DNA of 64,000 nucleotides from an uncultured Candidatus Saccharibacteria bacterium. GTDB taxonomy: Bacteria; Patescibacteriota; Minisyncoccia; Minisyncoccales; PEYH01. The translations under genes were made by a program, and so were the position numbers. Each line of letters opens with the position of its first letter. The stretch's first letter is position 1. Of this stretch, positions 1 through 64,000 are shown one piece after another. The notes below the pieces were generated by a model. That model had not been told where the DNA came from, made no database searches, and saw only the letters and a program-made list of their open reading frames with translations. The DNA is taken from positions 68,024 to 132,023 of the forward strand of contig CAZTRD010000001.1 in assembly GCA_964616145.1 (NCBI GenBank). The letters are read 5' to 3'.

Positions 1-867
1 GATGATTTGCATAAATCGGATAAAGTTAAAAAGATTATTAATCTTTTAACTGATAAAGGATATACATATTTAAAGGATAAGGCGTTTTGGTTCAGAAGCA
101 CTTCTTTTGGAGATGAAAGAGACAGGGTTTTAATTAAAAAAGACGGGCAATCTACATATCTGGCTGCAGATATTGCCTATCATTTTAATAAATTCAAAGA
201 AAGGAAATTTGATAAAGTAATTAATATCTGGGGAGCAGACCACTATGGAGATGTGGCTGGATTAAAAGCAGGAGTCAGTGCTATCGGATTTGCCAATCAA
301 TTGGAAATTATCCTTTTGCAATTTGTGACAATATACAAGGGAAATGAAATTGTAAAAATGTCTAAGAGGACTGGTACATATATCACCATGGATGAACTAT
401 TAGATATAGTAGGCAAAGACGCAGCAAGATACTTCTTCCTTTCAAGAGGAGCAGATACTCACCTTAACTTTGATATAGATTTAGCCAAACAGAAATCTGA
501 AGCTAATCCGGTCTTTTACATTCAGTATGCCTATGCTAGGATTTGCAGTGTATTAAAAAAGGCAGGAATGGTTGGCAGAAGATATGATTCTGCTTTGTTG
601 AAGGAACAGCCAGAGATTGAGCTATTAAAAATATTACCTGTTTTCCCTGAAATAATAGAAGATGTGGCAAAAACTTATCAGGTTCAGAAATTATCTCAAT
701 ATACTTTAGAGTTAGCAGGTGTTTTCCACAAATTCTACCAGGACTGCAGATTGATAGGGCAAGACAAGAAATTAAATAGAGCTCGTTTGAATCTAGCCAA
801 GGCAACTCAGATTGTTTTAAAAGAAGCATTGGATTTAATGGGAATTACTGCTTTGAAGAAAATGTAA
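1..867 (+). CDS. argS: Arginyl-tRNA synthetase, C-terminal part (5' end lies outside the window)
   Basis: Frame 1 is open from base 1. Motifs GADHYGDV, IQYAYARICSVLKK and the C-terminal anticodon-binding region are typical of ArgRS. TAA stop at 865-867. Confidence 0.9.
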   Translation, partial: DDLHKSDKVKKIINLLTDKGYTYLKDKAFWFRSTSFGDERDRVLIKKDGQSTYLAADIAYHFNKFKERKFDKVINIWGADHYGDVAGLKAGVSAIGFANQLEIILLQFVTIYKGNEIVKMSKRTGTYITMDELLDIVGKDAARYFFLSRGADTHLNFDIDLAKQKSEANPVFYIQYAYARICSVLKKAGMVGRRYDSALLKEQPEIELLKILPVFPEIIEDVAKTYQVQKLSQYTLELAGVFHKFYQDCRLIGQDKKLNRARLNLAKATQIVLKEALDLMGITALKKM

Positions 868-871
868 TAAT

Positions 872-3800
872 ATGGCAATGAATTTCTTTGAATCGGAAAA
901 ACAGATAGCAGAGTATTGGAAAGAAAACAATACATTCCAAAAGTCTTTAGAAAAAAAGGGCAAGAATTTTGTTTTCTATGAAGGCCCACCCACTGCTAAC
1001 GGAAGGCCCGGGATTCATCATATTGTTGCCAGGGCCTTTAAGGATTTAATCTGCAGATACAAAACCATGCAGGGTTTTGTGGTTCAAAGAAAAGCTGGAT
1101 GGGACACCCATGGTTTGCCAGTTGAGATAGAAACGGAAAAGAAATTGGGGCTTCGCTCTAAAAAGGAGATAGAACAGTACGGAATAGATAAATTCAATAA
1201 GAAATGCAAAGAATCGGTCTGGCAATATGTTGATGATTGGAAAGATCTGACCCAAAAGATCGGATATTGGCTGGATATGGATAATCCGTACATTACATAC
1301 GATCCTTTATATATGGAAAGCGTATGGTGGATTATCAAACAAATAGCCGATAAGGGCTTACTATATCAGGGGCATAAGGTGGTGCCATATTGTCCTCGTT
1401 GCGGAACAGCTCTTTCTTCTCATGAAGTTGCCCAGGGATATCAGACGATAAAAGAACCCTCGATTTTTATCAAATTTAGATTAAAGAAAAACAACCATAA
1501 AATATTTTCAAAATATCCTGATTTGAATTTGCTTGTTTGGACGACAACTCCATGGACGCTTCCAGCTAATGTTGCCATAGCCATAAATGAGAAGATTAAA
1601 TATATATTGATTTCTTTAAATAATGAGAAATATATTCTGGCTGAGTCAAGAAAAGAATTCATCAAGGATAAATTTGAGATTTTAGAAACATTTTCAGGAA
1701 AGGAATTAAAGGGTTTAGAATACGAGCCGTTATTTGGGAATGATTTTGATTTCGGGAAACAAAAAAACATATATAAAATACTGTCTGCTGATTTTGTCAG
1801 CACGGAAGACGGAACAGGATTGGTTCATATTGCTCCGGCATTCGGAGAAGATGATATGAATTTGATACAGGAATGGAATTCAAAGAATGATGACAAATTC
1901 CCTATCATTTTAACCGTAGATTTGGAAGGAAAATTCAAGCCAGAGATTACTAATTGGGCCGGAATGTTTGTAAAAGAAGCAGATCCATTGATCACTAAAT
2001 ATCTGCAAGGGAAGAGTAAGATATTTTTAATTCAGGAATATGAGCATGAGTATCCATTCTGCTGGAGATGTAAAACTCCTTTGCTGTATTATGCAAAAGA
2101 GAGTTGGTTTATTAAAATGAGCGCTTTAAAAGAAAAACTCCAGAAGAATAACGAGAATATTAACTGGATTCCTGGCCATGTAAAAACAGGTCGTTTCGGG
2201 GAGTGGTTGGAAGATATAAAGGACTGGGCAATTTCCAGAGAAAGATATTGGGGAACACCATTACCAATATGGAAATGCGAATGCGGGCATAAAGAAATTA
2301 TTGGTTCAAGAGAAGATTTAGCTGAACAGAAATTCAGCGATAATAAATATTTTGTCGTAAGGCATGGGCATTCTCAAAATATTGTAGAAGATTTACACTC
2401 CTCTTTCCCAGAGATGAAGGAGCTCCCTTTGACTGAAAAAGGAATTAAAGAAGTAAAGGTTATTGCTAAAAATCTAAAAAGAGAAAAAATAGATATTATT
2501 GTTTCTTCTGATATTTTGAGAACAAAACAAACAGCAGAGATTATTGCCAAGGAATTAGGATTAGAAATACAATATGACGCTCGTTTGAGAGAAACCGACT
2601 CAGGAGAATTTAACGAAAAACTTCGCAAAGATGTGATTAATTTCTTCACCCAGGAGGAAATAAACTCCCCACCCAAAAGAGCCCTAAAGAGATTTAATAA
2701 ATCCTTTCCCGGGGGAGAAACATACAGGCAAGTTAGGATAAGGCTTCTAGAGTTTTTTCGGGAAGCAGAAAAAAAATATCAGGGAAAGAATATTTTACTC
2801 GTATCCCATATCGCTTGTATATATTTAATGGAATCATCATTTAAGGGCCTGGGAGTGAAAGAAAGTGCGGATTACAGGGAAGAGTTTGATCTTAAACCGT
2901 CTGAAATTAAAAAATATGAATTTAAGGATTTTCCGTATGATGAAAATGGAGAAATAGATTTGCACAGACCATATATTGATCAGATAGAATTTAATTGCCC
3001 AAAATGTGGCAAGAAGATGAAAAGGATATCCGAAGTTATTGATTGCTGGTTTGATTCCGGTTCTATGCCGTTTTCTCAATATCATTATCCTTTTGAGAAT
3101 AGAAAGTTGATAGATAAAAAGGAACAATTCCCAGCTGATTACATTTCAGAAGGAATAGATCAAACCAGAGGTTGGTTCTATACCCTTTTAGCTATTTCTA
3201 CACTGTTAGGGAATGAATCACCATATAGAAATGTGATTGCTTTGGGGCATGTTTTGGATCAAAAAGGGCAGAAGATGTCTAAGAGCTTAGGAAATATTGT
3301 GGATCCCTGGCAGATGATAGAAAAATATGGGGCAGATGCTCTGCGCTGGTATTGTTTTACGGTTAATCAGCCAGGAGATCCTAAGCTATTCAATGAGAAT
3401 GATTTAGATCAGGCATTAAAGCAATTCCTTATGACTTTTTGGAATTGTGCTGTATTCTTAAAAACATATTCATCAGAATCAATTTCTCCAAAACCAATTG
3501 TTTCCAATATCTTGGATAAATGGATATTATCCAGATTAAACAGCGTTATTCAACAAGCCATCCTTAATCTGGATACATACGATATATCTACTGCTGGGAG
3601 ATTGATTCAAGATTTTGTTATCAATGATTTGTCTTTATGGTATGTCAGAAGATCCAGGCAAAGATTCCAACAGCCAACAAGCGGAAAGGAATTAAAAGCA
3701 TCCTGTTCCATGTTATCTTTCGTATTAATCCAAACAGCTAAGATTTGCGCTCCATTTGTTCCATTTTTAAGTGAAAGAATATATCAGGAATTGGATATGA

Positions 3801-4399
3801 TAGACAGCGTGCATTTACAGGATTGGCCAAAGATTGAAAAGAAAATGATAAATGCTGATTTGGAAAAAGAAATGGCAATAATTAGAGAAATAGCCAGTCT
3901 TGGTCTAAATCTTAGAAATCAGGCCGGGATAAAGGTAAGACAACCTTTAGGAGAGATGAAGGTGTTTGTTAAAGACAGAAAGCTTGATAGGGAATGCTTA
4001 AACATATTATCTGAAGAATTGAATGTAAAAAACATTTCAGAAGTTAAAGAAATCGTTCAAGAAAATAATTGGATTATTGGAGAAGCTTTGGGGATTAGGA
4101 TATCTTTGAATACAATAATATCAGATGAATTGAAAGAAGAAGGAACATTAAGAGATATTGTAAGGTTTATCCAAGACAGCAGGAAGAAATCAAATTGTAC
4201 TCCAAAAGACAATGTAATTCTTAATGTTGTAGTTAGCGAAACTTTAAAATTAATCTTTATCAAAAACGAGACAGAAATCCTTGCCCAGACAAGAAGCAAA
4301 GAAATTAAGTATTTTAACCAGATATCTGCCAAAACATTTGCATTTCAGCAAGAAGGAAAGATTGGAGAGGATAATGTTTGGTTGGGAATAGAGAAATAG
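872..4399 (+). CDS. ileS: Isoleucyl-tRNA synthetase, type 2, carrying a ~200-aa internal domain insertion
   Basis: 1175 aa. Class I HIGH-type motif (PPTANGRPGIHH), KMSKS (KMSKSLGN), the WISRERYWG editing/CP1 context, and Zn-knuckle CPRCG / CPKCG. Confidence 0.95.
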   Translation: MAMNFFESEKQIAEYWKENNTFQKSLEKKGKNFVFYEGPPTANGRPGIHHIVARAFKDLICRYKTMQGFVVQRKAGWDTHGLPVEIETEKKLGLRSKKEIEQYGIDKFNKKCKESVWQYVDDWKDLTQKIGYWLDMDNPYITYDPLYMESVWWIIKQIADKGLLYQGHKVVPYCPRCGTALSSHEVAQGYQTIKEPSIFIKFRLKKNNHKIFSKYPDLNLLVWTTTPWTLPANVAIAINEKIKYILISLNNEKYILAESRKEFIKDKFEILETFSGKELKGLEYEPLFGNDFDFGKQKNIYKILSADFVSTEDGTGLVHIAPAFGEDDMNLIQEWNSKNDDKFPIILTVDLEGKFKPEITNWAGMFVKEADPLITKYLQGKSKIFLIQEYEHEYPFCWRCKTPLLYYAKESWFIKMSALKEKLQKNNENINWIPGHVKTGRFGEWLEDIKDWAISRERYWGTPLPIWKCECGHKEIIGSREDLAEQKFSDNKYFVVRHGHSQNIVEDLHSSFPEMKELPLTEKGIKEVKVIAKNLKREKIDIIVSSDILRTKQTAEIIAKELGLEIQYDARLRETDSGEFNEKLRKDVINFFTQEEINSPPKRALKRFNKSFPGGETYRQVRIRLLEFFREAEKKYQGKNILLVSHIACIYLMESSFKGLGVKESADYREEFDLKPSEIKKYEFKDFPYDENGEIDLHRPYIDQIEFNCPKCGKKMKRISEVIDCWFDSGSMPFSQYHYPFENRKLIDKKEQFPADYISEGIDQTRGWFYTLLAISTLLGNESPYRNVIALGHVLDQKGQKMSKSLGNIVDPWQMIEKYGADALRWYCFTVNQPGDPKLFNENDLDQALKQFLMTFWNCAVFLKTYSSESISPKPIVSNILDKWILSRLNSVIQQAILNLDTYDISTAGRLIQDFVINDLSLWYVRRSRQRFQQPTSGKELKASCSMLSFVLIQTAKICAPFVPFLSERIYQELDMIDSVHLQDWPKIEKKMINADLEKEMAIIREIASLGLNLRNQAGIKVRQPLGEMKVFVKDRKLDRECLNILSEELNVKNISEVKEIVQENNWIIGEALGIRISLNTIISDELKEEGTLRDIVRFIQDSRKKSNCTPKDNVILNVVVSETLKLIFIKNETEILAQTRSKEIKYFNQISAKTFAFQQEGKIGEDNVWLGIEK
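2345..2950 (+). other. In-frame histidine-phosphatase (PGAM/CobC/SixA-like) domain inserted in IleRS
   Basis: YFVVRHGHSQN (RHG catalytic motif at 2360-2368), LTEKG, VSSDILRTKQTAEII, RETDSGEF, GGETY and LLVSH. The domain lies between IIGSREDLAEQ and DLHRPYIDQ, which are separated by only a short linker in type-2 IleRS as I recall it. Confidence 0.75.
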
Positions 4400-4433
4400 A
4401 TAAATACGCCTTTTTAGATTAAAATATAATATT

Positions 4434-4961
4434 ATGGAAAACAAAGGAGTTCTTAGACAAATTATCTTTGGGGCCAGACCCAAAAGAGCAGAACAGTCGC
4501 AACCGGCTAGACATGCTGTTAAAAATGTCTGGGGAGACACAAAAACATATATTCGCCAGGAAGATGCGTTAAGACAATATGTAAAAGGGAGAAATTATAT
4601 TATCGGTCCGGATGGAAGAATAACAAGGGTAGATGACGAAAAGATAAAAGAAGCTATTGGGGCAGTTTTTGGTGGCAGAGATAGACTAACTAGGGAAGAA
4701 GCCAATAGGAATATTAGACTAGGGCATAAAGATGCAAAATCTGAAAGGGCCAGAGGAATCTTGCCTAGTATGGCAGAAGAATTAAGGAAAAAAGAGAAAG
4801 TAATGGATATCTTAAAGCCCGGGCCCAGGGTAGTTAAACCAGGCATGGGAAGAGCTATTTGGAATACAGTTAGAATGGTAGCTGGCAAAGAACCAATAAT
4901 AGACAAACCAGAGCCATTAGATTCATCAGTTATCAATCAAAATACTCCTAAAATTAAATAA
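4434..4961 (+). CDS. Hypothetical basic soluble protein (175 aa)
   Basis: ORF fills the gap between ileS and the next gene. No motif recognised. Confidence 0.6.
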   Translation: MENKGVLRQIIFGARPKRAEQSQPARHAVKNVWGDTKTYIRQEDALRQYVKGRNYIIGPDGRITRVDDEKIKEAIGAVFGGRDRLTREEANRNIRLGHKDAKSERARGILPSMAEELRKKEKVMDILKPGPRVVKPGMGRAIWNTVRMVAGKEPIIDKPEPLDSSVINQNTPKIK

Positions 4962-4965
4962 TAAA

Positions 4966-6612
4966 ATGAGAAAATCAAAAAATAGAATATATCTGATTAT
5001 TGCTATTCTGTGCGTTATCCTAATAATCTTGGGAATTTGGTTTTGGAACAGAAATTCATATTCCAAGGAAACTCTTAAATTGGAGATTTTAGCTCTTGAT
5101 TCAGTAGCAGTGGGGCAGGATATGGAATATATAGTTAAATTAAAGAACAACGGAGATATCAGACTAGATAGTCCTGTTTTGACTTTTGAATTCCCCCAAT
5201 ATTCCATTCCTGAAGACGGAGGGATATTGAGAAAAACCATTGAGGGAGAAGAATTAGGCCTGGCTATTTATCCAGGGGCGGAAAAAACCTTTAAATTCAA
5301 AGGGAAACTTTTTGGACAGACAGGAGAGGGAAAAGAGGCCACTGCAATGCTTACTTACCAACCAAAGAATCTCACTGCCAAATATGTTTCTAAAACAACT
5401 CATTTAACCACAATTTCTAATGTTCCTATTACTTTTGATTTTGATATTTCTTCAGAAGTGGAATCGTCTAAACCATTAGATTTCTCTTTAAACTATTTTT
5501 CCAGCTTAAGTTTTGCTTTAAATGATATTACGATAAAAGCGGCATATCCTTCAGGATTTGTTTTTACTTCCAGCACTCCCAAAGGACTATCTCAGAATGA
5601 ATGGAGAATAAAGACATTAAATAGTGCTCAAGGAGGGAGGATAAAGATAAGCGGGGCTCTTTCCGGAGAAGTGGGAGATTCAAAAACCTTTTTAGCGGAG
5701 TTTGGCATATGGGTTAATGGAGAATATGTGATATTAAAAAAGGCCACAAAAGATATTTCTTTAACAGAACCCTCTATATATCTGGATCAGATGATAAACG
5801 GAGTTCAGGAATATTCCGCTAATCAGGGAGACAATCTGCATTATCAGATTATCTTCAGAAACATCGGAGATAAAGCAATGCAAGATTTATTCTTGACCGT
5901 AAGACTTAAAAGCGATCTGCTTGATTATACTTCTTTGAAAGCTCCTGACGGACAATTTACAGTAGGCGATAATTCTATCATGTGGGATTCAAGAAAAATA
6001 TCTTCTTTGAAATACTTGGATGCCGGAGAAGAGGGGCAAGTGGAGTTTTGGATTAATCTGAGCTCGGATAAAATCAGTTCTTCCAAAGAACCTCAAATTG
6101 AAAATGAGGTACGGCTTGGCCAAACCAAAAAGACCTTCTATACCAAGATCAATTCTAAATTAGATCTTGTTCAGGAATTGCATATTGATGATGAATTATT
6201 CGGCAGCGAAGGGCCGTTGCCTCTAAAGGTTAATCAAGAATCAACTCTTACTGCTTTCTGGAGATTGAAGAACTATTACAGTGCTTTAAAAGACATTAAG
6301 ATCAAGGCAGTTTTACCATCGTATGTTTCTTTAACTGGCCAAGTGAATCCTCAAGAGATTACCTTTGATTCGCAGACAAGGGAATTAATGTGGAATATTT
6401 CTTCCTTGGCCCAAGGAGAAGGAGTTGCTTCTCCAAAGATGGCAGGATTCCAAATTAAATTTACGCCAACAATAAACCAGAAAGGAACATCTGTCCCTAT
6501 CTTGACCAATGTGACTATTACGGCGCAAGATGACGTTACCGGAGATACAATTAATCTGACTATTCCTAATTTGGAAACCAACTATTTAGGCCAGAATGGA
6601 ACTATTCAATAA
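4966..6612 (+). CDS. Membrane-anchored hypothetical protein with repeated beta-sandwich (DUF11/CARDB-like) modules
   Basis: N-terminal TM segment (IYLIIAILCVILIILGIWFW). Recurring pattern of the type 'G..L.Y.I...N.G' (GQDMEYIVKLKNNGD, GDNLHYQIIFRNIGD). Confidence 0.7.
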   Translation: MRKSKNRIYLIIAILCVILIILGIWFWNRNSYSKETLKLEILALDSVAVGQDMEYIVKLKNNGDIRLDSPVLTFEFPQYSIPEDGGILRKTIEGEELGLAIYPGAEKTFKFKGKLFGQTGEGKEATAMLTYQPKNLTAKYVSKTTHLTTISNVPITFDFDISSEVESSKPLDFSLNYFSSLSFALNDITIKAAYPSGFVFTSSTPKGLSQNEWRIKTLNSAQGGRIKISGALSGEVGDSKTFLAEFGIWVNGEYVILKKATKDISLTEPSIYLDQMINGVQEYSANQGDNLHYQIIFRNIGDKAMQDLFLTVRLKSDLLDYTSLKAPDGQFTVGDNSIMWDSRKISSLKYLDAGEEGQVEFWINLSSDKISSSKEPQIENEVRLGQTKKTFYTKINSKLDLVQELHIDDELFGSEGPLPLKVNQESTLTAFWRLKNYYSALKDIKIKAVLPSYVSLTGQVNPQEITFDSQTRELMWNISSLAQGEGVASPKMAGFQIKFTPTINQKGTSVPILTNVTITAQDDVTGDTINLTIPNLETNYLGQNGTIQ

Positions 6613-6616
6613 ACAT

Positions 6617-7942
6617 ATGGATTTAATGGAGAAAATAATATCATTAAGCAAAAGAAGAGGTTTTATCTTTCCATCCTCTGATATATACGGAGGTTTCGGT
6701 TCCAGCTATGATTTCGGACCCTTAGGTGTTGAATTGAAAAGAAATATTAAAGAGGCCTGGTGGAAAGATATGGCTCAATTGCATTCTTCTGTTGTCGGAT
6801 TGGATGCGGCAATACTCATGTCTCCTAAGGTTTGGGAGGCCTCAGGCCATTTAAGCGTAGGATTTGCAGATGAATTGGTGGAATGCAAAGAATGCCATAG
6901 AAGGTTCAGATTAAGTGAATTAAAAGAGAAAAAATGCCCGGAATGCAAAGGAGAGCTGACAGATCCGAAACAATTTAATCTGATGATGAAAACATTTATT
7001 GGTTCTGTTGAAGATGAAAGCGCTGTCTCATACCTTAGAGCTGAGACATGCCAGGGAATATACGTTAATTTTAAAAATGTTTTGGATTCAATGAGAATGA
7101 AACTTCCTTTTGGCATTGCTCAGATTGGAAAATCATTTAGAAATGAAATAACTACGAAGAATTTCATTTTCAGAATGAGAGAATTTGAACAAATGGAAAT
7201 GCAATATTTCTGCAATCCAAAGGACGCGGACAAATGGTTTGAGTATTGGAAAGAAGAAAGATTGAAATGGTATAAGGGATTAGGACTGAATATGAAGAAC
7301 CTTAAGATACATGAAGTGCCGGAAGAAGATAGGGCCCATTATGCCAAAAGACAAATAGACATATTATATAATTTTCCTTTTGGCTGGCAGGAAATTGAAG
7401 GAATTCATAACAGGGGGGATTGGGATTTATCCCGTCATTCCAAATACAGCGGAGCTGATCTGTCATATACTGATCCGGAAACAAAAGAAAAATACATTCC
7501 ATATATTGTTGAGACATCTGTTGGTGTAGAAAGAAGCTTGCTGGCTTTTCTATGCGATGCTTACCAAGAGGTAGAAGGAGGGAGAACCACAACTACCGAA
7601 TCAACCAAAGAGATAGAAACAGTTTTGAAATTCCATCCCGGGTTGTCTCCTGTTAAGATTGCAGTTCTGCCATTGCTGAAGAATAAGCCAGAATTAATTA
7701 AGAAATCAGAAGAAATATTTGAAATATTATCCAAAGAATTTATCTGCCAATATGATGAGGCAGGAGCTATAGGAAGAAGATACAGAAGGCAAGATGAAAT
7801 AGGAACGCCATTTTGTGTAACAATAGATTTCGATTCTTCGGAGAAAAACGATGTTACTGTGAGAGACAGGGATACAATGGGGCAAGAAAGAATCCAAATT
7901 TCTGAATTAGTTAATTATTTCAAAGAAAAAATTAAAATATAG
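6617..7942 (+). CDS. glyQS: Glycyl-tRNA synthetase (dimeric class II type)
   Basis: MDLMEKIISLSKRRGFIFPSSDIYGG..YDFGPLG and class II motifs (FRNEI, GVERS). Start moved to ATG 6617, just after the upstream stop at 6612. Confidence 0.93.
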   Translation: MDLMEKIISLSKRRGFIFPSSDIYGGFGSSYDFGPLGVELKRNIKEAWWKDMAQLHSSVVGLDAAILMSPKVWEASGHLSVGFADELVECKECHRRFRLSELKEKKCPECKGELTDPKQFNLMMKTFIGSVEDESAVSYLRAETCQGIYVNFKNVLDSMRMKLPFGIAQIGKSFRNEITTKNFIFRMREFEQMEMQYFCNPKDADKWFEYWKEERLKWYKGLGLNMKNLKIHEVPEEDRAHYAKRQIDILYNFPFGWQEIEGIHNRGDWDLSRHSKYSGADLSYTDPETKEKYIPYIVETSVGVERSLLAFLCDAYQEVEGGRTTTTESTKEIETVLKFHPGLSPVKIAVLPLLKNKPELIKKSEEIFEILSKEFICQYDEAGAIGRRYRRQDEIGTPFCVTIDFDSSEKNDVTVRDRDTMGQERIQISELVNYFKEKIKI

Positions 7943-7945
7943 TAT

Positions 7946-8695
7946 ATGAAAATACTCAGAGGAATATTTTTCCTTCTTTTTATCGTAGTAGTAATAGCCA
8001 TTGTTATCCTTGGTTATCTTGGCTTTATCCCCATCCTTTCAGATTTGATGGGTTCAACCAAGCCAAGAGATCTTGGAATTAAATACACTCAAGCTGACTA
8101 TGATTCTGCAGGGGTTAAAAATAAAGTAAAGATAATAGTTGTTGATTCTGCTCCAGATATTCAATCAAGCATAATTTGTTTTGGATCTCAGGCGATAGAA
8201 GCATCTTTCACCCAGGAAGAGCTTACAGCTAGAATCAATATGAATAGCCAGAATTGGAAATATTTTCCTGTTAAAAACGTTCAAGTGAAAATCAATCAAG
8301 ATGGAACAGCAGAAAGCTCTGGATTATTGATGATTGATAATCTGGAAGGATTTGCCCAAGCAATAGGATTTGGAGATATTGATATACAAAAGGTATTATC
8401 TAAGCTTAAATTCGTTAGAAAAGAAATTCCTTTCTATGTTAATTTCACTCCAACTGTATCAGAAGGGCAGGCTAATATTATCGTTAAGAAAGCAGAGATT
8501 GGAAGATTAGCAATGCCCCAGGATTTTTCAGAACAATACAAGCAAGAAATCAATTACTATATCAGCAGGATAATCAGTTCTTCTGCTTTCCCCGGGCTAT
8601 ACGTAACCTCTATGAATCTTGATGGGGGACAGATGAATTTTAAGGGGAGGTTGCCGGAAAACATCACTACGGCTAAAGAGATTGTTGAGTTGTAA
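7946..8695 (+). CDS. Hypothetical membrane-anchored protein (249 aa)
   Basis: N-terminal TM helix. The ORF is tightly packed after glyQS. Confidence 0.6.
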   Translation: MKILRGIFFLLFIVVVIAIVILGYLGFIPILSDLMGSTKPRDLGIKYTQADYDSAGVKNKVKIIVVDSAPDIQSSIICFGSQAIEASFTQEELTARINMNSQNWKYFPVKNVQVKINQDGTAESSGLLMIDNLEGFAQAIGFGDIDIQKVLSKLKFVRKEIPFYVNFTPTVSEGQANIIVKKAEIGRLAMPQDFSEQYKQEINYYISRIISSSAFPGLYVTSMNLDGGQMNFKGRLPENITTAKEIVEL

Positions 8696-8697
8696 AA

Positions 8698-9078
8698 GTG
8701 GAAACCCCGACGGAGCCTATCAACGTCGGGGTACTGCTATTCGCTGGGAAGTATAGCTACCAGCGCGTGAACTCTAGATCTGGCATCAGGTTTCCCTGCT
8801 ATCCCGAACGGTCCCTGTCACCCGCACAGGTTGCACTTCACGCGGACCCGTCTAGGCGTTCCAGATCTATAGGGATGGTATCCTGTACTTTCCTTTGGGG
8901 GTTACCTCCGTCGAGTTCTCGACGGGTTTTTGAGTGAATCATCCCAGGTCCTTTCGGGTCGAGGGACTATCCTCGCATATACCCATCGGTTACAGAATGA
9001 TAGGGCCATCTGTTAAATCTCAATATAAGATCTAACAACTAGCCCTATCGCCATCCTTGAATTCGTATATCAATGTGC
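8698..9078 (-). ncRNA. ~380-nt GC-rich structured RNA, unclassified. It may be a divergent RNase P RNA.
   Basis: Own minus-strand promoter and terminator hairpin (8705-8712/8724-8731, then UUUCCACUUUU on the minus strand). Many GC helices. RNase P-like strings on the minus strand: AAAGGAAAGUAC (8896-8885), CUGGAACGCCUAG, AAGUGCAAC (8838-8830) and GGGUGACAGGG. I could not trace a P4/CR-V pairing. Confidence 0.55.
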
Positions 9079-9086
9079 TGATTTGA

Positions 9087-9114
9087 AGTTTAATCATATT
9101 TAAAATCTTGTCAA
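9087..9114 (-). promoter_or_regulatory. Promoter of the GC-rich ncRNA (TTGACA-16 nt-TAAACT)
   Basis: Minus strand reads TATTGACAAGATT...TAAACT. The same TATTGACAAGATT string precedes the tRNA-like operon at 14630. Confidence 0.5.
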
Positions 9115-9171
9115 TAGCCATTTTAATTTTCTTTAATTTGAGCTATAACAAAGTATTAATTTAATGTATTT

Positions 9172-10440
9172 ATGCACAAACTATATAAGTTACAGAATGG
9201 ATTGAAGATTTTGTTAGTTCCATATACAGGCACTCAGGCAGTAGCTGTTTTTGTTTCCGCAAAAACAGGAAGTAAAAATGAAAAAAAAGAATTGAACGGT
9301 ATTTCTCATTTTCTTGAACACATGGTTTTTAAAGGAACAGAGAAAATGAAAGATCAGACAGAATTATCTGAAGCAATAGATAAATTGGGGGGAGCATTCA
9401 ATGGTTTTACCAGCGAGGAGAATACCAGCTATTACGCTAAAGTAGCTAATCAGCATCTAGAATTAGCCATTGATTGGGTTTCTCAGCTGTATTTAAAACC
9501 GATTATTCCTTCTCATGAAGTAAAAAAAGAAAAAGGCATAATAATAGAAGAGATTAATATGTATAGGGACAACCCCATGAGTTTTGTAGCCAATCTCTGG
9601 CAAGAATTGCTCTATCCTGGCCAGCCTGCTGGCTGGCCCATAGCTGGGGATAAAAAATCAGTGAATGATATTGAACATAAAGATTTGGTTAGTTATTGGA
9701 AGAATAACTATGTTGCTAATAATACTTTGATTTGTCTGGCCGGGAATTTTGATTCAAAAAAGGGATTGTCCTTGATTAAGAAATATTTTGGAAAGATAAA
9801 TACTGGAAAACCAAATATTAAGCCCAAGCTGATAGAAAAACAAAAATCCCCGGCCTTAAAGATTCATTCCAAAAAAACAGATCAAACTCATCTATTATTA
9901 GGAGTAAAAACATTTAATGTGCATGATGAGAGAAAATATCCTCTAGCCCTGTTATCAGAAACCTTAGGAGGGATGATGAGCTCAAGGTTATTCATTGAAA
10001 TCAGGGAAAAGAGAGGTTTGGCCTACTATGTAGGTACATCTACGGAAGAGAACACTGATTCCGGGTTTCTGGTAACCAGAGCTGGGGTGGAGAATAAAAA
10101 CTCATATGAGGCAGTAAAGGCGATATTAAATGAATATAAAAAAGTCAGAAAGGAAGGTATTACTTCCGAGGAATTGAAGAAAGCCAAGGACTACATCAAA
10201 GGGCAAACTGTATTAGGATTGGAATCTTCTGAGAGCTTGGCAGCTTTTTACAGCAGTCAGGAATTATCAGGAGAAAAGATTAAAACTCCCAACGAAATCT
10301 TTAAAGAGATTGATAAGATTGAAAAATCTGATATTCTTAAAGTAGCGAAAGATATTTTCCGTCCTGATAGATTGAATCTGGCAATGGTTGGCCCGATTTC
10401 CAATCAAGTTAAATTCAAACAATTATTAAAAGATTTTTAG
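9172..10440 (+). CDS. M16 family (insulinase/pitrilysin-like) zinc peptidase
   Basis: Inverted zinc motif HFLEH within GISHFLEHMVFKGT. 422 aa, typical two-domain length. Confidence 0.85.
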   Translation: MHKLYKLQNGLKILLVPYTGTQAVAVFVSAKTGSKNEKKELNGISHFLEHMVFKGTEKMKDQTELSEAIDKLGGAFNGFTSEENTSYYAKVANQHLELAIDWVSQLYLKPIIPSHEVKKEKGIIIEEINMYRDNPMSFVANLWQELLYPGQPAGWPIAGDKKSVNDIEHKDLVSYWKNNYVANNTLICLAGNFDSKKGLSLIKKYFGKINTGKPNIKPKLIEKQKSPALKIHSKKTDQTHLLLGVKTFNVHDERKYPLALLSETLGGMMSSRLFIEIREKRGLAYYVGTSTEENTDSGFLVTRAGVENKNSYEAVKAILNEYKKVRKEGITSEELKKAKDYIKGQTVLGLESSESLAAFYSSQELSGEKIKTPNEIFKEIDKIEKSDILKVAKDIFRPDRLNLAMVGPISNQVKFKQLLKDF

Positions 10441-10441
10441 A

Positions 10442-11503
10442 ATGGACAATCAACAAAAAATTCTGGATATATCATGGTCAACAATAGTTAGATTTATTAT
10501 TGCTGCCGTTATTATATATTTTCTTTTTATAATAAAGGATCTTGTTGTTTATTTTATCTTTGCAGTAATAATATCCATTCTATTCAACCCTGCAATTAAT
10601 TTTCTGGAAAAGAAAAAGCTTCCCAGAGCATTATCAACCTTTATCGTATACTTCGGGATATTCTTCTTATTGGGATTATTTGTATATCTGACTACCCCCA
10701 TGCTATTTTCAGAACTTAGGGATTTTGCCATGAAGTTCCCGGAATATTTTGAAACCGCTTCTCCGTACCTGAAAGGACTGCAGTTGAGCGCTTTGGCTAA
10801 TTTCCAGAGCTTTACCCAGGCCCTAGAAAATATGTTAGCCAAAACATCCTCAAGCTTCTTTTCAGCTTTAGGCTCTATCTTTGGAGGGATAATCACCACA
10901 ATAGCTATCTTTTCCATCTCTTTCTTTTTGTCTTTAGAAGAAAGAGCAATAGTGAAATTTTTGGCAGTGATGATTCCGGATAAATATAGACAAAAAGCCC
11001 TAGATGTATGGTCAGTTAGCCAAAGAAAGGTTTCTGTTTGGTTTGGAACCAGAGTCTTGGGAATGGTTTTTGTAGGAGTTATTACTACAATTACCTGCTA
11101 TTGCTTGGGGATAAAATACGCATTCTTTTTCGGACTGATTGCTGGATTATCTGATTTGATACCAACAATAGGTCCATTGGTTGCCGGGGCTGCCATAGCT
11201 ATGTTTGTCCTTATCCTGTCTGTGCCAAAAGCATTGCTATTCATATTAATCTTTGTTTTAGTTCAGCAGATAGAAAATCATATATTGATACCTATCTTAA
11301 GCAAGAAGTTTTTAAAGCTTTCCCCAGCCCTTGTTTTAATGGCGGTCTTAATTGGTTCAAGAGTATGGGGAATCTTGGGATCAATATTGGCCATTCCTCT
11401 CATGGCTATGCTATTTGAAGTAATCAAGGGAATTTGGACCAGGAATACATCAATAGTTCAGAATATTCCGGTTGTAGACGATACTACTCAAGCTGATGGT
11501 TAA
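10442..11503 (+). CDS. AI-2E family transporter (PerM/UPF0118-like permease)
   Basis: Multi-TM protein with the characteristic C-terminal QQIENHILIPIL motif. Confidence 0.8.
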   Translation: MDNQQKILDISWSTIVRFIIAAVIIYFLFIIKDLVVYFIFAVIISILFNPAINFLEKKKLPRALSTFIVYFGIFFLLGLFVYLTTPMLFSELRDFAMKFPEYFETASPYLKGLQLSALANFQSFTQALENMLAKTSSSFFSALGSIFGGIITTIAIFSISFFLSLEERAIVKFLAVMIPDKYRQKALDVWSVSQRKVSVWFGTRVLGMVFVGVITTITCYCLGIKYAFFFGLIAGLSDLIPTIGPLVAGAAIAMFVLILSVPKALLFILIFVLVQQIENHILIPILSKKFLKLSPALVLMAVLIGSRVWGILGSILAIPLMAMLFEVIKGIWTRNTSIVQNIPVVDDTTQADG

Positions 11504-12170
11504 ACTATATATAATTGCCACCCCAATAGGCAATTTGGAAGATATAACTTTTAGAGCTGTAAGGATATTAAAAGAGGTTGATTTGGTTTTGGCAGAGAAT
11601 GTAATGAAAGCCAGAAATCTTTTAAAGAAATATCAGATAGATACAAAGATAATCAAATACGAACAGCATTCATTATCCAGGGTTTTGGATAGATTAGTTT
11701 TTACCCTAAAAGAAGGGAAAAACATTGCTTTGATAAGCGAAGCTGGAACTCCCGGAATTTCAGATCCTGGCAATGAATTGATAGAGGCGTTGTATAAAAA
11801 ATTGGAGAACATTTCCATTATTCCTATCCCCGGACCATCCTCAGTAAGCGCAGCTGCTTCCATTGCTGGTATTTCAATGCAAAGGTTTTTGTTTCTGGGT
11901 TTTGTTCCGAAGAAAGGGCAGAAATTCTTCAATGAACTATTAGAACAAAAACTTCCTGTCATATTTTTTGAAACACCATACAGAATCGTAAAAACATTGG
12001 AAAAAATCAATGGGCTTGCGCCAAATGCATATTTGGTGGTAATGAGGGAATTAACAAAACAATTTGAAACCGTTTACAGAGGGAAAGCCAAAGAAATAAT
12101 TGAACAATTATTGAAAACATCGACAAAAGGAGAATTTGTTATAGTATTTAAAAAGGAATATGAAAGATAA
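11496..12170 (+). CDS. rsmI: 16S rRNA (cytidine1402-2'-O)-methyltransferase
   Basis: LYIIATPIGNLEDITFRAVRILKEVDLVLAE and SEAGTPGISDPG are tetrapyrrole-methylase-fold RsmI motifs. Confidence 0.88.
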   Translation: MVKLYIIATPIGNLEDITFRAVRILKEVDLVLAENVMKARNLLKKYQIDTKIIKYEQHSLSRVLDRLVFTLKEGKNIALISEAGTPGISDPGNELIEALYKKLENISIIPIPGPSSVSAAASIAGISMQRFLFLGFVPKKGQKFFNELLEQKLPVIFFETPYRIVKTLEKINGLAPNAYLVVMRELTKQFETVYRGKAKEIIEQLLKTSTKGEFVIVFKKEYER

Positions 12171-13596
12171 ATTTTACATTACAACTAGTATCGCCTATAC
12201 CAATGCGCCTCCGCACATTGGTTTTGCGCTTGAATTGGCTCAGGCAGATGTTTTGGCTAGATATTACAGATTGCTAGGCAGAGAAGTATTTTTTCTGACA
12301 GGAACAGATGAACACGGGATCAAGGTGCAAAAGGAGGCGGAAAAGAATCAAATATCTCCGGAAATTTTCAGTTCTCAAATATCTGAAAAGTTCTTATCTC
12401 TAACTAAAATCTTAAATATTTCCAATGATGATTTTATCAGAACAACTGATAAAAAAAGGCATATTCCTGTAGTAGAAAGAATCTGGCAGAAGCTGGTAGA
12501 TAACGGGGATATATATAAGAGGGAGTATGAAGGATATTATTGTGTTGGCTGCGAAGCCTTTATCACTTCTAAGGACCTGGAAGGCGGGAAATGTATAATC
12601 CATAAAACAGAACCGCAATTGGTTAAGGAAGAGAATTATTTCTTCAGATTATCTAAATATCAGAAGCAATTAGAAGATATTATTGAGAGGGAGAAAATTA
12701 AGATTTATCCAGAAGAAAGAAAAAATGAAGTTTTAAGTTTCATCAAACAAGGATTGGAAGATATCAGTTTTTCCAGATCAATAAAGAATCTTTCATGGGG
12801 TATACCTGTTCCCAATGATGAAACTCAAATTATGTATGTTTGGGCAGATGCTTTAAGCAACTATATTTCTGCTATCGGCTATTCTTCTGATGTAAAAACA
12901 TTTGGAAAGTTTTGGCCTGCAGATATTCAGTGCATTGGAAAAGATATATTAAGATTTCATGCTATACACTGGCCAGCAATGCTTTTGGCCCTAGGGCTTT
13001 CAATGCCAAAAGCAATTCTTGTCCATGGCTTTATCACTTCAGATGGGCAGAAAATGTCTAAAAGCTTGGGAAATGTAGTTGATCCTTTTGAATTGGTCAA
13101 GAACTATGGAGTTGATGCAGTCAGATACTATATCTTAAGGGAGATTCCAACTACCAAGGATGGAGATTTTTCCATTGATAAGTTTTTGAAGAGATATAAT
13201 GGAGATTTAGCTTCAGGATTAGGCAATTTTTCTGCCAGAGTCAGCATAATAGCTTTGAAAAATAATATTAAAGTTGATTTAAAGGAAAAAATATCTGATA
13301 AAGAACTAGCGGATGTTTTAAAAGAAACAAAAGAGAAATATGATTCCTTTGTCCAAGAAATAAAATTAAGCGAAGCTTTATCCTGTTTATGGGATTTGAT
13401 AGGATTTTGCGATAAATTCATTGAAAAAGAAAAGATTTGGGAAAATCCAAAAGAAAAAGAAAAAACGATAAAAAACTTAATATTGATTCTTTCTAACCTT
13501 TCAGAACTATTAAAGCCATTTTTGCCAGAAACTGCAGAAAAGATAGTAGAGCAGATAAGAGGATCCAGGAAAGAACCAATATTTCCTAGAATATGA
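12160..13596 (+). CDS. metG: Methionyl-tRNA synthetase (short form)
   Basis: Class I HIGH-type motif PPHIGF, Zn-knuckle CVGCEAF, KMSKSLGN. Confidence 0.93.
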   Translation: MKDKFYITTSIAYTNAPPHIGFALELAQADVLARYYRLLGREVFFLTGTDEHGIKVQKEAEKNQISPEIFSSQISEKFLSLTKILNISNDDFIRTTDKKRHIPVVERIWQKLVDNGDIYKREYEGYYCVGCEAFITSKDLEGGKCIIHKTEPQLVKEENYFFRLSKYQKQLEDIIEREKIKIYPEERKNEVLSFIKQGLEDISFSRSIKNLSWGIPVPNDETQIMYVWADALSNYISAIGYSSDVKTFGKFWPADIQCIGKDILRFHAIHWPAMLLALGLSMPKAILVHGFITSDGQKMSKSLGNVVDPFELVKNYGVDAVRYYILREIPTTKDGDFSIDKFLKRYNGDLASGLGNFSARVSIIALKNNIKVDLKEKISDKELADVLKETKEKYDSFVQEIKLSEALSCLWDLIGFCDKFIEKEKIWENPKEKEKTIKNLILILSNLSELLKPFLPETAEKIVEQIRGSRKEPIFPRI

Positions 13597-14411
13597 TATT
13601 TGATACTCATGCCCATGTTAATTTCAGGGTTTTTGACAATGATAGGGACGAAGTAATCAAGAAATGCCTGGATAGAGGTATTTCTATCATTAATGTTGGA
13701 AGCAATTTTAATACGTCTGAAATAGCTGTTGATCTGGCTAATCAATATCAAGAAGTATATGCTTCTGTTGGTTTGCATCCGATTCACGTAGATAAGAGCA
13801 TTTTAAGAGTGAAAGATGAAGAAGAGGGTATTAATGAAGAATCCAGTTTTGATTATAACAAATACAAAGAATTAGCTAGGGATAGAAAAGTGGTGGCAAT
13901 TGGAGAAACAGGACTTGATTACTATTACCGTCCCAAAACTAAAACCAAATTAGCAGAATTCAAGGCAAAACAAAAAGAAGTTTTGATAAAACAAGTTGAA
14001 TTAGCAGAAGAATTAAATCTTCCTATCATTTTTCATTGCCGAATGGCTCATGATGATTTGATAGAGTTCTTAAAGGATAAAAAGCTGAGAGGAGTAATAC
14101 ATTGCTTTACCGGGGATTTAAATCAAGCTAAAGAATATATACGAATGGGATACTATTTAGGATTTAATGGAATTATCTTTAAATTGAATCTAGATGAAAT
14201 TATCAAAGAAATCCCGATAGATAGAATTCTTTTAGAAACAGATTGTCCGTATCTTACTCCGTCCGGATATGCTACAGATAGAAATGATCCGATAGGGGTG
14301 GAGTATGTGGCAAAAAGGGTAGCAGAGATTAAAAAGGTAGATCTGACAGAACTTATTAACAAGACGAATGATAATGCGATAAACCTATTCGGATTGGACA
14401 AAATACTATAA
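13593..14411 (+). CDS. tatD: TatD family metal-dependent hydrolase/DNase
   Basis: MIFDTHAHVNF, GETGLDYY, HCR/HCFTG and ETDCPYL motifs. ATGA overlap with metG. Confidence 0.88.
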   Translation: MIFDTHAHVNFRVFDNDRDEVIKKCLDRGISIINVGSNFNTSEIAVDLANQYQEVYASVGLHPIHVDKSILRVKDEEEGINEESSFDYNKYKELARDRKVVAIGETGLDYYYRPKTKTKLAEFKAKQKEVLIKQVELAEELNLPIIFHCRMAHDDLIEFLKDKKLRGVIHCFTGDLNQAKEYIRMGYYLGFNGIIFKLNLDEIIKEIPIDRILLETDCPYLTPSGYATDRNDPIGVEYVAKRVAEIKKVDLTELINKTNDNAINLFGLDKIL

Positions 14412-14456
14412 TTGTGATATCATATAATTACCTGACACCATAAGGAGGTGATTCTA

Positions 14457-14561
14457 ATGAAATGGTGTCCTGAGAAAAGGAAAGCGTTCCCGATCCTTGA
14501 GAGAGTCGGGAATGCGCTCGTTCGTCAGTTCGCCCCTCTCGCTGGCCGGCCTTTGGGCTAG
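14457..14561 (+). CDS. Candidate 34-aa small ORF inside a GC-rich structured island (MKWCPEKRKAFPILERVGNALVRQFAPLAGRPLG)
   Basis: Perfect RBS AAGGAGGTGA 6 nt upstream of the ATG, presented in the loop of hairpin GACACCAT/ATGGTGTC. TATAAT at 14423-14428. The unit could instead be a non-coding RNA. Confidence 0.3.
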   Translation: MKWCPEKRKAFPILERVGNALVRQFAPLAGRPLG

Positions 14562-14592
14562 CCAGCGAGAGGGCATACAACCTAACTATTAT

Positions 14593-14618
14593 AAACAGGT
14601 CTTCCCTGTTTTTGTTTT
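14593..14618 (+). terminator. Intrinsic terminator of the 14.4-kb GC-rich unit
   Basis: AAACAGG-TCTTC-CCTGTTT followed by TTGTTTT. Confidence 0.7.
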
Positions 14619-14629
14619 GGGATATACTA

Positions 14630-14657
14630 TTGACAAGATTATTTCTATAAGTAGGAT
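14630..14657 (+). promoter_or_regulatory. Promoter of the tRNA-like pair (TTGACA-16 nt-TAGGAT)
   Basis: TATTGACAAGATT is identical to the -35 context of the ncRNA promoter at 9114. The -10 fits TAnnnT and lies 11 nt before the tRNA 5' end. Confidence 0.5.
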
Positions 14658-14668
14658 TATAGATATCA

Positions 14669-14758
14669 GCCGGGGTGGTGGAAAAGGGCAGACACGCACA
14701 AGTCTTCACGATTGTGTGAGGATGATCCCTCGTGTAGGTTCAAATCCTACCCTCGGCA
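14669..14758 (+). tRNA. Type II (Leu-like) tRNA-like gene with a 10-nt anticodon loop GUCUUCACGA and no encoded CCA
   Basis: Acceptor GCCGGGG/CCTCGGC plus A73. D arm GTG-GAAAAGGGCAGA-CAC. Anticodon stem CACAA/TTGTG (14697-14701/14712-14716). Long variable arm GAGG-ATGATC-CCTC. T arm GTAGG-TTCAAAT-CCTAC. It aligns arm for arm with tRNA-Leu(CAA) at 25554-25640 except in the loop. Confidence 0.6.
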
Positions 14759-14777
14759 ATAGTACGCTTTGCACTCC

Positions 14778-14847
14778 GGTGACGTAGCTCAATTGGTAGA
14801 GCACTGGGATAAATCCCGGGGGTGGGGTTCGATTCCTCCCGTCACCT
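14778..14847 (+). tRNA. Class I tRNA-like gene (Phe-like body) with a shortened 6-nt (or 4-nt) anticodon loop AUAAAU and no encoded CCA
   Basis: Acceptor GGTGACG/CGTCACC. D arm GCTC-AATTGGTA-GAGC. Stem CTGGG/CCCGG (14804-14808/14815-14819) encloses only ATAAAT. T arm TGGGG-TTCGATT-CCTCC. Total body is 69 nt. Confidence 0.55.
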
Positions 14848-14860
14848 TTAGTGCGGTTCA

Positions 14861-14900
14861 GCGGTCCAGGGCAATGCTTCTGGACCGCTTGCCCTTTTTG
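14861..14900 (+). terminator. Intrinsic terminator between the tRNA-like pair and leuS
   Basis: GCGGTCCA-12 nt-TGGACCGC followed by TTGCCCTTTTTG. It ends 35 nt before the leuS ATG. Confidence 0.7.
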
Positions 14901-14934
14901 TAATAGAAAGGTAATTGATATAGAATTAAATATT

Positions 14935-17370
14935 ATGGCTTCTTACGATTTCAAGACAATTGAAAAGAAGTGGCAAGAAAACTGGGATAAAAAAGGGATT
15001 TTTTTGGTTGATGAGAAATCAAAAAAACCAAAAGCATATATTCTAGATATGTTTCCATATCCTTCCGGAGCCGGATTGCATGTTGGTCATCCAAGAGGAT
15101 ATATCGGAACAGATATCATCGCCAGATTCATGAAGATGAAAGGATATAATGTTTTGCATCCCATGGGATGGGATGCATTTGGTCTTCCGGCAGAAAACTA
15201 TGCCATCAAAACAGGCATTCATCCGGAAATATCTACTAAAGAAAACATCCATAAGTTTAAAAAACAAATGGATCTGATTGGTCTTTCATATGATTGGTCC
15301 AGGGAAGTAAATACATCAAATCCGAGTTATTACAAATGGACTCAATGGATATTCCTTTTGCTTTTTAAGAAGGGTTTAGCATATCAAGCGGTTTTGCCAA
15401 TCAATTGGTGTCCGTCTTGCAAGACAGGGTTAGCTAATGAAGAAGTAGTGAATGGAAAATGCGAGAGATGCGGGACAGAAGTTACCAAAAAGAATATCAG
15501 ACAATGGGTATTGAAGATTACTGCATATAGCCAGGAGCTATTAGATGGATTAGAGGGATTAGATTGGCCGGAGAAGATTAAAGAAATGCAGAGAAATTGG
15601 ATAGGGAAATCAGAAGGAGCTGATATTAATTTTCAGGTTAAAGATTCTGATGTGAAGATCAAAGTTTTTACAACTAGGCCCGACACTATTTTTGGAGCCA
15701 CATTCCTTGTTTTGGCTCCAGAGCATCCGATATTAGATAGTATTATTAGTAAAGAAAAGCTAGAAGTTAAAAAATATCAAGAAGAGACAAAAAAGAAATT
15801 AGATATAGATAGGCAATTGGAAGATAAAGAAAAAACAGGAGTATTTATCGGTTCCTATGCTGTTAATCCTGCAACAGGAAAAGAAATACCGATATATATA
15901 GCTGACTATGTCCTTCCATATTACGGCTACGGAGCAATAATAGCAGTTCCTGCTCACGATCAAAGGGACTGGGATTTTGCTAAAAAATATGGACTGGAGA
16001 TTATACAAGTAATTCAATCCCAAGAAAACCTTGAGAGGGTATATATCGGAGAAGGAGATTTGATGAATTCCGGAAAGTTTGATGGAATAAATTCTTCTAA
16101 AGCCCAGAAAGAAATAGTTTCTTGGTTGAAGAAAAAAGGTTTTGCCGATTTTACTGTTAACTATAAATTAAGGGATTGGGTATTCTCCCGCCAGAGATAT
16201 TGGGGAGAACCAATACCTTTGGTATTTTGTCCTCATTGCAAAGAAGAAATTGAATCAGGCAAATACAAGAAAAATGAATTCAGCAAAGGAGAAATATTAA
16301 ATCCTGGCTGGATTGCTTTGGAAGAAAAAGATTTACCTTTAACATTGCCAGAGGTTGATAAATTTGAACCTACTGGGACAGGGGAATCTCCCTTAATCAA
16401 TGTGGCATATTGGATAAAAACCAAATGTCCTAAATGCGGGGGAGAGGCAAAAAGAGAAACAAATACCATGCCTCAATGGGCAGGCTCTTGTTGGTATTTT
16501 ATCCGCTATGCTGATCCTGATAATGAAAAGGAAATTATTGATAGGAAAAAAGAAAAGAAATGGTTGCCTGTTGATTTCTACATTGGAGGAGCAGAGCATG
16601 CAGTTTTGCATCTCTTGTATTCCAGATTCTGGATCAAAGTATTAAAAGAAGAAAAGATCATTTCTTTTGACGAGCCATTTCTTAAATTAAGAACCATTGG
16701 TCTGATTCTAGCTCCAGATGGACAAAAGATGTCAAAATCAAGGGGTAATGTGATAAACCCAGATGATATTATTGAAGAATATGGGGCTGATGCTTTCAGA
16801 ATCCATGAAATGTTCATGGGCCCATTTGATCAGCCAATCAACTGGGATACAAAAAGCATTCTGGGAGCTAAAAGATTTTTAGAGAAGGTATATGCTGCAT
16901 CTAAAAACATTTCTGATAAATCGTCTTTTAAAACAGGAAAGTTGTTGCATAAGACGATAAAGAAAGTAACAGAAGATATACAAGAGCAGAAATTCAATAC
17001 TGCTATTGCTGCAATGATGGAATTCATTAATAATATTGATCAGATATCTTTTGAAGATTTCAGAAAATTCCTTAAGATATTATCAGTATTTGCCCCCCAT
17101 ATATCGGAAGAATTGTATAAGCCAGAGGTTTCCATATTCAATGAATCTTGGCCAGAATACAACAAGAATCTTATCATCGATGAAAAGATAGAAATAATAG
17201 TGCAAGTGAATGGAAAATTAAGAGATACAATTTCTGTTAATCTTGACTCTAATGAAGAAGAAGTCAAGAATCTTGCTTTACAATCAGAAAAGATCCAGAA
17301 ACATCTGGAAGAAAAAGAGATTGGAAAGACAATCTTTGTTAAAAACAAATTAATTAATCTAGTAACATGA
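14935..17370 (+). CDS. leuS: Leucyl-tRNA synthetase
   Basis: MASYDFKTIEKKWQENW, the MFPYPSG..LHVGH class I HIGH-type motif, KMSKSRGN. The tracked ORF start at 14851 overlaps the tRNA and terminator, so ATG 14935 is used. Confidence 0.94.
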   Translation: MASYDFKTIEKKWQENWDKKGIFLVDEKSKKPKAYILDMFPYPSGAGLHVGHPRGYIGTDIIARFMKMKGYNVLHPMGWDAFGLPAENYAIKTGIHPEISTKENIHKFKKQMDLIGLSYDWSREVNTSNPSYYKWTQWIFLLLFKKGLAYQAVLPINWCPSCKTGLANEEVVNGKCERCGTEVTKKNIRQWVLKITAYSQELLDGLEGLDWPEKIKEMQRNWIGKSEGADINFQVKDSDVKIKVFTTRPDTIFGATFLVLAPEHPILDSIISKEKLEVKKYQEETKKKLDIDRQLEDKEKTGVFIGSYAVNPATGKEIPIYIADYVLPYYGYGAIIAVPAHDQRDWDFAKKYGLEIIQVIQSQENLERVYIGEGDLMNSGKFDGINSSKAQKEIVSWLKKKGFADFTVNYKLRDWVFSRQRYWGEPIPLVFCPHCKEEIESGKYKKNEFSKGEILNPGWIALEEKDLPLTLPEVDKFEPTGTGESPLINVAYWIKTKCPKCGGEAKRETNTMPQWAGSCWYFIRYADPDNEKEIIDRKKEKKWLPVDFYIGGAEHAVLHLLYSRFWIKVLKEEKIISFDEPFLKLRTIGLILAPDGQKMSKSRGNVINPDDIIEEYGADAFRIHEMFMGPFDQPINWDTKSILGAKRFLEKVYAASKNISDKSSFKTGKLLHKTIKKVTEDIQEQKFNTAIAAMMEFINNIDQISFEDFRKFLKILSVFAPHISEELYKPEVSIFNESWPEYNKNLIIDEKIEIIVQVNGKLRDTISVNLDSNEEEVKNLALQSEKIQKHLEEKEIGKTIFVKNKLINLVT

Positions 17371-17798
17371 AATTAGATATTGGACAGAGAGATAAACGAA
17401 AATTAGCAAAAAATATTATTTTTATAATTAATATAATACTGTTTTTGATAACAATGTCTTTTCCAGAATTAATTTTTGAACCAAAATTTGAATCTAACAA
17501 CGGCTTTGTCATTTTACCATGCTTCCTTTTTACCCTTTACGTTGCCGTAGGGATGCCCTTATTGCTGGGAGGGCATATTATAGATCTATTAAAAAAGAAG
17601 GATAAAGGATTTACATTTCTCGGAGCGATTCTATACCCCGCCTTAACATATCTGGTTTTGTCGGCATGGGGATCTTTAACCGAAGAAATGGAAGGTCTGT
17701 CAATAATTTTCCTAATGGTTATATTCATACCCCTATATTTTATCGTTGGTTTAGTTTCCGCTATTGTAGAGTCTCGGAGAAATAAAATTAAACCTTAA
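17367..17798 (+). CDS. Hypothetical integral membrane protein (143 aa)
   Basis: Four predicted TM segments. ATGA overlap with leuS. Confidence 0.6.
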   Translation: MKLDIGQRDKRKLAKNIIFIINIILFLITMSFPELIFEPKFESNNGFVILPCFLFTLYVAVGMPLLLGGHIIDLLKKKDKGFTFLGAILYPALTYLVLSAWGSLTEEMEGLSIIFLMVIFIPLYFIVGLVSAIVESRRNKIKP

Positions 17799-17802
17799 CT
17801 TC

Positions 17803-20800
17803 ATGTGCGGAATTGTAGGATATATTGGTAAAAAAGAAGCATTGCCCATCATTATTGATGGGCTTAAGCGCCTTGAATACCGCGGATATGATTCTGCCGG
17901 TGTTGTTGTATTAGAGAAACAAGCATCCTTGGTTAAAGTAAAAGGAAGAGTAAAGGATTTAACTGATAAATTAGATGGTCAAAAGATTTTAGGAAGTTGT
18001 GGTATTGGGCATTGTTTGCCACCAAACGTTTTAATTCAGTTGGCTGATGGCAGAATTCTAGAGATTTCAAAAATTACAGATAAAGATAAAATTTTATGCT
18101 TAAATCCAAAGACATTAAAATTTGTGCCTGGGAAGGTCAAGGTTTTTAAGCACGAATCGCCAGATTATATTTATAATATCAAAACAAAGTCAGGCTTTTT
18201 AAATGCGACTGCTGCTCACAAGATGCTTATTTTCTCTGATGGAATTATTCAGAATAAAGTTGTTAAAGATATAAGGAAGGGAGATTTATTAATTTTTCCC
18301 AAACAAATAGAGATAACTGGTAAAAAGATAAATTTCCAAAAGTGTTTTGCCAAAAGATATTATGAGCTTAGCGATAGAGCTGTGGACATGATTAGGTCTG
18401 CCATAAAAGAGAAATCGTTAACCTTGTCCGAACTAGGCCGTAAGATAAAAATTAGCGATAAATATTTACGTCATATCATCAATAATGATCGAAATATCCG
18501 AGAAGATTACCTCAAAAAGATTTTATTTCACCTAAACGTCTTTTTTGATAAAAAAGAATTTGTTCCTGTAGACACGATCCATGGAAAGTTTATAAAACTT
18601 CCAGCTCAAAGCTCGGAGAAATTAATGCAGATTTTAGGATATCTTCTGGGAGATGGCACGGTTCAACCCAAGACAATAAGGTTTAAAGATTTAAATAAGC
18701 AATTATTACAACATTATCAAGGCCTTATAAATAAGGTATTCAATGTAAGGGGAAGGGTGGTATCTCAGAAAGATACTGCTGCATACCTATTAGAAGTTAA
18801 CAGTCAATATTTATCTCGTTGGCTTAAAGTTAATATTATCGACAGAAGTGATGATTTTTTTGGAGAAATCGGGAAACTACCCAACAAAGAAATAGCAGCA
18901 TTTCTAAGAGGATTATTCGATGCAGAGGGGTGCGTTAGTTTGCAATCTAAACAAATAACCCTCAGAATGACAAATCAACGATTAGTAAAAACTGTCCAGA
19001 TGCTATTGCCGCGTTTTAATATTTTATGCTCTTTCACGAAAACAACAAGAAAAAATAAAAATTGGTCAGATGTTTTTAATATCTCTATTAATAATTTCGA
19101 TGGTACTAAAAAATTCCTAGATATTGTGAGGGTTTCTTCACAAGAAAAGCTAAAAAGATGTAAGGCAATTGTAAAACAGATGGAGTTAGATCAATTAAAT
19201 TTTTCTTTTAAATATCTACCCTTTACCAAGAAAGAAATATACGAAAGATATATAAATCCTTTGAAAATTCCGCACGGGAAAATAAAAAAGTTGCTGGGAA
19301 ACGCAAACAATGATTTTCTCACTGGCAAAAAATTCAAAGAGTTGATAGATTATATTATAAAGAATTATCCCGATAAGAAGATAGAAAAAGAGCTCAAAAT
19401 GTTTTCTGAGGGAAATATTGTATTTCAGCCAGCGCAAGAGATCAAGAAAATCAAATCACAGAACAAATACTTGTTTGATATAGAAGTTTCTCCACATGCT
19501 AATTTTATTGCAGATGGTTTTCTAACTCATAATAGTAGATGGGCGACTCATGGAGAACCATCAGAGGTTAATGCTCATCCTCATTTCGATTGTAAAAAAG
19601 AGATATTTGTGGTTCATAATGGAATACTTGAAAACTACGTTTCTCTTAAAGAGAAATTAATAGAGAAAGGACATAAATTTGTATCTGAAACAGATACAGA
19701 AGTTATCGCCCATTTAATAGAGGAATTCTTTGATGGAAATTTAGAAGATGCTTTAAGACGAGCATTAAAAGAAATGGTTGGGGCCTATGCTATTGCGGTA
19801 GTTTCTATAAAAGATCCTGGGAAAATAGTTTTTGCTAAAAAATCCAGTCCATTATTGGTTGGTATCGGCGAAGGAGAAAACTTTATCGCTTCTGATGCGC
19901 CAGCCATATTAGGGAATACAAAAAAGGTAATATATTTAGAAGACAATGAATTGGGAGTAATTACTGCCAATGATTTTAAAATCATTGATTTAGAAAATAA
20001 TAGAATAGAAAAAAAGATTTCTCTTTTGGAATGGGACCTAGAGGAAGCAGAGAAAAAGGGATATCCTCATTTCATGTTTAAAGAAATAATAGAAGAAGGG
20101 GATGCAGTTAGGAATGCTTTAAGAGGAAGAATCCTTCCAGAAGAAGGAGCTATCAAATTTGGAGGATTAGAAGATATAGAAGAAAAATTAAGAAATGTTG
20201 AGAGGATTACAATTATTGCTATGGGGACAGCATATCTGGCAGGATTTGTTGGCAAGTACATGTTAGAAGAATATGCTCAAATGCCTGTTATGTTAGAGAA
20301 TGCATCTGAATTTAGATACAAAAAATCAATTATTGATAAGAATTCAGTAGTAATTGCAGTTTCTCAATCTGGAGAAACTGCAGATACTCTTTTTGCTGTG
20401 AAAGAGGCAAAAAGACAAGGAGCTTTAACCCTGGGCATTATTAACGTGGTAGGTTCCAGTATAGCTAGAGAAGTGGACGCCGGGATATATAACCATGCGG
20501 GACCAGAGATAGGAGTGGCCTCAACTAAGGCCTTTATCTCCGAGTTAGCCGTGTTTGCCCTACTATCTGTATTCTTGGGTAGACAAAGAGGCATGTCTCC
20601 TGTAATGGGCAAAAGAATCATCCAGGAGCTTAACGAGATCCCATCCTTGATAGGGGGCATATTTAAACAAGAAGATAGGATAAAAGAACTAGCTAAGAAG
20701 TACTATAAACATGAAGATTTCTTCTATTTAGGAAGGAAATACAATTATCCTATTGCCTTAGAGGGAGCATTAAAATTAAAGGAAATTTCATATATCCATG

Positions 20801-21147
20801 CAGAAGGATATCAGGCAGGAGAAATGAAGCATGGCCCAATTGCCATGATTGATGAGAATTTCCCTTCAGTTTGTATTGTCCCCAAGGATAGTGTCTATGA
20901 AAAGAATTTCTCTGGCATTCAAGAAATTAAAGCAAGAAAAGGATTAGTAATTGCTATTACTACAGAGGGGAATGATGAATTAGATAACATTGCAGATGAT
21001 GTTTTGTTTATCCCAAAAACTTTAGAAATGTTAACTCCTTTAGTTTCTGTAATTCCTTTACAGCTTTTTGCGTATCATGTGGCTGTGTTGAGGGGGAATG
21101 ATGTAGACAAGCCAAGAAATTTGGCTAAGTCGGTTACCGTGGAATAA
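17803..21147 (+). CDS. glmS: Glutamine--fructose-6-phosphate aminotransferase, intein-containing precursor
   Basis: N-terminal MCGIVGY (catalytic Cys2). Two SIS domains and a C-terminal KPRNLAKSVTVE. The exteins sum to 607 aa once the insert is removed. Confidence 0.93.
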   Translation: MCGIVGYIGKKEALPIIIDGLKRLEYRGYDSAGVVVLEKQASLVKVKGRVKDLTDKLDGQKILGSCGIGHCLPPNVLIQLADGRILEISKITDKDKILCLNPKTLKFVPGKVKVFKHESPDYIYNIKTKSGFLNATAAHKMLIFSDGIIQNKVVKDIRKGDLLIFPKQIEITGKKINFQKCFAKRYYELSDRAVDMIRSAIKEKSLTLSELGRKIKISDKYLRHIINNDRNIREDYLKKILFHLNVFFDKKEFVPVDTIHGKFIKLPAQSSEKLMQILGYLLGDGTVQPKTIRFKDLNKQLLQHYQGLINKVFNVRGRVVSQKDTAAYLLEVNSQYLSRWLKVNIIDRSDDFFGEIGKLPNKEIAAFLRGLFDAEGCVSLQSKQITLRMTNQRLVKTVQMLLPRFNILCSFTKTTRKNKNWSDVFNISINNFDGTKKFLDIVRVSSQEKLKRCKAIVKQMELDQLNFSFKYLPFTKKEIYERYINPLKIPHGKIKKLLGNANNDFLTGKKFKELIDYIIKNYPDKKIEKELKMFSEGNIVFQPAQEIKKIKSQNKYLFDIEVSPHANFIADGFLTHNSRWATHGEPSEVNAHPHFDCKKEIFVVHNGILENYVSLKEKLIEKGHKFVSETDTEVIAHLIEEFFDGNLEDALRRALKEMVGAYAIAVVSIKDPGKIVFAKKSSPLLVGIGEGENFIASDAPAILGNTKKVIYLEDNELGVITANDFKIIDLENNRIEKKISLLEWDLEEAEKKGYPHFMFKEIIEEGDAVRNALRGRILPEEGAIKFGGLEDIEEKLRNVERITIIAMGTAYLAGFVGKYMLEEYAQMPVMLENASEFRYKKSIIDKNSVVIAVSQSGETADTLFAVKEAKRQGALTLGIINVVGSSIAREVDAGIYNHAGPEIGVASTKAFISELAVFALLSVFLGRQRGMSPVMGKRIIQELNEIPSLIGGIFKQEDRIKELAKKYYKHEDFFYLGRKYNYPIALEGALKLKEISYIHAEGYQAGEMKHGPIAMIDENFPSVCIVPKDSVYEKNFSGIQEIKARKGLVIAITTEGNDELDNIADDVLFIPKTLEMLTPLVSVIPLQLFAYHVAVLRGNDVDKPRNLAKSVTVE
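18013..19533 (+). mobile_element. Intein (507 aa) with a LAGLIDADG homing-endonuclease domain, inside GlmS
   Basis: It interrupts the conserved GIGH|(S)RWATHG motif. It starts with Cys (CLPPNVLIQL) and ends ...LTHN followed by Ser+1. Block B-like TAAH. Two LAGLIDADG motifs (LGYLLGDGTV, LRGLFDAEGCV). Confidence 0.88.
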
Positions 21148-22360
21148 GAAACTTCTTACAAAGTTTGATTACTTCTTTTTTAACTTTTTCGGGGTTGTCT
21201 TTTGAGATTAATAATCTATAAAACCAATCTGCAATTATTTGCATTTCGTTTTCTTTCATTCTTCTAGTAGTAGCTGCAGGAGTTCCTAGTCTCAAGCCAG
21301 TTGGCTTGAAAGGAGATTCATCTCCTGGAATTGTATTCCTATTAGCTAAAATATTTGCTTGTTCTAAAAGATTTTCTGCTTCTGAAGCATCAATTACATT
21401 TCTTAAATTGATAAGCAAAAGATGATTATCTGTTCCATCAGTTAAAAGCTTAAAACCTTTCTTTTTTAATTCTTCTGCTAAGGCATTAGCATTTTTAATA
21501 ATCTGATTTTGATAATCTTTAAATTCTGGTTTTAATGCTTCCTCGAAAGCAACAGCTTTAGCGCAAATTATATGATGATGTCCTCCTCCTTGAATTCCAG
21601 GAAATACAGCTTTGTTTATCTGAGTAGCCAGCTCTTTTTTAAAAAATATTACAGCAGACCTAGGTCCTCTTAATGTTTTATGCGTTGTTGTCATAACAAC
21701 ATCGCTATATTCAAAAGGAGAGGGATGCAACCCTGCAGAAATTAATCCTGCAATATGGGATATATCTGCCAAATGATATGAGCCAACTTCTTTGGCAATT
21801 TCTCCAAATTTCTTAAAATCAATAATTCTTGGATAGGCAGTAGCTCCGGAAATTATCAGTTTAGGTCTTTCTCTTAAAGCAATTTCTCTTAAATTATCAT
21901 AGTCAATATATCCGTTATCATTTACGCCATAATGGACTATTTGGTATATCTTTGAGGATATGTTCACCTTATGCCCATGGCTTAAATGCCCTCCATGGGA
22001 TAATTGCATAGACAGTATCTTATCCTGCGGTTGCAATAGCCCAAAATATACCGTGAAATTAGCTGGTCCTCCCGATAATGGTTGAACATTAACATCCCAG
22101 TCATCTTTTAAAGAAAAAACCTCCTTTGCCTTTTTCTGGCAAAGAATTTCCAATTCATCAACTACTTTGCATCCAGGATAGTATCTTTGTCCTGGATATC
22201 CTTCTGCATATTTATTCGTAAATACGGTTGCAGCAGCTTCCAAAACTGCTTTTGAGGCATAGTTTTCTGAAGGGATTAAATCTAAGGTTTCTTCTTGGCG
22301 TTTAATTTCCTTTTGTATTATCTCATACACATCAGGAGCGGTTTTTCTTATTTTATCCAT
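21134..22360 (-). CDS. glyA: Serine hydroxymethyltransferase
   Basis: LIPSENY, the TTTHKTLRGPR PLP-lysine motif, 408 aa. Its 3' end overlaps glmS convergently by 14 nt. Confidence 0.94.
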   Translation of the reverse strand: MDKIRKTAPDVYEIIQKEIKRQEETLDLIPSENYASKAVLEAAATVFTNKYAEGYPGQRYYPGCKVVDELEILCQKKAKEVFSLKDDWDVNVQPLSGGPANFTVYFGLLQPQDKILSMQLSHGGHLSHGHKVNISSKIYQIVHYGVNDNGYIDYDNLREIALRERPKLIISGATAYPRIIDFKKFGEIAKEVGSYHLADISHIAGLISAGLHPSPFEYSDVVMTTTHKTLRGPRSAVIFFKKELATQINKAVFPGIQGGGHHHIICAKAVAFEEALKPEFKDYQNQIIKNANALAEELKKKGFKLLTDGTDNHLLLINLRNVIDASEAENLLEQANILANRNTIPGDESPFKPTGLRLGTPAATTRRMKENEMQIIADWFYRLLISKDNPEKVKKEVIKLCKKFLIPR

Positions 22361-22447
22361 GGTTTCAGTTTAACAGGTAAAAATATATGGTCAATGGTTT
22401 CAAAACCATCATTTTTTTGTTATTATATCAACAGATAATAAATTAAT

Positions 22448-23620
22448 ATGCAAGCAGTAATAATAGCAGCGGGGAAAGGGATTAGAATTCATCCCATTTC
22501 TTTAACTAGGCCCAAACCATTTTTTCAATTAATGGGCCAAACAATGATTGAATATGCCCTGGATCAGCTTGAAGGTATAGCAAGCGAGGTAATTTTAGTT
22601 TTGGGATACAAAAGAGAAATGATTCAAAGAAGAGTGGGGTCTAGATATAAAGGGATGAAGATTAGATATGTATTGCAGAAAAAACAAACAGGAACTGGTA
22701 GCGCTGTCGCAGCTGCTTTAAAATATCTAGATGACAAGTTTCTTCTTTTAATGGGAGATGATTTGTATTCTAGAAAAGATATTAAAGTAATATTAAAGAA
22801 ATTTCCTGCGATAGGAGCTCAAATTGTAAAAAATCCTAAAAGTTTTGGAGTTATCACACAGAAAAATGGAATAATGATTAATCTTTCAGAAAAGCCAGAA
22901 AGACCGCAATCTAATTTAGCGAATATTGCAATGTATTATCTTCCTAAAGGTATTTTTAAATACGCGATTAGCAAATCTGCCAGGGGAGAATATGAGTTTA
23001 CCGACTATATTAAACAATTTGCCAATGATCAGAAATTAAATGTTTCTATTGCCAAAGAATGGATGCCAATTCCATATATTTGGGATTTTTTACCTCTTGC
23101 GGATAAAAAACTAGAAAAGATTAAGAAAGAGAATAGAGGGAAGATAGAGAAAGGAGCTAAATTGGATGGAACAGTGTCGATACAAGAGAAAACAATTATC
23201 AATTCAAATACAATTATCAATGGTCCAGCATATATTGGAGAAAATTGCATTTTAGATAGCTGTATTATTCATCCAGGAACTGTAATAGAAAATAATTGTA
23301 AGATTGGTCCTAACTCTGAAATTTCCCATTCTATCATTAGTCCAGGGACAATAATAAAGGGAAATACAACCATTAAAGATTCAATTCTTGGCTGCAATTG
23401 CAGAATAGGGAATAATGTAAAATTCCTTAATCGTGCGAAATCTGGAACTGTCAAAGTAATGATGCAGGATAAACTGATTGATACTAATAAGAAGATTTTA
23501 GGGTCATTTCTGGGAGATAATGTCGTGATAGGAGACAATACAACTATTTGCGCTGGAGTGAAAATCAATCCCAATAGAAGAATAAAAACTAATTCCCAAA
23601 TATTAAAAGATATTGTATGA
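22448..23620 (+). CDS. Sugar-phosphate nucleotidyltransferase with a C-terminal left-handed beta-helix (GlmU-like, archaeal type)
   Basis: N-terminal AVIIAAGKGIRIHP nucleotidyltransferase motif. C-terminal hexapeptide-repeat region (IG.N..I...). Confidence 0.8.
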   Translation: MQAVIIAAGKGIRIHPISLTRPKPFFQLMGQTMIEYALDQLEGIASEVILVLGYKREMIQRRVGSRYKGMKIRYVLQKKQTGTGSAVAAALKYLDDKFLLLMGDDLYSRKDIKVILKKFPAIGAQIVKNPKSFGVITQKNGIMINLSEKPERPQSNLANIAMYYLPKGIFKYAISKSARGEYEFTDYIKQFANDQKLNVSIAKEWMPIPYIWDFLPLADKKLEKIKKENRGKIEKGAKLDGTVSIQEKTIINSNTIINGPAYIGENCILDSCIIHPGTVIENNCKIGPNSEISHSIISPGTIIKGNTTIKDSILGCNCRIGNNVKFLNRAKSGTVKVMMQDKLIDTNKKILGSFLGDNVVIGDNTTICAGVKINPNRRIKTNSQILKDIV

Positions 23621-24147
23621 ATCCGGATTTAATAATTTTTAGGGCATTTAATAATTTGTCAGGCAAATCAAACATCCTAGATAAATTTGTAATTTTTTGT
23701 TCGGAATATTCAGGATATGTATATCTTTTAATAGTCGCGTTGATCCTTTTAAGGAATTTTAAAAAGAATATACATACAATTATTGAAATTTGTATTTCCG
23801 GATTTTTGGCAAGGATAGTGATAGCGGAAGCGATAAGATTTTTCTTTTATCCAGACAGGCCGTTTGTTAATTTTAACGTAAATCAATTATTACATCATTC
23901 TGCCAGTGGATCTTTTCCTTCAGGTCATGCAATATTCTTTTTTGCGGTTTCAATGTCTATTTTCCTGTGGGACAAAAAGATTGGGGTAGTCGGGTTATCT
24001 ATTAGTCTTTTAATCGGCCTATCAAGGGTTTTGGGGGGAATTCATTGGCCGTCTGACATTCTAGTTGGTGCGGGGTTAGGGATGATAACAGCAGTGATAG
24101 TAAATAAGATAATAAAATGTTATTTGAAACAAAAAAACGTCCAGTAG
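23617..24147 (+). CDS. PAP2 family phosphatase (undecaprenyl-diphosphatase-like)
   Basis: PSGHA and SRV..G.H...D (SRVLGGIHWPSDIL) acid-phosphatase motifs in a multi-TM protein. Confidence 0.82.
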   Translation: MNPDLIIFRAFNNLSGKSNILDKFVIFCSEYSGYVYLLIVALILLRNFKKNIHTIIEICISGFLARIVIAEAIRFFFYPDRPFVNFNVNQLLHHSASGSFPSGHAIFFFAVSMSIFLWDKKIGVVGLSISLLIGLSRVLGGIHWPSDILVGAGLGMITAVIVNKIIKCYLKQKNVQ

Positions 24148-24157
24148 GACGTTTTCC
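24131..24157. terminator. Bidirectional intrinsic terminator between convergent genes
   Basis: AAAAAAACGTCC-AGTA-GGACGTTTT, with A-run and T-run flanks. It overlaps the PAP2 stop codon. Confidence 0.6.
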
Positions 24158-24167
24158 TCAATTCTAT

Positions 24168-24434
24168 CTATTTCTTCTTTGATATTACCCTGGAAAGATT
24201 TATTGAAAGAAGTACAAAGATAACAGTAATTAATAAAGCGTAAAGGATTTTTCCTAATATTGCATCCCCTGGCTGTATAAATTTATCAAAAATCATTTTT
24301 ATCGTATCATTCCAGGCGAGAGCGGCAATAAAACCAACAGCTCCTAATATTAAAGTGATTGTTTTTTCTGAGATTTCCTTCCTAGTTGCATTAAATTTAA
24401 CTGCAGTTTTCTTTTGAGATTTCTTCTTTTTCAT
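24168..24434 (-). CDS. Small membrane protein (88 aa, DUF5654-like)
   Basis: Lys-rich N-terminus and two TM helices. The family name is from memory only. Confidence 0.55.
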   Translation of the reverse strand: MKKKKSQKKTAVKFNATRKEISEKTITLILGAVGFIAALAWNDTIKMIFDKFIQPGDAILGKILYALLITVIFVLLSINLSRVISKKK

Positions 24435-24515
24435 TTGAAAAAATAAATTAATTATTTAATCATTATATTACGCTTTTGATTTTATACAAACTGTGGATTA
24501 TTATTAAGTAATAAT

Positions 24516-25157
24516 ATGAATAAAAAAATATACCTAATTTTATCTTTATTAATAATTTTGGCCAGTTTTCTGGTCGGATACTTCTTGTATCCGCAGATGC
24601 CAGATAGAATGGCATCTCATTGGAATGGCTTAGGGCAAGTTGATGGATATATGTCAAAAGCCTTAGCTTTGTTTATCATGCCAGTATTATCCTTGATTAT
24701 GCTTTTTGGGATGGTATTCATTCCGAAACTAGATCCGTTAAAAAAGAACGTTAAGAAATTTGAGGAATACTACCATGGTTTTATGCTCGGAATGGTAGCA
24801 TTTCTTTTCTATATCTACCTTTTAAGCATATTCTGGAATCTTGGAATCAAATTTAGCATGATTAGGAGCTTAGTCCCCGCATTTGCGATATTATTCTTCT
24901 ATTGCGGCGTTCTCATGGAAAAGGCCAAACAGAATTGGTTTATCGGTATCAAAACCGCCTGGACTCTGAGCAATGAAGAAGTTTGGGATAAAACTCACAA
25001 ATTGGGAGGAAAGCTATTTAAATTATCTGCTGTAATCTCTTTAATCGGACTATTCTTTGACAGAATTGCCATATGGCTAACAATAGGGCCGATTACCTTA
25101 AGCAGCATATTCATCATCATCTACTCATATTTTGTTTATAGGAAAATTAAGAAATAA
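24516..25157 (+). CDS. SdpI/YhfL-family membrane protein (DUF1648 + SdpI-like)
   Basis: YPQMPDRMASHWNGLGQVDGY N-terminal motif, then NW.IGI.T.WTLSN.EVW, in a multi-TM protein. Confidence 0.7.
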   Translation: MNKKIYLILSLLIILASFLVGYFLYPQMPDRMASHWNGLGQVDGYMSKALALFIMPVLSLIMLFGMVFIPKLDPLKKNVKKFEEYYHGFMLGMVAFLFYIYLLSIFWNLGIKFSMIRSLVPAFAILFFYCGVLMEKAKQNWFIGIKTAWTLSNEEVWDKTHKLGGKLFKLSAVISLIGLFFDRIAIWLTIGPITLSSIFIIIYSYFVYRKIKK

Positions 25158-25161
25158 ATAA

Positions 25162-25533
25162 ATGGAAAGAAACCAAATATATAAATGTGGTATTTGCGGA
25201 AATATAGTGGAGGTATTATTTGTTGGGGGAGGAACATTGGTTTGTTGCGGGCAGCCAATGGAACTACAAGCGGAAAAAATAAATGATACGGGAGCAGAAA
25301 AACACGTTCCTATTATAGAAAAGACAGACAAAGGTATTTTAGTTAAAATTGGCTCAGTTCCTCATCCGATGGAAGAATCCCATTATATCCAATGGGTAGA
25401 ATTGATTATTGATGAGAAGAGATATAAAGAATTTTTAAAACCCAACAATCAACCAAAAACATTATTCTGTGTTGCTGGAGAAAAAATACAAGCCAGAATA
25501 TATTGTAATATTCATGGCCTATGGAAGGGTTGA
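25162..25533 (+). CDS. dfx: Desulfoferrodoxin (superoxide reductase)
   Basis: N-terminal desulforedoxin CxxC...CC ([16 protein letters not shown]). C-terminal neelaredoxin ligands (KHVP, HPME..HYI, CNIHGLW). Confidence 0.88.
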
Positions 25534-25553
25534 ATATAATCTTTTTTCCTACG

Positions 25554-25640
25554 TGGTGCCCGGGGAGGGAGTCGAACCCTCATGAGATAAATCTCACACG
25601 ATTTTGAGTCGTGCGCGTCTGCCAGTTCCGCCACCTGGGC
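25554..25640 (-). tRNA. tRNA-Leu (anticodon CAA), CCA encoded
   Basis: Minus strand reads GCCCAGG-TG-GCG-GAACTGGCAGA-CGC-G-CACGA-CTCAAAA-TCGTG-(variable arm GAGATTTATCTC)-GAGGG-TTCGACT-CCCTC-CCCGGGC-A-CCA. Confidence 0.92.
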
Positions 25641-25674
25641 TTCTTTTAAACATTAACAAATTAGCAGTACATTT

Positions 25675-27720
25675 TCAATCCTTTTTGACAGTTGAGCAAT
25701 TTGGATTACTGCAATACTTTTGTTTTCTTTTTGTTTCTGCCATTGGCCAGCCGCATTCTTTACAAGCTTCTTTTATCGGCTTATCCCAGCTGGCAAAATC
25801 GCAATTAGGATAATTGCTGCAACCATAGAAGATTTTTCTCCTTTTAGTTCTTTTTTCTACAATATCTCCTGTCTTGCACTTAGGGCATTTGATATCCAAA
25901 TCCCTTTTTTCATCTTTAATATTCCTGGTGTATTTACATTTAGGGAAATTAGAACAGGCGATGAATTTCCCATATCTTCCCATTTTCAAAACCAAATCAG
26001 ATCCGCAATCAGGACATTTCTCATCAAGTTTTTCATGTAGAGTTTCTTTTTTAGCAATTTCTTCGTTTTTTTTCTCAAGATTTTTGGAAAAAGGATCATA
26101 GAATTCACGGATTACTTTAGTCCATTCTTTTTGTCCTTCTGCTATTTCATCTAATTCTTTTTCCATTCCTGCTGTGAATTTGAGATCCACTATTTCTGGG
26201 AAATGTTTTACTAAAAGATCGTCTACCATTATTCCTATCTCAGTTGGCATCAGCTTTTTGGCCTCATCTTTTTCTACATAGTTGCGATCCTGGATTGTAG
26301 AAATAATGGGAGCATAGGTTGAAGGTCTGCCTATGCCATTTTCCTCCAGGGCCTTGATTAAAGTAGCTTCAGTATACCTGCTTGGCGGCTCTGTGAAATG
26401 TTGCTTTGGCAACAATTCTATCAGATTAAGAATTTGGTTTTCTTTTAAATTCGGCAATGATTTTTCTTCAAATTTCATCGGATAGATTTTTAAGAACCCA
26501 TCAAATTTCAAGGTCTGGCCGTTAGCTACAAATCCATAATTGTTGGCCTTGATATTTACAGCGATAGAATCAAAAACAGCTGGTTTCATTTGAGTAGCCA
26601 GGAATCTTTTCCAGATCAAATCATATAGTCTTAATTGATCTCTCTGGAGTTTTTCTTTCAATGATTCGGGAACAGCGAAAACATCAGTTGGCCTGATTGA
26701 TTCATGGGCCTCCTGGGCTAATTTTGATTTTGTTTTGTATTGGCGGAAGTTGTGGTATTTCTCCCCGAACTCCTTTTCTATCAGTTCCTTTGCCTGATTT
26801 AATGCAAAGCCTGAAATATTCAAGGAATCGGTTCTGTGATAGGTAATCAGACCTGTTTCATACAGTCCTTGGGCAAGAAACATTGTTTTCTTTGCAGGGA
26901 ATCTGAATAAGGCAAATGCTGTTTGTTGAAGAGAGCTAGTAGTAAATGGATACAGAGGATTTCTGACAGTTTCTTTTCTTTGGATATCTGAGACGATAAA
27001 CTGAGAATTTTTTAATTCTTTTGTTATATTATCTGCCTCTATTTTGGTTTTTATGGCAAACTTGTCTAAAACCTTTTCATCTTTTTTATTCAGACTAGCT
27101 AAAAATTCTGATTTCTCCGCTTCCAAGTTTGCTTGTATTGTCCAATATTCCTGTGATTTAAAATCTTTAATATCTTTCTCTCTCTGGACTATTAATCTGA
27201 CTGCAGCTGACTGAACTCTTCCGGCAGATAGTCCTCTGGCTATTTTTTTCCATAACAAGGGAGATAGTTTATATCCTACCAACCTGTCTAGAATTCTTCT
27301 TCCAAATTGAGAATATACCAAATTCATGTCTATCTTTCTTGGATTTTTCAAAGCATTCTTAATAGCTTCATTTGTAATCTCATGAAATACTATTCTTTGG
27401 TAATCCTTTAAATCCAAAGCTTCTTTTAAATGGAATGCTATAGCTTCTCCTTCTCTATCCTCGTCGGTTGCTAGAATTACTTCGGTTGATTTTTTCAATT
27501 CATCCTTTAAAGCCTTTAAAGGCTTTCTTGCTTTGGGAGGAATTACGTACTGAGCCTCAAAGTTTTTTTCTGTATCTATCCCTAATTTTGATTTGGGCAA
27601 ATCCCTAATATGTCCGAAAGAAGAAAGAACAGAAAATCCGCTTCCAATAAATTTCTGGATAGTTTTAGACTTGGTAGGGGATTCTACTATTACTAATGTT
27701 TTATTTTTCTTTGTCGGCAT
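25675..27720 (-). CDS. topA: DNA topoisomerase I
   Basis: TOPRIM N-terminus (LVIVESPTKSKTI, ATDEDREGE), ITYHRTDS active-site Tyr region, three C-terminal Cys4 zinc ribbons. Confidence 0.94.
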   Translation of the reverse strand: MPTKKNKTLVIVESPTKSKTIQKFIGSGFSVLSSFGHIRDLPKSKLGIDTEKNFEAQYVIPPKARKPLKALKDELKKSTEVILATDEDREGEAIAFHLKEALDLKDYQRIVFHEITNEAIKNALKNPRKIDMNLVYSQFGRRILDRLVGYKLSPLLWKKIARGLSAGRVQSAAVRLIVQREKDIKDFKSQEYWTIQANLEAEKSEFLASLNKKDEKVLDKFAIKTKIEADNITKELKNSQFIVSDIQRKETVRNPLYPFTTSSLQQTAFALFRFPAKKTMFLAQGLYETGLITYHRTDSLNISGFALNQAKELIEKEFGEKYHNFRQYKTKSKLAQEAHESIRPTDVFAVPESLKEKLQRDQLRLYDLIWKRFLATQMKPAVFDSIAVNIKANNYGFVANGQTLKFDGFLKIYPMKFEEKSLPNLKENQILNLIELLPKQHFTEPPSRYTEATLIKALEENGIGRPSTYAPIISTIQDRNYVEKDEAKKLMPTEIGIMVDDLLVKHFPEIVDLKFTAGMEKELDEIAEGQKEWTKVIREFYDPFSKNLEKKNEEIAKKETLHEKLDEKCPDCGSDLVLKMGRYGKFIACSNFPKCKYTRNIKDEKRDLDIKCPKCKTGDIVEKRTKRRKIFYGCSNYPNCDFASWDKPIKEACKECGWPMAETKRKQKYCSNPNCSTVKKD

Positions 27721-27728
27721 GTCGGGAT

Positions 27729-28370
27729 TTAATTTACACTTTTAAGATCTTTGGTCAATAGATTAATAATATCACTATTATTTTTTATATCTATCGCCCC
27801 GTTATCTAACAGCTGTTTATTCCTGGCGCTTGAAGACAAAAATACAGGTCTTTTGTATTTTAATCCTAATCTGGCAGTCATCATCGTTCCAGACCTATCT
27901 TTCACATCAGTTACGATTATTGCCTTTGATAACGCCACGATAATTCTGTTTCTTTTTAAAAAGTGTTGCCTGTCAGGTTTTGTTTTTGGAGCATATTCAG
28001 AAAGAATTAAGCCATTGTTATCAATAATCCTTTTTACTAATTGAAGATTTTTCTTTGGATAGAAACTATTATCATCAATTCCTGATCCCAAAACAGCAAT
28101 TGTCTTTCCCTCATTATCTATTGTTGTCTGATGGGCTATGGTATCTATGCCCAGAGCCAGCCCGCTTACTATTACATATCCTGTTTCCGCTAATATTTTA
28201 GTTAATTCTATTGTTGCCGCTTTTCCAGCGGCAGTGCAATCTCTTGACCCTATTATTGCAACAATATTATCCGAATTGATTAAAGATAAATCGCCTCTAA
28301 AATAGAGGCAATTAGGAGGATTCGGGATATTTTTTAATGAGTTGGGTAGATTAGGATAGAGGATGTGCAT
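27729..28370 (-). CDS. dprA: DNA processing protein DprA/Smf (short form, Rossmann core only)
   Basis: IIGSRDCT..G......L...G..IVSGLALGIDTIAHQ motif. Confidence 0.82.
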   Translation of the reverse strand: MHILYPNLPNSLKNIPNPPNCLYFRGDLSLINSDNIVAIIGSRDCTAAGKAATIELTKILAETGYVIVSGLALGIDTIAHQTTIDNEGKTIAVLGSGIDDNSFYPKKNLQLVKRIIDNNGLILSEYAPKTKPDRQHFLKRNRIIVALSKAIIVTDVKDRSGTMMTARLGLKYKRPVFLSSSARNKQLLDNGAIDIKNNSDIINLLTKDLKSVN

Positions 28371-28946
28371 TTAATTAAAGTCATTCATAGCTTTTTGAAT
28401 GCCGTCTCTTAAAATAGTTTCTATAATTGAAAGAAATTCTTCTTTTATCTTTTCTATTTTTCTTTTTTCAATTAAATTAAATTTATCCAAGACGAATTTT
28501 TCAGGATTGCTTACTTTTCTTTTTGGCTTGATGCCAATTCTTAATCTCAGAAAATCTTTTGTTTTAAGATTTTGAATAATTGATTCTACTCCTTTGTGAC
28601 CGGCAGAACCCTTATCCTGAGCTATCTTTAAAGAAGAAAAAACAAGATCCAAATCGTCATTTATCACAAAGAAATTCTTTAGCGGTATTTGATAGAAAGA
28701 AATGGTCTTTTTAACCGATTGGCCGGAATTATTCATGAAGGTCTGAGGTTTCAATAGGATTATCTTTTTATCAAACATAATTCCTTCGGATATTTCTCCC
28801 TGGAGTTTTTCTTTTTTACTCCAATTAGAAAAACCAAATTCTTTCTGCAGATGATCAACAAGCAAGAATCCTATATTATGCCTGGACCAGGCATATGTCT
28901 TGCCTGGATTGCCCAGGCCAACGATTAAAAAGGTGTTTTGATTCAT
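28371..28946 (-). CDS. pth: Peptidyl-tRNA hydrolase
   Basis: FLIVGLGNPG..Y..SRHNIGF motif. Start set at MNQNTF (ATG 28946-28944). The tracked N-terminal extension runs into the GC-rich element. Confidence 0.9.
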   Translation of the reverse strand: MNQNTFLIVGLGNPGKTYAWSRHNIGFLLVDHLQKEFGFSNWSKKEKLQGEISEGIMFDKKIILLKPQTFMNNSGQSVKKTISFYQIPLKNFFVINDDLDLVFSSLKIAQDKGSAGHKGVESIIQNLKTKDFLRLRIGIKPKRKVSNPEKFVLDKFNLIEKRKIEKIKEEFLSIIETILRDGIQKAMNDFN

Positions 28947-28984
28947 ATTATTGACTAAATTCCATAATCTGCTATATTGTAATT

Positions 28985-29070
28985 GGCGCTTGGAGGGCCT
29001 TGGCCCTGTCACGGCTATATCCAAGCTGTACCCAAGTGCCATTAAAGAATACCGCGAAACGGTATTTTTT
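28985..29070 (+). ncRNA. ~86-nt GC-rich structured element, either a + strand sRNA or the structured leader of pth on the - strand
   Basis: + strand: TTGACT(28951-28956)-16 nt-TATATT, then GGCGCTTGG...CCAAGTGCC closing helix, inner hairpin AGGGC-CTTG-GCCCT, and terminator ATACCG-CGAAA-CGGTAT-TTTTT. - strand: an extended -10 TGaTATAAT at about 29083-29095 would transcribe the same element as the pth 5' UTR. Confidence 0.45.
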
Positions 29071-29200
29071 AATTTCTTTATGTTTCTATTATATCAAAAC
29101 ATGGATTGACTACAAAATGCAATTGTTATAACATTTCTTTTAGTAGGCAAGAATGGTTCTTGCCAATTCGCAAACTTGCGAGAAAGGGTGGGTGAAAGTT

Positions 29201-29605
29201 ATGGAAGAAAAGAGCGTTCTTCAGTTGTATTCGATTCTCCTGCTCCATCCTGAAGTTCTGGATCCGCTGAAGCACTTGGGGCTGCCTCGGGATATCAAGC
29301 CCGAAGATCTGATCAGCTGCCTTGAGCTGTATCAGAGGATAGGGAAGTCCTATCAAGAACTTGTTCCTGAGGGAGATGACGGGGAGAGCGAAAGATTGAG
29401 GCTAGTTCACGATCTTCTCGAAGAGCTCTCAGGATGTTTCACCGAGCTGTCTGGCAACTTCGGGCCAAGGCCTATTCACAGGATCCGAAGAGCCATCCAG
29501 TGGTGGTGGCATCTTCATCTTCACGAGAATCTCCCCGGAGCGAAGATCGACGATCCCTACTTCATGGGGCCCAAGCATCTCAAACTGGATCCGGAGCGGG
29601 GATAG
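29201..29605 (+). CDS. GC-rich hypothetical protein (134 aa, acidic, helical-looking), island gene
   Basis: Preceded by TTGACT (29106-29111) with a TAACAT/TATAAC -10, two leader hairpins, and an SD-like AAAGGGTGGGTGA 5 nt before the ATG. Followed by a strong terminator. Composition differs sharply from flanking genes. Confidence 0.5.
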   Translation: MEEKSVLQLYSILLLHPEVLDPLKHLGLPRDIKPEDLISCLELYQRIGKSYQELVPEGDDGESERLRLVHDLLEELSGCFTELSGNFGPRPIHRIRRAIQWWWHLHLHENLPGAKIDDPYFMGPKHLKLDPERG

Positions 29606-29626
29606 GAGCAGTTCGCGAGTTTGGAC

Positions 29627-29668
29627 GGGCTGCTGTTCGACGGACCAGCAGCCCACTTCTTTTGTTTG
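29627..29668 (+). terminator. Intrinsic terminator of the 29-kb island gene
   Basis: GGGCTGCTG-10 nt-CAGCAGCCC followed by ACTTCTTTTGTTTG. Confidence 0.7.
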
Positions 29669-29684
29669 CTAAATATCCAAAAGG

Positions 29685-30254
29685 ATGTATAATAACAAAG
29701 ACAATATGAATAAATTTCTTCAGATAGTTTGGGAATTAGTAAAAATTGGAGCAATAGCCTTGCTGATTGTAATACCAATCAGGCAATTTGTTTTCCAACC
29801 CTTTATCGTCAGGGGAGCAAGCATGGAGCCCAACTTTGAAGACTTTGATTACTTGATTATCAATGAGATAAGTTACAGATTTGATGACCCAGACAGAGGA
29901 GACGTTGTCATATTTGATAGTCCGATGAATTCATCCCAGAGATTCATAAAAAGAATAATTGGTTTGCCTGGAGAAACAGTCACAATCCAGTCAGGAGAAA
30001 TTGCCATCAAAACAGAAAGCAAGACAATTACTTTGAATGAAGATATGTATTTGCCAACCAGTACCGTGACATCTAATTCCGGTCCTACTGTTCTTGGAGA
30101 AGATGAATATTTTGTCATGGGAGACAATAGACAATATTCATATGATTCTAGAATATTCGGAGCCGTTAAAAGAAATACAATAATAGGAAAAGTGGCTTTA
30201 AGATTTTCTATAGGTGGAGTTTTCGCCAGAAATCTTTTCCAAATAGCTCAATAA
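29685..30254 (+). CDS. lepB: Signal peptidase I
   Basis: N-terminal TM segment, catalytic Ser box GASMEPNF, Lys box KRIIGLPGE, GDNRQYSYDSR. Confidence 0.9.
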   Translation: MYNNKDNMNKFLQIVWELVKIGAIALLIVIPIRQFVFQPFIVRGASMEPNFEDFDYLIINEISYRFDDPDRGDVVIFDSPMNSSQRFIKRIIGLPGETVTIQSGEIAIKTESKTITLNEDMYLPTSTVTSNSGPTVLGEDEYFVMGDNRQYSYDSRIFGAVKRNTIIGKVALRFSIGGVFARNLFQIAQ

Positions 30255-30255
30255 T

Positions 30256-31551
30256 ATGAAGCAACCCAGTTTTAAATTCCAATCTCCTACAGGGATGAGA
30301 GATATTCTGCCAGAAGAACAGGTATATTTTGATGCCATAGAGGAAGTAGCCAGAAAATATGCCGGCTTCTATTCTTTCTTGAAAATAGAAACTCCGATTC
30401 TTGAAGATTATCAACTATTTGCAAAAGGGACAGGAGAAACAACAGATATAGTGGAAAAGCAGATGTATGTTTTAAAGACCAAAGGAGATGAAATACTGGT
30501 TTTAAGACCGGAATTTACTCCAAGTTTTGCTAGAGCATACTTTGAGAATGGGATGATTGCCTGGCCACATCCAGTGAAGTTATATACCCTAGGCCCGGTA
30601 TTCAGATACGAAAAACCCCAGGCAGGAAGATACAGGCAATTCCATCAATTGAATTTTGAGACCTTTGGTTCAAAAAGACCGATTACGGATATTGAGACAA
30701 TCTGGCTTTTCTATAATATCTTAAAGGACTTAAAGATTAAAGATTTAGCCGTGCAGATAAACAGCATAGGGGATTCCCAATGCCGGCCTTACTATAAAAA
30801 GGTATTGACCAGATATTTAAAATCCCAGGAAAGGAATCTTTGCCCTACTTGCAAGAAAAGATTGAAAATAAATCCCTTAAGGGTTCTAGATTGTAAAGAA
30901 GAGAGGTGCCAAAGGGTAATTACTGAGGCTCCACAGATTCTTGATCATCTCTGCGATGAATGCAAAGATCATTTCAAAAGAGTTTTGGAACATCTGGATG
31001 ATTTAGAAATTCCATACATTTTGAATCCGTATTTGGTAAGGGGACTGGATTACTACACAAAAACAGTGTTTGAAATAATCTCCCAGTCTGGCCCTGAGGG
31101 AAGGCAGAATGCTTTGGTTGGAGGCGGAAGATACGATGACCTATTAAAGCTGATAGGAAAAAAGGATATCCCGGCTTGCGGAGGAGCTATGGGGATAGAG
31201 AGAGTTGTTTCTTTGATGAAAGAATCGGGATTCAAAATCCAACAGCAAGTTCCGCAGATATTCATTGCTCAATTAGGGGATAAAGCAAAAACTCAGACAT
31301 TGAAGTTGATAGATGACTTAAGGAAAATGAATATTTTGGCCGAAGCTCAATTATCAAAAGATTCATTGACTAATCAGTTAAAAATTGCTAATAAGTTAAA
31401 TGTGAAATTCGCTGTTATCATTGGAGAAGAGGAAGTATTAAACAAATCGGTGATAATCAGAGATATGAGCAATGGAACGCAAACAAGCGTATCTTTTGAT
31501 AAAGCAGCAGAGAAGATAAAGCAGAAGATTAAAGGTCAGAAAAAGATTTAA
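30256..31551 (+). CDS. hisS: Histidyl-tRNA synthetase
   Basis: GMRDILPEE, LRPEFT, FRYE.PQ.GR.RQF and GGGRYD class II HisRS motifs. Confidence 0.93.
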   Translation: MKQPSFKFQSPTGMRDILPEEQVYFDAIEEVARKYAGFYSFLKIETPILEDYQLFAKGTGETTDIVEKQMYVLKTKGDEILVLRPEFTPSFARAYFENGMIAWPHPVKLYTLGPVFRYEKPQAGRYRQFHQLNFETFGSKRPITDIETIWLFYNILKDLKIKDLAVQINSIGDSQCRPYYKKVLTRYLKSQERNLCPTCKKRLKINPLRVLDCKEERCQRVITEAPQILDHLCDECKDHFKRVLEHLDDLEIPYILNPYLVRGLDYYTKTVFEIISQSGPEGRQNALVGGGRYDDLLKLIGKKDIPACGGAMGIERVVSLMKESGFKIQQQVPQIFIAQLGDKAKTQTLKLIDDLRKMNILAEAQLSKDSLTNQLKIANKLNVKFAVIIGEEEVLNKSVIIRDMSNGTQTSVSFDKAAEKIKQKIKGQKKI

Positions 31552-31559
31552 ACTATACT

Positions 31560-31802
31560 ATGGAAGGAAAAGAAAAAAACAAAACAGGTCTTTTAATAGA
31601 AAAAAAAGACAGAGAGAATTCCAAACAATTGGTTGGGAGATTCTTTAGACATTTAAGACAGAGCGGGATAATGAGACAAGCCAAGGGTTCTATCTACAGA
31701 AAAAGACCCTTGAGCAGAGCTTCTAAAATCAAACAGGCTTTAAGAAGAAATGAATTAAGAATTATTCACGAGAAAGAAGAAAAAATGGGGAGAATTTCAT
31801 AA
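31560..31802 (+). CDS. rpsU: Probable 30S ribosomal protein S21
   Basis: 80-aa, very basic protein with an S21-like core (ALRRF-type helix, YRKRPLSRASKIKQALRR). The assignment is by pattern only. Confidence 0.55.
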   Translation: MEGKEKNKTGLLIEKKDRENSKQLVGRFFRHLRQSGIMRQAKGSIYRKRPLSRASKIKQALRRNELRIIHEKEEKMGRIS

Positions 31803-31820
31803 TCTAAATACCAAAATATC

Positions 31821-31845
31821 AAAACCCCGAAGGGGGTTTTTGGTT
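31821..31845 (+). terminator. Intrinsic terminator
   Basis: AAAACCCC-GAAG-GGGGTTTTT. Confidence 0.75.
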
Positions 31846-31924
31846 TAGCAAAGCCATATGTTTGCTTTACATCTAAACTTTTGATAGGATAATATAATCT
31901 TGTTAAGTTTTGTATTCCTCAACA

Positions 31925-32314
31925 ATGCTTGAAATTGCCAATCTAACTAAAACCAGAATAGATAAAAAACTCTTTGAAAAAATATACAAGGTTGTTTTGA
32001 AAGGAGAAAAAGCAAAAGGGGATATTTCTTTGGTTTTTGTGGATTCAAGAAAGATGAAATCCTTAAATCTTTCTTGGAGAAAAAAGAATAGCTGTACCGA
32101 TGTTTTATCTTTTGCAGGTATTTCAGATAAAATTCTAGGAGAAATATTTATCTGCTCCGATTACATTAAAAAAATATCAGAGAATTACAAAGAAGAATTA
32201 GCCAGAACCTTTATCCATGGAATTCTTCATCTTTTAGGGAAGGATCATAAAACAAAAAAGCAAACAGAAGAGATAATCAAATTAGAAAACAAATATATTA
32301 AAAAACTTTTTTAA
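31925..32314 (+). CDS. ybeY: rRNA maturation endoribonuclease YbeY
   Basis: HGILHLLGKDH metal-binding motif. ATG 31925 is preferred over the TTG at 31910. Confidence 0.88.
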   Translation: MLEIANLTKTRIDKKLFEKIYKVVLKGEKAKGDISLVFVDSRKMKSLNLSWRKKNSCTDVLSFAGISDKILGEIFICSDYIKKISENYKEELARTFIHGILHLLGKDHKTKKQTEEIIKLENKYIKKLF

Positions 32315-32319
32315 AATAT

Positions 32320-33519
32320 ATGCCAAAAAATACTTTGATAAATGCTATTGACGTCGGCTCAAAAGAAATTAAAGGGATCGTAGTTTCTAAAAAATCAGAT
32401 TCAGAAGAACTAGATGTTTTGGCATATCAAAGTATTCCATCAAGCGGATTGAGAAAAGGAATGGTTATCAATCCGGAAAAGACAACAACAGAAATAGTTC
32501 AATTAAAGCATCTTTTGGAAAAACAGAGCAATACTCATATTAAAGATGTTTTCATTAATATCGGAGGATATCATATTGCTGTAAAATATTCCAAAGGAGC
32601 TGTAGCTATTTCCAGGGCCGATCAAAGGGTTTCTCAGGAAGATATAGGCAGGGTTTTAGAAGAGGCCAAGTCATTGGTTCCAATTACTTCTAATCAGGAA
32701 ATAATAGATGAGTTTCCTATTGAGTATTCCATAGACAATGAAGCTGGAATCAAAAATCCTTTAGATCTTAAAGGAATTAAATTGGAAGCAAAGATTTTAG
32801 CTATTTGCGCCTTTTCTCCGTATGTAAAAAATCTCGTACAATCATTTTTAGAAGCTGATTTGGAGATAAACGACACGGTACCGACTCCCTTAGCTTCAGC
32901 TGAAGCGGTATTAACTCCCCAGCAAAAAGAAGTAGGAGTTGTTTTAATTGATATCGGCTCAGAAAGCACGGGGATAGCTGTTTTTGAAGAAGAAATGCTT
33001 GCTCATTTAGCAATTCTCCCTATCGGTTCTTCTCATGTTTCTAATGATATAGCGATAGCATTGCAAACAGATATTGATGTGGCAGAGAAAATCAAAATTC
33101 AGTTCGGCTCATATATTTTCAAGAATTCCGCTAAAAAGGAAAAGATAGAAATTGCTCCTGGGGAAATATTCTCATTTCCTATCAATAAGATGTCAAAAGC
33201 GGGAAAAGCAAGGATTTCAGAGATATTTGATTTAATTAAAAAAGAAATTAAAATAGCTCCTAAAAAAGGAAATCTTCCTGCCGGAGTTGTAATTGTGGGA
33301 GGAGGAGCTAACTTGCCTGGGATCGTAGAATTTGCTAAAAAAGAACTTAATCTTCCGGCAAGAGTAGTTGTGCCGAGAGGATTTATCGGAATAGAGAAAA
33401 GTCCGTCCTTGGCAACTCTTTATGGATTAGTATTGAGGGGATTAAGATCAGATGAAACTGAGCCCCAAAAAGAAATTTTCCCTTCATTTAAAAAACTATT
33501 TAAAATATTTCTGCCATGA
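32320..33519 (+). CDS. ftsA: Cell division protein FtsA
   Basis: Actin-fold motifs (AIDVGS, VLIDIGSEST, VIVGGGANLPG) and a C-terminal amphipathic helix FKKLFKIFL. Confidence 0.9.
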   Translation: MPKNTLINAIDVGSKEIKGIVVSKKSDSEELDVLAYQSIPSSGLRKGMVINPEKTTTEIVQLKHLLEKQSNTHIKDVFINIGGYHIAVKYSKGAVAISRADQRVSQEDIGRVLEEAKSLVPITSNQEIIDEFPIEYSIDNEAGIKNPLDLKGIKLEAKILAICAFSPYVKNLVQSFLEADLEINDTVPTPLASAEAVLTPQQKEVGVVLIDIGSESTGIAVFEEEMLAHLAILPIGSSHVSNDIAIALQTDIDVAEKIKIQFGSYIFKNSAKKEKIEIAPGEIFSFPINKMSKAGKARISEIFDLIKKEIKIAPKKGNLPAGVVIVGGGANLPGIVEFAKKELNLPARVVVPRGFIGIEKSPSLATLYGLVLRGLRSDETEPQKEIFPSFKKLFKIFLP

Positions 33520-34457
33520 AAAACCAGGCTAGGATAAAAGTTGTAGGGATAGGGGGTTCTGGAGGAAATGCTGTTTCCAGAATGGCCAGATGTAATATCC
33601 AGGGGATAGAGTTGATTGCCATCAACTCTGATTTTCAAGATCTAAAAAAAATCAAAGCTGATAAAAAAGTCCATATTGGTCTTGGTTTGACTCAAGGATT
33701 TGGAGCTGGAATGGACCCTAGCATAGGAGAAAAAGCAGCCATAGATTCTTTAAATGAGATAAAAGAGGTTTTGCAGCAAGGAGACATAATATTCGTTACC
33801 TGCGGCTTAGGCGGAGGAACAGGATCTGGGGCGGTCCCCATTATCGCCAATCTAGCTAAAAGCTTGGGAGCTTTAACTATAGCAGTAGTCACCTTGCCGT
33901 TTACTTTTGAAGGAGAGCAAAGGAAAAAGATCGCCAAAGTTGCTTTAGAAAAACTACAAGATAAAGTGGATACTTTGTTTGTTATCTCCAATAACAAGCT
34001 GTTAAACAATATTGATGAAAAAACAAGCTTGAATGACGCTTTCTGGAAAGCAGATGAAATATTAAGACAAGCAGTCCAGGGGATTTCCGATTTAATTGTC
34101 AGGCCCGGCTTGATTAATGTTAATTTTGCTGATCTGAAATCAATCATGAAAAATTCCGGATTTGCTCTATTCGGCGTAGGAAAAGCAAAAGGAGAAAACA
34201 AAGTTAAAGAAGCGGCTCATAAAGCAATCAATTCTCCGTTGTTGGACCTTACAACTTCAAAAGGTGCTCATGGAATTCTTTTCAATATTACCGGAGGAAA
34301 GAATTTAACTTTAAATGATGTTGAAGAAGCAGGGAAAATTATCACTCAAAACGCAGCAAGCGGAGCGAAAATAATATTTGGAGCGATTCAAGACGAAAAA
34401 AGATTTTCAGATGATGAAGTGGAGATTACAGTAATCGCTACTGGCATCCAAAAGTAG
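33516..34457 (+). CDS. ftsZ: Cell division GTPase FtsZ, core only (313 aa, no C-terminal linker or peptide)
   Basis: GIGGSGGNA, the tubulin signature GGGTGSGA, NFADL. The protein ends at ...ITVIATGIQK. ATGA overlap with ftsA. Confidence 0.93.
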   Translation: MKNQARIKVVGIGGSGGNAVSRMARCNIQGIELIAINSDFQDLKKIKADKKVHIGLGLTQGFGAGMDPSIGEKAAIDSLNEIKEVLQQGDIIFVTCGLGGGTGSGAVPIIANLAKSLGALTIAVVTLPFTFEGEQRKKIAKVALEKLQDKVDTLFVISNNKLLNNIDEKTSLNDAFWKADEILRQAVQGISDLIVRPGLINVNFADLKSIMKNSGFALFGVGKAKGENKVKEAAHKAINSPLLDLTTSKGAHGILFNITGGKNLTLNDVEEAGKIITQNAASGAKIIFGAIQDEKRFSDDEVEITVIATGIQK

Positions 34458-34495
34458 TTCTATTTTAATCAATATATATCAGCGATTTCGGCCCA

Positions 34496-34526
34496 TTGAC
34501 GAGGGTGCTGGTATTTCAGGTATAAT
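34496..34526 (+). promoter_or_regulatory. Candidate nrdDG promoter (TTGACG-19 nt-TATAAT)
   Basis: A consensus -10 and a near-consensus -35 lie about 30 nt upstream of nrdD. The spacer is long. Confidence 0.4.
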
Positions 34527-34554
34527 AGAGGATTAAAATTAACCTGCTGGAAAA

Positions 34555-36702
34555 ATGATAAAAGAAAATATAGAAACCGTGAAAGCAAAGATCAGTCAAG
34601 TTCAAAAAAGAGATGGTACAATTATTGACTTCGACCAAGACAGAATAACTCAAGCAATATTCAAAGCAATAACAGCGACTAACCAGGGAGATGGAGAAAT
34701 TTCAAAGAGGGTTTCCAACAGAGTAGTAGATATTTTAAACAGAAGATTTAAAAACGGAGAGATTCCTAATGTAGAACAGATACAAGATGTGATAGAGGAG
34801 GTTTTAATCCTGGAAGAATTGGTGGAAACGGCTAAGGCCTACATCATTTACCGCGAACAAAGAAGAGCTATCAGAGAAGCAGTCCTCACAGCAGAAGAAG
34901 CAGTAGATAGGGTTGATCATTATCTTGAAAAACTTGATTGGGAAGTAAAGGAAAATGCCAACATGACATTTTCCTTGCAAGGGTTAAATCATTACGGAGT
35001 TTCATATATTGTAAAAAGGTATTGGTTGAAAAAAGTATACCCTAAAGAAATCCAGCAAGCGAATGAATCAGGAGATTTTCATTTGCATAATCTGGATACA
35101 TTAGCTTGTTATTGCATGGGCTGGGATTTATACGATCTTTTGGTCAAAGGGTTCGGCGGAGTAGCTGGTAAAGTAGAATCAAGGCCGGCAAAACATTTCA
35201 GGGCGATTCTTGGCCAAGTCGTGAATTTTTTATACACTCTTCAGGGAGAATGCGCAGGAGCTGTCGCTTTTTCTAATTTTGATACTCTTTTAGCTCCGTT
35301 TATCAGATACGATAATCTCAATTATCAGCAGGTGAAACAAGCATTTCAGGAATTCTTGTATAACATGGCTGTTCCCACAAGAGTAGGGTTTCAATGTCCG
35401 TTTTCAAATATTACTTTGGATTTAAAACCTGCTTCTATATATGCAGATCAGCCAGTAATCTGCGGAGGCAAGCCGCAAAAGGAAACATACAAAGAGTTTG
35501 CGGAAGAAGTGAAGATTTTTGATAAGGCCTTCTACGAAGTAATGCTTGAAGGGGATAAAAATGGGAGGCCATTTCATTTCCCGATACCGACAATTAACAT
35601 TACAAAGGACTTTCCTTGGGACGATCCAACTTTTGATGGATTGTTTGAGGCCTCTGCCAAATACGGCATTAACTATTTTGCCAATTATATCAATTCAGAA
35701 ATGAAACCGGATGATGTCAGGTCAATGTGCTGCCGCTTAAGATTAAATCTCAAGGAATTATATAACAGGGGAGGCGGAGGATTGTTCGGGGCAGGAGCTC
35801 TAACTGGTTCAATCGGGGTTGTGACAATTAATATGCCAAGAATCGGCTATACCTCTAAGACCAAAAAAGAGTTTTTGGATAAATTAGGCAAGGCAATGGA
35901 TTTAGCCAAAGAAAGTTTGGAAATTAAAAGAAAAACAATAGAGAAATTCATTGAAAAAGGGCTTTATCCATATTCCAGATTCTATCTTTCAGGAGTAAAG
36001 AAAGCCAAAGGAGAATATTTTGCCAATCATTTTGCCACAATAGGACTGATTGGCATGAATGAAGCAATGCTTAATTTTATTGGGGAAGATATTACTACTC
36101 AAAGGGGAAGAAAAACAGCTCTGGATATAATGAACTATATGAGGGGTAAATTGGTGGTATACCAAGAGGAAACCGAGCATATATATAATCTAGAAGCAAC
36201 GCCGGCAGAATCTACCGGATACAGATTAGCCCAGAAAGACAAAGAAGTATTTCCTGAAATAATCACAGCTGGAATTAAAAAAACCCCGTATTATACCAAT
36301 AGCACTCAATTGCCTGTTAATTTTACCGATGATGCATTTGAAGCGTTAAAGCTTCAAGATGATCTTCAATGCCAATATACGGGAGGAACAGTATTACATA
36401 TGTTTTTAGGAGAAAGAGTCGGAGATGCTAATTTAGTAAAGGCATTGGTAAAGAAAACATTTGAGAATTTTAAACTTCCATACATTACTATTACTCCGAC
36501 ATTCTCGATTTGTCCTATTCATGGATATTTAAGCGGAGAACATTTCCTCTGTCCTCAATGTACTGTTGAACAACCATGCGAAGTATATTCAAGAGTTGTT
36601 GGGTATTTAAGACCGGTAATGCAATGGAACGAAGGGAAACAACAGGAATTTAAGGATAGAAAAGAATTTAAAATAAAAGCCAGTGAGCTTAACAAGACAT
36701 GA
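34555..36702 (+). CDS. nrdD: Anaerobic ribonucleoside-triphosphate reductase (class III)
   Basis: N-terminal ATP-cone (VQKRDGTIIDFDQDRI), the C-terminal glycyl-radical motif YSRVVGYLRP, and a Cys4 zinc site. Confidence 0.92.
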   Translation: MIKENIETVKAKISQVQKRDGTIIDFDQDRITQAIFKAITATNQGDGEISKRVSNRVVDILNRRFKNGEIPNVEQIQDVIEEVLILEELVETAKAYIIYREQRRAIREAVLTAEEAVDRVDHYLEKLDWEVKENANMTFSLQGLNHYGVSYIVKRYWLKKVYPKEIQQANESGDFHLHNLDTLACYCMGWDLYDLLVKGFGGVAGKVESRPAKHFRAILGQVVNFLYTLQGECAGAVAFSNFDTLLAPFIRYDNLNYQQVKQAFQEFLYNMAVPTRVGFQCPFSNITLDLKPASIYADQPVICGGKPQKETYKEFAEEVKIFDKAFYEVMLEGDKNGRPFHFPIPTINITKDFPWDDPTFDGLFEASAKYGINYFANYINSEMKPDDVRSMCCRLRLNLKELYNRGGGGLFGAGALTGSIGVVTINMPRIGYTSKTKKEFLDKLGKAMDLAKESLEIKRKTIEKFIEKGLYPYSRFYLSGVKKAKGEYFANHFATIGLIGMNEAMLNFIGEDITTQRGRKTALDIMNYMRGKLVVYQEETEHIYNLEATPAESTGYRLAQKDKEVFPEIITAGIKKTPYYTNSTQLPVNFTDDAFEALKLQDDLQCQYTGGTVLHMFLGERVGDANLVKALVKKTFENFKLPYITITPTFSICPIHGYLSGEHFLCPQCTVEQPCEVYSRVVGYLRPVMQWNEGKQQEFKDRKEFKIKASELNKT

Positions 36703-37388
36703 TATATGGAGGATTGCAAAAATTAACATTGATAGATTTCCCGGGGAAATTAGCAGCTACAATATTTCTCAGCGGGTGCAATTTTCGTTGCCCATTCTGC
36801 TACAACCCGGATCTAGTTTTGCCAGAGAAAATTTCTTCTTTTAATGAGGAAGAGATATTTTCTTTCCTGAACAAAAGAAAAGGAATGCTTGATGGTGTTG
36901 TTATTTGCGGGGGAGAGCCAACGATACACAAAGATCTTATGCAGCTTGCCAAAAGAATCAAGGAAATGGGATTTGCTGTAAAACTAGATACAAATGGCTC
37001 TGATCCGGAGATTCTTGATAATCTGATTTCCAGGAATTTGATTGACTATATTGCCATGGATGTCAAAGCTCCAAGAGAAAAATATGAAGCCCTGGCAGGC
37101 AAAGGGATTGATTTACAAAGGATAGAGGAAAGTATAGGTATCTTAAAAGAAGAAAGAACAGATTATGAATTTAGGACTACTGTTATTCCTCTGCTTTTAG
37201 AAAAAGAGGATATTCTTTCCATTACTCAATGGATTAAACCGGCTAAAAGGTATTTCTTGCAGCAATTCAGAGCAGAGAATAATCTGGATCCGGAATTTCA
37301 GAAATTGAATCCGTATTCCATGGAATATTTGATAGATATAAAAGAAGCAATTGCCCCGTTTTTTGATGTATGCCAAGTCAGAAAATAA
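36699..37388 (+). CDS. nrdG: Anaerobic ribonucleotide reductase activating protein (radical SAM)
   Basis: CNFRCPFCYN radical-SAM cluster motif, VVICGGEPT. ATGA overlap with nrdD. Confidence 0.9.
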   Translation: MIYGGLQKLTLIDFPGKLAATIFLSGCNFRCPFCYNPDLVLPEKISSFNEEEIFSFLNKRKGMLDGVVICGGEPTIHKDLMQLAKRIKEMGFAVKLDTNGSDPEILDNLISRNLIDYIAMDVKAPREKYEALAGKGIDLQRIEESIGILKEERTDYEFRTTVIPLLLEKEDILSITQWIKPAKRYFLQQFRAENNLDPEFQKLNPYSMEYLIDIKEAIAPFFDVCQVRK

Positions 37389-37389
37389 T

Positions 37390-38790
37390 ATGAGGCCGGA
37401 ACAGATTTTTCTTTTTAGTTTAATTTCTGTATTTCTGGGAATAGTTTGCAGAATATTCATTCCCTTTCCTATTATTCTGGTAATAGGATTTTTGTTTTCT
37501 TTGGCCCATTTTTCCGTTAAAAAAGAAAAATGGATAATTCTCCTTTTCCTTTTACTTGTTTTGGGTTTTGTAAGATGTGGCATGGTTCTTCAAAAAAATA
37601 TCATATATTCCAACCAAGAAGTTAAAGTTACAGGGAAAATATTAGAAGATCCGATTGTTTTAGGAACATATGGGAGGGCAAAAATTAAAACAGAATATAT
37701 TGAAAACAGAAAAATCAAGAATGATATTATTGTATACTTTGATAACCCAAAAGATTATTCCAGATATGATTTGGTAGAATTCAAGGGAATCCTGGAAAAA
37801 CCAAATGATTACTATCAAAAGCAGGGGATAACGGCAACGATTGAAACAGATGATTTAAAGATAATTAAATCTTCTGTTTTTTCCTTTTTTACAAAACAGA
37901 AGAACAGAATGAGAGAGATAATAGATGAGAAAATGTCTATTCCTTTCAGTTCAATTCTATCTGCAATGATTTTAGGAGATAATTATAGCTTGCCTCAGGA
38001 TTTAAAAGAGAGCTTGAATAATAGCGGACTGCGTCACATTATTTCCATTTCCGGAACACATATAACAATAATCATGAATCTTTTGATGGGTTTTCTGATA
38101 TTTTCTGGGATTTCAAGAAAAAAATCAGGAATTATTACTCTTTTAATAATTTTTCTGTATATTTTCTTCATTGGGTTCTACGCTCCAGCAATCAGAGCAG
38201 CCATTATGGGGGCCAGTATAATTCTTGCTCAATTATTCGGCCGGCTTCCGGATTCTTTCAGATTTCTTTTGTTTGCCGGAGTATTAATGCTTTTGATAAA
38301 CCCGTTTTTGTTTTTTGATCCTGGATTTTGGTTATCATTCACAGCTACTTGCGGAATGATATTCTTTTCCAATTATTTTACAGAAAGGATAAAGAAAATA
38401 TTAAAGAATAAAGAAATCAGTCAGATATTAGGGATAACATTTGCTGCGCAAATATTTTCTTTACCTGTTTTGTTGTATTATTTCGGCTCAACCTCCTTTT
38501 TAGCTTTTCTTTCCAATTTGTTAATCTCTCCGATAATTCCTTTTGTTATCTCTTTTGGATTTATTGCCTTAATATTGAGTTTTATATTTTTCCCCTTAGG
38601 AACAATATTTTTTGTGATAATTCAGATTCTCTTGTCGTATCTTATATTTATCTCTAATATTTTCTCCAAAATATTCTTTTTATCAATAAATTTCTTTCCA
38701 AACATATTTATCGTTTTAAGCACCTATGTGCTTTTAATGATATGGGCTAGGCATATTAAGGAGGAAGAGAAGATTTCTTTCCTCCCCTGA
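37390..38790 (+). CDS. comEC: ComEC/Rec2-family competence channel protein (no beta-lactamase domain)
   Basis: Multi-TM protein with the SGLRHIISISGTHIT motif. Start at ATG 37390, just after the nrdG stop. Confidence 0.8.
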   Translation: MRPEQIFLFSLISVFLGIVCRIFIPFPIILVIGFLFSLAHFSVKKEKWIILLFLLLVLGFVRCGMVLQKNIIYSNQEVKVTGKILEDPIVLGTYGRAKIKTEYIENRKIKNDIIVYFDNPKDYSRYDLVEFKGILEKPNDYYQKQGITATIETDDLKIIKSSVFSFFTKQKNRMREIIDEKMSIPFSSILSAMILGDNYSLPQDLKESLNNSGLRHIISISGTHITIIMNLLMGFLIFSGISRKKSGIITLLIIFLYIFFIGFYAPAIRAAIMGASIILAQLFGRLPDSFRFLLFAGVLMLLINPFLFFDPGFWLSFTATCGMIFFSNYFTERIKKILKNKEISQILGITFAAQIFSLPVLLYYFGSTSFLAFLSNLLISPIIPFVISFGFIALILSFIFFPLGTIFFVIIQILLSYLIFISNIFSKIFFLSINFFPNIFIVLSTYVLLMIWARHIKEEEKISFLP

Positions 38791-38792
38791 GA

Positions 38793-38821
38793 TTGACGAA
38801 TACAATATAGTATGCTATGGT
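38793..38821 (+). promoter_or_regulatory. Promoter of the 38.8-kb GC-rich island (TTGACG-17 nt-TATGGT)
   Basis: Good -35/-10 spacing immediately after the comEC stop. Confidence 0.5.
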
Positions 38822-38852
38822 ATGGATACATGGGGGAGAGGAGGATGGTATC

Positions 38853-39056
38853 ATGCCCAGAGGACAAGGAAACAAATCCAAGCCGGGCCCCAAGAAGCCG
38901 CCCGACAAGCTATTGATCTACATCCCGCAGTCGAAGGTTGCGCGGCAACCTGTCGAGCGGCTGATGAAGATCGGCGCGAAAAAGGATCGGTCCGTCAGCT
39001 ACCTCGTCGTCGAGGCCATTCTGCAGTACCTCGACCGTGAGGAGAACAAGTCGTAG
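38853..39056 (+). CDS. Ribbon-helix-helix (CopG/Arc-like) DNA-binding protein, 67 aa, GC-rich island gene
   Basis: SD GAGGAGGA 7 nt before the ATG. Lys/Pro-rich tail, then a beta-strand (LLIYIP) and two helices (VERLMKIGAKK, SVSYLVVEAILQYLDRE). Confidence 0.65.
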   Translation: MPRGQGNKSKPGPKKPPDKLLIYIPQSKVARQPVERLMKIGAKKDRSVSYLVVEAILQYLDREENKS

Positions 39057-39088
39057 CTCGTGAGAGCTACAAGAAAGGAGGTGGTCTC

Positions 39089-39109
39089 ATGAAGACGGGG
39101 CCGCCGTAA
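39089..39109 (+). CDS. Candidate 6-codon mini-ORF MKTGPP-stop
   Basis: Perfect RBS AAAGGAGGTG 6 nt upstream. It ends in Pro-Pro-stop. It lies between two hairpins and the island terminator. Confidence 0.25.
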   Translation: MKTGPP

Positions 39110-39140
39110 CAAGCTGTACATTGGAGAGATCAGGCTCTCC

Positions 39141-39186
39141 GGGGGACCGGTGCCCGCATGCACTTCAGGTCCCCCTCATCTTTTTT
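39141..39186 (+). terminator. Intrinsic terminator of the 38.8-kb island
   Basis: GGGGGACC-19 nt-GGTCCCCC followed by TCATCTTTTTT. Confidence 0.7.
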
Positions 39187-39230
39187 AAATCAAGAAACTC
39201 TGATAGAATTCAATATATTAAACAATAACA

Positions 39231-39608
39231 ATGGAATCATTGTTTTCTTTTTCTAAATTAAGGCAAAGTATTAGAATTGCCCTTTTTGGGATCAAAAAGG
39301 CCTTTAAAAAAGAGCAGACATTTAGATTTGAAGCAATATATGGAATAGTTACCATTATTCTTGCTTTTATCTTTTCTTTGAATGCAATAGAATTTTCTAT
39401 TGTCATGGCTTGTATAGGAATGACTTTGGGTTTCGAATTATTGAATTCCCAGGTTGAAAAGGTTGTAGATGTAGTAAAACCGGAATTTAGTTCTCAAATT
39501 AGGACAATAAAAGATTTATCCGCTGGGGCGGTTTTAATAGTTGTGGTTGCTTCAATATTTGTCGGGATTTTAATATTTCTTCCGCACTTCCTAGATTTCT
39601 TAAAGTAA
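39231..39608 (+). CDS. dgkA: Diacylglycerol/undecaprenol kinase (DgkA family)
   Basis: Three TM segments, E..N...E..VD motif (GFELLNSQVEKVVDVV), KDLSAGAVL. Confidence 0.82.
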   Translation: MESLFSFSKLRQSIRIALFGIKKAFKKEQTFRFEAIYGIVTIILAFIFSLNAIEFSIVMACIGMTLGFELLNSQVEKVVDVVKPEFSSQIRTIKDLSAGAVLIVVVASIFVGILIFLPHFLDFLK

Positions 39609-39638
39609 TTATGATAATATCATTGCTAACCATATATT

Positions 39639-40202
39639 ATGCAAGATCAAGATGATAGACAATTGATAATCAGCTATCTTCAAGGAAATGAACAATCCTT
39701 GGAGATTCTAATTGCAAAATATCTAAAGATTATCTATGGATTTATATATGGGTATGTAAACGATCAGGCCATAGCCCAAGATATTACCCAAGAAACATTT
39801 ATCAAGGTTTGGAAAAATATTCAGAAATTTGATAAAGAAAAAAAATTCAAGTCCTGGATTTTTGCCATTGCTAAAAATACAGCCCTAGATTATCTTAAAA
39901 GGAAAAATGCTATTCCATTTTCCGTTTTTGAAAACGAAGAAGGAAAAAATGCTTTTCTGGAGAGTTTGGCAGACAATTCCTTGCTACAGAACAAAATGGC
40001 TGAACGACTTGATACTAAAGATGTTATCGCTTTAGCAATGAAGAGATTGTCTTTTAAATACCGCAGAGTTCTATCCCTATACTACAATAAACATTTTAAC
40101 TTCAGAGAAATATCTGAAATACTAGGCGAGTCGTTAAATACGATTAAAAGCCGTCATAGAAGAGGATTAGTAATGTTAAAAGATATCATCTCAGAACAAT
40201 AA
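39639..40202 (+). CDS. ECF-type RNA polymerase sigma-70 family factor
   Basis: Region 2 (DITQETFIKVWKNI, W...IA.N...D) and region 4 HTH (FREISEILGESLNTIKSRHRRG). Confidence 0.88.
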   Translation: MQDQDDRQLIISYLQGNEQSLEILIAKYLKIIYGFIYGYVNDQAIAQDITQETFIKVWKNIQKFDKEKKFKSWIFAIAKNTALDYLKRKNAIPFSVFENEEGKNAFLESLADNSLLQNKMAERLDTKDVIALAMKRLSFKYRRVLSLYYNKHFNFREISEILGESLNTIKSRHRRGLVMLKDIISEQ

Positions 40203-40245
40203 TGCACCAAAAAATAGGTCTTAATCGTAATGATTATATAGACCT

Positions 40246-40683
40246 ATGGAAAAAACTGGTGCAAATAAATCTGTTCAGAATCAATCAACAGAACCACCCG
40301 TTGGTCTTTTTGATAGGATAATCATAGCTATCAAAAAGGAACAAGAATCCGAGCATACAAAAAAGACCCTTATTATTTTTTTGGCCCTTTTGGTTATTTC
40401 TTGTTTTGCTGCGCCATTTTCTTCATTGATGTTTTTCAACCAAGTAAAGAATTCAGGAATAGTGAGTTTTCTTTCTATGATCCCGACAGATTTTTTCTTG
40501 GTTCTATCTTCTTGGAGAGAGTTCGGATCAGCCCTATTAGAATCTGTTCCGATTGTCGGAATAGCCATATTTACATTGAATATTATTTTAACGCTTTTCG
40601 CGATAAGACTGTTTTTGCACAAAAAACAATTCCTTTTGAAATATTTGATACATAGCTTGATCAATAAAAAATTAATAGTATAA
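40246..40683 (+). CDS. Putative anti-sigma factor / membrane protein
   Basis: Located directly downstream of the ECF sigma gene. Cytoplasmic N-terminus followed by TM helices. Confidence 0.5.
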   Translation: MEKTGANKSVQNQSTEPPVGLFDRIIIAIKKEQESEHTKKTLIIFLALLVISCFAAPFSSLMFFNQVKNSGIVSFLSMIPTDFFLVLSSWREFGSALLESVPIVGIAIFTLNIILTLFAIRLFLHKKQFLLKYLIHSLINKKLIV

Positions 40684-40687
40684 AAAT

Positions 40688-41203
40688 ATGGAAGAAGAAA
40701 CAAAAAAGGAAATGACAACCATCAAAATTAAAATCGATACTTTGAAATGGATTATCATCGGGCTTTTGATTTTCGTAATAATTCTTTTGATCCTCGGGGT
40801 TGGGATAAAGATTGGTTCGGAAAAAGCTAAATTTTCCTGCCGTTGGGCAGAAAACTACCAAATTAATTTTGGAGGTCCCAAAACAGGATTTATCGGTAAT
40901 TGGAGAGGATTGCCAGGAGATACTTTTATCGAAGGGCACGGGTCTGTTGGAGAAATCATCAAGATTAACGGAAATGATTTTGTCATCAAAGACAGGGGCA
41001 ATACTGAAAAAGTAATCTTGATAAAAGAAGATACAACCATTAATCGTTTAAGAGAAACAATTAAATTAAGCGATTTAAAGGTGGGAGAATTCGTAACAGT
41101 AATCGGAAACCCCAATGATTCAGGCCAGATTGAAGCAAAACTGATCAGAGCTATCTCTGTCCCAGAAGTTCTTCCATTAAAAAATATTAGGCAAAACATA
41201 TGA
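40688..41203 (+). CDS. Membrane-anchored small beta-rich protein (DUF5666-like), paralog of 44831-45244
   Basis: One TM segment. C-terminal ...DLKVGEFVTVIGNPNDSGQIEAKLIR matches ...DLEIGKTIGVSGTSNTDGSITAKNIS in the paralog. Confidence 0.6.
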   Translation: MEEETKKEMTTIKIKIDTLKWIIIGLLIFVIILLILGVGIKIGSEKAKFSCRWAENYQINFGGPKTGFIGNWRGLPGDTFIEGHGSVGEIIKINGNDFVIKDRGNTEKVILIKEDTTINRLRETIKLSDLKVGEFVTVIGNPNDSGQIEAKLIRAISVPEVLPLKNIRQNI

Positions 41204-42879
41204 TTAAAAATATATTCAAGAAAATTATCAAGCATAAGCTTATCGCAGGAACAATAATAGTTGCAATCGGATTAATAGTGTTTTGGGGAGTTAAGGTTTT
41301 ATCCGGAAAAGCTGTTACTACCAGCTACATCACGGCGACAGTTGAAAAGGGGACTGTTATCTCTTCTGTATCTGGGACCGGCCAGGTTGAATCTTTAAAT
41401 CAGACAGATATTAAATCAGAAGTTTCTGGAGAGATAATTTACCTTGGAATTTCCAATGGGCAATCGGTTGGAAAAGGTGCATTGGTAGTAAAGGTTGACG
41501 ATAGTGATGCTCGAGATACCATTGAAGCTGCTCAAGATATCCTAGAAGAAGAACTTTTTACTCTTGAAAAGATGGAGGGCCTGACTACTAGTAGCGGTTC
41601 ATTGAGGGGGGACAAAGAAAAAGCCATGAACAATCTAGATAAAGCATATGAAGACGGATTCAATACGGTATCAAATGCTTTTCTTCAGTTACCAGCGATC
41701 ATTACTGGTTTGTATGATATTATCTATTCCAAAACATTCAGCGTCTATCAAGATAATGTTGATTACTATGGAGATATAGTCGAATCATATGGAGCTCAAT
41801 ATGATGTCTACAGAACAGATGCTTTCAATGAATATAAAGAGGCCAAGGCATTATATGATATAAACTTCCAGGACTATAAAGCTGTTAGCAGATCCTCGGA
41901 TGATGAAGACATAGAAGCATTGATAGAGGAAACATATGAAACGGCCAGAGATATTTCAGATGCCATTAAAAACACCATTAATTTAATAACTATTTATCAG
42001 GAAAAATTAAAGGAAAATGGATTAACCCCTGTTTCTGGCTCTACTACTCATTTATCAAGTCTGAATACTTATACCAGTAATGCTAATAACCATGTTTCCA
42101 GTTTACTGTCTTCAAAAAATAGCATCCAATCATACAAAGAAGCAGTGATTGAAGTAGATTTTGATTTAGAAGACCAGAAAGAAAAAGTGGAAGAAGCAAG
42201 ACAAGATCTATCTGATGCACAAGATGACTTGTCTGAGTATAATATTTACGCCCCATTTTCTGGAACTATTTCCAGTATATCAGCAGAAAAAGGAGATTCT
42301 ATTAATTCAGGATCAACTATGGCTACGATCATTACTCATAACAAAGTAGCGGCCATTTCTTTAAATGAAGTAGACGCTGCTGATGTTAAAGTTGGCCAAA
42401 AAGCTGTCCTTACTTTTGATGCCATAGATGATTTAAGTATTACTGGTCAGGTGTTAGAAATTGATTCTGTAGGAACAGTTTCTCAAGGAGTTGTCAGCTA
42501 TAGCGCCACTATTAGTTTTGATACCGATAACGAGAGCGTAAAGCCGGGCATGACAGTATCGGCAACGATCATTCTGGAAGTTAAGCAGAATGTACTATTA
42601 GTATCCAACTCAGCTATTAAAAGTAACGACGATATCTCATATGTGGAAATTATGGATGCTAGCTCTACTACTTTTAAACAACAGCAGGTGGAAATCGGAT
42701 TATCTGATGATGATAATACGGAAATTGTGAGCGGTTTAAATGAGGGAGATATTGTTATTACAAAAACAACTAGTTCAAGCAAAACGAACAGCAACTCTTC
42801 GTCAGGGAATACCATTTTTTCCAACGGAGAAGGGCCTAGTGGAGTAATGCCAGGAGGAGCAACCATGATAATACGATAA
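41200..42879 (+). CDS. HlyD/MacA-like periplasmic adaptor (membrane fusion protein)
   Basis: N-terminal TM segment, lipoyl-like hairpin halves (IKSEVSGEI ... APFSGTISSI), a long coiled-coil insert, and a beta-barrel C-terminus. Confidence 0.8.
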   Translation: MIKNIFKKIIKHKLIAGTIIVAIGLIVFWGVKVLSGKAVTTSYITATVEKGTVISSVSGTGQVESLNQTDIKSEVSGEIIYLGISNGQSVGKGALVVKVDDSDARDTIEAAQDILEEELFTLEKMEGLTTSSGSLRGDKEKAMNNLDKAYEDGFNTVSNAFLQLPAIITGLYDIIYSKTFSVYQDNVDYYGDIVESYGAQYDVYRTDAFNEYKEAKALYDINFQDYKAVSRSSDDEDIEALIEETYETARDISDAIKNTINLITIYQEKLKENGLTPVSGSTTHLSSLNTYTSNANNHVSSLLSSKNSIQSYKEAVIEVDFDLEDQKEKVEEARQDLSDAQDDLSEYNIYAPFSGTISSISAEKGDSINSGSTMATIITHNKVAAISLNEVDAADVKVGQKAVLTFDAIDDLSITGQVLEIDSVGTVSQGVVSYSATISFDTDNESVKPGMTVSATIILEVKQNVLLVSNSAIKSNDDISYVEIMDASSTTFKQQQVEIGLSDDDNTEIVSGLNEGDIVITKTTSSSKTNSNSSSGNTIFSNGEGPSGVMPGGATMIIR

Positions 42880-42884
42880 ATACT

Positions 42885-43595
42885 ATGATTGAATGTAGGG
42901 ATATAACAAAAATATATGGAAATGGAGAGATGAAAACAATAGCTCTTAGGGGCGTTTCTTTTAAGATAAATGATGGAGATTTCGTAGCAATCATGGGTCC
43001 ATCCGGATCTGGCAAATCAACCCTGATGCATATTTTGGGAGCTCTTGATAGCCCAACCAAAGGAAAATATTACATTGATGATAAAGATGTTTCAGAATTA
43101 TCTGATGATGAATTAGCAGATATAAGGAGAAACAAAATTGGTTTTGTTTTCCAATCGTTTAATCTTTTGCCAAGAACCACCGTGTTAAGAAATGTTATTC
43201 TTCCATTAATGTATGCGGGCATTTCTCAGGAGAAAAGAGAACAACAAGCCAAAGCCTCTCTTAAAAACGCCGGATTAGAAGAAGAACATTTTTCTCATCT
43301 TTCCAATCAACTGTCAGGAGGACAGATGCAAAGAGTGGCGATAGCCAGGGCTCTAGTGAACAGCCCATCATTGATTTTAGCAGATGAGCCGACAGGGAAT
43401 CTTGATACTAAGACAGGAGAAATAGTATTAGACACATTTCAGTTATTAAATAGAGAGAAAAAATGCACTATAGTTTTAATTACTCATGAAAGATATGTTG
43501 CAGAGCATGCTGACAGAATCATTACCATTCGCGACGGGTCTATTATTTCAGACGAAAGGGTTCCGCAAAAAAGAGTTATCAATGATAAAACATGA
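42885..43595 (+). CDS. ABC transporter ATP-binding protein (MacB/LolD-like)
   Basis: Walker [10 protein letters not shown], signature [14 protein letters not shown], Walker [13 protein letters not shown]. Confidence 0.92.
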
Positions 43596-44815
43596 AAATA
43601 TATGATTTAATACAAGAAACCTGTTCAGCTCTCTTGAGAAATAAGGCCAGATCAGGATTAACGATTCTTGGCATTGTGATTGGGATTGGTTCAGTTATTG
43701 CCATGATATCTATAGGCCAAGGAGCTCAAAGTTCAATTCAATCAAATATTGAATCAATGGGATCTAATTTGCTTTTGGTGTACCCTGGAACTCAAAGATC
43801 CCTAGGGACACAAGTCAGATCAAGCTTTGGCTCTGCTAAATCACTCACGATGGAAGATGTAGAAGCTATTGCTCAACAAACTAACTATATTTCATATGTT
43901 GCACCTGACCAATCAGGGAGATACCAGGTAACGGCTAAGGGAACAAATACCAACACACAGGTTATGGGAGTAACATTCGCCTATTCAACCGTTAGAAATG
44001 TGGAAGTGGCTGAAGGCGATTTCATTTCTGATCAAAATGTAAACAACATATCTAAAGTTGCTGTTTTGGGGCCAAGCGTTGTAGAAGATCTTTTTGGAGA
44101 AGACGCCAATGCAGTAGGACAGACAATCAGGATTAACAAAATCACATTTAAAGTTATTGGAGTGACTGAAGAAAAGGGAAGTTCTGGTATGAGCAACCAA
44201 GACGATATGATATATATTCCATTAACTACGAATCAAAAATTTCTATCTGGCAACGAATATTTAAGTACAATCAGTATCCAAGTCTCTGATCAGAACTTAA
44301 TGACTATGGCTCAAGAGGAAGTTACAAGTCTTCTTTTGGATCAACACAACATTTCCGATTCTACTTTAGCCGATTTTAGGATCATGAATCAAAGTGATTT
44401 AGTTGAGAGCGCTTCTTCCATCGCTGACACCTTAACAATACTATTGGGGTCTATTGCCGGAATTTCTTTGATTGTCGGAGGCATTGGGATAATGAACATG
44501 ATGTTGACTACAGTTACAGAAAGAACCAGAGAGATTGGATTAAGGAAAGCAGTTGGGGCTAAAAGAAAAGACATCAATCTTCAATTCTTGGCTGAAGCAA
44601 CCATGCTTACTCTGATAGGGGGTATATGCGGGATAATCTTAGGTTGGGGGATAGCCGCAATTCTTACAAAACTTGATGTTACAACAACAAAAGTCTCTAT
44701 GGGATCAGTTTTTCTATCCTTTGGGGTTTCTGCGGCAATAGGGATAATATTCGGATATTATCCGGCCAGAAGAGCATCAAGGCTTAATCCGATAGAAGCA
44801 TTAAGGTACGAATAA
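43592..44815 (+). CDS. ABC transporter permease (MacB/FtsX family)
   Basis: MacB periplasmic domain followed by an FtsX C-terminal 3-TM domain (REIGLRKAVGAKRKDI, P..A.RL.P.EALR.E). Confidence 0.9.
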   Translation: MKIYDLIQETCSALLRNKARSGLTILGIVIGIGSVIAMISIGQGAQSSIQSNIESMGSNLLLVYPGTQRSLGTQVRSSFGSAKSLTMEDVEAIAQQTNYISYVAPDQSGRYQVTAKGTNTNTQVMGVTFAYSTVRNVEVAEGDFISDQNVNNISKVAVLGPSVVEDLFGEDANAVGQTIRINKITFKVIGVTEEKGSSGMSNQDDMIYIPLTTNQKFLSGNEYLSTISIQVSDQNLMTMAQEEVTSLLLDQHNISDSTLADFRIMNQSDLVESASSIADTLTILLGSIAGISLIVGGIGIMNMMLTTVTERTREIGLRKAVGAKRKDINLQFLAEATMLTLIGGICGIILGWGIAAILTKLDVTTTKVSMGSVFLSFGVSAAIGIIFGYYPARRASRLNPIEALRYE

Positions 44816-44830
44816 TTAAAATGTAAAAAT

Positions 44831-45244
44831 ATGAATAAAACTTTACTTATCGTTATACTTTCTGCAGCGGTTCTGATTATTGGTGCGTTTTTTGGAGGAA
44901 TGGTGTATGGCAAGAATCAGATAAGATCAAGATCCCTTGGAAATATATTTGATATAAAGCCGGGAGGATTTGGTACCAGTACAACCGAAAGGATGAATAA
45001 CAGAAATGGCGCAGGGATGACAATGGGAGAAATAATTTCTAAGGATTCGGAAAGTATCACTATTAAGACTCAAGATGGAGGATCTAAGATAATACTTTTT
45101 TCTGATTTAACTCAGATAGCAAAATCTACTAGCGGGAGTATAGATGACTTGGAAATTGGGAAAACAATTGGAGTTAGCGGAACTTCCAATACTGATGGAA
45201 GTATTACGGCTAAAAATATCAGCTTACAAAATCAGATAAAATAA
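44831..45244 (+). CDS. Membrane-anchored small beta-rich protein (DUF5666-like), paralog of 40688-41203
   Basis: See 40688-41203. The two paralogs bracket the MacAB-like genes. Confidence 0.6.
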   Translation: MNKTLLIVILSAAVLIIGAFFGGMVYGKNQIRSRSLGNIFDIKPGGFGTSTTERMNNRNGAGMTMGEIISKDSESITIKTQDGGSKIILFSDLTQIAKSTSGSIDDLEIGKTIGVSGTSNTDGSITAKNISLQNQIK

Positions 45245-45265
45245 AGATTGGTTGGATTGGATTAA

Positions 45266-45292
45266 ACCGCCTTTTTATGAAGGCGGATTTTT
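45266..45292 (+). terminator. Intrinsic terminator
   Basis: CCGCCTT-TTTATG-AAGGCGG followed by ATTTTT. Confidence 0.7.
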
Positions 45293-45362
45293 CCACCAAG
45301 CCCTCTTCTCAAAAACTATCAAACTGGTAAAATGTCTTATTTAGAGAATTAATTTTAAAAAT

Positions 45363-46637
45363 ATGGAAACACAAACAGAATTACTTCCAGTTCAAAATTC
45401 CGGAAAACCAAAAAACTCTTCCAGATTTATTGTTTTAATAGCAATAATTTCTATTGTTCTTGGTTCAGGCAGCGGGTTTTTGATTTCCAGCATTTACTGG
45501 ACCAGAAACATTAATAGTATTTTGGGCAAGGAGCCGGTTGTTGAAGAAAAAACGATAGTTCAGAACAACTACATTCCCCAAACAACAGAAGAACAAAAAA
45601 CTATTAATTTAGTAAAAGATAATTTTGATTCTGTTGTAAGCGTTATCATCACCAAAGATGTTCCGATATATGAAACCTACTATGTTGATCCTTTTGGTTC
45701 TGACTGGTTTAATTTTCAAGTGCCTCAATACAGGCAAAAAGGAACAGAGAAAAAAGAAGTAGGCGGAGGAACAGGGTTCATCATTAGCAGCGATGGAATG
45801 GTTTTAACCAACAAACATGTTGTTTCAGATGAAGACGCCGAATATACTGTTTTGACCAATGACGGAAAAAGGTATTCTGCTAAAATCCTAGCCGTAGATC
45901 AAATCTATGATCTAGCAGTGATTAAAATAGATCAGGCGAGCCAGGCAACTCAAACCAAATTTAATCCAGTAAAATTAGGAGATTCCGATTCTTTGCAAGT
46001 AGGCCAGATGGTTGTAGCGATAGGCAATGCTTTGGCAGAATTTCAGAATACAGTTTCTACCGGAGTAATTTCAGGACTTGGCAGAACTATTACCGCTACC
46101 AGCGGAACCGAAAGCGAGGTGTTAGAAGATGTTATCCAGACAGATGCAGCTATTAATTCCGGCAATTCTGGTGGTCCGCTTTTGAATCTTGCCGGAGAAG
46201 TAATCGGAATCAATGTTGCTAAATCTGATTACGCGGAAAATATCGGGTTTGCTATTCCGATAAATCAAGCCAAAAAAGCTATTGACCAAGTCAAAACAAC
46301 AGGAAAGATAGTATATCCGTATATTGGGGTATATTACACTCTGATTACTCCGGATCTTCAGACAGCAAACAAATTAAGTGTTGATTACGGGGCCTGGATA
46401 GGGAGAGATTCTTCCGGCCAAAAAGCAAAAACACCATTTGTTCCCGGAAGTCCGGCAGAAAAATCAGGATTAAAACAAGATGATATCATCCTTCAGATAA
46501 ACGGAGAAAAGATAACTTTGCAAAATACTTTGTCAAAAATTATACAGAAGTACAATCCAGGAGATGTAATTTCCTGTCTTGTCTTAAGAAACGGGGTCCA
46601 GCAGACGATTAAGATAACTCTTGCTGAAAGGACATAG
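45363..46637 (+). CDS. htrA: HtrA/DegP-family serine protease with PDZ domain
   Basis: TM anchor, catalytic TNKHV / D / GNSGGPL triad motifs, C-terminal PDZ (GSPAEKSGLKQDDIILQING). Confidence 0.9.
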   Translation: METQTELLPVQNSGKPKNSSRFIVLIAIISIVLGSGSGFLISSIYWTRNINSILGKEPVVEEKTIVQNNYIPQTTEEQKTINLVKDNFDSVVSVIITKDVPIYETYYVDPFGSDWFNFQVPQYRQKGTEKKEVGGGTGFIISSDGMVLTNKHVVSDEDAEYTVLTNDGKRYSAKILAVDQIYDLAVIKIDQASQATQTKFNPVKLGDSDSLQVGQMVVAIGNALAEFQNTVSTGVISGLGRTITATSGTESEVLEDVIQTDAAINSGNSGGPLLNLAGEVIGINVAKSDYAENIGFAIPINQAKKAIDQVKTTGKIVYPYIGVYYTLITPDLQTANKLSVDYGAWIGRDSSGQKAKTPFVPGSPAEKSGLKQDDIILQINGEKITLQNTLSKIIQKYNPGDVISCLVLRNGVQQTIKITLAERT

Positions 46638-46677
46638 GGCTTTACCAAAACAGGATAAAATGGTATAAATATTAACT

Positions 46678-49335
46678 ATGTTCTCAAATCCAGGAGGCGA
46701 ATTTACATATAAAGCGCAGGAAGCTGTGATGAAAGCTCAGGATTTTGCCAGGCGCTTAAACCAGCAGCAAGTTGATGCTTTGCATCTGGTATACATTCTT
46801 GTAAGCCAAGAAGGGACTTTGGTTGCAACTCTATTGCGCAAATTAGGTATTGATATTGAAGAAGTAAAAAGATTGGTTGCTTCTTCAATTAATCGCATTC
46901 CCCGCAACCAGGAATTTGCCAATCCGGCTCAATTCTACCTTACTCAAGATCTGGCAAGAGTGATAGAAAGAGCAAAACAGGAGGCGATGAAAATGGAAGA
47001 TGAATTCATTTCAACTGAGCATTTCTTGCTTGCTTTGCTTGATGTTCCATCAGAAGCAAGAAATATTTTAGATAAATATGTTTCCAAAGGACTGATATAT
47101 GAAAATGTTTTCAAGATGCTGGAAGAATTGAGAGGAGGAGAAAAAATTACCGATCCAAATCCAGAAACAAAATATCAGATAATAGAAAAATATACTAGGA
47201 ATCTAACCAAGGTTGCCAAATTGGGGAAATTGGATCCTGTGATTGGCAGAGAAAACGAAATCAGAAGAGTAATCCAGGTTCTTTCCAGAAGAACCAAAAA
47301 CAATCCGGTTTTGATAGGAGAGGCAGGAGTTGGGAAAACCGCTATTGTAGAAGGATTGGCCCAGAGAATAGTCAGGGGAGATATCCCTGAGAGCTTAAAA
47401 ACCAAAGAAATTATTTCTCTAGATTTAGGTTTGTTGATAGCCGGAACAAAATTCAGGGGAGAATTTGAACAAAGATTAAAATCTTTGGTGAAAGAAATTG
47501 AAAAAGCGCAGGGCCACTATATTCTTTTCATTGATGAATTGCATACTGTTATCGGAGCAGGAGCTGCAGAAGGAGCGATAGACGCTTCTAATCTTTTAAA
47601 GCCGGCTCTGTCTAGGGGACAATTAAAGGCAATAGGGGCCACTACTTTAAAAGAATATCAGAAGTATATAGAAAAAGATCCGGCTCTTGAAAGAAGATTT
47701 ATGCCTGTATATGTTTCAGAACCTTCCGTAGAAGACACCATTTCTATCCTTAGGGGTATTAAGGAAAAATATGAACTGCATCATGGAGTGAAAATCAAGG
47801 ACTCTGCCCTGATTGCCGCAGCAGAATTAGCAACAAGATATATTACAGACAGATTCCTGCCTGATAAAGCAATAGATCTCTTGGATGAAGCCGCTTCTTC
47901 TTTAAGATTGGAAATTGAATCAGAGCCTATCCAGATAGAAGATCTGAAAAAAGAAATTCAGAGGTATGAGATAGAAAAGGAAGCGCTGAAAAAAGAAAAT
48001 GACGCTAAAAGCAAACAGCGACTAACTGCTTGCCAGAGAAGTTTAGCAGACCTGAAAGAAAAATTAAAAGACCTTGATTTAAAATGGCAGACAGAAAAAA
48101 ATCTTTTAAAAACGATAGGGGAGGTAAGCAAACAATTAGAACAATTGAATTTTGAAGCAGAAATGGCTCAAAGAGAGGGAAATCTGGAAAAAGTAGCGGA
48201 GATAAAATACGCAAAGATTCCAGAGCTCTCAAAACAAAAAAATTCTTCAGAATCAGAGCTTACAAAATTCAGAAAGAAGCATCGGCTGTTAAAAGAAGAA
48301 GTTAATGAAGAAGATATAGCCAGAGTTGTTTCCAGATGGACCGGTATACCGATAATGCGCTTGATAGAAGATGAAGCCAAGAAGCTGTATAACATGGAAG
48401 AGGCGGTGCAGAAACGCGTGATAGGGCAAAATGAGGCGATAAAAGCCATTGCCAATGCTATCAGAAGAAGCAGGGCAGGAATATCAGAAGAAGACAAACC
48501 TACTGGTTCCTTCATGTTTTTAGGACCTACTGGAGTTGGGAAAACAGAAACCGCCAAGGCCTTGGCTGAATTTCTGTTCAATGATGAAAATGCTTTGGTC
48601 AGATTAGATATGTCTGAATATATGGAAAGGCACACGGTATCCAAGATGATTGGTTCTCCTCCAGGATATGTCGGATACGAGGAAGGGGGCCAGCTTACAG
48701 AACTCATCAGAAGAAGACCGTATAGTGTTGTTCTATTAGACGAGATAGAGAAAGCTCATCCGGATGTATTCAATATACTATTACAGATTCTTGATGATGG
48801 GAGATTAACAGATGCAAAAGGAAGGAAAGTATCTTTCAAAAATACCATCATTATTATGACTTCTAATGTTGGCTCTGACTATATTTCTAATATGGCTCCC
48901 TTGGGATTTGTTACCAAAGCCCAGGAGAAGAGAGAATCTTTGAAGGATAAGATAATGGAAACATTGAAAGAAAGATTCAGGCCGGAATTCATTAATAGAA
49001 TTGATGAGATTATCATCTTTAACTATCTTTCCCAAGAAGAGATTAGAAAGATTGTTGATTTGGAATTGAATAAAGTGACTAGTCGTTTGATGAAGAACGG
49101 AATAGGATTCAGAACAACAGAAAAAGCAAAATCGCTGTTGGTTAAAAAGGGATTTGATCAGAATCTTGGAGCCAGGCCCTTGAAGAGAACAATACAGAAA
49201 TTAATTCTTGATCCATTGGCTTTAAAGATTGTTTCCAGCGATATGAAGGACGGAGCGAATATTTTAATAGATGCTGATGATGGAAAAATGATATTTAAAT
49301 TCACTAAACAAGCTTCAAAAAAGAAAAAGAAATGA
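46678..49335 (+). CDS. clpB: ATP-dependent chaperone ClpB
   Basis: Clp N domain, two AAA+ modules ([18 protein letters not shown]), a long middle coiled-coil. 885 aa. Confidence 0.94.
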
Positions 49336-49337
49336 GG

Positions 49338-49360
49338 AAAAGGGGTGGTTGGCCCCTTTT
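49338..49360. terminator. Bidirectional intrinsic terminator (clpB on +, island unit 3 on -)
   Basis: AAAGGGG-TGGTTGG-CCCCTTTT with A/T runs on both sides. Confidence 0.7.
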
Positions 49361-49425
49361 CTGTTTGAGAGGTCGGTATGTACGAGCTTGTTAATCCCTG
49401 CACCTCCTTTAAAGGTACTGCTTGC

Positions 49426-49536
49426 CTAACGCCCAGAACGCTGACAAACGATAAGCCAGGAAGTTCGTGGTCTTGGTAAGATGTGCCACCAATTCCATCT
49501 TCTTGGCCGCCGCTGCCTGCTTCTGGTCCTTTTCAT
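49426..49536 (-). CDS. Candidate 36-aa Arg/Trp-rich small ORF (MKRTRSRQRRPRRWNWWHILPRPRTSWLIVCQRSGR), island unit 3
   Basis: Perfect RBS AAGGAGGG (49550-49543) 7 nt before ATG 49536-49534. TATAAT at 49570-49565. An overlapping frame also encodes MELVAHLTKTTNFLAYRLSAFWALGKQYL. The coding status of both is unproven. Confidence 0.25.
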   Translation of the reverse strand: MKRTRSRQRRPRRWNWWHILPRPRTSWLIVCQRSGR

Positions 49537-49586
49537 CTGTGTCCCTCCTTACGGGTAGGTGTTTATTATATATCATAGTTTCTAGT

Positions 49587-49795
49587 AAAAAACAAAGAAA
49601 CCGACCAGAGAATGGTCGGGAAAGAGCATGTGTCAAGGATGGAGACCGCGGTGGTATCGTTAGTTCTCCTCCGCGGCCTCACATCCTCTCCGCAAGGACA
49701 CAAGCAAACCTTGCGGTCTAACAACCCCTCGCCTCTTTCCCTCTCGCCCGTGAGAGGGTCATCTAGTGGAGGGGTAGGGTCTTACTTGTTGTTAT
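49587..49795 (-). ncRNA. GC-rich structured transcript, ~200 nt, unclassified (island unit 2)
   Basis: Minus-strand hairpins CCCTCTC-ACGGGC-GAGAGGG, CCGCAAGG-11 nt-CCTTGCGG and GGCCGCGG-19 nt-CCGCGGTC nested in AGGATG/CATCCT. It ends in terminator CCGACCA-TTCTC-TGGTCGG-TTTCTTTGTTTTTT (49620-49587). The 5' end is uncertain. Confidence 0.45.
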
Positions 49796-49825
49796 CTTCT
49801 ACCTACTTCTATGATTTGTCAATGT

Positions 49826-50006
49826 TTTAAAAGCAAAAGAGCCGACCACGAATGTGATCGGTTCTCGGTTGGCGCCCGTAAGGGCAAAGAACATGAGCGG
49901 ATAGGTCCGCCACCTGGAGGAGCTGCCGAAGCAGCCCCTCCTAAGTGGTTTAGTCGTGCGCCCCCGCACGGCCAACTCCCCTCTCTGCCATAGAGAAAGG
50001 AAGGTC
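49826..50006 (-). ncRNA. GC-rich structured transcript, ~180 nt, unclassified (island unit 1)
   Basis: Multi-stem junction closed by GTTGGC/GCCAAC. It contains GTGCG-GGGG-CGCAC, an 11-bp GGAGGGGCTGC-TTCG-GCAGCTCCTCC, CGGA-CCTA-TCCG and GCCC-TTAC-GGGC. Terminator CCGATCAC-ATTC-GTGGTCGG-CTCTTTTGCTTTT (49861-49826). Confidence 0.5.
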
Positions 50007-50012
50007 ATTATT

Positions 50013-50042
50013 ATTTTACTATCTTTGTTTACTTACAGTCAA
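50013..50042 (-). promoter_or_regulatory. Promoter of island unit 1 (TTGACT-18 nt-TAAAAT)
   Basis: Minus-strand -35 at 50042-50037 and -10 at 50018-50013. Confidence 0.5.
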
Positions 50043-50103
50043 CATTGTTTTCCACAGTTTTCTTCTTTGAAAAAAATAATATATTGGATATAATAAAAGA
50101 TTC

Positions 50104-50742
50104 ATGAGAAAAGAATTCGTATTAATAATTGGTTTAGCCCTTGTAGTCCTTGTAGGGCTTTTTAGTTATATCCTAAAAGACATTCCTCAGGATAAAGTGT
50201 CGCTTTTAAATGAGGTTTTCTATGAACCCCTAGAAAACTATATTTTAATAGAAACAGAAGAAGGGGATTTTGTTGAGAATAGTAATATCGGATTGAGAAT
50301 GGCTATTCCTCCAGAATGGCTGGTTAAAAAGATAGAAGGATTGGGAGTTGATAGCAAAGGTGTCAAAGAAGGAGCTATTGCTCTGTATTCCCCAGATTCA
50401 GAAGTTGATGAAATAACAAGCATTGCTTACAAGGGATGCGGAATATCTGCGAGATTTGAAAAGAGTTACAGGGAAAAGCAGTTTCATATAATAGCCAGCA
50501 CGATAGAAGATATAGAAACGGGAAATGAGATAGAGCATAGCGAGCTGATAACTATTTCCCAAAAGAATGCCCTATGGGAGATAGTATTAGATGAAGAGGA
50601 GATAGGGGAAGCAATTATGGTTTCTCTGCCAATAGATGATAGTGTATATATTTTTGAAACCATTTTGCCTCCAGCAGAAAAAGAAAGGTGCGAAACAGCG
50701 TTTAGAGATTTTTTAACAAAAGTAGAAATCACAAAAAAATAA
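50104..50742 (+). CDS. Hypothetical membrane-anchored/secreted protein (212 aa)
   Basis: N-terminal hydrophobic segment. The stop lies 1 nt before the start of the giant downstream gene. Confidence 0.6.
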   Translation: MRKEFVLIIGLALVVLVGLFSYILKDIPQDKVSLLNEVFYEPLENYILIETEEGDFVENSNIGLRMAIPPEWLVKKIEGLGVDSKGVKEGAIALYSPDSEVDEITSIAYKGCGISARFEKSYREKQFHIIASTIEDIETGNEIEHSELITISQKNALWEIVLDEEEIGEAIMVSLPIDDSVYIFETILPPAEKERCETAFRDFLTKVEITKK

Positions 50743-50743
50743 T

Positions 50744-53700
50744 ATGAAAAATACCCGGCGTTTAAAAAACGTCTTTTTAGTAGTTTTTTTGTTTTCAGTT
50801 TTCCCTGTTTTTAATGTTTTAGCAGAAGATGATCTATTGTTATCCAATTATGATGCTAATTTTATCCTTAATCGTCTTCCTGCTGTTATAACAGATCAGT
50901 GGATAGATTCAATTGTTCAAGCTAAATCTGGAAAGGAACAGGCCGCTATCGTAATTCTTAAACAGGCCTCTCAGCAAAGAACATTCAACTATCTTTTGGA
51001 ACAAGCGCCAAAAGAAGTTGTAAAAGAAGTAGCTAGGGTTGGTTGGCAGATATATAATATTGGATCTGGATCAGAGCTCCATGAGATTATTGGTAGTTTT
51101 GAAAAAGAAACAGCCAATGAAGCGGTAAATTATCTTTTAAAAGTGATAAAAGAACAGAAACTCAAAATCTCCTTTGGGGATTTTGAAGCGGAATATCAGA
51201 CAATAGATGAAGCGCTTTTAAAAACTAAATTCCAATACATCATTATCTACAAACCAGTTACTGAAACTCAGGGATTAGTAACTATTAGGATATATTCCCC
51301 GAATAATTTAACTCCGCCAAAATCAAAAGGAGATCCTTGGAGCGGAGCGATAAACTACACCTGGTTTTCTGATTCGGAGATAGAGAACAGTAAAATAGTT
51401 CCTCCTTTCATAGCTCAGATTAATGGATCTATGGAAAGAAAAAAATCCGGGTATTGGCAGAAAGATGTTATCCACGAATATAGTTTTTCTGGATCACCGA
51501 ATTTAACAATAACTTTTCCCGAAACCGTACCAAAACTTGAATTTCCAAAAGAGGGTTGGCTGGGAAAAATTCTTTCTGCTGCCAAAGACAAATTGCAGAC
51601 AATAGCTGAATTATTGGGAGCTAATTTAGTCAAAGAAGAGGAATTGAAACCTCAAAATGAATCAAGTACTTCAACTATGAGCTTTGAAGAGGAATTGGCA
51701 CAAAAGATTGCTGAGTTAGAGAAGAAATATAATGAAGCCAATGCTGATTCAAAAACAACAATTTCTGAGCTTAACAAATTGAAGAAAGACATGACTACTC
51801 TTTTAAAGCAATTTGCTAACTTGGCTGGTTCTAAAGAAAAAGAACAGCCAGAAGGGCAAGATGCAGAAGCAGGTGATAGCAAAGAAGCTGTTATAGAAAA
51901 ACCAGAAGCAGATACTAAAGAATTCAAGCTTGTGATCAGTGAAATATGTTCTGGAATGGATAACTCAAAAAGCGAATTTGTGGAAATATTCAATCCAAAT
52001 GATTTTGCTGTGAATATAAATGATGAAAATTTCTCTCTTTGGATAGTAGATTCAAAAGACAAACCAACTCAGAAAAGAATTACTTGGACTAGAAACAACA
52101 TTCCAGCAAAAGGATATTTTCTTTTTGCCGGATCAGAATTATTCTTTTCTGGGTTAAAATTTGACGCAGATGCATATTATTCTAATCAGATAACAAGCAC
52201 GGGAGGAGTGATTATTTCCCAAAAATCAGGAGAGGATTTTGATAAAGCGGGATGGGGAAAATTATCTAGCCCTGCTCCGGAAACAAGCATAGAAGGGGAA
52301 GGAAAAGTACTAGAGAATGGTCTAGAAAGCGGGATAAGTATAGTCAGAAAAATGTTCGGGCAGGGATACATAGATACAGATAATAACGAAAGAGATTTTG
52401 AAACATCCCATTTTCCAAGTCCGAAGAATTCTTTAAATCAGGAATCAGTATATTATCCAAAGAGCCAGTATAATTTTCCGAGCAGCCCTACTTTTTCAAA
52501 TCCGTCTTCCAATAGTCAAATAGTATCTCCTAAAATATTGATAAGCGAGATAAAAAATAAAGGAGAGAATTCCTCAGATGATTTTATCGAACTATTCAAT
52601 CCTAATGATCAAGATGCTAATTTGCAAGGGTGGCAATTAAAGAAAAAAACATCTTCTGGCACAGAATCGTCAATTATTCTTTTTGGGGAAAATCAGATAA
52701 TAAAGTCAAAACAATATCTTGTCTGGGCGAGTACAAAAGACGGATATAATCAGATAATACAAGCAGATGCTTCATCATCCGCCTATCTGGCAGATAATAA
52801 CAGTGTTGCGCTGCTAGATAAAGAAAAACAAATAATTGACGCTGTGGCTTGGCAAGAAAGCATAAATCCATTTGTTGAGGGTAATTACTTTGATTCCAGC
52901 CATGAAAAAGACCAAAGCATTGGGAGGAAAAAAGACGGTCAGTCATATACTGATAGTAACAACAATGCGACTGATTTTGAAATTCAGACCTCCACCCCAA
53001 AATTAATTAATCAAAAATATCCAATAGTAATACCCCCAGAGAACCAGGAACCTGACGAAGAGCCGGGCAATACAGAAACCCAATGCTTAGCTTCCGGCAT
53101 AATAATTTCTGAAGTTAAGCTAGGTAAAACAGAATATGTAGAGATTTTTAATCCAACTTTGCAAGCGGTTAATTTATCCAAATGTTTCTTATCATACTTC
53201 TCTGCATTAAATGATTGGAATGACCCTTCTCGCAATTGGGAATTTGCAGACAATTTAAGCATTAGCAGTAGGCAACATTTTTTAATAGGCATATATGCAG
53301 ATCCGATAAATATCCTTAATTTTGATTGGCAAGTCCAAAGTTCTTCAGGAAATAATTATGCCAGCCAGCAATTAAGCCAAAACGGGGCCATCGGTGTTTT
53401 CTCATGCGATCCTTCTAGCCAATTAGATTCTTCATCAGCTAAAAATTGTAAAGTTGATGCTGTCGGATGGGACAGTTCTTTAGTAAAAGAGGAAAACAAT
53501 ACAGAACCCAGCCCTGAAGAAAAATCTATGGCAAGGATAATAGATCCGGATGAAATAGGGCAATTGGCATACAAGGACACCAATGATAATAATCAGGATT
53601 TTGAGATACAAGATCCGACTCCAAGAACATTCAGTGATCATGACTTCACTGATTTAGATAATGACGGACTTTTGGATGTAAAAGATATCAATGTCACTAT

Positions 53701-55333
53701 CGGGTTCAGCACGTTTTTGGACCCAGGAGAATATATTTTCAAAAACCTTACAATAACCGACAATTCTACAATAACTCTTAAAGGGAATTGTAATGATGAT
53801 CTGGGAGTGAAATTAATTGTCAAAAATTTAACAATTGAAAGCGGTTCTTCAATTTCTGCCAATAGTCAAGGTTGTCCGAGCGGGTCAGGAGATGGAGCAG
53901 GATATTTTGGCAGTGGCGGTGGCTATGGAGGGAGAGGGGCTGGAGATAATAGCATAGAAGGACAAGATTCATATTATGGAGATGGTGGTTTAACTTATGG
54001 CGATATTATTCTGCCATCAAATCTTGGTTCTGGAGGAGGTGGATTGGGCGGACTTGCCGGAGGAACAGGCGGGGGAGTTATTGTTATAGAGGCAGAAGAA
54101 AAGATAATGATTGACGGATTAATATCTGCAGATGGGCAGAGTATTAATGGAAAAACCGGTGGTGGAAGCGGAGGAAGTATATACCTTACAGCTAATGAGA
54201 TAACCGGTTCTGGAATGATAACGGCTAATGGAGGAAGTACAACTGGAGGGGCTGGCGGCGGAGGAAGAATAGCTATCTATTACAATACGCTAGGTGTTTC
54301 TGATATTCAGACATATGGAGGAAATCAAACCATCGGTCAATTTGATGGAGCTGCCGGAACTATATTTTTAAAAAACAATACCCAAAACAGAGGAGAATTG
54401 ATTATTAAGAATAATAATCTGGATGGATTAACCCAGACAGTAATAGATAATAATTTAGTTTTGAAGAATTTTGAGATAGGAGCCAATAGTAGAATTTCCT
54501 TTTTGGGAAACAGCATAGATTCTAATGATATATCAATATCTTCCAAGGGAGTTTTACTGTTTGAAGACGATGTTTCAATCACGACTGATAATCTGGTTGT
54601 ATGGGGAGAAGGAAATATTATCAATCTTCTAGGAAAAACAACTGGAATCAAAGGAGGCGATATTACTATTAAAGATAAAGCAAAGATTCAGAGCAATGTT
54701 TTAATGCTGGCGGATAATTTAAATATCTATGCAGAGTCTTTTTTAAGCGCTGATAAAAAAGGGTATTTACCAAGCCAAGGGCCTGGAGCTGGGAAATTAG
54801 GTAGTGGTGGTGGTTACGGAGGAAGAGGCGGGGGAGATGAACCAGATCAGGATGCCAGTGTGTATGCCGAGAAAGGAGAATCGTACGGGGATTTTAGGTT
54901 ACCAAATGAATATGGCTCTGGCGGAGGAACCTATGCCGGATACGGAGGATATGGAGGAGGAATGCTGAAATTAGAAGTGAAGAATATTTCGCTTAACGGA
55001 ACTATTTCTTCAAATGGAGGAGAAGGGATAAAACTAAATTATGGATATGGAGGTGGCGGCGGATCCGGAGGTTCAATAGTTATTAAAACAGAAAATATTT
55101 CTGGAACAGGAGAAATTACTGCTAATGGAGCATCTCAGGAATTTTCTTGTACTGGCGGTGGGGGAAGAATAGCCATCTATTACAAGTCAAAAGATTCTTT
55201 TATGGGGAAATTGAAATCCCTCGGAGGCACAAAATTAAATATAGGCAATCCTCTTTTTATAGGAGAATCTGGCACAGTTTATCTGCAACAAATGGATGCT
55301 ACAGAGGGGGAACTGAAATTTGGAGAAGTGTAA
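50744..55333 (+). CDS. Giant secreted protein (1529 aa) with a signal peptide, coiled-coil, three lamin-tail-domain (LTD)-like modules and two glycine-rich beta-helix-like modules
   Basis: Signal peptide ...VFNVLAEDD. LTD-like starts are ISEICSG..SEFVEIFNP (about 51925), ISEIKNKG..DDFIELFNP (about 52531) and ISEVKLGKTEYVEIFNP (about 53095). Duplicated modules GSGGGYGGRG.GD...GGGGRIAIYY lie at about 53860-54390 and 54750-55300. Confidence 0.8.
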   Translation: MKNTRRLKNVFLVVFLFSVFPVFNVLAEDDLLLSNYDANFILNRLPAVITDQWIDSIVQAKSGKEQAAIVILKQASQQRTFNYLLEQAPKEVVKEVARVGWQIYNIGSGSELHEIIGSFEKETANEAVNYLLKVIKEQKLKISFGDFEAEYQTIDEALLKTKFQYIIIYKPVTETQGLVTIRIYSPNNLTPPKSKGDPWSGAINYTWFSDSEIENSKIVPPFIAQINGSMERKKSGYWQKDVIHEYSFSGSPNLTITFPETVPKLEFPKEGWLGKILSAAKDKLQTIAELLGANLVKEEELKPQNESSTSTMSFEEELAQKIAELEKKYNEANADSKTTISELNKLKKDMTTLLKQFANLAGSKEKEQPEGQDAEAGDSKEAVIEKPEADTKEFKLVISEICSGMDNSKSEFVEIFNPNDFAVNINDENFSLWIVDSKDKPTQKRITWTRNNIPAKGYFLFAGSELFFSGLKFDADAYYSNQITSTGGVIISQKSGEDFDKAGWGKLSSPAPETSIEGEGKVLENGLESGISIVRKMFGQGYIDTDNNERDFETSHFPSPKNSLNQESVYYPKSQYNFPSSPTFSNPSSNSQIVSPKILISEIKNKGENSSDDFIELFNPNDQDANLQGWQLKKKTSSGTESSIILFGENQIIKSKQYLVWASTKDGYNQIIQADASSSAYLADNNSVALLDKEKQIIDAVAWQESINPFVEGNYFDSSHEKDQSIGRKKDGQSYTDSNNNATDFEIQTSTPKLINQKYPIVIPPENQEPDEEPGNTETQCLASGIIISEVKLGKTEYVEIFNPTLQAVNLSKCFLSYFSALNDWNDPSRNWEFADNLSISSRQHFLIGIYADPINILNFDWQVQSSSGNNYASQQLSQNGAIGVFSCDPSSQLDSSSAKNCKVDAVGWDSSLVKEENNTEPSPEEKSMARIIDPDEIGQLAYKDTNDNNQDFEIQDPTPRTFSDHDFTDLDNDGLLDVKDINVTIGFSTFLDPGEYIFKNLTITDNSTITLKGNCNDDLGVKLIVKNLTIESGSSISANSQGCPSGSGDGAGYFGSGGGYGGRGAGDNSIEGQDSYYGDGGLTYGDIILPSNLGSGGGGLGGLAGGTGGGVIVIEAEEKIMIDGLISADGQSINGKTGGGSGGSIYLTANEITGSGMITANGGSTTGGAGGGGRIAIYYNTLGVSDIQTYGGNQTIGQFDGAAGTIFLKNNTQNRGELIIKNNNLDGLTQTVIDNNLVLKNFEIGANSRISFLGNSIDSNDISISSKGVLLFEDDVSITTDNLVVWGEGNIINLLGKTTGIKGGDITIKDKAKIQSNVLMLADNLNIYAESFLSADKKGYLPSQGPGAGKLGSGGGYGGRGGGDEPDQDASVYAEKGESYGDFRLPNEYGSGGGTYAGYGGYGGGMLKLEVKNISLNGTISSNGGEGIKLNYGYGGGGGSGGSIVIKTENISGTGEITANGASQEFSCTGGGGRIAIYYKSKDSFMGKLKSLGGTKLNIGNPLFIGESGTVYLQQMDATEGELKFGEV

Positions 55334-55351
55334 AATATATTTACATTGATA

Positions 55352-55380
55352 TTGACAATATATTTTACATGATATATATT
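55352..55380 (+). promoter_or_regulatory. Promoter of the TA pair (TTGACA-17 nt-TATATT), predicting a leaderless or near-leaderless mRNA
   Basis: The -10 ends 6 nt before ATG 55387. Confidence 0.5.
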
Positions 55381-55386
55381 AGAGGC

Positions 55387-56160
55387 ATGACCTCTGAATT
55401 TATACAAAAACTTAGGAAGGAGCAAGGATTGACACAAGAGTTTTTAGCATTAGAACTAGGTGTTTCTAGGCCAACCTATATCCAGATAGAGAAAGGAAAA
55501 AGAGAGTTAAATATATCTGAAGCCAAGAAACTCGCTTCGATTTTTAGCGTTTCTTTAAATGATTTTTTAGCCAATGAGTTACCTAAGCGCAATGTAATTC
55601 TAGAAAAAGAAAAAACGAAAGTACAAAATAGTTCCAAGATTGAAATACGTGTTACAAAAAAGAACTTGAATAAATTTAAGCAAGTTTTATTATATGTTTT
55701 AGAAAAAGTCGGCGGAAAGCTAAATTTTGGAGAAACAGTTCTGCACAAACTTCTCTATTTTATCGATTTTGACTACTACGAAAAATTTGAAGAAAATCTG
55801 ATGGGAGCAACATATATCAAAAATCATCATGGGCCTACATCTATCGAACTAGGAACAATATTAAAAGATATGCAGAAAAATGGAGAGATTGAAGCAGTAA
55901 ATAGTCGTTATTTTAAATATGATCAAAAAAAGTATTTACCCTTGAAACATCCAGATTTGCAACATCTCTCTGCTAGAGAGATAGGCCACATCGATGAAGT
56001 ATTATTTCGCTTGAGCGATAAGAATGCCAAGGAGATAGAGAATTATTCTCACGAAGATATTCCCTGGAAAACCGCCAAAGAGGGCCAGCCAATTTCTTAT
56101 GAAAGCGTATTTTACCGCGATGAGAGATATTCTGTAAGAAACTATAGCGATGAAATTTAG
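55387..56160 (+). CDS. Xre-type HTH fused to a Panacea (DUF4065/SocA-like) domain, a putative PanA-type antitoxin
   Basis: HTH: LRKEQGLTQEFLALELGVSRPTYIQIEKGKRE. Panacea-like: ETVLHKLLYFIDFDYY....G..Y....HGP and ...EIENYSHEDIPW. The tracked upstream extension overlaps the giant gene and is rejected. Confidence 0.75.
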   Translation: MTSEFIQKLRKEQGLTQEFLALELGVSRPTYIQIEKGKRELNISEAKKLASIFSVSLNDFLANELPKRNVILEKEKTKVQNSSKIEIRVTKKNLNKFKQVLLYVLEKVGGKLNFGETVLHKLLYFIDFDYYEKFEENLMGATYIKNHHGPTSIELGTILKDMQKNGEIEAVNSRYFKYDQKKYLPLKHPDLQHLSAREIGHIDEVLFRLSDKNAKEIENYSHEDIPWKTAKEGQPISYESVFYRDERYSVRNYSDEI

Positions 56161-56479
56161 CGAACTTCCACAATTCATTAAAGAATTCCAGCGTTTAGCA
56201 AAAAAATATAGATCTTTGCCAAACGACCTTAAAGAATTTAAGAAGGTTATTGAGGTTATCCCCCTAGGGAATAGTAAGCATTTCAATATTATAACTAAAA
56301 ACGATAAATGCGCCGTTATTAAGGCGCGTTTATTCTGTAAATATTTAAAGGGATCATCCTTAAGAGTTGTTTATGCCTACCATTATCAGAATGATACAAC
56401 TGATTTTATCGAAATATATTTCAAAGGAGAAAAAGTTAATGAAAATGCAGGAAGGATTAAAGAATATCTAGAAAAGTGA
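56150..56479 (+). CDS. Putative toxin, RelE/ParE-superfamily-like (109 aa)
   Basis: 11-nt overlap with the antitoxin gene. Pattern ...KARL......SLRVVYAY......DFIEIYFKGEKVNE resembles RelE/HigB-type toxins. Assigned by eye only. Confidence 0.5.
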   Translation: MKFSELPQFIKEFQRLAKKYRSLPNDLKEFKKVIEVIPLGNSKHFNIITKNDKCAVIKARLFCKYLKGSSLRVVYAYHYQNDTTDFIEIYFKGEKVNENAGRIKEYLEK

Positions 56480-56486
56480 AGGTCTA

Positions 56487-56515
56487 TTGACTAGAATAAA
56501 TAATGGTATTATACT
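56487..56515 (+). promoter_or_regulatory. Promoter (TTGACT-17 nt-TATACT) followed by a 7-bp inverted repeat TGGTCAA-12 nt-TTGACCA
   Basis: Consensus-like hexamers. The inverted repeat lies between the -10 and the ATPase start codon. Confidence 0.5.
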
Positions 56516-56565
56516 AACCGTACTGGTCAAGAATCAGCTATTTTGACCACTACAATATAAATAAT

Positions 56566-57831
56566 ATGCTTAAAGATGTAGTTTTGCGTCAGAAAAAGGA
56601 AAAAGAAGATTTTATAAAACCTCAATACATAGAAAGGACCCAAGATGTTTTGGGAAAGAAATGGCTAGATTCCAATCTTATCAAAGTTATTCTAGGCCCT
56701 CGTCGCGCAGGAAAATCAATCTTCTCTCTTATGCTCTTGAAAGATCGTTCTTTCGCCTATTTTAATTTTGATGATGAAATTCTTACAAGCTCAAAAGGAA
56801 TATCTACAGATGAATTAATGAAAGAATTGCACGCCGTCTATGGGGATACAAAAAATATTTTCTTTGATGAAATTCAAAACTTACCAAATTGGGAATTGTT
56901 TGTAAATAGATTACATAGAGAAGGATATAATCTAATTCTAACTGGTTCGAATGCAAAATTACTTTCTAAAGAATTAGCTACTACTTTAACCGGTAGATAT
57001 ATTCCCATAGAAATATTACCATTCAATTTTAAGGAATTCTTGCGTGCCAAGGGTTTTATAATAGAGAACAATCTTTTACCTCAGAAGCACGGGGAGCTTT
57101 TGAAACTGATGGAAGAATATCTCATAAACGGAGGATTTCCAGAGGTTATTGTAAAGAAACTAGACTCCAAGGAATATTTAGATGTTCTTTTTGACTCGGT
57201 TTTATTTAAAGACGTGGTTAAAAGATACAAGGTAAGGTTCTCAGTTCAGATAGGAAATCTTGGCTCCCATCTCGTTAACAGTTTTTCTTCTCTTTATAGC
57301 TTAAGAAAGCTACAAGATATTCTAGGGCTAAAGAGTGTTACCACGGTAGAGAAATACACTAAATACCTAGAAGAAGCTTATTTAATATTTTCATTATTAC
57401 GCTATTCTCCGAAATCGCTGCAACGAATCAGGTCTCCTAAAAAGGTTTATGTCGTAGATAATGGTTTTATCGGCGCAAAAGCCATTCAGCATTCACCAGA
57501 TAAAGGAAAGTTAATGGAAAACTTAGTTTTTTTGGAGTTAATAAAAAGAGGATTAGAGCCCAACCATGATATTTTCTATTTTAAGACTAAGACCGGCAAA
57601 GAAATAGATTTTGTTATCAAGAATGAGACAGTTGTCTCTCAGTTAATTCAATCTTCTTACGATATAGAAAATCAAGACACTGAAAAAAGAGAAATTAGTG
57701 CCCTGCAAGAAGCCAGCAGAGAATTAAAAACAAAAGATGTTTTAATTTTAACTTGGGACACGGAAAAAGAGATAAAGGAAAACAATTTAACTATAAAATT
57801 TCAACCGATATGGAAATGGATGATGGAATGA
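56566..57831 (+). CDS. AAA+ ATPase of the AAA_14/DUF4143 type
   Basis: Walker A GPRRAGKS, Walker B IFFDEIQ, C-terminal DUF4143-like region (KVYVVDNG). Confidence 0.8.
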   Translation: MLKDVVLRQKKEKEDFIKPQYIERTQDVLGKKWLDSNLIKVILGPRRAGKSIFSLMLLKDRSFAYFNFDDEILTSSKGISTDELMKELHAVYGDTKNIFFDEIQNLPNWELFVNRLHREGYNLILTGSNAKLLSKELATTLTGRYIPIEILPFNFKEFLRAKGFIIENNLLPQKHGELLKLMEEYLINGGFPEVIVKKLDSKEYLDVLFDSVLFKDVVKRYKVRFSVQIGNLGSHLVNSFSSLYSLRKLQDILGLKSVTTVEKYTKYLEEAYLIFSLLRYSPKSLQRIRSPKKVYVVDNGFIGAKAIQHSPDKGKLMENLVFLELIKRGLEPNHDIFYFKTKTGKEIDFVIKNETVVSQLIQSSYDIENQDTEKREISALQEASRELKTKDVLILTWDTEKEIKENNLTIKFQPIWKWMME

Positions 57832-58006
57832 ATTGATCGACCTATATAGAGGATCCCGGCATCATTTGTGCATAGTAACTAAATATGGCAAAAGGAAGGA
57901 TAGGGCCTGGAGATATAATGATATTTGTCATCCTTCAATAAAGTACCATTTCGTTGTACTATGATGGTGTTTTTTGCTTAGGTTGAAGTAAAGAGAAAGG
58001 AGAAGA

Positions 58007-58117
58007 ATGGACCTGGATCTCAATCTCGCGATGGATGGTTGGTGGGCTTTGATCAGGGTTTCCCTGTTCTTTGCCTCTGCCTGGCTGGGTTGGAAGGAGG
58101 TGAACTACCGCTCCTGA
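58007..58117 (+). CDS. Candidate 36-aa hydrophobic small protein (MDLDLNLAMDGWWALIRVSLFFASAWLGWKEVNYRS), GC-rich island
   Basis: RBS AAAGGAGA 5 nt upstream. One predicted TM helix flanked by Trp residues. A strong terminator follows directly. Confidence 0.35.
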   Translation: MDLDLNLAMDGWWALIRVSLFFASAWLGWKEVNYRS

Positions 58118-58133
58118 CATCTATTGCTTCACC

Positions 58134-58166
58134 GAGAAAGGCTACCGCTGGTAGCCCTTCTCTTTT
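58134..58166 (+). terminator. Intrinsic terminator of the 58-kb island
   Basis: GAGAAAGGCTACC-GCT-GGTAGCCCTTCTC followed by TTTT. Confidence 0.7.
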
Positions 58167-58193
58167 AATATAAAAAGGACATTCATTTGTCCT
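58166..58193 (-). terminator. Intrinsic terminator of the minus-strand gene 58274-58813
   Basis: Minus strand reads AGGACA-AATGAA-TGTCCT followed by TTTTTATATT. Confidence 0.6.
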
Positions 58194-58273
58194 AATTCTT
58201 TGTCCACAGTTTTATTCTATTAAAATCCTCTCGCAAATTATTTGCGATGCGGAACAAGTATTTTATCTTTCTA

Positions 58274-58813
58274 TTACTCTACGAGTAGAAGTAGAGAAGA
58301 AATATTATTTAACTGAGCATCTGTAAGCTGTAATGCGGAATCAATAGCTTTTTCAATTAAGTTTTTTGAGAAACTAATTTTTTCTCCGACTTGCAATCCA
58401 TAATCGCCAATAGTATTTTGCAAGTAATCCTCAATGTATGTTTTATGAGCGCGAGTTAACAAAGAAGCATTCTGCCCGTGTTCATTTAAATACTGATTCA
58501 TCGCTTTTCTGGCCAAATGAGTAATTCCATCTCCTGATTGTGCAGTTTCTGTAAAGATATTGGTTTCTACAAAATCTTCGTCTTCTATTTCTGTTTCTTC
58601 TTTAGTTACTTTATCCTCGCTTGAAGTGGTTATTTCTTCCTCATCTAACAAATCTATTATGCTTGCATTTTCCGCCTGAGGGAACACTTGTCCTATGGGT
58701 TCTCTGTAAATATATATTAATACTCCTACAGCGATCAGAGTAAACAAGAATACCCATGTCCAATATTCTTTTTTGAAAGTAATTTTAGGAATACGAATCT
58801 TCGGAAGTTTCAT
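58274..58813 (-). CDS. Hypothetical membrane-anchored protein (179 aa)
   Basis: N-terminal TM segment, an acidic linker, and a conserved-looking C-terminal domain. Confidence 0.6.
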   Translation of the reverse strand: MKLPKIRIPKITFKKEYWTWVFLFTLIAVGVLIYIYREPIGQVFPQAENASIIDLLDEEEITTSSEDKVTKEETEIEDEDFVETNIFTETAQSGDGITHLARKAMNQYLNEHGQNASLLTRAHKTYIEDYLQNTIGDYGLQVGEKISFSKNLIEKAIDSALQLTDAQLNNISSLLLLVE

Positions 58814-58900
58814 ATGATTATTATTAATTATTTCTTACATTCTCTAGCATTACGCCATTCTACACCTTCCCTGATTTTTTGTAAAGAGGGTGTCCACCCT

Positions 58901-58929
58901 TTGACCGAATTGCTTGGTTTTGCTATACT
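58901..58929 (+). promoter_or_regulatory. Promoter (TTGACC-17 nt-TATACT) with an overlapping inverted repeat AGGGTG..CACCCT
   Basis: Consensus spacing. The inverted repeat abuts the -35. Confidence 0.5.
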
Positions 58930-58953
58930 GTACAGACAAATTAATATTAAAAT

Positions 58954-59532
58954 ATGGAGCAAAATTATTTGCTGAAATTAACCATTGCAGGGTATAGGAT
59001 AGGGGATCTTTTCCCTGGAAAAGAGCCCCTTCGCTGGCAGATAAAAGAAAGCATGGGAAAGATACTGTTTGAAACGATAAAAAGCCAGTTTCTACCCGAT
59101 TCCAAAACCCTTGTTTTTGCAGAAATCCAGGCCTTAAAAACCATGCTGGATATAGCAGAAAACCAGAATTGGATTAATAGCAAGAATATACTGATTTTAA
59201 AGCAGGAATACGATAAATTAGCCCAGGAAATGAAGCAAGTATCTAGGTCCATAAATGCACCAAATATGCCTGAAAAACCAGTAGAAGTAGTAGTAAAACC
59301 AAAATCCCAGAAGCCAGTAATGCCCAAGCTTTCTCCGGAAAAGCGCCAGGAAAGGATAGTATCTATGCTGAATTTTAGGAAAAGAATCAACCTATCTGAT
59401 TTGAAGAAGATATTCCCGCAAGTAGGATCCAGGACTTTAAGGAGAGATATGGAAGCATTATTGGAGCAGGGATTGATTACTAGGAAGAGAAACGGCCAAA
59501 AAGATGTTACTTACCAGGTTTTGCAGGGATAG
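58954..59532 (+). CDS. Helical protein with a C-terminal DeoR-like winged HTH
   Basis: C-terminus INLSDLKKIFPQVGSRTLRRDMEALLEQGLITRKRNG. Confidence 0.6.
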   Translation: MEQNYLLKLTIAGYRIGDLFPGKEPLRWQIKESMGKILFETIKSQFLPDSKTLVFAEIQALKTMLDIAENQNWINSKNILILKQEYDKLAQEMKQVSRSINAPNMPEKPVEVVVKPKSQKPVMPKLSPEKRQERIVSMLNFRKRINLSDLKKIFPQVGSRTLRRDMEALLEQGLITRKRNGQKDVTYQVLQG

Positions 59533-59574
59533 CGGACAATCTTAAAGTGACCACATTTGAAAACGGACAAGACA

Positions 59575-60108
59575 ATGGACAAAAAATTAGCTTACCGCTT
59601 TAGTAAAATATATAATACCTATTCAGAGCAGATATATAGATTCATATATATCAAGGTAGATACGAAGGAAACGGCAGAGGACTTGACCTCTGAAGTTTTT
59701 GTACGTTTCTGGAAGACCTTTCAGAAGGATGGTTCTGACAGGATTGAAAACCCGAAGGCCTTTCTATACCGCATGGCTAAAAATTCAATAGTTGATTTCT
59801 ATAGAGGAAGGCCTGTTTTAAAGCCATTATCTGATCAGGATATTCCAGAAGTAGCTGATCAAACCCAGGAATTAGAGAAAAAGGAGATCATTCTATCTGA
59901 TCAGGAACAGATGATGGCAGCAATAAGGACCATGAAGGATGAATATCAGGATGTGATCTTTTGGTATTACATTGATCAAATGCCTGTAGGAGAAATAGCA
60001 GAAATTATGGATAAGTCAGAGAATGCGGTCAGGGTAACTATATTCAGGGCCATGGAGGAATTAAGGAAGCATTTCCCTAAGGACACCTTCACTAGCCAGG
60101 AAGTGTAA
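59575..60108 (+). CDS. ECF-type RNA polymerase sigma-70 family factor
   Basis: Region 2 (AEDLTSEVFVRFWKTF, AKNSIVDFYR) and region 4 HTH (VGEIAEIMDKSENAVRVTIFRA). ATG 59575 is preferred over TTG 59557. Confidence 0.85.
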   Translation: MDKKLAYRFSKIYNTYSEQIYRFIYIKVDTKETAEDLTSEVFVRFWKTFQKDGSDRIENPKAFLYRMAKNSIVDFYRGRPVLKPLSDQDIPEVADQTQELEKKEIILSDQEQMMAAIRTMKDEYQDVIFWYYIDQMPVGEIAEIMDKSENAVRVTIFRAMEELRKHFPKDTFTSQEV

Positions 60109-60153
60109 TAAACTCCTGGATTTTACGTCATCTATAATAGAGAGGCAAAAACT

Positions 60154-60897
60154 ATGGAAGATCAAGGATTAATAAATAAAATTCAATCTTTAAAAGCTAT
60201 TAAACCATCCAAGGAATGGCAAGTCCAGACAGAAATGGATATTTTAGGTTATAAACCAAAGGTATGGGATGGAATATCTTTTCCTTCTGTTAATTTCTTA
60301 CAGCCAAGATATGCTATAGCATTTGGCTTGATTTTTATTGCTGTAATGACTAGCTTAGCTTTTGGGCTTGTCCCGGGATTGAATCAGCAAGAAGAGATAT
60401 CAAAATATGGCTATGCCGGATTGATAAATAATCTGGATAAAAGCTCTTCTTTTTACCTTGATTATGCAGCTAAGAATCTGGAGCTGTTAAAGAATGGAAA
60501 GATAAAAGACACTGACTCTGTTGTTCAGGGAGTAAAATTGGCTCTTGAAAGAGCTCAGGCAAAACTGCCATCAAAAGTATCAAGCACAAAAGAATCAGCC
60601 AGGTTAGTTGAGAAGATCAATAATGTGGAAACGCAGTTAAACAGCGTAAGAGCGACATTAGGTGCTGAGGTTGAAGGAATAGATGCGGAAGTGAATAATG
60701 TAAAAACATCCACAAAAACAATGATTGAAAAAGAAATTTACAGATTGACCGCCCAGAATGAAATCCATGATTTAGAAAATTCTACATTGACCGAAGAGCA
60801 GAAGGTTCTTTTTGAGGAAGCAAAAGAATTATTCAATATAGGAAAATATCAAGAATCATTAGAAAAAATATTAGTGCTTTCAGGCAATGAAAGCTAA
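60154..60897 (+). CDS. Putative anti-sigma factor (single-pass membrane protein with a helical extracytoplasmic domain)
   Basis: Located downstream of the ECF sigma gene. One TM segment (YAIAFGLIFIAVMTSLAFGLV). Confidence 0.5.
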   Translation: MEDQGLINKIQSLKAIKPSKEWQVQTEMDILGYKPKVWDGISFPSVNFLQPRYAIAFGLIFIAVMTSLAFGLVPGLNQQEEISKYGYAGLINNLDKSSSFYLDYAAKNLELLKNGKIKDTDSVVQGVKLALERAQAKLPSKVSSTKESARLVEKINNVETQLNSVRATLGAEVEGIDAEVNNVKTSTKTMIEKEIYRLTAQNEIHDLENSTLTEEQKVLFEEAKELFNIGKYQESLEKILVLSGNES

Positions 60898-60954
60898 GAC
60901 AAGGGAAAGAAGAAAAAAATAATTAAATTCCTTTCCTTTTTATTCAATCATCTG

Positions 60955-61043
60955 GCTTTCCTTCAAAAAGTTGTTGAGCGCGATAGGTAGGGAACAAAGT
61001 TAATTTGTCTACCGATAGCGCTGAACAACTAGAGAGGGAAAGC
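60955..61043 (+). promoter_or_regulatory. Long imperfect hairpin (~89 nt) containing an ECF-type promoter motif GGAAC-17 nt-CGATA
   Basis: GCTTTCC...GGAAAGC (60955-60961/61037-61043) encloses GTTGTTGAGCGCGATAGGTAG / CTACCGATAGCGCTGAACAAC (60970-60990/61009-61029). GGAAC lies at 60991-60995 and CGATA at 61013-61017. Confidence 0.35.
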
Positions 61044-61122
61044 GATATATAAAATAAAGGTCGAACATAAATTAAAAATAAGTTATGAGCCAAAGACTCA
61101 TAACGAAAGAAAAAATATTAAA

Positions 61123-64000
61123 ATGAGTATATTAAGAAAATTATTTGCTGGTATCTCAGTTCTCGCAATGATTGCAATGGTCGCACCGGCCGGAGCTATC
61201 ACTGTTGAAGAATTGAATGCCCAGATTGCTGCCTTGACAGCTCAAATTGCTGCTTTACAAGGCACAACCACAACAACCGGCACTAGTGCTATCACTGGAG
61301 TTCCAGCCGGATTCACTTTCCAGACAAACCTTAAATTAGGATCTACAAATTCTGATGTGGTTTATCTCAAGAAAGTATTAGACGCGGAAGTCCCAACTCA
61401 CGCAGCTTGGACTGGATCATCATATTTTGGTGTTAACACCAAAGCCGCCGTGATTGCTTTCCAGGAGAAATATGCTGCTGACTGTTTGGCCTCATTTGGC
61501 TTAACAGCTGGCACAGGTTTCGTCGGATCTGCAACAAGAGCTAAATTGAATACAATTTTAGCTAGCGGATCAACTGGAACAGGCACTGGTACTGGAACCG
61601 GTACAGTTGTAACTGGTACTGGTTTAACCGTTACCCTAGCTTCCGATACTCCAGCTGCAGGTACCTTTATCAGGGACACTGGAGTACTCGTTGCTCAAGC
61701 AAATGCAAGCTTTACAAAGTTTGTGTTTACCAATGGAGACAGTGCAGAAGCTGTAGTTACTACCCTGAAATTAAAGAGAGGCGGAATTTCTTCTGATACT
61801 GATATCGCCGGCGTATATCTATATGATGGCGCTACTCAGTTGGCTGAATATTCTGCATTCTCAAGTCAGATTGTAACCTTCACCAATGCTTCAGGATTGT
61901 TCACAGTCCCAGCTGGAGGTTCAAAGACAATTACTGTAAAAGGAGATTTAGCTAATAGCGCTGCCACGGTTGCTTCAATCAACTTTGGTATTAACGCTTC
62001 TACAGATGTTCTCTCCAATGCCACTGCTGTTAATGGAACATTCCCATTAACTGGCAACAATATGGCTGTGGCCACAGTTGCTGATCTTGGCTATGTTAAC
62101 ATTACCAATACAGGAACATTCCCAGGCACTATTGACCCGGGAGTTACTGGATATGAACTTTGGAGAATGTCTGTACAGGCCAGCGATCAAGATATGCAGA
62201 TCGAAAAGATCATGATTACCTTGGTCGGGACCATCTCTGCAACAGATGTTCAGAATCTTAAATTAACAGTTGGAGGAGTTGCTATCACCGATGTTATCCA
62301 ACTAGCTTCTGACAAGACCTTAACATTTGATTTCTCCGCAAACCCATACAAGATTACCAAGGGTCAAACCAAGATAATCACTGTTACTGGTGATGTTCCA
62401 ACAGGAACCGGCAGAGCCTTCAAATTCACCATCAGAAAAGTATCTGACTTCATTGTCAAGGATACTATGTATGGTATCTATGTGAAGCCTTTAGTTAATG
62501 GCGCAGCTTTTGCAGTTATTGATGCTGATGCTGGCAATGACGGGACAAACATACAGAATGGTACATTAACTATCAGCGTTGCTACAGATTCTCCAAGCGG
62601 CAATGTTGCCAATAGTTCAACCAATGTGTCCTTGGCCAAGTGGAATTTCAAGGCCAATGGTGAAGCTATCAAGATTACCCAAGTTGGTGTTACTGTAACT
62701 TCAAGCGCTAATGAAGATATTGAAAATGGGAAATTGTATTACAATGGTTCACAAGTTGGCGCTACTGATGATGATGTAGACTCAGGAGTTGTTAATCCAT
62801 TTACTACCACTATTATCATCCCGGCCGGAGAAACAGGAGTATTCGAATACAAGGCTGACATGACAGATGCTGGTGGTACTGCTTTAACACCTGGTTCAAC
62901 AATAACCGCTGTTCATACCACAGCCAGCTTAACTGCTGTTGGTCAATCGTCTTTAGCCGCGGTTACTGGCTCTAATGCCAATGGAAGAACCCTGACTGTT
63001 GCTACTGGAGCAATGTCTATTGCTAAGAATAATTCAATGGCTGATTACACTTCAGCTCTCCCAACAGGAGTTAAAGGAGCTGCCAATGTAAAAGTTGGTT
63101 CCTTTGTAATGACTGCTGGAGCCGGAGAAGGAGTAACAATCACCCAGATTGTTGTTAGCGATGACTCTGCTAATGCAACCTCTAATTTTGGAGACAACTT
63201 CCAGAATCTTAAGTTAATGCACGGCACGACTCAGGTCGGCACAACTCAGGGAACTTTGAGTGTAGCAGCTAGTGCTGATTACACATTCAACGTTTCACCA
63301 TCTATCACATTAGCTGCTGGTCAGCAGTATGTGGTTGATGTCTATGCTGATATTTTAAGTGCAGCTGCTGGATTTGATACAGCTGCTACATTGGAAGTCG
63401 GTCTAGAAGTTGAAGGCGTTACTGCTACAGGAGTTGTTACCGGAGGAAGTGCAACTTTGACTGGTCAGAACAAGGATCTTCAGAAATTGTATATTGCTAC
63501 AACCGGAACCTTGACTGTTGCTAGCGTAGCAAGCCCAACCACCCCAGTTGCTGGACAATTAGTAAACGGAAGCACTGGCAATACATTCTTTGTAGCGTCA
63601 TTTGCTGCCGGAGCTGCGGAAGCAGTTCAGGTTAGTGAAATTATTATCACTGATACAACCAGCTTTGGAGGTTCATTGAATAACATTGAATTATGGAGTG
63701 CTGGAACTGGCGCTGCTACACCTGTTCAATTAGGTTCTGCTGTAGCTGCTTTAAGCGATGCTGATACCGCAACATTCAATTTAGCTACCCCATGGGTAAT
63801 TCCTGCTAATACAACCTACTATTTAGTGGTAAAGGCTGGAGTAAATACCTATGACAATGCTGTTTCTGGTGGAACCCATACATTAAATATAGTAGCAACC
63901 ACTGGCGTAACTGCCGCTGGCGTAAGCTCTGGTACTGCTATTGCTGAGTCTGGTAGCGCAACTGCTGCTGCTCAGGATGTATACAGAACCAAACTTACTG
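61123..64000 (+). CDS. Very large secreted surface/S-layer-like protein, N-terminal 959 aa (3' end outside the window)
   Basis: ATG 61123, with the frame open to the window end, so it is absent from the ORF track. Signal peptide MSILRKLFAGISVLAMIAMVAPAGA. Coiled LNAQIAALTAQIAALQ. PG_binding_1-like segment (GSTNSDVVYLKKVL...AVIAFQEKY). A (GT)n linker, then about 130-aa Thr/Ala/Gly-rich beta modules that recur (IKITQVGVTV, VTITQIVVSD, VQVSEIIITD). Confidence 0.85.
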   Translation, partial: MSILRKLFAGISVLAMIAMVAPAGAITVEELNAQIAALTAQIAALQGTTTTTGTSAITGVPAGFTFQTNLKLGSTNSDVVYLKKVLDAEVPTHAAWTGSSYFGVNTKAAVIAFQEKYAADCLASFGLTAGTGFVGSATRAKLNTILASGSTGTGTGTGTGTVVTGTGLTVTLASDTPAAGTFIRDTGVLVAQANASFTKFVFTNGDSAEAVVTTLKLKRGGISSDTDIAGVYLYDGATQLAEYSAFSSQIVTFTNASGLFTVPAGGSKTITVKGDLANSAATVASINFGINASTDVLSNATAVNGTFPLTGNNMAVATVADLGYVNITNTGTFPGTIDPGVTGYELWRMSVQASDQDMQIEKIMITLVGTISATDVQNLKLTVGGVAITDVIQLASDKTLTFDFSANPYKITKGQTKIITVTGDVPTGTGRAFKFTIRKVSDFIVKDTMYGIYVKPLVNGAAFAVIDADAGNDGTNIQNGTLTISVATDSPSGNVANSSTNVSLAKWNFKANGEAIKITQVGVTVTSSANEDIENGKLYYNGSQVGATDDDVDSGVVNPFTTTIIIPAGETGVFEYKADMTDAGGTALTPGSTITAVHTTASLTAVGQSSLAAVTGSNANGRTLTVATGAMSIAKNNSMADYTSALPTGVKGAANVKVGSFVMTAGAGEGVTITQIVVSDDSANATSNFGDNFQNLKLMHGTTQVGTTQGTLSVAASADYTFNVSPSITLAAGQQYVVDVYADILSAAAGFDTAATLEVGLEVEGVTATGVVTGGSATLTGQNKDLQKLYIATTGTLTVASVASPTTPVAGQLVNGSTGNTFFVASFAAGAAEAVQVSEIIITDTTSFGGSLNNIELWSAGTGAATPVQLGSAVAALSDADTATFNLATPWVIPANTTYYLVVKAGVNTYDNAVSGGTHTLNIVATTGVTAAGVSSGTAIAESGSATAAAQDVYRTKLT

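Follow-up and report, generated by a model that had tools for sequence, protein, structure and literature searches.

Phage morons, in the usage attributed to Hendrix, Juhala and coworkers, are reportedly units with a promoter, gene, and terminator of their own that sit between conserved genes and usually deviate in base composition. Klein et al. are said to have used GC-rich intergenic regions as signposts of noncoding RNAs (ncRNAs) in AT-rich genomes in 2002, and according to work ascribed to Jha et al. in 2021, Bacteroidetes reportedly keep only a few Shine-Dalgarno (SD)-led genes, their anti-SD being sequestered by bS21, bS18, and bS6. In the pipeline of the Breaker laboratory, as outlined in PMC6429828 and PMC11109978, GC-rich intergenic regions serve as conservation-dependent ncRNA signposts.

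The 64-kb stretch of DNA analyzed here (the window) comes from a lineage of Patescibacteria/Paceibacterota and contains six GC-rich islands (I1 to I6). These are mini-genes that vary between sister species, use SD sequences unlike the host genes, and include one phage-type regulator. Like morons, they are self-contained sets of promoter, open reading frame (ORF), and terminator with a deviant GC content, are patchy among relatives, and occupy gaps between genes that are neighbors in close relatives, and one of their cargo genes is a member of a phage gene family. Unlike morons, they are found in a cellular CPR chromosome with no phage context, their cargo is tiny (34 to 134 aa) or RNA only, and their mode of translation initiation is not that of the host. 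No phage genes were found in the 64-kb window. As the islands lie outside any phage or prophage and have housekeeping neighbors (ileS, glyQS, an M16 peptidase gene, leuS, pth, lepB, hisS, comEC, dgkA, and clpB), they would work like morons without being strict members of that class.

The detection signal is the same as for ncRNA signposts, and I1, I3a, I5b, and I5c are ORF-less with a strong folding excess; however, at least three islands are protein coding, no known RNA family was matched, and the units are poorly conserved. SD-poor Bacteroidetes likewise combine SD-less core genes with a small special set carrying strong SDs, but the set in the islands is accessory, GC rich, and partly phage related rather than ribosomal or autoregulatory. 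I6 resembles a type I toxin-antitoxin locus in its small hydrophobic peptide, structured mRNA, strong SD, and variable intergenic location, whereas an antisense RNA was not found and membrane peptides are a minority among those of the islands. Integron cassettes lack promoters of their own, which the island units carry.

Composition and organization of the islands

The GC content was profiled in 200-nt windows across the 64-kb stretch, which has a mean of 36.4%. Outside the islands the mean was 0.354 (standard deviation, 0.041; maximum, 0.49; n = 579), while the peaks of I1 to I6 reached 0.56, 0.54, 0.555, 0.57, 0.555, and 0.475 (z = 5.0, 4.5, 4.8, 5.2, 4.8, and 2.9), island 6 giving the weakest signal. 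When every non-overlapping 200-nt window was checked, values of 0.50 or above were confined to the islands, in agreement with the sequence-only reading that had first described six GC-rich islands and whose coordinates were correct to within a few bases. The GC content at third codon positions (GC3) was 0.51 to 0.81 in island ORFs versus 0.31 in host genes, and CGN codons made up 48% of Arg codons versus 13% in the host.

The islands resolve into about nine autonomous units, four of them on the minus strand, each made up of a promoter, either an SD with a small ORF or a structured RNA, and a terminator (Table 1). The highest-scoring promoter-like sites fall at their borders, as do the strongest terminator hairpins, all of these being sequence matches only, which agrees with the earlier proposal that the islands are delimited in this way and form self-contained expression units. 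Relative to that description, I1 and all three I5 units read best on the minus strand, and I3 and I5 are composites of two and three units, respectively. Promoter-like matches per se are not enriched in such AT-rich DNA.

Table 1. Units and features of the six islands (positions counted from the first nucleotide of the window)
Unit	Feature	Coordinates	Strand	Remarks
I1	Unit	8697..9087	-	~390 nt, ORF-less; candidate structured sRNA
I1	Terminator hairpin	8705-8731	-	Followed by T-rich tail
I1	Promoter-like site	9087..9114	-	TTGACA, 16 nt, TAAACT
I2	Unit	14395..14621	+	
I2	Promoter-like site	14395-14423	+	
I2	SD	14441-14452	+	TAAGGAGGTGAT
I2	34-aa ORF	14457-14561	+	
I2	Strong hairpin	14535-14572	+	Encloses stop codon
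I2	Terminator	14593-14611	+	
I3a	Unit	28951..29073	+	~90-nt structured sRNA candidate
I3a	Promoter		+	TTGACT, 16 nt, TATATT (with TG)
I3a	Terminator	29041-29073	+	Ends the sRNA candidate
I3b	Unit	29106..29668	+	Weak SD
I3b	Promoter-like site	29106-29134	+	
I3b	134-aa ORF	29201-29605	+	Orphan
I3b	Terminator hairpin	29627-29654	+	Plus T run
I4	Unit	38793..39186	+	
I4	Promoter	38793-38821	+	
I4	SD	38837-38845	+	
I4	67-aa ORF	38853-39056	+	Ribbon-helix-helix (RHH), CopG/Arc-like
I4	Second SD	39075-39083	+	AAGGAGGTG
I4	6-codon mini-ORF	39089-39109	+	MKTGPP
I4	Terminator hairpin	39141-39175	+	Plus T run
I5a	Unit	49337..49566	-	
I5a	SD	49543-49551	-	TAAGGAGGG
I5a	36-aa ORF	49536-49426	-	Arg/Trp rich
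I5a	Orphan SD-like string	49401-49409	-	AAGGAGGTG
I5a	Terminator	49337-49361	-	Back to back with clpB, shared
I5b	Unit	49596..49822	-	~200-nt structured RNA candidate
I5b	-35 element	49822-49817	-	TTGACA; weak -10
I5b	Terminator	49601-49619	-	
I5c	Unit	49838..50042	-	~170-nt compact multi-stem RNA candidate
I5c	Promoter	50042-50013	-	TTGACT, 18 nt, TAAAAT
I5c	Hairpin		-	11 bp, UUCG capped, predicted within the RNA
I5c	Terminator	49842-49861	-	
I6	Unit	57990..58166	+	
I6	SD		+	GAAAGGAGA
I6	36-aa ORF	58007-58117	+	Hydrophobic peptide
I6	In-ORF SD-like string	58094-58103	+	AAGGAGGTGA
I6	Terminator	58140-58156	+	

Distribution of the islands in related genomes

The sites of I1 to I5 were compared with those of a few congeneric relatives (A to D) across the 64 kb; the FtsZ proteins of relatives A and B are 93% and 82% identical, respectively, to that of the window species (W). 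Relative to A, I1 and I3 form clean indels between flanks of ~93% identity, and both I3 units are missing in A, C, and D. I2, I4, and I5a have an orthologous cassette at the matching intergenic site in A, which also carries a single RNA similar to I5b/I5c, of weak homology, at the I5 site. The I1, I2, I3, and I4 sites of relative B hold GC-rich units unrelated to those of the window, and relative D has a unit of its own, in which the SD GAAAGGAGGGAGGG and a 68-aa ORF lie between a promoter and a terminator. On these comparisons, the islands prove accessory: a given intergenic site in a congener may hold the cassette, lack it, or have an unrelated GC-rich, SD-led cassette in its place. The islands of A and B encode further small membrane peptides.

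The description of the islands as a family of foreign or selfish micro-cassettes held in part: they are foreign looking and accessory, and the RHH gene is linked to phages, but they are not a family, and no sign of selfishness or mobility was seen. What sequence the islands share is limited to a 9-mer in the SD and a single promoter piece of 18 nt found across species, identical in I3a and in the island-4 unit of relative B. As noted previously, the islands do not resemble each other; blastn between them revealed neither mutual similarity nor shared attC-like sites or repeats. No integrase or transposase gene was found in the window, and neither flanking repeats nor a convincing target duplication was found at the islands.

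Coding capacity and the RHH protein of island 4

Substitution patterns relative to A are of the codon type in I2, I4, and I5a. The I2 ortholog keeps the reading frame, with four synonymous changes in the segment encoding PLAGRP; I5a keeps its frame and stop codon, its indels are multiples of three (3n), and it has no folding excess (z of about 0 to -1); and the RHH gene of I4 has 15 synonymous-only versus 18 nonsynonymous codon differences with a third-position bias. From these alignments, I2, I4, and I5a are shown to be protein coding. Their third positions have diverged by 37 to 47% between W and A, compared with 37 to 48% in host genes, which places the three cassettes before the W/A split.

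In the I3 ORF and the RHH gene, GC1 > GC2 << GC3; for I3b, the values at positions 1, 2, and 3 are 0.64, 0.33, and 0.61, a coding periodicity. The 134-aa protein of I3b matched only itself among 5.8e9 proteins, and its AF2 single-sequence model is helical (pLDDT, 59). The 36-aa ORF of I6, earlier proposed to encode a hydrophobic peptide, indeed specifies one with a polar tail, MDLDLNLAMDGWWALIRVSLFFASAWLGWKEVNYRS, and has a GC3 of 0.73.

The I4 protein belongs to an unnamed but tightly conserved family of 207 clusters with the consensus DKLSIYIPQ..PVERL.KLG.KRDRSVNYLVVEAILQYL.REE. The family profile matches the CopG-family structures 6iya (E = 1.5e-5) and 7etr (E = 3.9e-5), as well as ORF56 of pRN1 and the RHH domain of PutA. 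The single sequence gave E values of only about 1. A PHROG Arc-like repressor was a weak match (E = 1e-3); no Pfam model scored above threshold for the family, RHH_1 being subthreshold in two homologs. The protein may have the strand-helix-helix pattern of CopG/Arc/MetJ repressors; in the AF2 monomer the chain is extended near residue 19 with helices at 33 to 42 and 48 to 66 (pLDDT, 65), a model that matched nothing in a Foldseek search of the PDB. By profile, the protein qualifies as a member of the RHH superfamily, as first suggested, and is CopG/Arc-like. In the public assemblies, gene calling took the wrong frame in I4; the conserved frame is the one in which the RHH regulator was originally read.

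In IMG/VR, the family occurs on 19 phage contigs. Among 17 contigs examined, the GC content is 51 to 64% in 16 and 44% in one, and nearly all copies have strong SDs. In at least six contigs, the gene for the large terminase subunit lies within 1 to 1.5 kb. Copies on contigs of 56 to 64% GC share 77 to 79% nucleotide identity with the window gene over ~150 nt and are as near to it as the sister-species copy is. These identities show the RHH gene to be kin to the phage gene pool and uphold, for at least one island, the earlier suggestion of a link to foreign mobile DNA. Searches against phages, plasmids, PHROGs, PADLOC, and IMG/VR gave no match for the non-RHH peptides or for the RNAs.

Shine-Dalgarno sequences

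When anti-SD duplex energies were calculated from complementarity to the canonical 16S 3' tail, which may not be that of this genome, the median best value for 48 host genes was -0.9 kcal/mol; one gene reached -6 and none reached -7. The island ORFs gave -12.6 (I2), -7.4 (I3), -12.0 (I4 RHH), -12.6 (I4 mini-ORF), -12.4 (I5a), and -8.7 (I6) kcal/mol, confirming that SDs precede the island ORFs and are absent from host genes. In relatives A, B, and D, -7 was reached by 1 of 75 host genes, whereas 10 of 11 island ORFs were at -8.7 or stronger. Native small genes of the window (those for an 88-aa DUF5654 protein and an 80-aa ORF) are AT rich (GC3, 0.27 to 0.31) and SD-less; thus, small size is not the cause of the contrast. 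Together with GC3 and the CGN share, this contrast supports the view that both composition and initiation mode are foreign.

The island SDs are unusually long, with 9 to 13 nt complementary to the canonical 16S 3' tail. Only 48% of 16S sequences from Parcubacteria were found to contain an anti-SD motif, and the motif and bS21 are often missing in this group (PMC9297842). The SD motifs are kept between the orthologous cassettes of W and A while the flanks diverge, which implies that a usable anti-SD is required. Three copies of AAGGAGGTG sit just upstream of terminators and not before a real ORF, and it is possible that these SD-like strings serve another purpose than start signals.

Origin of the islands

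We favor, at a probability of roughly 0.55, a horizontal origin of the islands as moron-like micro-cassettes with GC-rich mRNAs that require SD-led initiation within a Parcubacteria lineage otherwise lacking SDs. Nine or so cassettes, each with a sigma-70-type promoter and an intrinsic terminator that would insulate adjacent genes, would turn over, by gain, loss, and replacement, in a small number of permissive intergenic gaps. Their protein cargo would be the 34-aa peptide, the 134-aa orphan, the 67-aa RHH repressor, and the 36-aa Arg/Trp-rich and hydrophobic peptides, and the RNA-only units would act as small RNAs. The donors would be SD-using organisms of higher GC content, probably about 50 to 65%, as in most RHH-carrying phage contigs, and the phage gene pool would be the source of the RHH gene. 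The DNA uptake proteins ComEC and DprA are encoded within the window. The AT-rich host mRNAs would start translation without an SD, while the structured, GC-rich cassette mRNAs would recruit ribosomes through SD:anti-SD pairing. Repression of the cassette that encodes it is the probable role of the RHH protein, extending in relative A to a cotranscribed rubredoxin gene. For the units other than the RHH gene we infer the horizontal origin, as we do the use of the SDs and all functions. Against import stand the lack of integrases, transposases, repeats, and convincing target duplications, a donor pool found for the RHH gene only, and promoters that are AT rich and host-like, the -35 element of I1 lying inside a conserved flank that it shares with relative A (there TTAACA).

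Import also has to accommodate the persistence of the GC content. GC3 has stayed at 0.5 to 0.8 through the W/A divergence, though the host equilibrium is about 0.3, and G<->C changes account for 5 of 15 synonymous changes in the RHH gene versus 11 of 315 in ClpB. This argues for selection or repeated replacement instead of a fading relic, and the high GC content may be kept by selection. The islands could be native lineage-specific small genes of a fast-evolving accessory repertoire whose GC content and extended SDs are held by selection, for example, as very stable, structured mRNAs and sRNAs with translation gated via a rare SD:anti-SD channel, like the few SD-led genes of Bacteroidetes. The conserved SD motifs, the host-like promoters with an 18-nt piece common to unrelated units of two species, and the recurrence of the same architecture in relatives A, B, and D fit this alternative as well. 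We nevertheless regard it as unlikely, given an RHH gene as close to phage genes as to its sister copy, units that close relatives lack or have replaced at the orthologous sites, native small genes of the opposite composition, and the orphan status of the 134-aa ORF.

A more speculative scheme, in our view quite unlikely, would reserve a second SD-dependent channel for fast-turnover GC-rich micro-genes with actively maintained GC3, the extra AAGGAGGTG copies being 30S-docking elements that might stabilize the transcript or gate termination. Cassettes taken up by the competence machinery might record DNA of the symbiont's host or of that host's phages; if so, they could serve to predict the symbiont's host.

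RNA-only units

The structured units have folding z scores of -4.7 to -7.6. I1 folds better on the minus strand (-4.7) than on the plus strand (-2.3), I3a scored -6.6, I5b scored -4.7 to -4.9, and I5c scored -6.3, with no shuffled sequence folding equally well. No SD-led ORF was found in any of the four, which look like structured small RNAs. Among the Rfam 15 covariance models, run as had been suggested and also with lax filters, only tRNAs passed, and no known family matched an island, whether of the window or of the relatives, even when the isolated islands were searched at E <= 10. For I5b, I5c, and the RNA of relative A, the alifold covariation term was unfavorable, with two to three homologous sequences only.

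It is very unlikely that all islands are structured ncRNAs or cis-regulatory leaders in which the SD-like strings and ORFs are incidental. The folding excess is strong in I2 (z = -7.5) as well as in the RNA-only units, pairing in the hairpins of I2 and of the I4 3' end is preserved between W and A by isolated compensated changes, and several frames hold GC-rich ORFs, the gene caller having taken another one in I4. However, the kept frames, 3n indels, and codon-type substitutions of I2, I4, and I5a, the GC periodicity of the I3 ORF and RHH gene, the 207 clusters of the RHH family with their CopG match, and the lack of Rfam matches at any threshold and of covariation in I5b and I5c all argue otherwise. 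The ncRNA interpretation advanced earlier therefore holds at most for I1, I3a, I5b, and I5c, for which it is the working reading, and fails for I2, I4, and I5a.

Hydrophobic peptides

We also consider it highly improbable that the islands are type I toxin-antitoxin-like or otherwise selfish peptide modules, in which structured toxin mRNAs with sequestered SDs would cause addiction. The hydrophobic I6 peptide, the membrane peptides of relatives A and B, and the intergenic, variable location and strong terminators of the modules would suit such a function, and in predicted folds the SD regions at the 5' end are partly base paired, that of I4 with the 3' end. Sequestration is inconsistent, though, the I2 SD of relative A being fully open, and the I2, I5a, RHH, and 134-aa proteins are not hydrophobic. 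Neither an antisense promoter nor an antisense RNA was found; the hairpin on the minus strand beside I6 is the terminator of a convergent gene for a 179-aa protein. PADLOC gave no hits.

Integrity of the assembly

Although composition jumps abruptly at the island borders, an assembly or binning artefact, in which reads of GC-rich organisms were stitched into a CPR contig, is effectively refuted by sister-species orthologous cassettes that co-diverged with their flanking genes and by junctions that were not chimeric but the same in three to four independent assemblies from different samples and pipelines (ENA, Logan, and JGI). Three assemblies are identical for I4 and four for I3b. At I2, the GC-rich stretch runs on into two tRNA-like genes.

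GC content and SD usage of the islands

The whole window has a GC content of 36.4%, and a profile in 200-nt windows across the 64 kb confirmed that six short intergenic islands (I1 to I6) stand out from it, as the sequence-only reading had claimed. Outside the islands the mean GC was 0.354 (standard deviation, 0.041; maximum, 0.49; n = 579), and all nonoverlapping 200-nt windows with a GC of at least 0.50 lay inside islands. Peak GC was 0.56, 0.54, 0.555, 0.57, 0.555, and 0.475 for I1 to I6, respectively (z = 5.0 to 2.9), I6 being the weakest. A GC rise at the right end (61.1 to 64 kb; 0.43 to 0.47) is unrelated to the islands and corresponds to the start of a gene, continuing past the window edge, for a surface-type protein that is very large, repeat-like, and rich in Thr, Gly, and Ala.

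The second claim, that SD-led island ORFs contrast with SD-less host genes, was borne out by duplex energies. Scored by the strongest pairing to the canonical anti-SD within 20 nt upstream (the canonical tail may not be that of the host, whose 16S gene lies outside the window), 48 host genes had a median of -0.9 kcal/mol, with one reaching -6 and none reaching -7, whereas island ORFs gave -12.6 (I2), -12.0 and -12.6 (I4), -12.4 (I5a), -8.7 (I6), and -7.4 kcal/mol (I3). Small size does not account for the contrast in SD and GC: no SD precedes either of two small native genes, one encoding DUF5654 (88 aa) and the other a conserved ORF of 80 aa, and both are AT-rich (GC at third codon positions [GC3] of 0.27 and 0.31, respectively). 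Across the related genomes A, B, and D, a duplex of -7 kcal/mol or stronger was present in one of 75 host genes and one of -8.7 or stronger in 10 of 11 island ORFs. That the SD dichotomy extends across the clade makes the observation stronger than the earlier reader could know. The sole strong-SD host gene among the 75, in relative D (-11.3 kcal/mol), encodes a 236-aa protein without a Pfam match and may be another import. A blastn comparison between islands found no sequence common to different islands, in line with the earlier reader, who had seen no homology between them.

Organization of the units

Reading of both strands resolved the six islands into about nine units, I3 comprising two (I3a and I3b) and I5 three (I5a to I5c). 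Promoter-like matches as a class are unenriched in this AT-rich DNA; the top-scoring ones lie at island edges. Between 49.0 and 58.6 kb, 20 terminator-like hairpins were found against 7.3 ± 3.4 expected, the four strongest being island terminators. Strong folding excess was detected for I2 (z = -7.5), I3a (-6.6), I5c (-6.3), I5b (about -4.8), and the minus strand of I1 (-4.7), with little or none for I5a (about 0), I3b (-2), and I4 (-2.9). The SD of I2 is complementary to the canonical 16S tail over 12 nt, and the stop codon of its ORF sits within a strong hairpin. A TCCACAG motif near both I5 and I6 did not reach significance.

Coordinates of the units, shared motifs, and neighboring features
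Feature	Location	Strand	Description
I1	8697-9087	best on minus	TTGACA, 16 nt, TAAACT at 9114-9087; terminator hairpin 8705-8731; no SD-led ORF
I2	promoter-like site 14395-14423		SD TAAGGAGGTGAT, then 34-aa ORF, then terminator
I3a	28951-29073		about 90-nt RNA after TTGACT/TGcTATATT promoter
I3b	29106-29668		134-aa ORF with own promoter and terminator
I4			promoter, SD, 67-aa ORF, second SD (AAGGAGGTG), 6-codon mini-ORF (MKTGPP), terminator
I4 RHH frame	38853-39056		conserved frame
I4 public call	38822-39040		72 aa
I5a		minus	SD, 36-aa Arg/Trp-rich ORF, terminator back to back with clpB
I5b		minus	about 200-nt RNA; TTGAC box and terminator
I5c		minus	about 170-nt RNA; TTGAC box and terminator
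I6			SD, 36-aa hydrophobic peptide ORF, terminator
9-mer, I2 copy	14442	plus	ahead of 34-aa ORF
9-mer, I4 copy	39075	plus	ahead of 6-codon mini-ORF; about 58 nt upstream of terminator stem
9-mer, I5a copy	49401	minus	no following ORF; about 40 nt upstream of terminator
9-mer, I6 copy	58094	plus	within last codons of ORF; about 38 nt upstream of terminator
I4 3' end	39089-39186		mini-ORF MKTGPP
I4 3' end, relative A	L088, about 8800-8915		mini-ORF MGP
I4 3' end, relative B	L093, about 15590-15700		mini-ORF ML
Promoter piece, I3a	28966-28983		18 nt
Promoter piece, relative B	L093, 15351-15368		18 nt; unit at I4 site
Rubredoxin gene, relative A	L088, 8641-8799		between RHH gene and mini-ORF; own SD
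Strong-SD host gene, relative D	L104, 18977-19687	minus	236 aa
First tRNA-like gene	14669-14758		90 nt
Second tRNA-like gene	14778-14847		
glmS	17803-21147		1114 aa
Desulfoferrodoxin gene	25162-25533		AT-rich
dgkA-htrA block	39639-45244		5.6 kb
Large surface-type protein gene	61124-64000		start only

Four exact copies of the 9-mer AAGGAGGTG are present in the 64 kb, all of them inside islands, which cover 5.3% of the window, and all oriented like the unit to which they belong. Only in I2 does it precede a real ORF; the three other copies lie about 38 to 60 nt upstream of terminators, and in relative A the SD-like elements at the 3' ends of I4 and I5a are retained. Our guess is that the 3' copies might allow 30S docking that stabilizes the transcript or modulates termination. 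At the 3' end of I4, a layout of strong SD, 2- to 6-codon ORF, hairpin, and terminator, with dgkA just downstream, is common to the window and relatives A and B. It persists in relative B despite the unrelated remainder of the unit there (about 350 nt, with a 2-codon mini-ORF), and the hairpin loop GGUGCCCGCA of the window is conserved in relative A, the stem differing by a compensated change. This 3' element may be a dgkA leader or attenuator.

Coding and candidate RNA units

The frame that the earlier reader had assigned to the ribbon-helix-helix (RHH) protein of I4 is conserved between the window and relative A, unlike the public gene call, which uses another frame and illustrates how gene callers are misled by islands of high GC in an AT-rich genome. 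The two RHH genes differ by synonymous changes only in 15 codons and by nonsynonymous changes in 18, with 11, 13, and 26 differences at the first, second, and third codon positions, respectively. The I2 frame survives indels between the same two genomes, and its C-terminal PLAGRP codons carry four synonymous changes; this segment doubles as a 5' hairpin arm, and the opposing 3' arm has changed in compensation, so that coding and pairing constraints both act. Frame and position of the stop codon are preserved in I5a, along with a 9-nt indel. The 134-aa ORF of I3b shows strong GC codon periodicity (0.64/0.33/0.61); no homologs were found among 5.8 billion proteins or in IMG/VR, and its AF2 model, being weak, could not be used for a fold search. 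No Pfam match was obtained with any island peptide, and searches of PHROGs and PADLOC with the island proteins returned only a weak Arc-like match for RHH.

No SD-led ORF was found in I1, I3a, I5b, or I5c, which are candidate sRNAs on the basis of folding and unit architecture. GC-rich intergenic regions are established signposts for noncoding RNAs (PMC6429828, PMC11109978). Matches of all islands to known Rfam families would have counted against the sequence-only reading; no island matched one, with searches at the gathering score, at an E value of ≤1 for the whole window, and at an E value of ≤10 for isolated I1 and I5 yielding only noise in the islands, and searches of the relatives' loci only tRNAs. 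Assignment of I1 or I5b/c to RNase P, tmRNA, SRP, or 6S RNA was rejected, as no model matched and ARAGORN found no tmRNA. Homology or covariation among I5b, I5c, and the corresponding RNA of relative A was unsupported, with few homologs to compare.

Occupancy of the same sites in relatives

Homologs of FtsZ and PerM, with the contigs on which they lie, led to the relatives, whose FtsZ identities were 93% (A), 86% (C), 82% (B), and 67% (D); a second A-like genome was reached as well. The I1 and I2 sites were compared in A and B, the I4 site in A, B, and D, and the I5 site in A. Gene order was conserved in the relatives, whereas the islands were not. At the I1 site, relative A has an 80-bp gap, a clean indel of ~390 nt with flanks ~93% identical, and relative B has an unrelated GC-rich minus-strand unit of ~220 nt with a TGnTATAAT promoter and a terminator. 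The I2 ortholog is present in relative A; relative B has an unrelated cassette with two ORFs, both SD-led. I3 is absent from relative A (61 bp between Pth and LepB), C, and D, and its site in relative B holds an unrelated GC-rich unit with a membrane ORF of ~84 aa on the minus strand. Relative A carries an orthologous I4 cassette with an additional 52-aa rubredoxin gene (GC3 of 0.66), which is missing from the window cassette; the window has a desulfoferrodoxin gene elsewhere. In relative D, other genes lie downstream of ComEC. At the I5 site, relative A has I5a and a single I5b/5c-like RNA where the window has two. A further unit was identified in relative D between dprA and pth, consisting of a TTGACA/TATACT promoter, the SD GAAAGGAGGGAGGG, a 68-aa ORF, and a terminator.

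When all units were compared with one another by blastn, only the orthologs of the window and relative A and one promoter piece matched. This 18-nt piece, AATCTGCTATATTGTAAT, is identical in I3a and in the I4-site unit of relative B, different loci in two species; including the -35 box, 28 of 33 nt of the promoter region are identical, and the transcribed parts downstream are unrelated.

Origin of the islands

Island ORFs had GC3 values of 0.51 to 0.81 versus 0.31 for host genes, the RHH gene combining the highest value (0.81) with an ordinary GC2 of 0.35, and CGN codons accounted for 48% of their Arg codons versus 13% in the host. I2, I4, and I5a were already in the ancestor of the window species and relative A. 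Their third-position divergence (47, 46, and 37%, respectively) is at the level of flanking host genes (FtsZ, 40%; ClpB, 39%; TatD, 37%; DAGK, 48%), and their GC3 has not moved closer to that of the host. Among synonymous third-position changes, G-C exchanges made up 5 of 15 in RHH versus 11 of 315 in ClpB, although the numbers are small. These patterns suggest that something beyond mere inheritance from a donor may keep GC high, either selection acting on the structure or stability of the mRNA or recurrent replacement from a pool outside. They also favor the main rival explanation, in which selection keeps native units GC-rich and SD-led, an explanation that we consider unlikely. SD motifs were kept between orthologous cassettes while adjoining bases diverged, which implies that the island SDs are probably in use.

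One cassette, that of the RHH gene, is demonstrably of phage kin, judged by sequence comparison. The protein belongs to a tight, unnamed family of 207 representative clusters (E value of ≤1e-3) with the consensus DKLSIYIPQ..PVERL.KLG.KRDRSVNYLVVEAILQYL.REE, and the family profile matched CopG-family regulators of known structure (E = 1.5e-5); a Foldseek search with the RHH model gave no match. The family was present on 19 IMG/VR contigs, and of the 17 RHH-bearing contigs examined, 16 had a GC content of 51 to 64% and one of 44%, with strong SDs on nearly all. In at least six contigs the RHH gene lies 1 to 1.5 kb from a terminase large subunit gene. The window RHH gene shares 77 to 79% DNA identity with phage genes over about 150 nt; its codon-aligned nucleotide identity to the relative A gene (0.71 over 57 codons) is below this. 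Terminases beside the phage RHH genes were uninformative as to donor or host, sharing 21 to 26% identity with those of cultured phages. No match to the other island sequences was found in RHH-bearing contigs, cultured phages, PHROGs, or PADLOC, nor to the RHH protein in plasmid and cultured-phage collections, nor to the six concatenated islands in cultured phages at blastn sensitivity.

Taken together, the islands are best read as foreign-looking, self-contained micro-cassettes in which small-protein genes and candidate sRNAs are mixed, a reading to which we assign a probability of about 0.55. SD-led initiation would be needed by their GC-rich, structured mRNAs in a cell whose own messages go without. 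Phage morons are the best analogy, here on a chromosome of the Candidate Phyla Radiation (CPR). The foreign or selfish micro-cassette family proposed from sequence thus stood in part: the units look foreign and self-contained and one has phage kin, but they form no sequence family and selfish mobility is unsupported. Assembly chimerism is ruled out, as independent ENA, Logan, and JGI assemblies of the same organism are identical through I3 and I4 and their junctions. Its source samples include ERZ27248920, ERZ27248937, SRR8437217, and JGI 3300028191. ClpB is best matched in Patescibacteria (Staskawiczbacteria and similar; 65% identity), and closer FtsZ and PerM homologs carry the labels Candidatus Paceibacterota or Pacebacteria. 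Distant CPR relatives reached by the ClpB scan (about 65% identity) were too far, and no island homologs were found in them.

CPR/Patescibacteria make up a large part of bacterial diversity and are almost uncultured, so their expression rules are inferred from sequence. A split between an SD-less core and SD-led, GC-rich accessory genes, if true, would make genes that are recent acquisitions or under special regulation recognizable by a simple sequence signature. It would also mean that gene callers mishandle such genes: the I4 frame is wrong, and the candidate sRNAs, like the small ORFs in I2, I5a, and I6, are uncalled or have no public call to compare. Furthermore, the cassettes would document gene flow from a higher-GC phage gene pool into a 36% GC episymbiont-type genome encoding ComEC and DprA; native units under GC selection would instead represent a new class of CPR small regulators and peptides. 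The kinds involved are already known (morons and horizontally acquired islets, GC-rich intergenic RNAs, and SD-poor lineages with few SD-led genes), the units here being a variant. Searches of the literature on SD/anti-SD in Patescibacteria or CPR yielded no account of GC-rich, SD-led micro-genes there. The anti-SD motif was detected in only 48% of Parcubacteria 16S sequences, bS21 is frequently absent, and SD helices were suggested not to form there (Tsurumaki et al. 2022, PMC9297842). The SD-less core genes fit this picture, making the role of the island SDs a sharper question; the split, if true, bears on anti-SD function in Parcubacteria and would be more striking if the lineage proves to lack or occlude the anti-SD.

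Neighboring features

Two aberrant tRNA-like genes lie within the GC-rich stretch directly after I2. Both exceed the Rfam tRNA threshold and are missing from the relative B site. The first has a long variable arm, a 5-bp anticodon stem, and a 10-nt loop (GUCUUCACGA), with a 4-base anticodon, "ttca," according to ARAGORN; in the second, a UAAA tetraloop caps the 6-bp stem of the anticodon arm. The two may represent unusual decoders, regulators that resemble tRNAs, or imported genes that have decayed. A block of host-like GC between dgkA and htrA, carrying a sigma-70/ECF-type gene and six others, is absent from relatives A and B, where htrA directly follows dgkA. The window glmS contains an intein with a LAGLIDADG homing-endonuclease domain (precomputed Pfam annotation of an identical gene in another record, L084), and relative D has an intein in nrdD instead.

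Follow-up and report, generated by a model that had tools for sequence, protein, structure and literature searches.

The window, that is, the whole stretch of 64,000 nucleotides analyzed here, contains a GC-rich block between two protein-coding genes. We assign this block, with a probability of roughly 0.6, to a stand-alone minus-strand gene for a structured non-coding RNA (ncRNA) of ~385 nt, which belongs to a clade-restricted, non-essential family of exchanged alleles built from a frame and a core. The gene would occupy positions 8694-9084 on the minus strand, lie antisense between the ypmS-like and M16 peptidase genes of a Paceibacteria-type CPR bacterium, and possess its own sigma-70-type promoter and intrinsic terminator. 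Its fixed frame would comprise the promoter, a 17-nt leader, the long 5′ hairpin H3, the closing stem A, the hairpins Hp2 and Hp4, and the terminator, together with the short single-stranded blocks AAAAACC, GGAGGU, AGAyGGGyC, and (A/U)AGCAG. Lineages would differ in their helices and in most of the core, and divergent alleles would be swapped between strains via homologous recombination through the conserved flanks. Presumably transcribed, the RNA may act in trans as a folded molecule, either as a protein-binding scaffold or as a regulator, rather than as a housekeeping ribozyme. Its function may stem from the fixed frame and the exposed motifs GGAGGU and (A/U)AGCAG / AAUCAGCA. We hold with moderate confidence that it is a stand-alone, non-essential, and trans-acting structured RNA.

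The block is situated in a 476-nt gap (8696-9171) between two plus-strand ORFs. An island at 8700-9000 has a GC content of 54-56 %, compared with ~33-36 % around it and ~36 % in the genome. The left neighbor is a 249-aa ORF (7946-8695) that yielded no match in a Pfam search and has one homolog named YpmS by JGI. The right neighbor, an M16 peptidase gene (9172-10440), encodes a protein with 91 % identity to that of a 'Candidatus Paceibacterota' MAG. The 75 syntenic M16 loci derive from CPR MAGs in every case, and the window is a chromosome segment from Patescibacteria (CPR) of the Paceibacterota/Nealsonbacteria type. Nearly all the genes in the whole 64 kb are housekeeping genes on the plus strand, and glmS contains an intein. 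Several further GC-rich, strongly folded, and unclassified units are found within the 64-kb window, and other GC islands (from 14458, at 38853-39056, and from 49536) contain small ORFs behind strong Shine-Dalgarno sites. The usual arrangement in relatives, in which an aminoacyl-tRNA synthetase gene abuts or overlaps the M16 gene, is ancestral in the clade. Since most relatives display it, the ypmS-like gene and the RNA are lineage-specific additions.

The earlier note on this DNA described the block as GC-rich and highly structured when read on the minus strand, and the folding analysis agrees. The minus-strand RNA has a minimum free energy (MFE) of -146.1 kcal/mol (z -5.1), and 0 of 100 shuffled sequences are as stable. 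The plus strand, at -130.4 kcal/mol (z -2.3), is 16 kcal/mol less stable. In the minus-strand fold, long-range helices reach pair probabilities of at least 0.9, and two of its hairpins are capped by GAAA (GNRA) tetraloops. Beyond the hairpins, the fold is an MFE prediction. The features of the locus are as follows.

9109-9114, minus strand: -35-like TTGACA, conserved as TTGACA in the related locus L085
9087-9092, minus strand: -10-like TAAACT (TAAGAT in L085), straddling the left edge of the inserted block
9065-9084, minus strand: 5′ leader, whose 17-mer AAAUCAGCACAUUGAUA (9084-9068) is identical in L085
9059-9064, minus strand: 5′ strand GAAUUC of stem A, pairing with GAGUUC at 8769-8774 (p 0.91)
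8999-9049, minus strand: H3, a 51-nt hairpin with an AU-rich tip (pair probability 0.94-1.0)
8880-8998, minus strand: central domain closed by AUUCUGUA/UACAGGAU (predicted fold; nhmmer alignment to L085)
8925-8908, minus strand: Hp2 (the 'P3-like' hairpin) in the central domain, preceded by AAAAACC; other stems in L085 and L159
8909-8904, minus strand: GGAGGU after Hp2, with G8909-G8908 common to the stem and the block
8896-8885, minus strand: CR-I-like string in the central domain (predicted fold)
8775-8869, minus strand: 3′ domain closed by the 9-bp stem UAGAUCUGG/CCAGAUCUA (predicted fold)
8853-8844, minus strand: block AGACGGGUCC in the 3′ domain; AGAyGGGyC is common to L085 and L159
8835-8823, minus strand: small hairpin UGCA-ACCUG-UGCG in the 3′ domain (predicted fold)
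8798-8787, minus strand: GAAA-capped hairpin in the 3′ domain (predicted fold)
8742-8765, minus strand: Hp4, CGCUGG-UAGCUAUACUUC-CCAGCG, followed by AAUAGCAG (8741-8734) (predicted fold)
8694-8732, minus strand: intrinsic-terminator-like hairpin ACCCCGACG/CGUCGGGGU with the tract UUUCCACUUUU (predicted fold)
8698-9091, no strand: block missing from empty-site relatives, with boundaries uncertain by ~2 nt owing to A/T runs
8698-8937, plus strand: 79-aa ORF without a homolog, uncalled by gene finders on same-strain contigs

The minus-strand promoter proposed earlier (TTGACA-16-TAAACT, 9114-9087) is present and retained in L085, but a promoter scan gave one match per kb, below the shuffle expectation of 2.6. 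The promoter is credible because it is conserved in L085, and for that reason alone. Its -35-like hexamer belongs to the flanking DNA and also occurs in RNA-less genomes as TTGATA or TTAACA. The leader contains a 4-bp mini-hairpin (AUCA/UGAU), and stem A closes the whole core; the L085 counterpart of stem A is a different 7-bp stem (UGCGGAA/UUCCGCA). At the other end, a terminator had also been claimed. The structure itself is there, with a 9-bp hairpin (8732-8704, pair probability 0.99) followed by UUUCCACUUUU, but the terminator scan left this minus-strand hairpin uncalled, its loop being 11 nt. Instead, the scan called the 'P3-like' hairpin on the plus strand (8907-8926, with a T-run). The U-tract of the minus-strand hairpin is interrupted, and this terminator-like end adjoins the stop codon of the convergent ypmS-like gene. 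The 79-aa ORF, the only long one in the block, had been regarded as non-coding, and we likewise judge that it is not a gene; a search with its translation for spurious ORFs in the homologous elements found none.

Comparison with relatives, further ones of which were recovered through homologs of the flanking proteins, revealed that the block is either present or absent at this one site. L001, from the closest genome in the GTDB set, has the same gene order with an 80-nt gap, and ~394 nt (~8698-9091) are missing. L158 has an empty site of the L001 type, and L127-129 represent a second empty-site type; in these loci, too, the empty site spans 80 nt. The difference between empty and occupied sites is clean, with at most a 2-nt AA/TT ambiguity, and same-strain contigs carry the identical element. 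Other relatives show further variation: L087 (70 % protein identity) has a different ~220-nt structured minus-strand RNA at the site (z -7.7), the site holds just a terminator in L086, and the gap is missing in L088. In L130, a 100-N scaffold gap falls exactly at the site, while contigs L132 and L079 end at the block edge, and L159 and L160 end within the block. Since sister lineages have a clean empty site, the RNA gene looks dispensable. The tree of four-fold degenerate sites is (window,(L085,L001 group)), with identities of 0.55 between the window and L085, 0.52-0.54 between the window and L001, and 0.67-0.68 between L085 and L001. The presence of the RNA in the window and L085 lineages and its absence in the L001 group are most simply explained by one loss.

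BLAST and nhmmer searches with the element detected no other copy in the window, the 75 syntenic CPR loci, or phage and plasmid records. Pattern scans of metagenome and viral collections added no further family members. In viral contigs, the RNase P-like block pairs gave three chance matches to phage coding sequence, and the leader 17-mer and the L085/L159 block pair gave nothing relevant. In metagenome contigs, from a collection without the contig of L085, the leader 18-mer gave 36 unrelated coding matches.

Homologous RNAs occupy the same site on the same strand in two relatives, L085 and L159/L160. Three alleles are thus available (window, L085, and L159/L160, the third being partial), on which the definition of the family is provisional. 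L085 has a 470-nt gap with a 383-nt minus-strand RNA (z -6.1), whose minus strand is ~20 kcal/mol more stable than the plus strand and whose minus-strand hairpins are capped by UUCG loops. Its promoter is TTGACA-16-TAAGAT, and the first 17 transcript nucleotides, AAAUCAGCACAUUGAUA, are conserved with the window along with the flank. The similarity between the window and L085 is concentrated at the ends: the leader and H3 score z 5.8, the core z 1.4, and the 3′ end z 3.6. Over the body, the alignment is no better than with shuffled sequence, and scanning the cores for diagonal identity without gaps detected nothing. An nhmmer search with all filters off (--max) matched L085 to the window at E 0.002-0.04 over a length of ~200 nt.

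H3 is the best-conserved structural element between the window and L085. All 18 shared pairs are paired in both RNAs and none is broken; four of them carry substitutions on both strands of the stem, and three on one strand only. When the partner is slid by 1-3 columns, pairing falls to 31-47 %. This covariation comes from two sequences and is a weak statistic, as 34 of 500 shuffles reach the same value. The earlier note had suggested a check for covariation against relatives; compensatory changes are seen in H3, and Hp2, Hp4, and the terminator form in all three alleles with different stems. L159 and L160, two independent assemblies that agree, provide the 3′ 209 nt of the third allele. In this part, the AAAAACC-hairpin-GGAGGU arrangement recurs in the three alleles with three different stems; GGAGGU is found in the window RNA and L085, and GCGGGU in L159. 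The AGAyGGGyC block recurs as well. The 3′ strand of the closing stem directly precedes a hairpin with (A/U)AGCAG in its loop or 3′ tail in all three: at the Hp4 position, the hairpins of L085 and L159 are built on other stems and present (A/U)AGCAGGA as part of the loop. The (A/U)AGCAG / AAUCAGCA motif is found in the leader and again close to the 3′ end, and the terminator forms with three different stems. RNAalifold on a three-way MAFFT alignment of the 3′ half gave little signal, the alignment being poor.

The three alleles share a frame at the same site and strand, namely the promoter, the AAAUCAGCACAUUGAUA leader, H3, and the closing stem, followed by Hp2 and GGAGGU, AGAyGGGyC, Hp4 with the AGCAG motif, and the terminator. 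The best reading is that the window, L085, and L159/L160 RNAs form a clade-restricted structured ncRNA family without an Rfam model, in the provisional sense given above.

The tempo of change differs sharply between the RNA and its surroundings. In the flank, L085 and L159 differ at 3 of 846 positions (99.6 % identity), and their four-fold sites show 100 % identity. In the RNAs, identity over aligned columns falls to 79.5 %, indels are numerous, and the terminators differ. Simple vertical drift fails to explain RNAs of ~80 % identity between flanks of 99.6 % identity. All three flank mismatches are confined to the final 65 nt of the flanking gene, on the side of the RNA, and this clustering indicates that homologous recombination imported a divergent allele. 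The window and L085 cores are more different than the neutral sites of their flanks. Nevertheless, both cores keep 50-56 % GC and strongly negative z values in a genome whose unconstrained sites are AT-rich, which argues for selection on the fold. Occupied and empty sites together with divergent alleles are reminiscent of conflict loci, and the alleles may possibly be under diversifying, conflict-type, or frequency-dependent selection. A more specific proposal, which we regard as tentative and rather doubtful, is that the RNA represents an undescribed CPR class of large (~385 nt) structured RNA behaving as a conflict locus, in which the frame is fixed and the core is replaced wholesale by recombination and often lost. 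No partner protein, target, or catalytic motif was identified for the window RNA, and the hairpins may conceivably act at the level of DNA.

Among the alternatives, a non-autonomous mobile DNA element or cassette (an IS200/IS605-type PATE, a MITE, an integron-like cassette, or an integrated remnant) survives best, although we consider it unlikely. The hairpins would then be recognition sites in single-stranded DNA, and the RNA would have no function. The clean presence or absence at one site would fit such an element, as would the conserved ends around a variable middle, the long imperfect palindrome of H3, and the unrelated GC-rich inserts located upstream of M16 in other CPR genomes (L040 and L060). 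However, the block lacks terminal inverted repeats, and neither the window nor ~1.3 Mb of related loci yielded a second copy. Its left and right hairpins bear no relation to each other, and alleles vary in the right one, which sets these hairpins apart from IS200/605 ends. The 64 kb contain no transposase, integrase, TnpB/IscB, RT, or Cas gene. Furthermore, the strand bias in folding points to RNA, as do the GNRA loops of the window RNA and the UUCG loops of L085, which lie on that same strand, and the flank mismatches near the locus fit homologous recombination rather than transposition.

Two explanations that tie the block to protein expression are both improbable. In the first, the region would be an mRNA or a toxin-antitoxin-like unit for a small peptide, encoded by a 34-aa minus-strand ORF (8942-8838) behind AAAGGA or translated via the conserved GGAGGU. 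The GGAGGU in the window RNA and L085 and the small ORFs with Shine-Dalgarno sites in other GC islands of the window lend it some plausibility. Against it, in none of the window RNA, L085, and L159 did inspection of the sequence reveal a suitably spaced start codon downstream of GGAGGU, and the alleles have no conserved ORF in common. The peptides are hydrophilic, unlike type I toxins, the 79-aa plus-strand ORF lacks a homolog, and stable helices dominate the region. In the second, to which we give similarly little credence, the block would be a cis element of the plus-strand operon, either a 3′ UTR or terminator of the ypmS-like gene or a 5′ UTR or riboswitch of the M16 gene. Both neighboring genes lie on the plus strand, and the terminator-like hairpin with a T-run at 8907-8926 has the same orientation. 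However, for both the window RNA and L085 the minus-strand fold is the more stable one by 16-20 kcal/mol, the block is missing from sister genomes that have these two genes, and no riboswitch family matched at E<=10.

It is very improbable that the block is a self-splicing intron without an ORF (group I-like), or some other selfish ribozyme, that homes to the site. Occupation of one and the same site in only some genomes, by divergent alleles, is reminiscent of intron homing, and the RNA has GNRA loops and short conserved blocks; CPR genomes are intron-rich (PMC8172020), and the window has the intein in glmS. However, the minus strand offers neither a host gene nor an exon, the -10 element and the terminator come with the block itself, neither Intron_gpI nor group II models matched at E<=10, and manual inspection could not place a P3/P7 pseudoknot or R/S elements.

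RNase P RNA was one of two identities offered in the earlier note, the other being a different large structured RNA. All the strings quoted there are present: the hairpin at 8925-8908, AAAGGAAAGTAC (8896-8885), CTGGAACGCCTAG (8864-8852), AAGTGCAAC (8838-8830), GGGTGACAGGG (8823-8813), and ACAGATGGCCCTATC (9013-8999). Four similar strings follow the E. coli order with similar spacing, as judged against the M1 RNA sequence, and rnpB was not found elsewhere in the 64-kb window. As RNase P signatures, however, these short strings were not borne out. None of GGAAAGUAC, AACGCC, AGUGCAAC, and GGGUGACAGGG occurs in the homologous L085 and L159 RNAs, and the RNase P-like strings are not part of the conserved family frame. 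A GGAAAGUCC-like string also occurs in L018, where it is part of an ordinary cobalamin riboswitch, which indicates that such strings are unspecific. GC islands upstream of M16 in other CPR loci, inspected as RNase P candidates, proved to be protein-coding inserts or unrelated.

The predicted fold likewise diverges from RNase P. The earlier note had failed to place the P4 partner and CR-V at the correct 3′ position, and they were again missing: no CUGU-CUU-type sequence lies 3′ of the core as a partner for CR-I (GAGGAAAGUCC..), and ACAGAA..GGCUUA was not found in the 3′-proximal part of the window RNA. The CR-I-like AAAGGAAAGUAC is followed by GUACAGGAU, which pairs with AUUCUGUA ~100 nt upstream (p 0.94), and an ACAGAU string is buried inside H3. 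The 'P8', 'AAGUGCAAC', and 'GGGUGACAGGG' strings all sit in the 3′ domain. This domain is a three-way junction with the long arm before the GAAA hairpin, the wrong order for a P7-P8-P9-P10 cruciform.

The Rfam search proposed in the earlier note gave the element no informative match. RF00010, RF00011, RF00373, and the other RNase P models gave no match at E<=10, whether to 8500-9300 (801 nt) or to the element alone (8690-9095, 406 nt), nor did the tmRNA, SRP, 6S, intron, HEARO, and riboswitch families on the same two sequences. Over the whole window, three tRNAs reached the gathering score, and nothing else credible appeared at E<=1, RNase P included. A weak RF00010 fragment of 14 bits (E 0.49) was reported on the other strand of L087, which indicates that weak matches do get listed when present. 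From the relation between score and E-value in L087, we estimate, rather than compute, that the window RNA lies below roughly 6 bits for RF00010. At Rfam cut-offs, the RNase P RNAs of CPR bacteria often escape detection, and P12-P14 and P18 may be missing from them, but RF00010 at lowered thresholds still recovered them (Lui et al., PMC8172020). The essential, slowly evolving, single-copy character of RNase P is also not seen here, as the site is empty in L001, L158, and L127-129 and the RNA identity is 80 % between alleles with 99.6 % identical flanks. This absence from the site in sister lineages and the 20 % divergence of alleles are incompatible with an essential conserved ribozyme. Accordingly, the window RNA is not RNase P, and a strongly divergent or permuted bacterial form missed by the Rfam thresholds is largely refuted. 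The other identity offered, a different large structured RNA, is supported by the strand-specific excess of stability and by homologous structured RNAs with covarying hairpins.

These findings remove a tempting mis-annotation, in that CPR bacteria do have hard-to-detect RNase P RNAs and the window RNA is not one of them. They also document, in Paceibacteria, an unclassified family of large structured RNAs that evolves in a way not typical of folded RNAs. Provided that the RNA is made and has a function, it would stand as a rare case of a large non-housekeeping RNA that turns over rapidly in a minimal genome. If the conflict-locus reading were true, it would suggest an RNA-based immunity, anti-defense, or self/non-self function, or a selfish ribozyme, in minimal genomes. 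The several similar GC-rich folded units in the window suggest that the phenomenon may be general in the lineage.

Several known systems were compared with the window RNA and rejected. ARAGORN found no tmRNA in the window, L085, L087, or L018, and no Rfam tmRNA model matched. An IS200/IS605-type PATE or omega-RNA (HEARO, TnpB reRNA) is contradicted by the single copy, the unrelated end hairpins, the lack of tnpA, tnpB, and iscB, and the lack of a HEARO match. For a retron msr-msd, a closing stem is present, but the long hairpin is 5′ instead of 3′, and the window ORFs contain no RT domain. Checks by eye rejected IS200/605 ends, integron attC core sites, Helitron/IS91 ends, att-type direct repeats, retron a1/a2 repeats, and group I R/S elements.

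RNase P RNA of type A (RF00010; diverged CPR forms, Lui et al. 2021, PMC8172020) resembles the window RNA in its length of ~380 nt, its GNRA-capped hairpins, its high GC content and dense structure in an AT-rich CPR genome, and the short CR-I-, P8-, J11/12-, and J12/13-like strings in the right order. In contrast, the window RNA has no covariance-model match, P4 pseudoknot partner, or CR-V, its helix order is different, and its strings are unconserved among homologous alleles. RNase P RNA is a housekeeping RNA that is essential, slow to evolve, and encoded by a single-copy gene, whereas the window RNA is dispensable and hypervariable.

The orphan ncRNAs OLE, GOLLD, ROOL, HEARO, and raiA offer another comparison. 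Like the window RNA, they occupy long GC-rich intergenic regions in AT-rich genomes, the signature by which GC-IGR and DIMPL searches find large structured ncRNAs, and they are large and intricately folded, with obscure biochemical functions and patchy distributions (PMC6429828, PMC8723152, PMC11109978). Unlike these RNAs, the window RNA matches none of their Rfam families, has so far been found in one small Paceibacteria clade, and shows far faster sequence turnover. Protein-sequestering or scaffold sRNAs of the CsrB/RsmZ type, 6S, and Ms1 drift in sequence while their architecture stays. The window RNA shares with them a stand-alone gene with a promoter and terminator, a length of 200-400 nt, many stem-loops, low sequence conservation, and short repeated single-stranded motifs, here (A/U)AGCAG and AAUCAGCA. 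It lacks a GGA-in-loop repeat pattern and a central bubble of the 6S type, and RNAs of these types are not usually present in one sister species and absent from another. Capsule and restriction-specificity loci are variable loci exchanged by recombination. Such loci, along with homing introns and inteins, resemble the present locus in having one site that is occupied or empty, divergent alleles, near-identical flanks, and a divergence gradient that starts inside the flanking gene. The difference is that the present locus has no exon context, endonuclease, or protein product, and that its variable unit is a folded RNA gene.

The junction upstream of the M16 peptidase gene, where the structured RNA of the window is located, carries GC-rich inserts in two other CPR genomes. 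Unrelated inserts occupy the junction in L040 (3222-3843) and L060 (3449-3838), which encode ORFs of 188 and 129 aa, respectively. Foreign DNA seems to have landed at this junction repeatedly. A different structured RNA of approximately 220 nt was observed in L087, a relative at 70 % identity, on the minus strand at 3257-3490, matching the RNA locus of the window in both site and strand. It exhibits a folding-energy z-score (z) of -7.7 relative to shuffled sequence, an extended -10 promoter and a perfect 5' hairpin, and its GAGGUGGC block recalls L085, a homologous allele of the window RNA.

Assemblies are interrupted at the same locus. In the L130 MAG, a 100-N scaffold gap at 3253-3352 coincides exactly with the RNA locus. 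Contigs L132 and L079 reach only as far as the block's edge, and contigs L159 and L160, which carry another homologous allele, stop inside it. This gap and these contig ends are consistent with co-existing alleles that break the assemblies.

Further GC-rich elements are distributed across the window, including three tandem units (49336-50045) in the 770-nt gap that follows clpB.

GC-rich elements in the window
approximately 50005-49842, minus strand: unit A, promoter-like site and terminator, 55-60 % GC, z of -4 to -6
approximately 49790-49601, minus strand: unit B, promoter-like site and terminator, 55-60 % GC, z of -4 to -6
49575-49337, minus strand: unit C, promoter-like site and terminator, strong SD, Arg-rich 36-aa ORF
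38806-39202: island of 55-61 % GC, flanked by comEC-like and dgkA genes
57999-58164: intergenic island of about 50-55 % GC, z of about -2.5, flanked by an AAA_14/DUF4143 gene and a minus-strand ORF

Units A-C have no Rfam match at E<=5, and the island at 57999-58164 likewise has none in Rfam. The island at 38806-39202 is probably foreign DNA; it contains a 67-aa ORF (38853-39056) that has a strong upstream SD, appears ribbon-helix-helix-like by eye and gives no hit in Pfam.

Another GC-rich unit (14440-14620; z of -5 to -7), which includes a small ORF as well as a long perfect hairpin, precedes two neighboring tRNA genes (14669-14758 and 14778-14847), both with an abnormal anticodon loop. One possesses a long variable arm and the loop region CUUCACG, to which ARAGORN assigns a four-base anticodon (ttca); judging from this call, it is possibly UCA/UGA-reading. 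In the other, the loop comprises 6 nt (AUAAAU), and a two-base anticodon was called.

Protein genes of the window also carry insertions: glmS is split by an intein that contains a LAGLIDADG endonuclease domain (17803-21147), and a His_Phos_1 histidine-phosphatase domain lies within the IleRS gene (872-4399).

In the complete Nealsonbacteria genome CP179889 (L018), a cobalamin riboswitch at 1231-1361 scored 40.6 bits, exceeding its own gathering score; it was detected only by the E-value-mode scan and was missed in gathering mode. L018 also harbors a paralogous GC-rich pair on the plus strand (960-1170 and 3800-3975), one member of which lies immediately upstream of the M16 gene. Neither was called by ARAGORN or Rfam, and both end with the T-arm-like sequence GGGUUCRARUCCUACCGCC.

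Follow-up and report, generated by a model that had tools for sequence, protein, structure and literature searches.

Two tandem tRNA-like genes with aberrant anticodon loops lie upstream of leuS in a member of the Patescibacteria

Regulators of aminoacyl-tRNA synthetase genes that mimic or sense tRNA, such as the thrS operator of E. coli and the T-box leaders, are located inside the mRNA leader that they regulate and are conserved. Some tRNAs serve as aminoacyl donors, including the Staphylococcus tRNA-Gly used for cell-wall bridges and the Leu- and Phe-tRNAs used by L/F-transferase or cyclodipeptide synthases; these known donors have normal anticodon loops, keep their identity elements and have a partner enzyme present. 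The tRNAs of the SufB2/sufD type and the yeast mitochondrial tRNA-Thr have exactly one extra nucleotide in the anticodon loop, are chargeable and take part in decoding. For the B. cereus tRNAOther, a single gene flanking a genomic island, there is experimental evidence of a regulatory function (PMC3399842). Here we describe two tandem genes, located next to a leucyl-tRNA synthetase gene, in which bodies of the Leu and Phe types are combined with anticodon loops of 10 and 6 nt.

The DNA analysed, hereafter the window, is a 64-kb stretch of low GC content (~36%) from a member of the Patescibacteria (CPR), the nearest named relatives of its LeuRS belonging to 'Candidatus Pacebacteria' and to Patescibacteria MAGs. 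ARAGORN called three tRNA genes in it: tRNA-??? at 14669-14758 (+), with 'anticodon' ttca, tRNA-??? at 14778-14847 (+), with 'anticodon' aa, and a canonical tRNA-Leu(CAA) at 25554-25640 (-), which was the only canonical tRNA found in the window; no tRNA-Phe(GAA) was seen there with this program. The first two are separated by a spacer of 19 nt (14759-14777). Two calls of the '???' class among three are unusual, given that this class was not represented among the approximately 400 ARAGORN calls made in 36 phage loci with tRNA genes. All three genes gave full-length matches to the Rfam family RF00005, whose gathering score is 29 bits, with 36.0 bits for tRNA-like 1, 45.1 for tRNA-like 2 and 51 for tRNA-Leu(CAA); in a local search with the same model the E-values of the two tRNA-like genes were 7.8e-6 and 2.4e-8, respectively. 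According to both programs, each of the pair forms a cloverleaf with acceptor, D and T arms and the conserved tertiary nucleotides, U8 among them. Neither has the 7-nt anticodon loop, with U33, a 3-nt anticodon and a purine at position 37, that is expected of a decoding-competent elongator tRNA. CCA is encoded in neither of them and is encoded in the canonical Leu gene. The original prediction, made by reading the sequence, had described the positions and arms of both genes, their abnormal loops and this distribution of CCA, and all of it was borne out by the sequence and by the ARAGORN and Rfam results. It had also raised, and doubted, a single sequencing error. Such an error is rejected: the 541 nt from 14400 to 14940 of the window recur with 100% identity in two ENA assemblies that come from different samples, with no polymorphism among the three, so the odd loops are real sequence and not an assembly indel.

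tRNA-like 1 (14669-14758, + strand) has the body of a type II tRNA-Leu. Its anticodon stem, CACAA/UUGUG (14697-14701/14712-14716), closes the 10-nt loop GUCUUCACGA (14702-14711), and its size changes amount to 3 additional nt in this loop and 1 in the D-loop. Every helix pairs, and A14, G18G19, U54-U55-C56, A58 and A73 are kept. The gene can be aligned arm for arm with tRNA-Leu(CAA) of the window, with 61 identical columns, among them those of the anticodon stem and of the beginning of the variable arm, which sustains the earlier assignment of this gene as Leu-like. A pattern built on its 5' half was found in 10 viral contigs, nine times inside a called tRNA-Leu gene; in the tenth contig (L035) there was no tRNA call at that position. 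With 36 bits, the Rfam score of tRNA-like 1 is 15-18 bits below the 51-54 bits of normal Leu tRNAs. The canonical tRNA-Leu(CAA) itself has an acceptor-stem mismatch, A5 x C68.

Folding predictions suggest that the enlarged loop would be partly structured, with pairs U35-A43 and C36-G42, a bulged G34 and 5 unpaired nt in the preferred local fold. An extended stem that leaves a loop of 6 nt had been proposed for this gene; in these predictions the more stable reading has a 5-nt loop instead. For the whole molecule, the cloverleaf is predicted at -29.4/-30.1 kcal/mol versus -38.8 for a minimum-energy fold that is not a cloverleaf, so the non-tRNA fold would be favoured by 8.7 kcal/mol. This prediction can be traced to the complementarity between the enlarged loop and the 5' strand of the variable arm. 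The cloverleaf of the canonical tRNA-Leu(CAA) is at least as stable as its predicted minimum-energy fold. In bacteria, A73 and A14 are the main determinants of leucine identity, and leucylation does not need the anticodon arm (PMC9976931). Since both identity nucleotides are present and the altered arm is the dispensable one, tRNA-like 1 could still accept leucine if folded as a tRNA. A search for targets complementary to the 10-nt loop gave nothing beyond chance in the window.

tRNA-like 2 (14778-14847, + strand) has a body of the tRNA-Phe type, as judged by Rfam, alignment and folding, and is 70 nt long versus 73 in a normal tRNA-Phe. The anticodon stem CUGGG/CCCGG (14804-14808/14815-14819) surrounds the 6-nt loop AUAAAU (14809-14814), where an A-U pair is predicted to be able to close a UAAA tetraloop. 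The variable region has only 3 nt, GGG (14820-14822), the first pair of the T stem is mismatched (U49xC65) with all other pairs intact, the discriminator is U73 instead of A, and G34 is absent. The first 26 nt of the gene, with A or G allowed at one position, matched 26 viral contigs, and 25 of these matches fell inside a called tRNA-Phe(GAA), no tRNA being called at the remaining one (L013); the Phe-like assignment made previously thus holds. The score of 45.1 bits is 28 bits below that of a phage tRNA-Phe(GAA) that shares the 5' half (73.3 bits), and blastn of the phage records gave merely generic tRNA-Phe similarity, of around 79%. The loop AUAAAU would most simply correspond to the normal Phe loop AU-GAA-AU minus G34. 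This departs from the proposal that nucleotide 37 is missing, which is not the simplest reading for this gene, as loss of G34 yields AUAAAU directly. A scan of viral contigs for the normal Phe arm, CUGGG-NUGAAAN-CCCGG, returned 48 matches, of which one was a genuine tRNA-Phe (L080) and the others chance; it seems to add weakly to the G34-loss model. The strictly conserved identity elements of tRNA-Phe are G34, A35, A36 and A73 (PMC9976931). Two of these four, G34 and A73, are not present in tRNA-like 2, and because of the absence of G34 and the change to U73 its aminoacylation appears unlikely. An 11-nt identity between its anticodon arm and codons 14-17 of leuS is in the same sense and at the level expected by chance.

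The two genes are framed by elements of their own. A promoter-like site, TTGACA-16 nt-TAGGAT (14630-14657, + strand; a pattern match from a consensus scan, with 10/12 positions), ends 11 nt 5' of tRNA-like 1, and an intrinsic-terminator-like hairpin with 12 pairs and a T tract (14860-14899, + strand; fold of -25 kcal/mol, z = -4.2) closes the unit. Downstream lie a second promoter-like site, TTGTAA-17 nt-TAGAAT (14898-14926, + strand), identified by consensus match and by alignment with the regions upstream of leuS in two relatives, and leuS itself (14935-17370, + strand), which encodes a leucyl-tRNA synthetase of 811 aa with the Pfam domains tRNA-synt_1, tRNA-synt_1_2 and Anticodon_1, and whose homologues, from Patescibacteria and Pacebacteria, are named leucine--tRNA ligase. 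A duplication of the promoter, suggested by lenient blastn, was discarded, as MAFFT does not align 14630-14657 with the leuS promoter.

Since the pair ends at its own terminator and the leuS promoter-like site is located downstream of it, the pair lies outside the leuS leader. Membership in a leuS mRNA leader or T-box was rejected on these grounds and because this promoter-like site is conserved in relatives in which the pair is missing; Rfam searches of the window gave no T-box match. Two other candidate families were also rejected, YrlA (RF02553), with 20 bits versus a gathering score of 69 for a partial match that simply bridges the T arm of tRNA-like 1 and the D arm of tRNA-like 2, and mascRNA, with an Rfam score far below threshold or absent.

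On its 5' side the unit starts immediately after a structured element (14425-14615, + strand), which contains an ORF of 34 aa (14457-14561) and a terminator-like hairpin (14593-14611). The element, located between TatD and leuS, is conserved in the relatives L003 (1890-2062) and L004 (2771-2962). In this highly structured element, the loop of one hairpin displays the invariant AGGAGGUGAU and an AUG, followed by the 34-aa ORF, MKW...RQF(A/V)PLAGRP, whose last codons form the 5' arm of a long hairpin, with the terminator-like hairpin after it. Synonymous changes in Leu codons of this 5' arm are compensated in the non-coding 3' arm, and 12 of the 48 pairs predicted by RNAalifold, on an alignment of three sequences only, show compensatory changes. 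No Pfam or Rfam match was obtained for the element, which could encode a small protein on a structured mRNA, act as a leader peptide/attenuator or represent an unrecognised small RNA.

The genes 5' of this element are, in order, those for an M16 peptidase, an AI-2E transporter, a methyltransferase of the TP_methylase family, MetRS and TatD, and those 3' of the pair are leuS, a conserved ORF of 143 aa and an intein-containing GlmS. Housekeeping genes and many aminoacyl-tRNA synthetase genes make up the wider window. The density of translation genes in positions 1-34000 is unusual, with ArgRS (partial), IleRS, a class II synthetase (6596-7942), MetRS, LeuRS, HisRS and peptidyl-tRNA hydrolase. 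In the isoleucyl-tRNA synthetase-like protein (872-4399, 1175 aa) a histidine phosphatase domain (His_Phos_1) is found at residues 494-665, inserted into the class I catalytic domain. The 143-aa ORF (17367-17798) overlaps the leuS stop codon (ATGA) and has no significant Pfam match, the sole weak one being Acyl_transf_3 (E = 0.016). Its position is kept in L004, with 143 aa, and in L003 and L050, which have ORFs of 151/153 aa matched by place alone. An intein bearing LAGLIDADG and HTH domains interrupts GlmS (GATase + SIS, 17803-21147); at this position both L003 and L004 have a gene call of 458 aa, cut by the end of the locus, which, like its counterpart in the window, starts only a few bases from the ORF next to it. 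At the other end, in 60900-64000, no ORF of at least 100 aa is listed, GC content rises up to 0.44 and there is no Rfam rRNA match; an ORF running off the end of the window may explain this gap.

Five related leuS loci, similar or identical to the window in gene order, were fetched with their flanks through LeuRS homologues of 66-88% identity: L003 (88%, GCA_028717625.1), L004 (75%), L050 (70%), L051/52 (66%) and L053-55 (68%). The order MetRS-TatD-leuS is kept in L003, L004 and L050. ARAGORN made no tRNA call at any of the five loci, and at E<=1 Rfam gave no match of any kind there, tRNA remnants included. The same loop geometry, which the original prediction had proposed to look for in orthologous loci, is thus absent from them, along with any tRNA or remnant of one, while the leuS promoter-like site is kept in relatives without the pair. 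In L004 the upstream element's terminator is followed directly by the leuS promoter region, so positions 14616-14899 of the window behave as an insertion. In L003 the same site is filled by an unrelated ORF of 211 aa (2132-2767) with no Pfam match; its left junction (ATATACTA...CAAG) is shared with the window, and its right junction consists of the 3' half of the terminator-like hairpin plus the leuS promoter (14879-14933 versus L003 2946-3000; 85% identity over 55 nt by blastn). These differences between L003 and L004 within shared flanks indicate that the intergenic site is a variable position for cargo or insertions.

Pattern scans, in which exact matches were required, were run on viral contigs, JGI metagenome contigs and GTDB species genomes with patterns that fixed the arms and left the loop length open, fixed the loops and left the stems open, or covered the 3' halves. 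The exact arm of tRNA-like 1 had no match in viral contigs, and its stems with any loop of 6-11 nt had none in the metagenomes, a collection that does not contain the window's own sequence. The D arm and stem of tRNA-like 2 with any loop were equally without matches in the genomes, a collection from which the window's own sequence is also missing, and the loop ATAAAT behind a Phe-type D arm was found neither in genomes nor in viral contigs. The 3' halves of both genes gave no matches, or unrelated Tyr/Thr tRNAs, in viral contigs. Nine metagenome matches to the Leu D arm followed by N5 and GTCTTCACGA were discarded as chance; they are not tRNA-like and receive no ARAGORN call. These negatives would be meaningful for a widespread conserved family and appear weak for close relatives, because exact matches were needed and both large collections lack the window's own sequence, which fits the stem patterns scanned there and was returned from neither. 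As far as the data go, the pair would be confined to the species of the window. Our literature search yielded no account of such loop geometries from Patescibacteria; a paper on group I introns (PMC13011429) is not relevant to changes of 3 nt.

Starting from the observed anatomy and lesions of the pair, its absence from relatives and its authenticity as sequence, we favour, with an even chance of being right, the reading that these are lineage-specific relics of a tRNA-Leu and a tRNA-Phe gene, disabled for decoding and possibly still transcribed. They would occupy a variable intergenic position immediately 5' of the leuS promoter, and both would have been disabled for decoding by indels, if we infer the direction of the mutations correctly. 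Gene 1 would have gained 3 nt in its Leu anticodon loop and 1 nt in the D-loop, and gene 2 would have lost one nucleotide of the Phe anticodon loop, most simply G34, and two at the junction between the variable region and the T stem, its discriminator being non-Phe. The unit is probably still transcribed from its own sigma-70-like promoter and ended by its own terminator. Given their intact acceptor, D and T arms, the transcripts may remain substrates of tRNA-processing enzymes, presumably without taking any part in translation.

The absence of the pair from the five related leuS loci, and of a homologue in any scan, argues for relics, as does the fact that gene 2 departs from a working tRNA-Phe in four ways, namely the loop with its missing G34, U73, the variable region and the T stem. 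The competing non-tRNA fold and the low Rfam score of gene 1 point in the same direction, as do the variable nature of the insertion site and the ordinary use of UGA as a stop codon in the window. Descent from tRNAs, lesions incompatible with decoding, scores 15-28 bits below those of normal counterparts and the lack of conservation, within the limited sensitivity of the scans, are all features of pseudo-tRNAs and are all found here. Several facts do not fit this reading so easily. Gene 1 has every helix intact, gene 2 every pair but one, and the tertiary nucleotides are kept, so that the damage is centred on the anticodon loops and not randomly spread; a near-consensus promoter-like site and a strong terminator are retained; compact patescibacterial genomes tend not to retain dead DNA; and there is zero polymorphism among the three assemblies. 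The original prediction had left the choice between unusual decoders, non-translational tRNAs, synthetase-binding mimics and decaying pseudogenes, and the evidence favours the last of these. It had also held that plain pseudogenes would be indicated by a lack of conservation together with a supply of all isoacceptors by other genes; the first part, the lack of conservation, is what was found, at the five leuS loci and in the scans. If the genes are relics, they call for caution, as annotation pipelines will report 'tRNA-???' or count both as tRNAs, and they would show that even in a compact genome of the Patescibacteria a variable spacer can harbour two tRNA genes that were disabled recently.

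The intact helices and tertiary nucleotides, with changes concentrated in the anticodon loops, would be expected if the pair were instead functional as tRNA-like RNAs that do not decode, a reading that we consider unlikely but the main rival of the first. Gene 1 would be leucylated or bound by LeuRS and excluded from decoding, and could titrate LeuRS, have a regulatory role or supply Leu to a reaction outside the ribosome; gene 2 would be an uncharged, tRNA-shaped partner. A73, A14 and the type II body of gene 1 are what LeuRS needs, the pair is equipped with a promoter-like site and a terminator of its own and directly adjoins leuS, the compactness of these genomes speaks for function, and a regulatory pseudo-tRNA acting outside translation has a precedent in B. 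cereus tRNAOther (PMC3399842). However, the pair is not conserved at the five related leuS loci and no homologue was found in any scan, leuS has its own conserved promoter-like site downstream of the terminator of the pair, gene 2 lacks Phe identity elements, and the non-tRNA fold of gene 1 competes strongly with the cloverleaf. Furthermore, annotation of the 28 ORFs from 7 to 34457 revealed no tRNA-dependent transferase, be it an L/F-transferase, a Fem-type transferase or a cyclodipeptide synthase. Were the RNAs functional, they would represent one of the rare examples in bacteria of tRNA bodies put to use outside decoding, beside the matching synthetase gene. A more specific proposal, that the pair is a newly evolved small-RNA unit in which a Leu-chargeable gene 1 and an uncharged gene 2 buffer or report on LeuRS, or feed leucine to a non-ribosomal acceptor, seems to us doubtful; a more extreme variant of it would make gene 2 the only Phe-type tRNA of the genome, decoding with a 6-nt loop.

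The unit could also have arrived as a cassette of promoter, two tRNA-like genes and terminator from a phage or mobile element, which we judge improbable, and which could be combined with either the relic or the functional reading; the cassette might be what is left of an attachment site, or a decoy in the shape of a tRNA for toxins that target tRNAs. The different cargo in L003 and the empty site in L004, with shared flanks, agree with an import, as do the TTTTTGT present at both junctions and the matches of the 5' halves to phage tRNA-Phe and tRNA-Leu genes. Yet T-rich junctions can equally be explained as terminator tails, the ORFs annotated from 7 to 34457 include no integrase, transposase or phage gene, the anticodon stem and variable arm of gene 1 are closest to the host tRNA-Leu(CAA), and the scans of viral contigs with exact arms and 3' halves returned nothing relevant.

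That the two genes are unusual decoders appears very improbable. Gene 1 would read UGA or a quadruplet (UCA/UUCA), inserting Leu, and gene 2 would read UU(U) through its shortened loop, in some form of programmed suppression or frameshifting. ARAGORN can assign 'anticodons' of 4 and 2 bases, and there are laboratory and organellar tRNAs that decode with loops of 8 nt (e.g. PMC3113583, PMC8464047), but an expanded anticodon goes with an 8-nt loop, a 4-base anticodon and a chargeable body, and the loops here are of 10 and 6 nt, with favoured local folds predicted to leave 5 and 4. In the window, UGA is an ordinary stop that ends 13 of the 50 ORFs, including leuS, so a Leu tRNA reading it through UCA would be harmful, and the ORFs, read with the standard bacterial code (code 11), are long and free of interruptions, with no recoding target among them. 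Charging of gene 2 is unlikely given U73 and the absence of G34, and the pair is not conserved. Phe codons represent around 5% of the codons of the window and one third of them are UUC, so that a proper GAA tRNA would be required elsewhere in the genome; an 'AAA' tRNA with a 6-nt loop could not serve as the Phe decoder. Finally, sequencing or assembly indels in two normal tRNA genes, which have in their favour only the prior that such errors can yield odd loop lengths, can be dismissed almost completely, the lesions being several, outside homopolymer runs and identical over all 541 nt in the window and in the two ENA assemblies from different samples.

When the locus is compared with the systems mentioned at the outset, each shares some feature with it. 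Like the tRNAs of the SufB2/sufD type and the yeast mitochondrial tRNA-Thr with its 8-nt loop (PMC3113583), the pair combines a normal body with an anticodon loop that is not of 7 nt; it differs from them in its loops of 10 and 6 nt, in having one gene without identity elements and in the lack of a recoding signal. With the aminoacyl-donor tRNAs it would have in common a diversion from the ribosome, and the pairing of Leu with Phe is suggestive in this respect; unlike them, it has no partner enzyme among the ORFs annotated between 7 and 34457, and gene 2 has lost Phe identity. A tRNA-shaped RNA beside the matching synthetase gene, here a Leu-like RNA next to leuS, recalls the thrS operator and the T-boxes, from which the pair is set apart by its own terminator, by the separate promoter-like site of leuS downstream, by the lack of a T-box match and by the relatives that do without it. 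Two tandem genes known from sequence alone, with abnormal loop lengths and no island genes around them, also differ from B. cereus tRNAOther; as in that case (PMC3399842), the pair shows a recognisable cloverleaf that would act or persist outside translation, is restricted to a strain or lineage and lies beside variable DNA.
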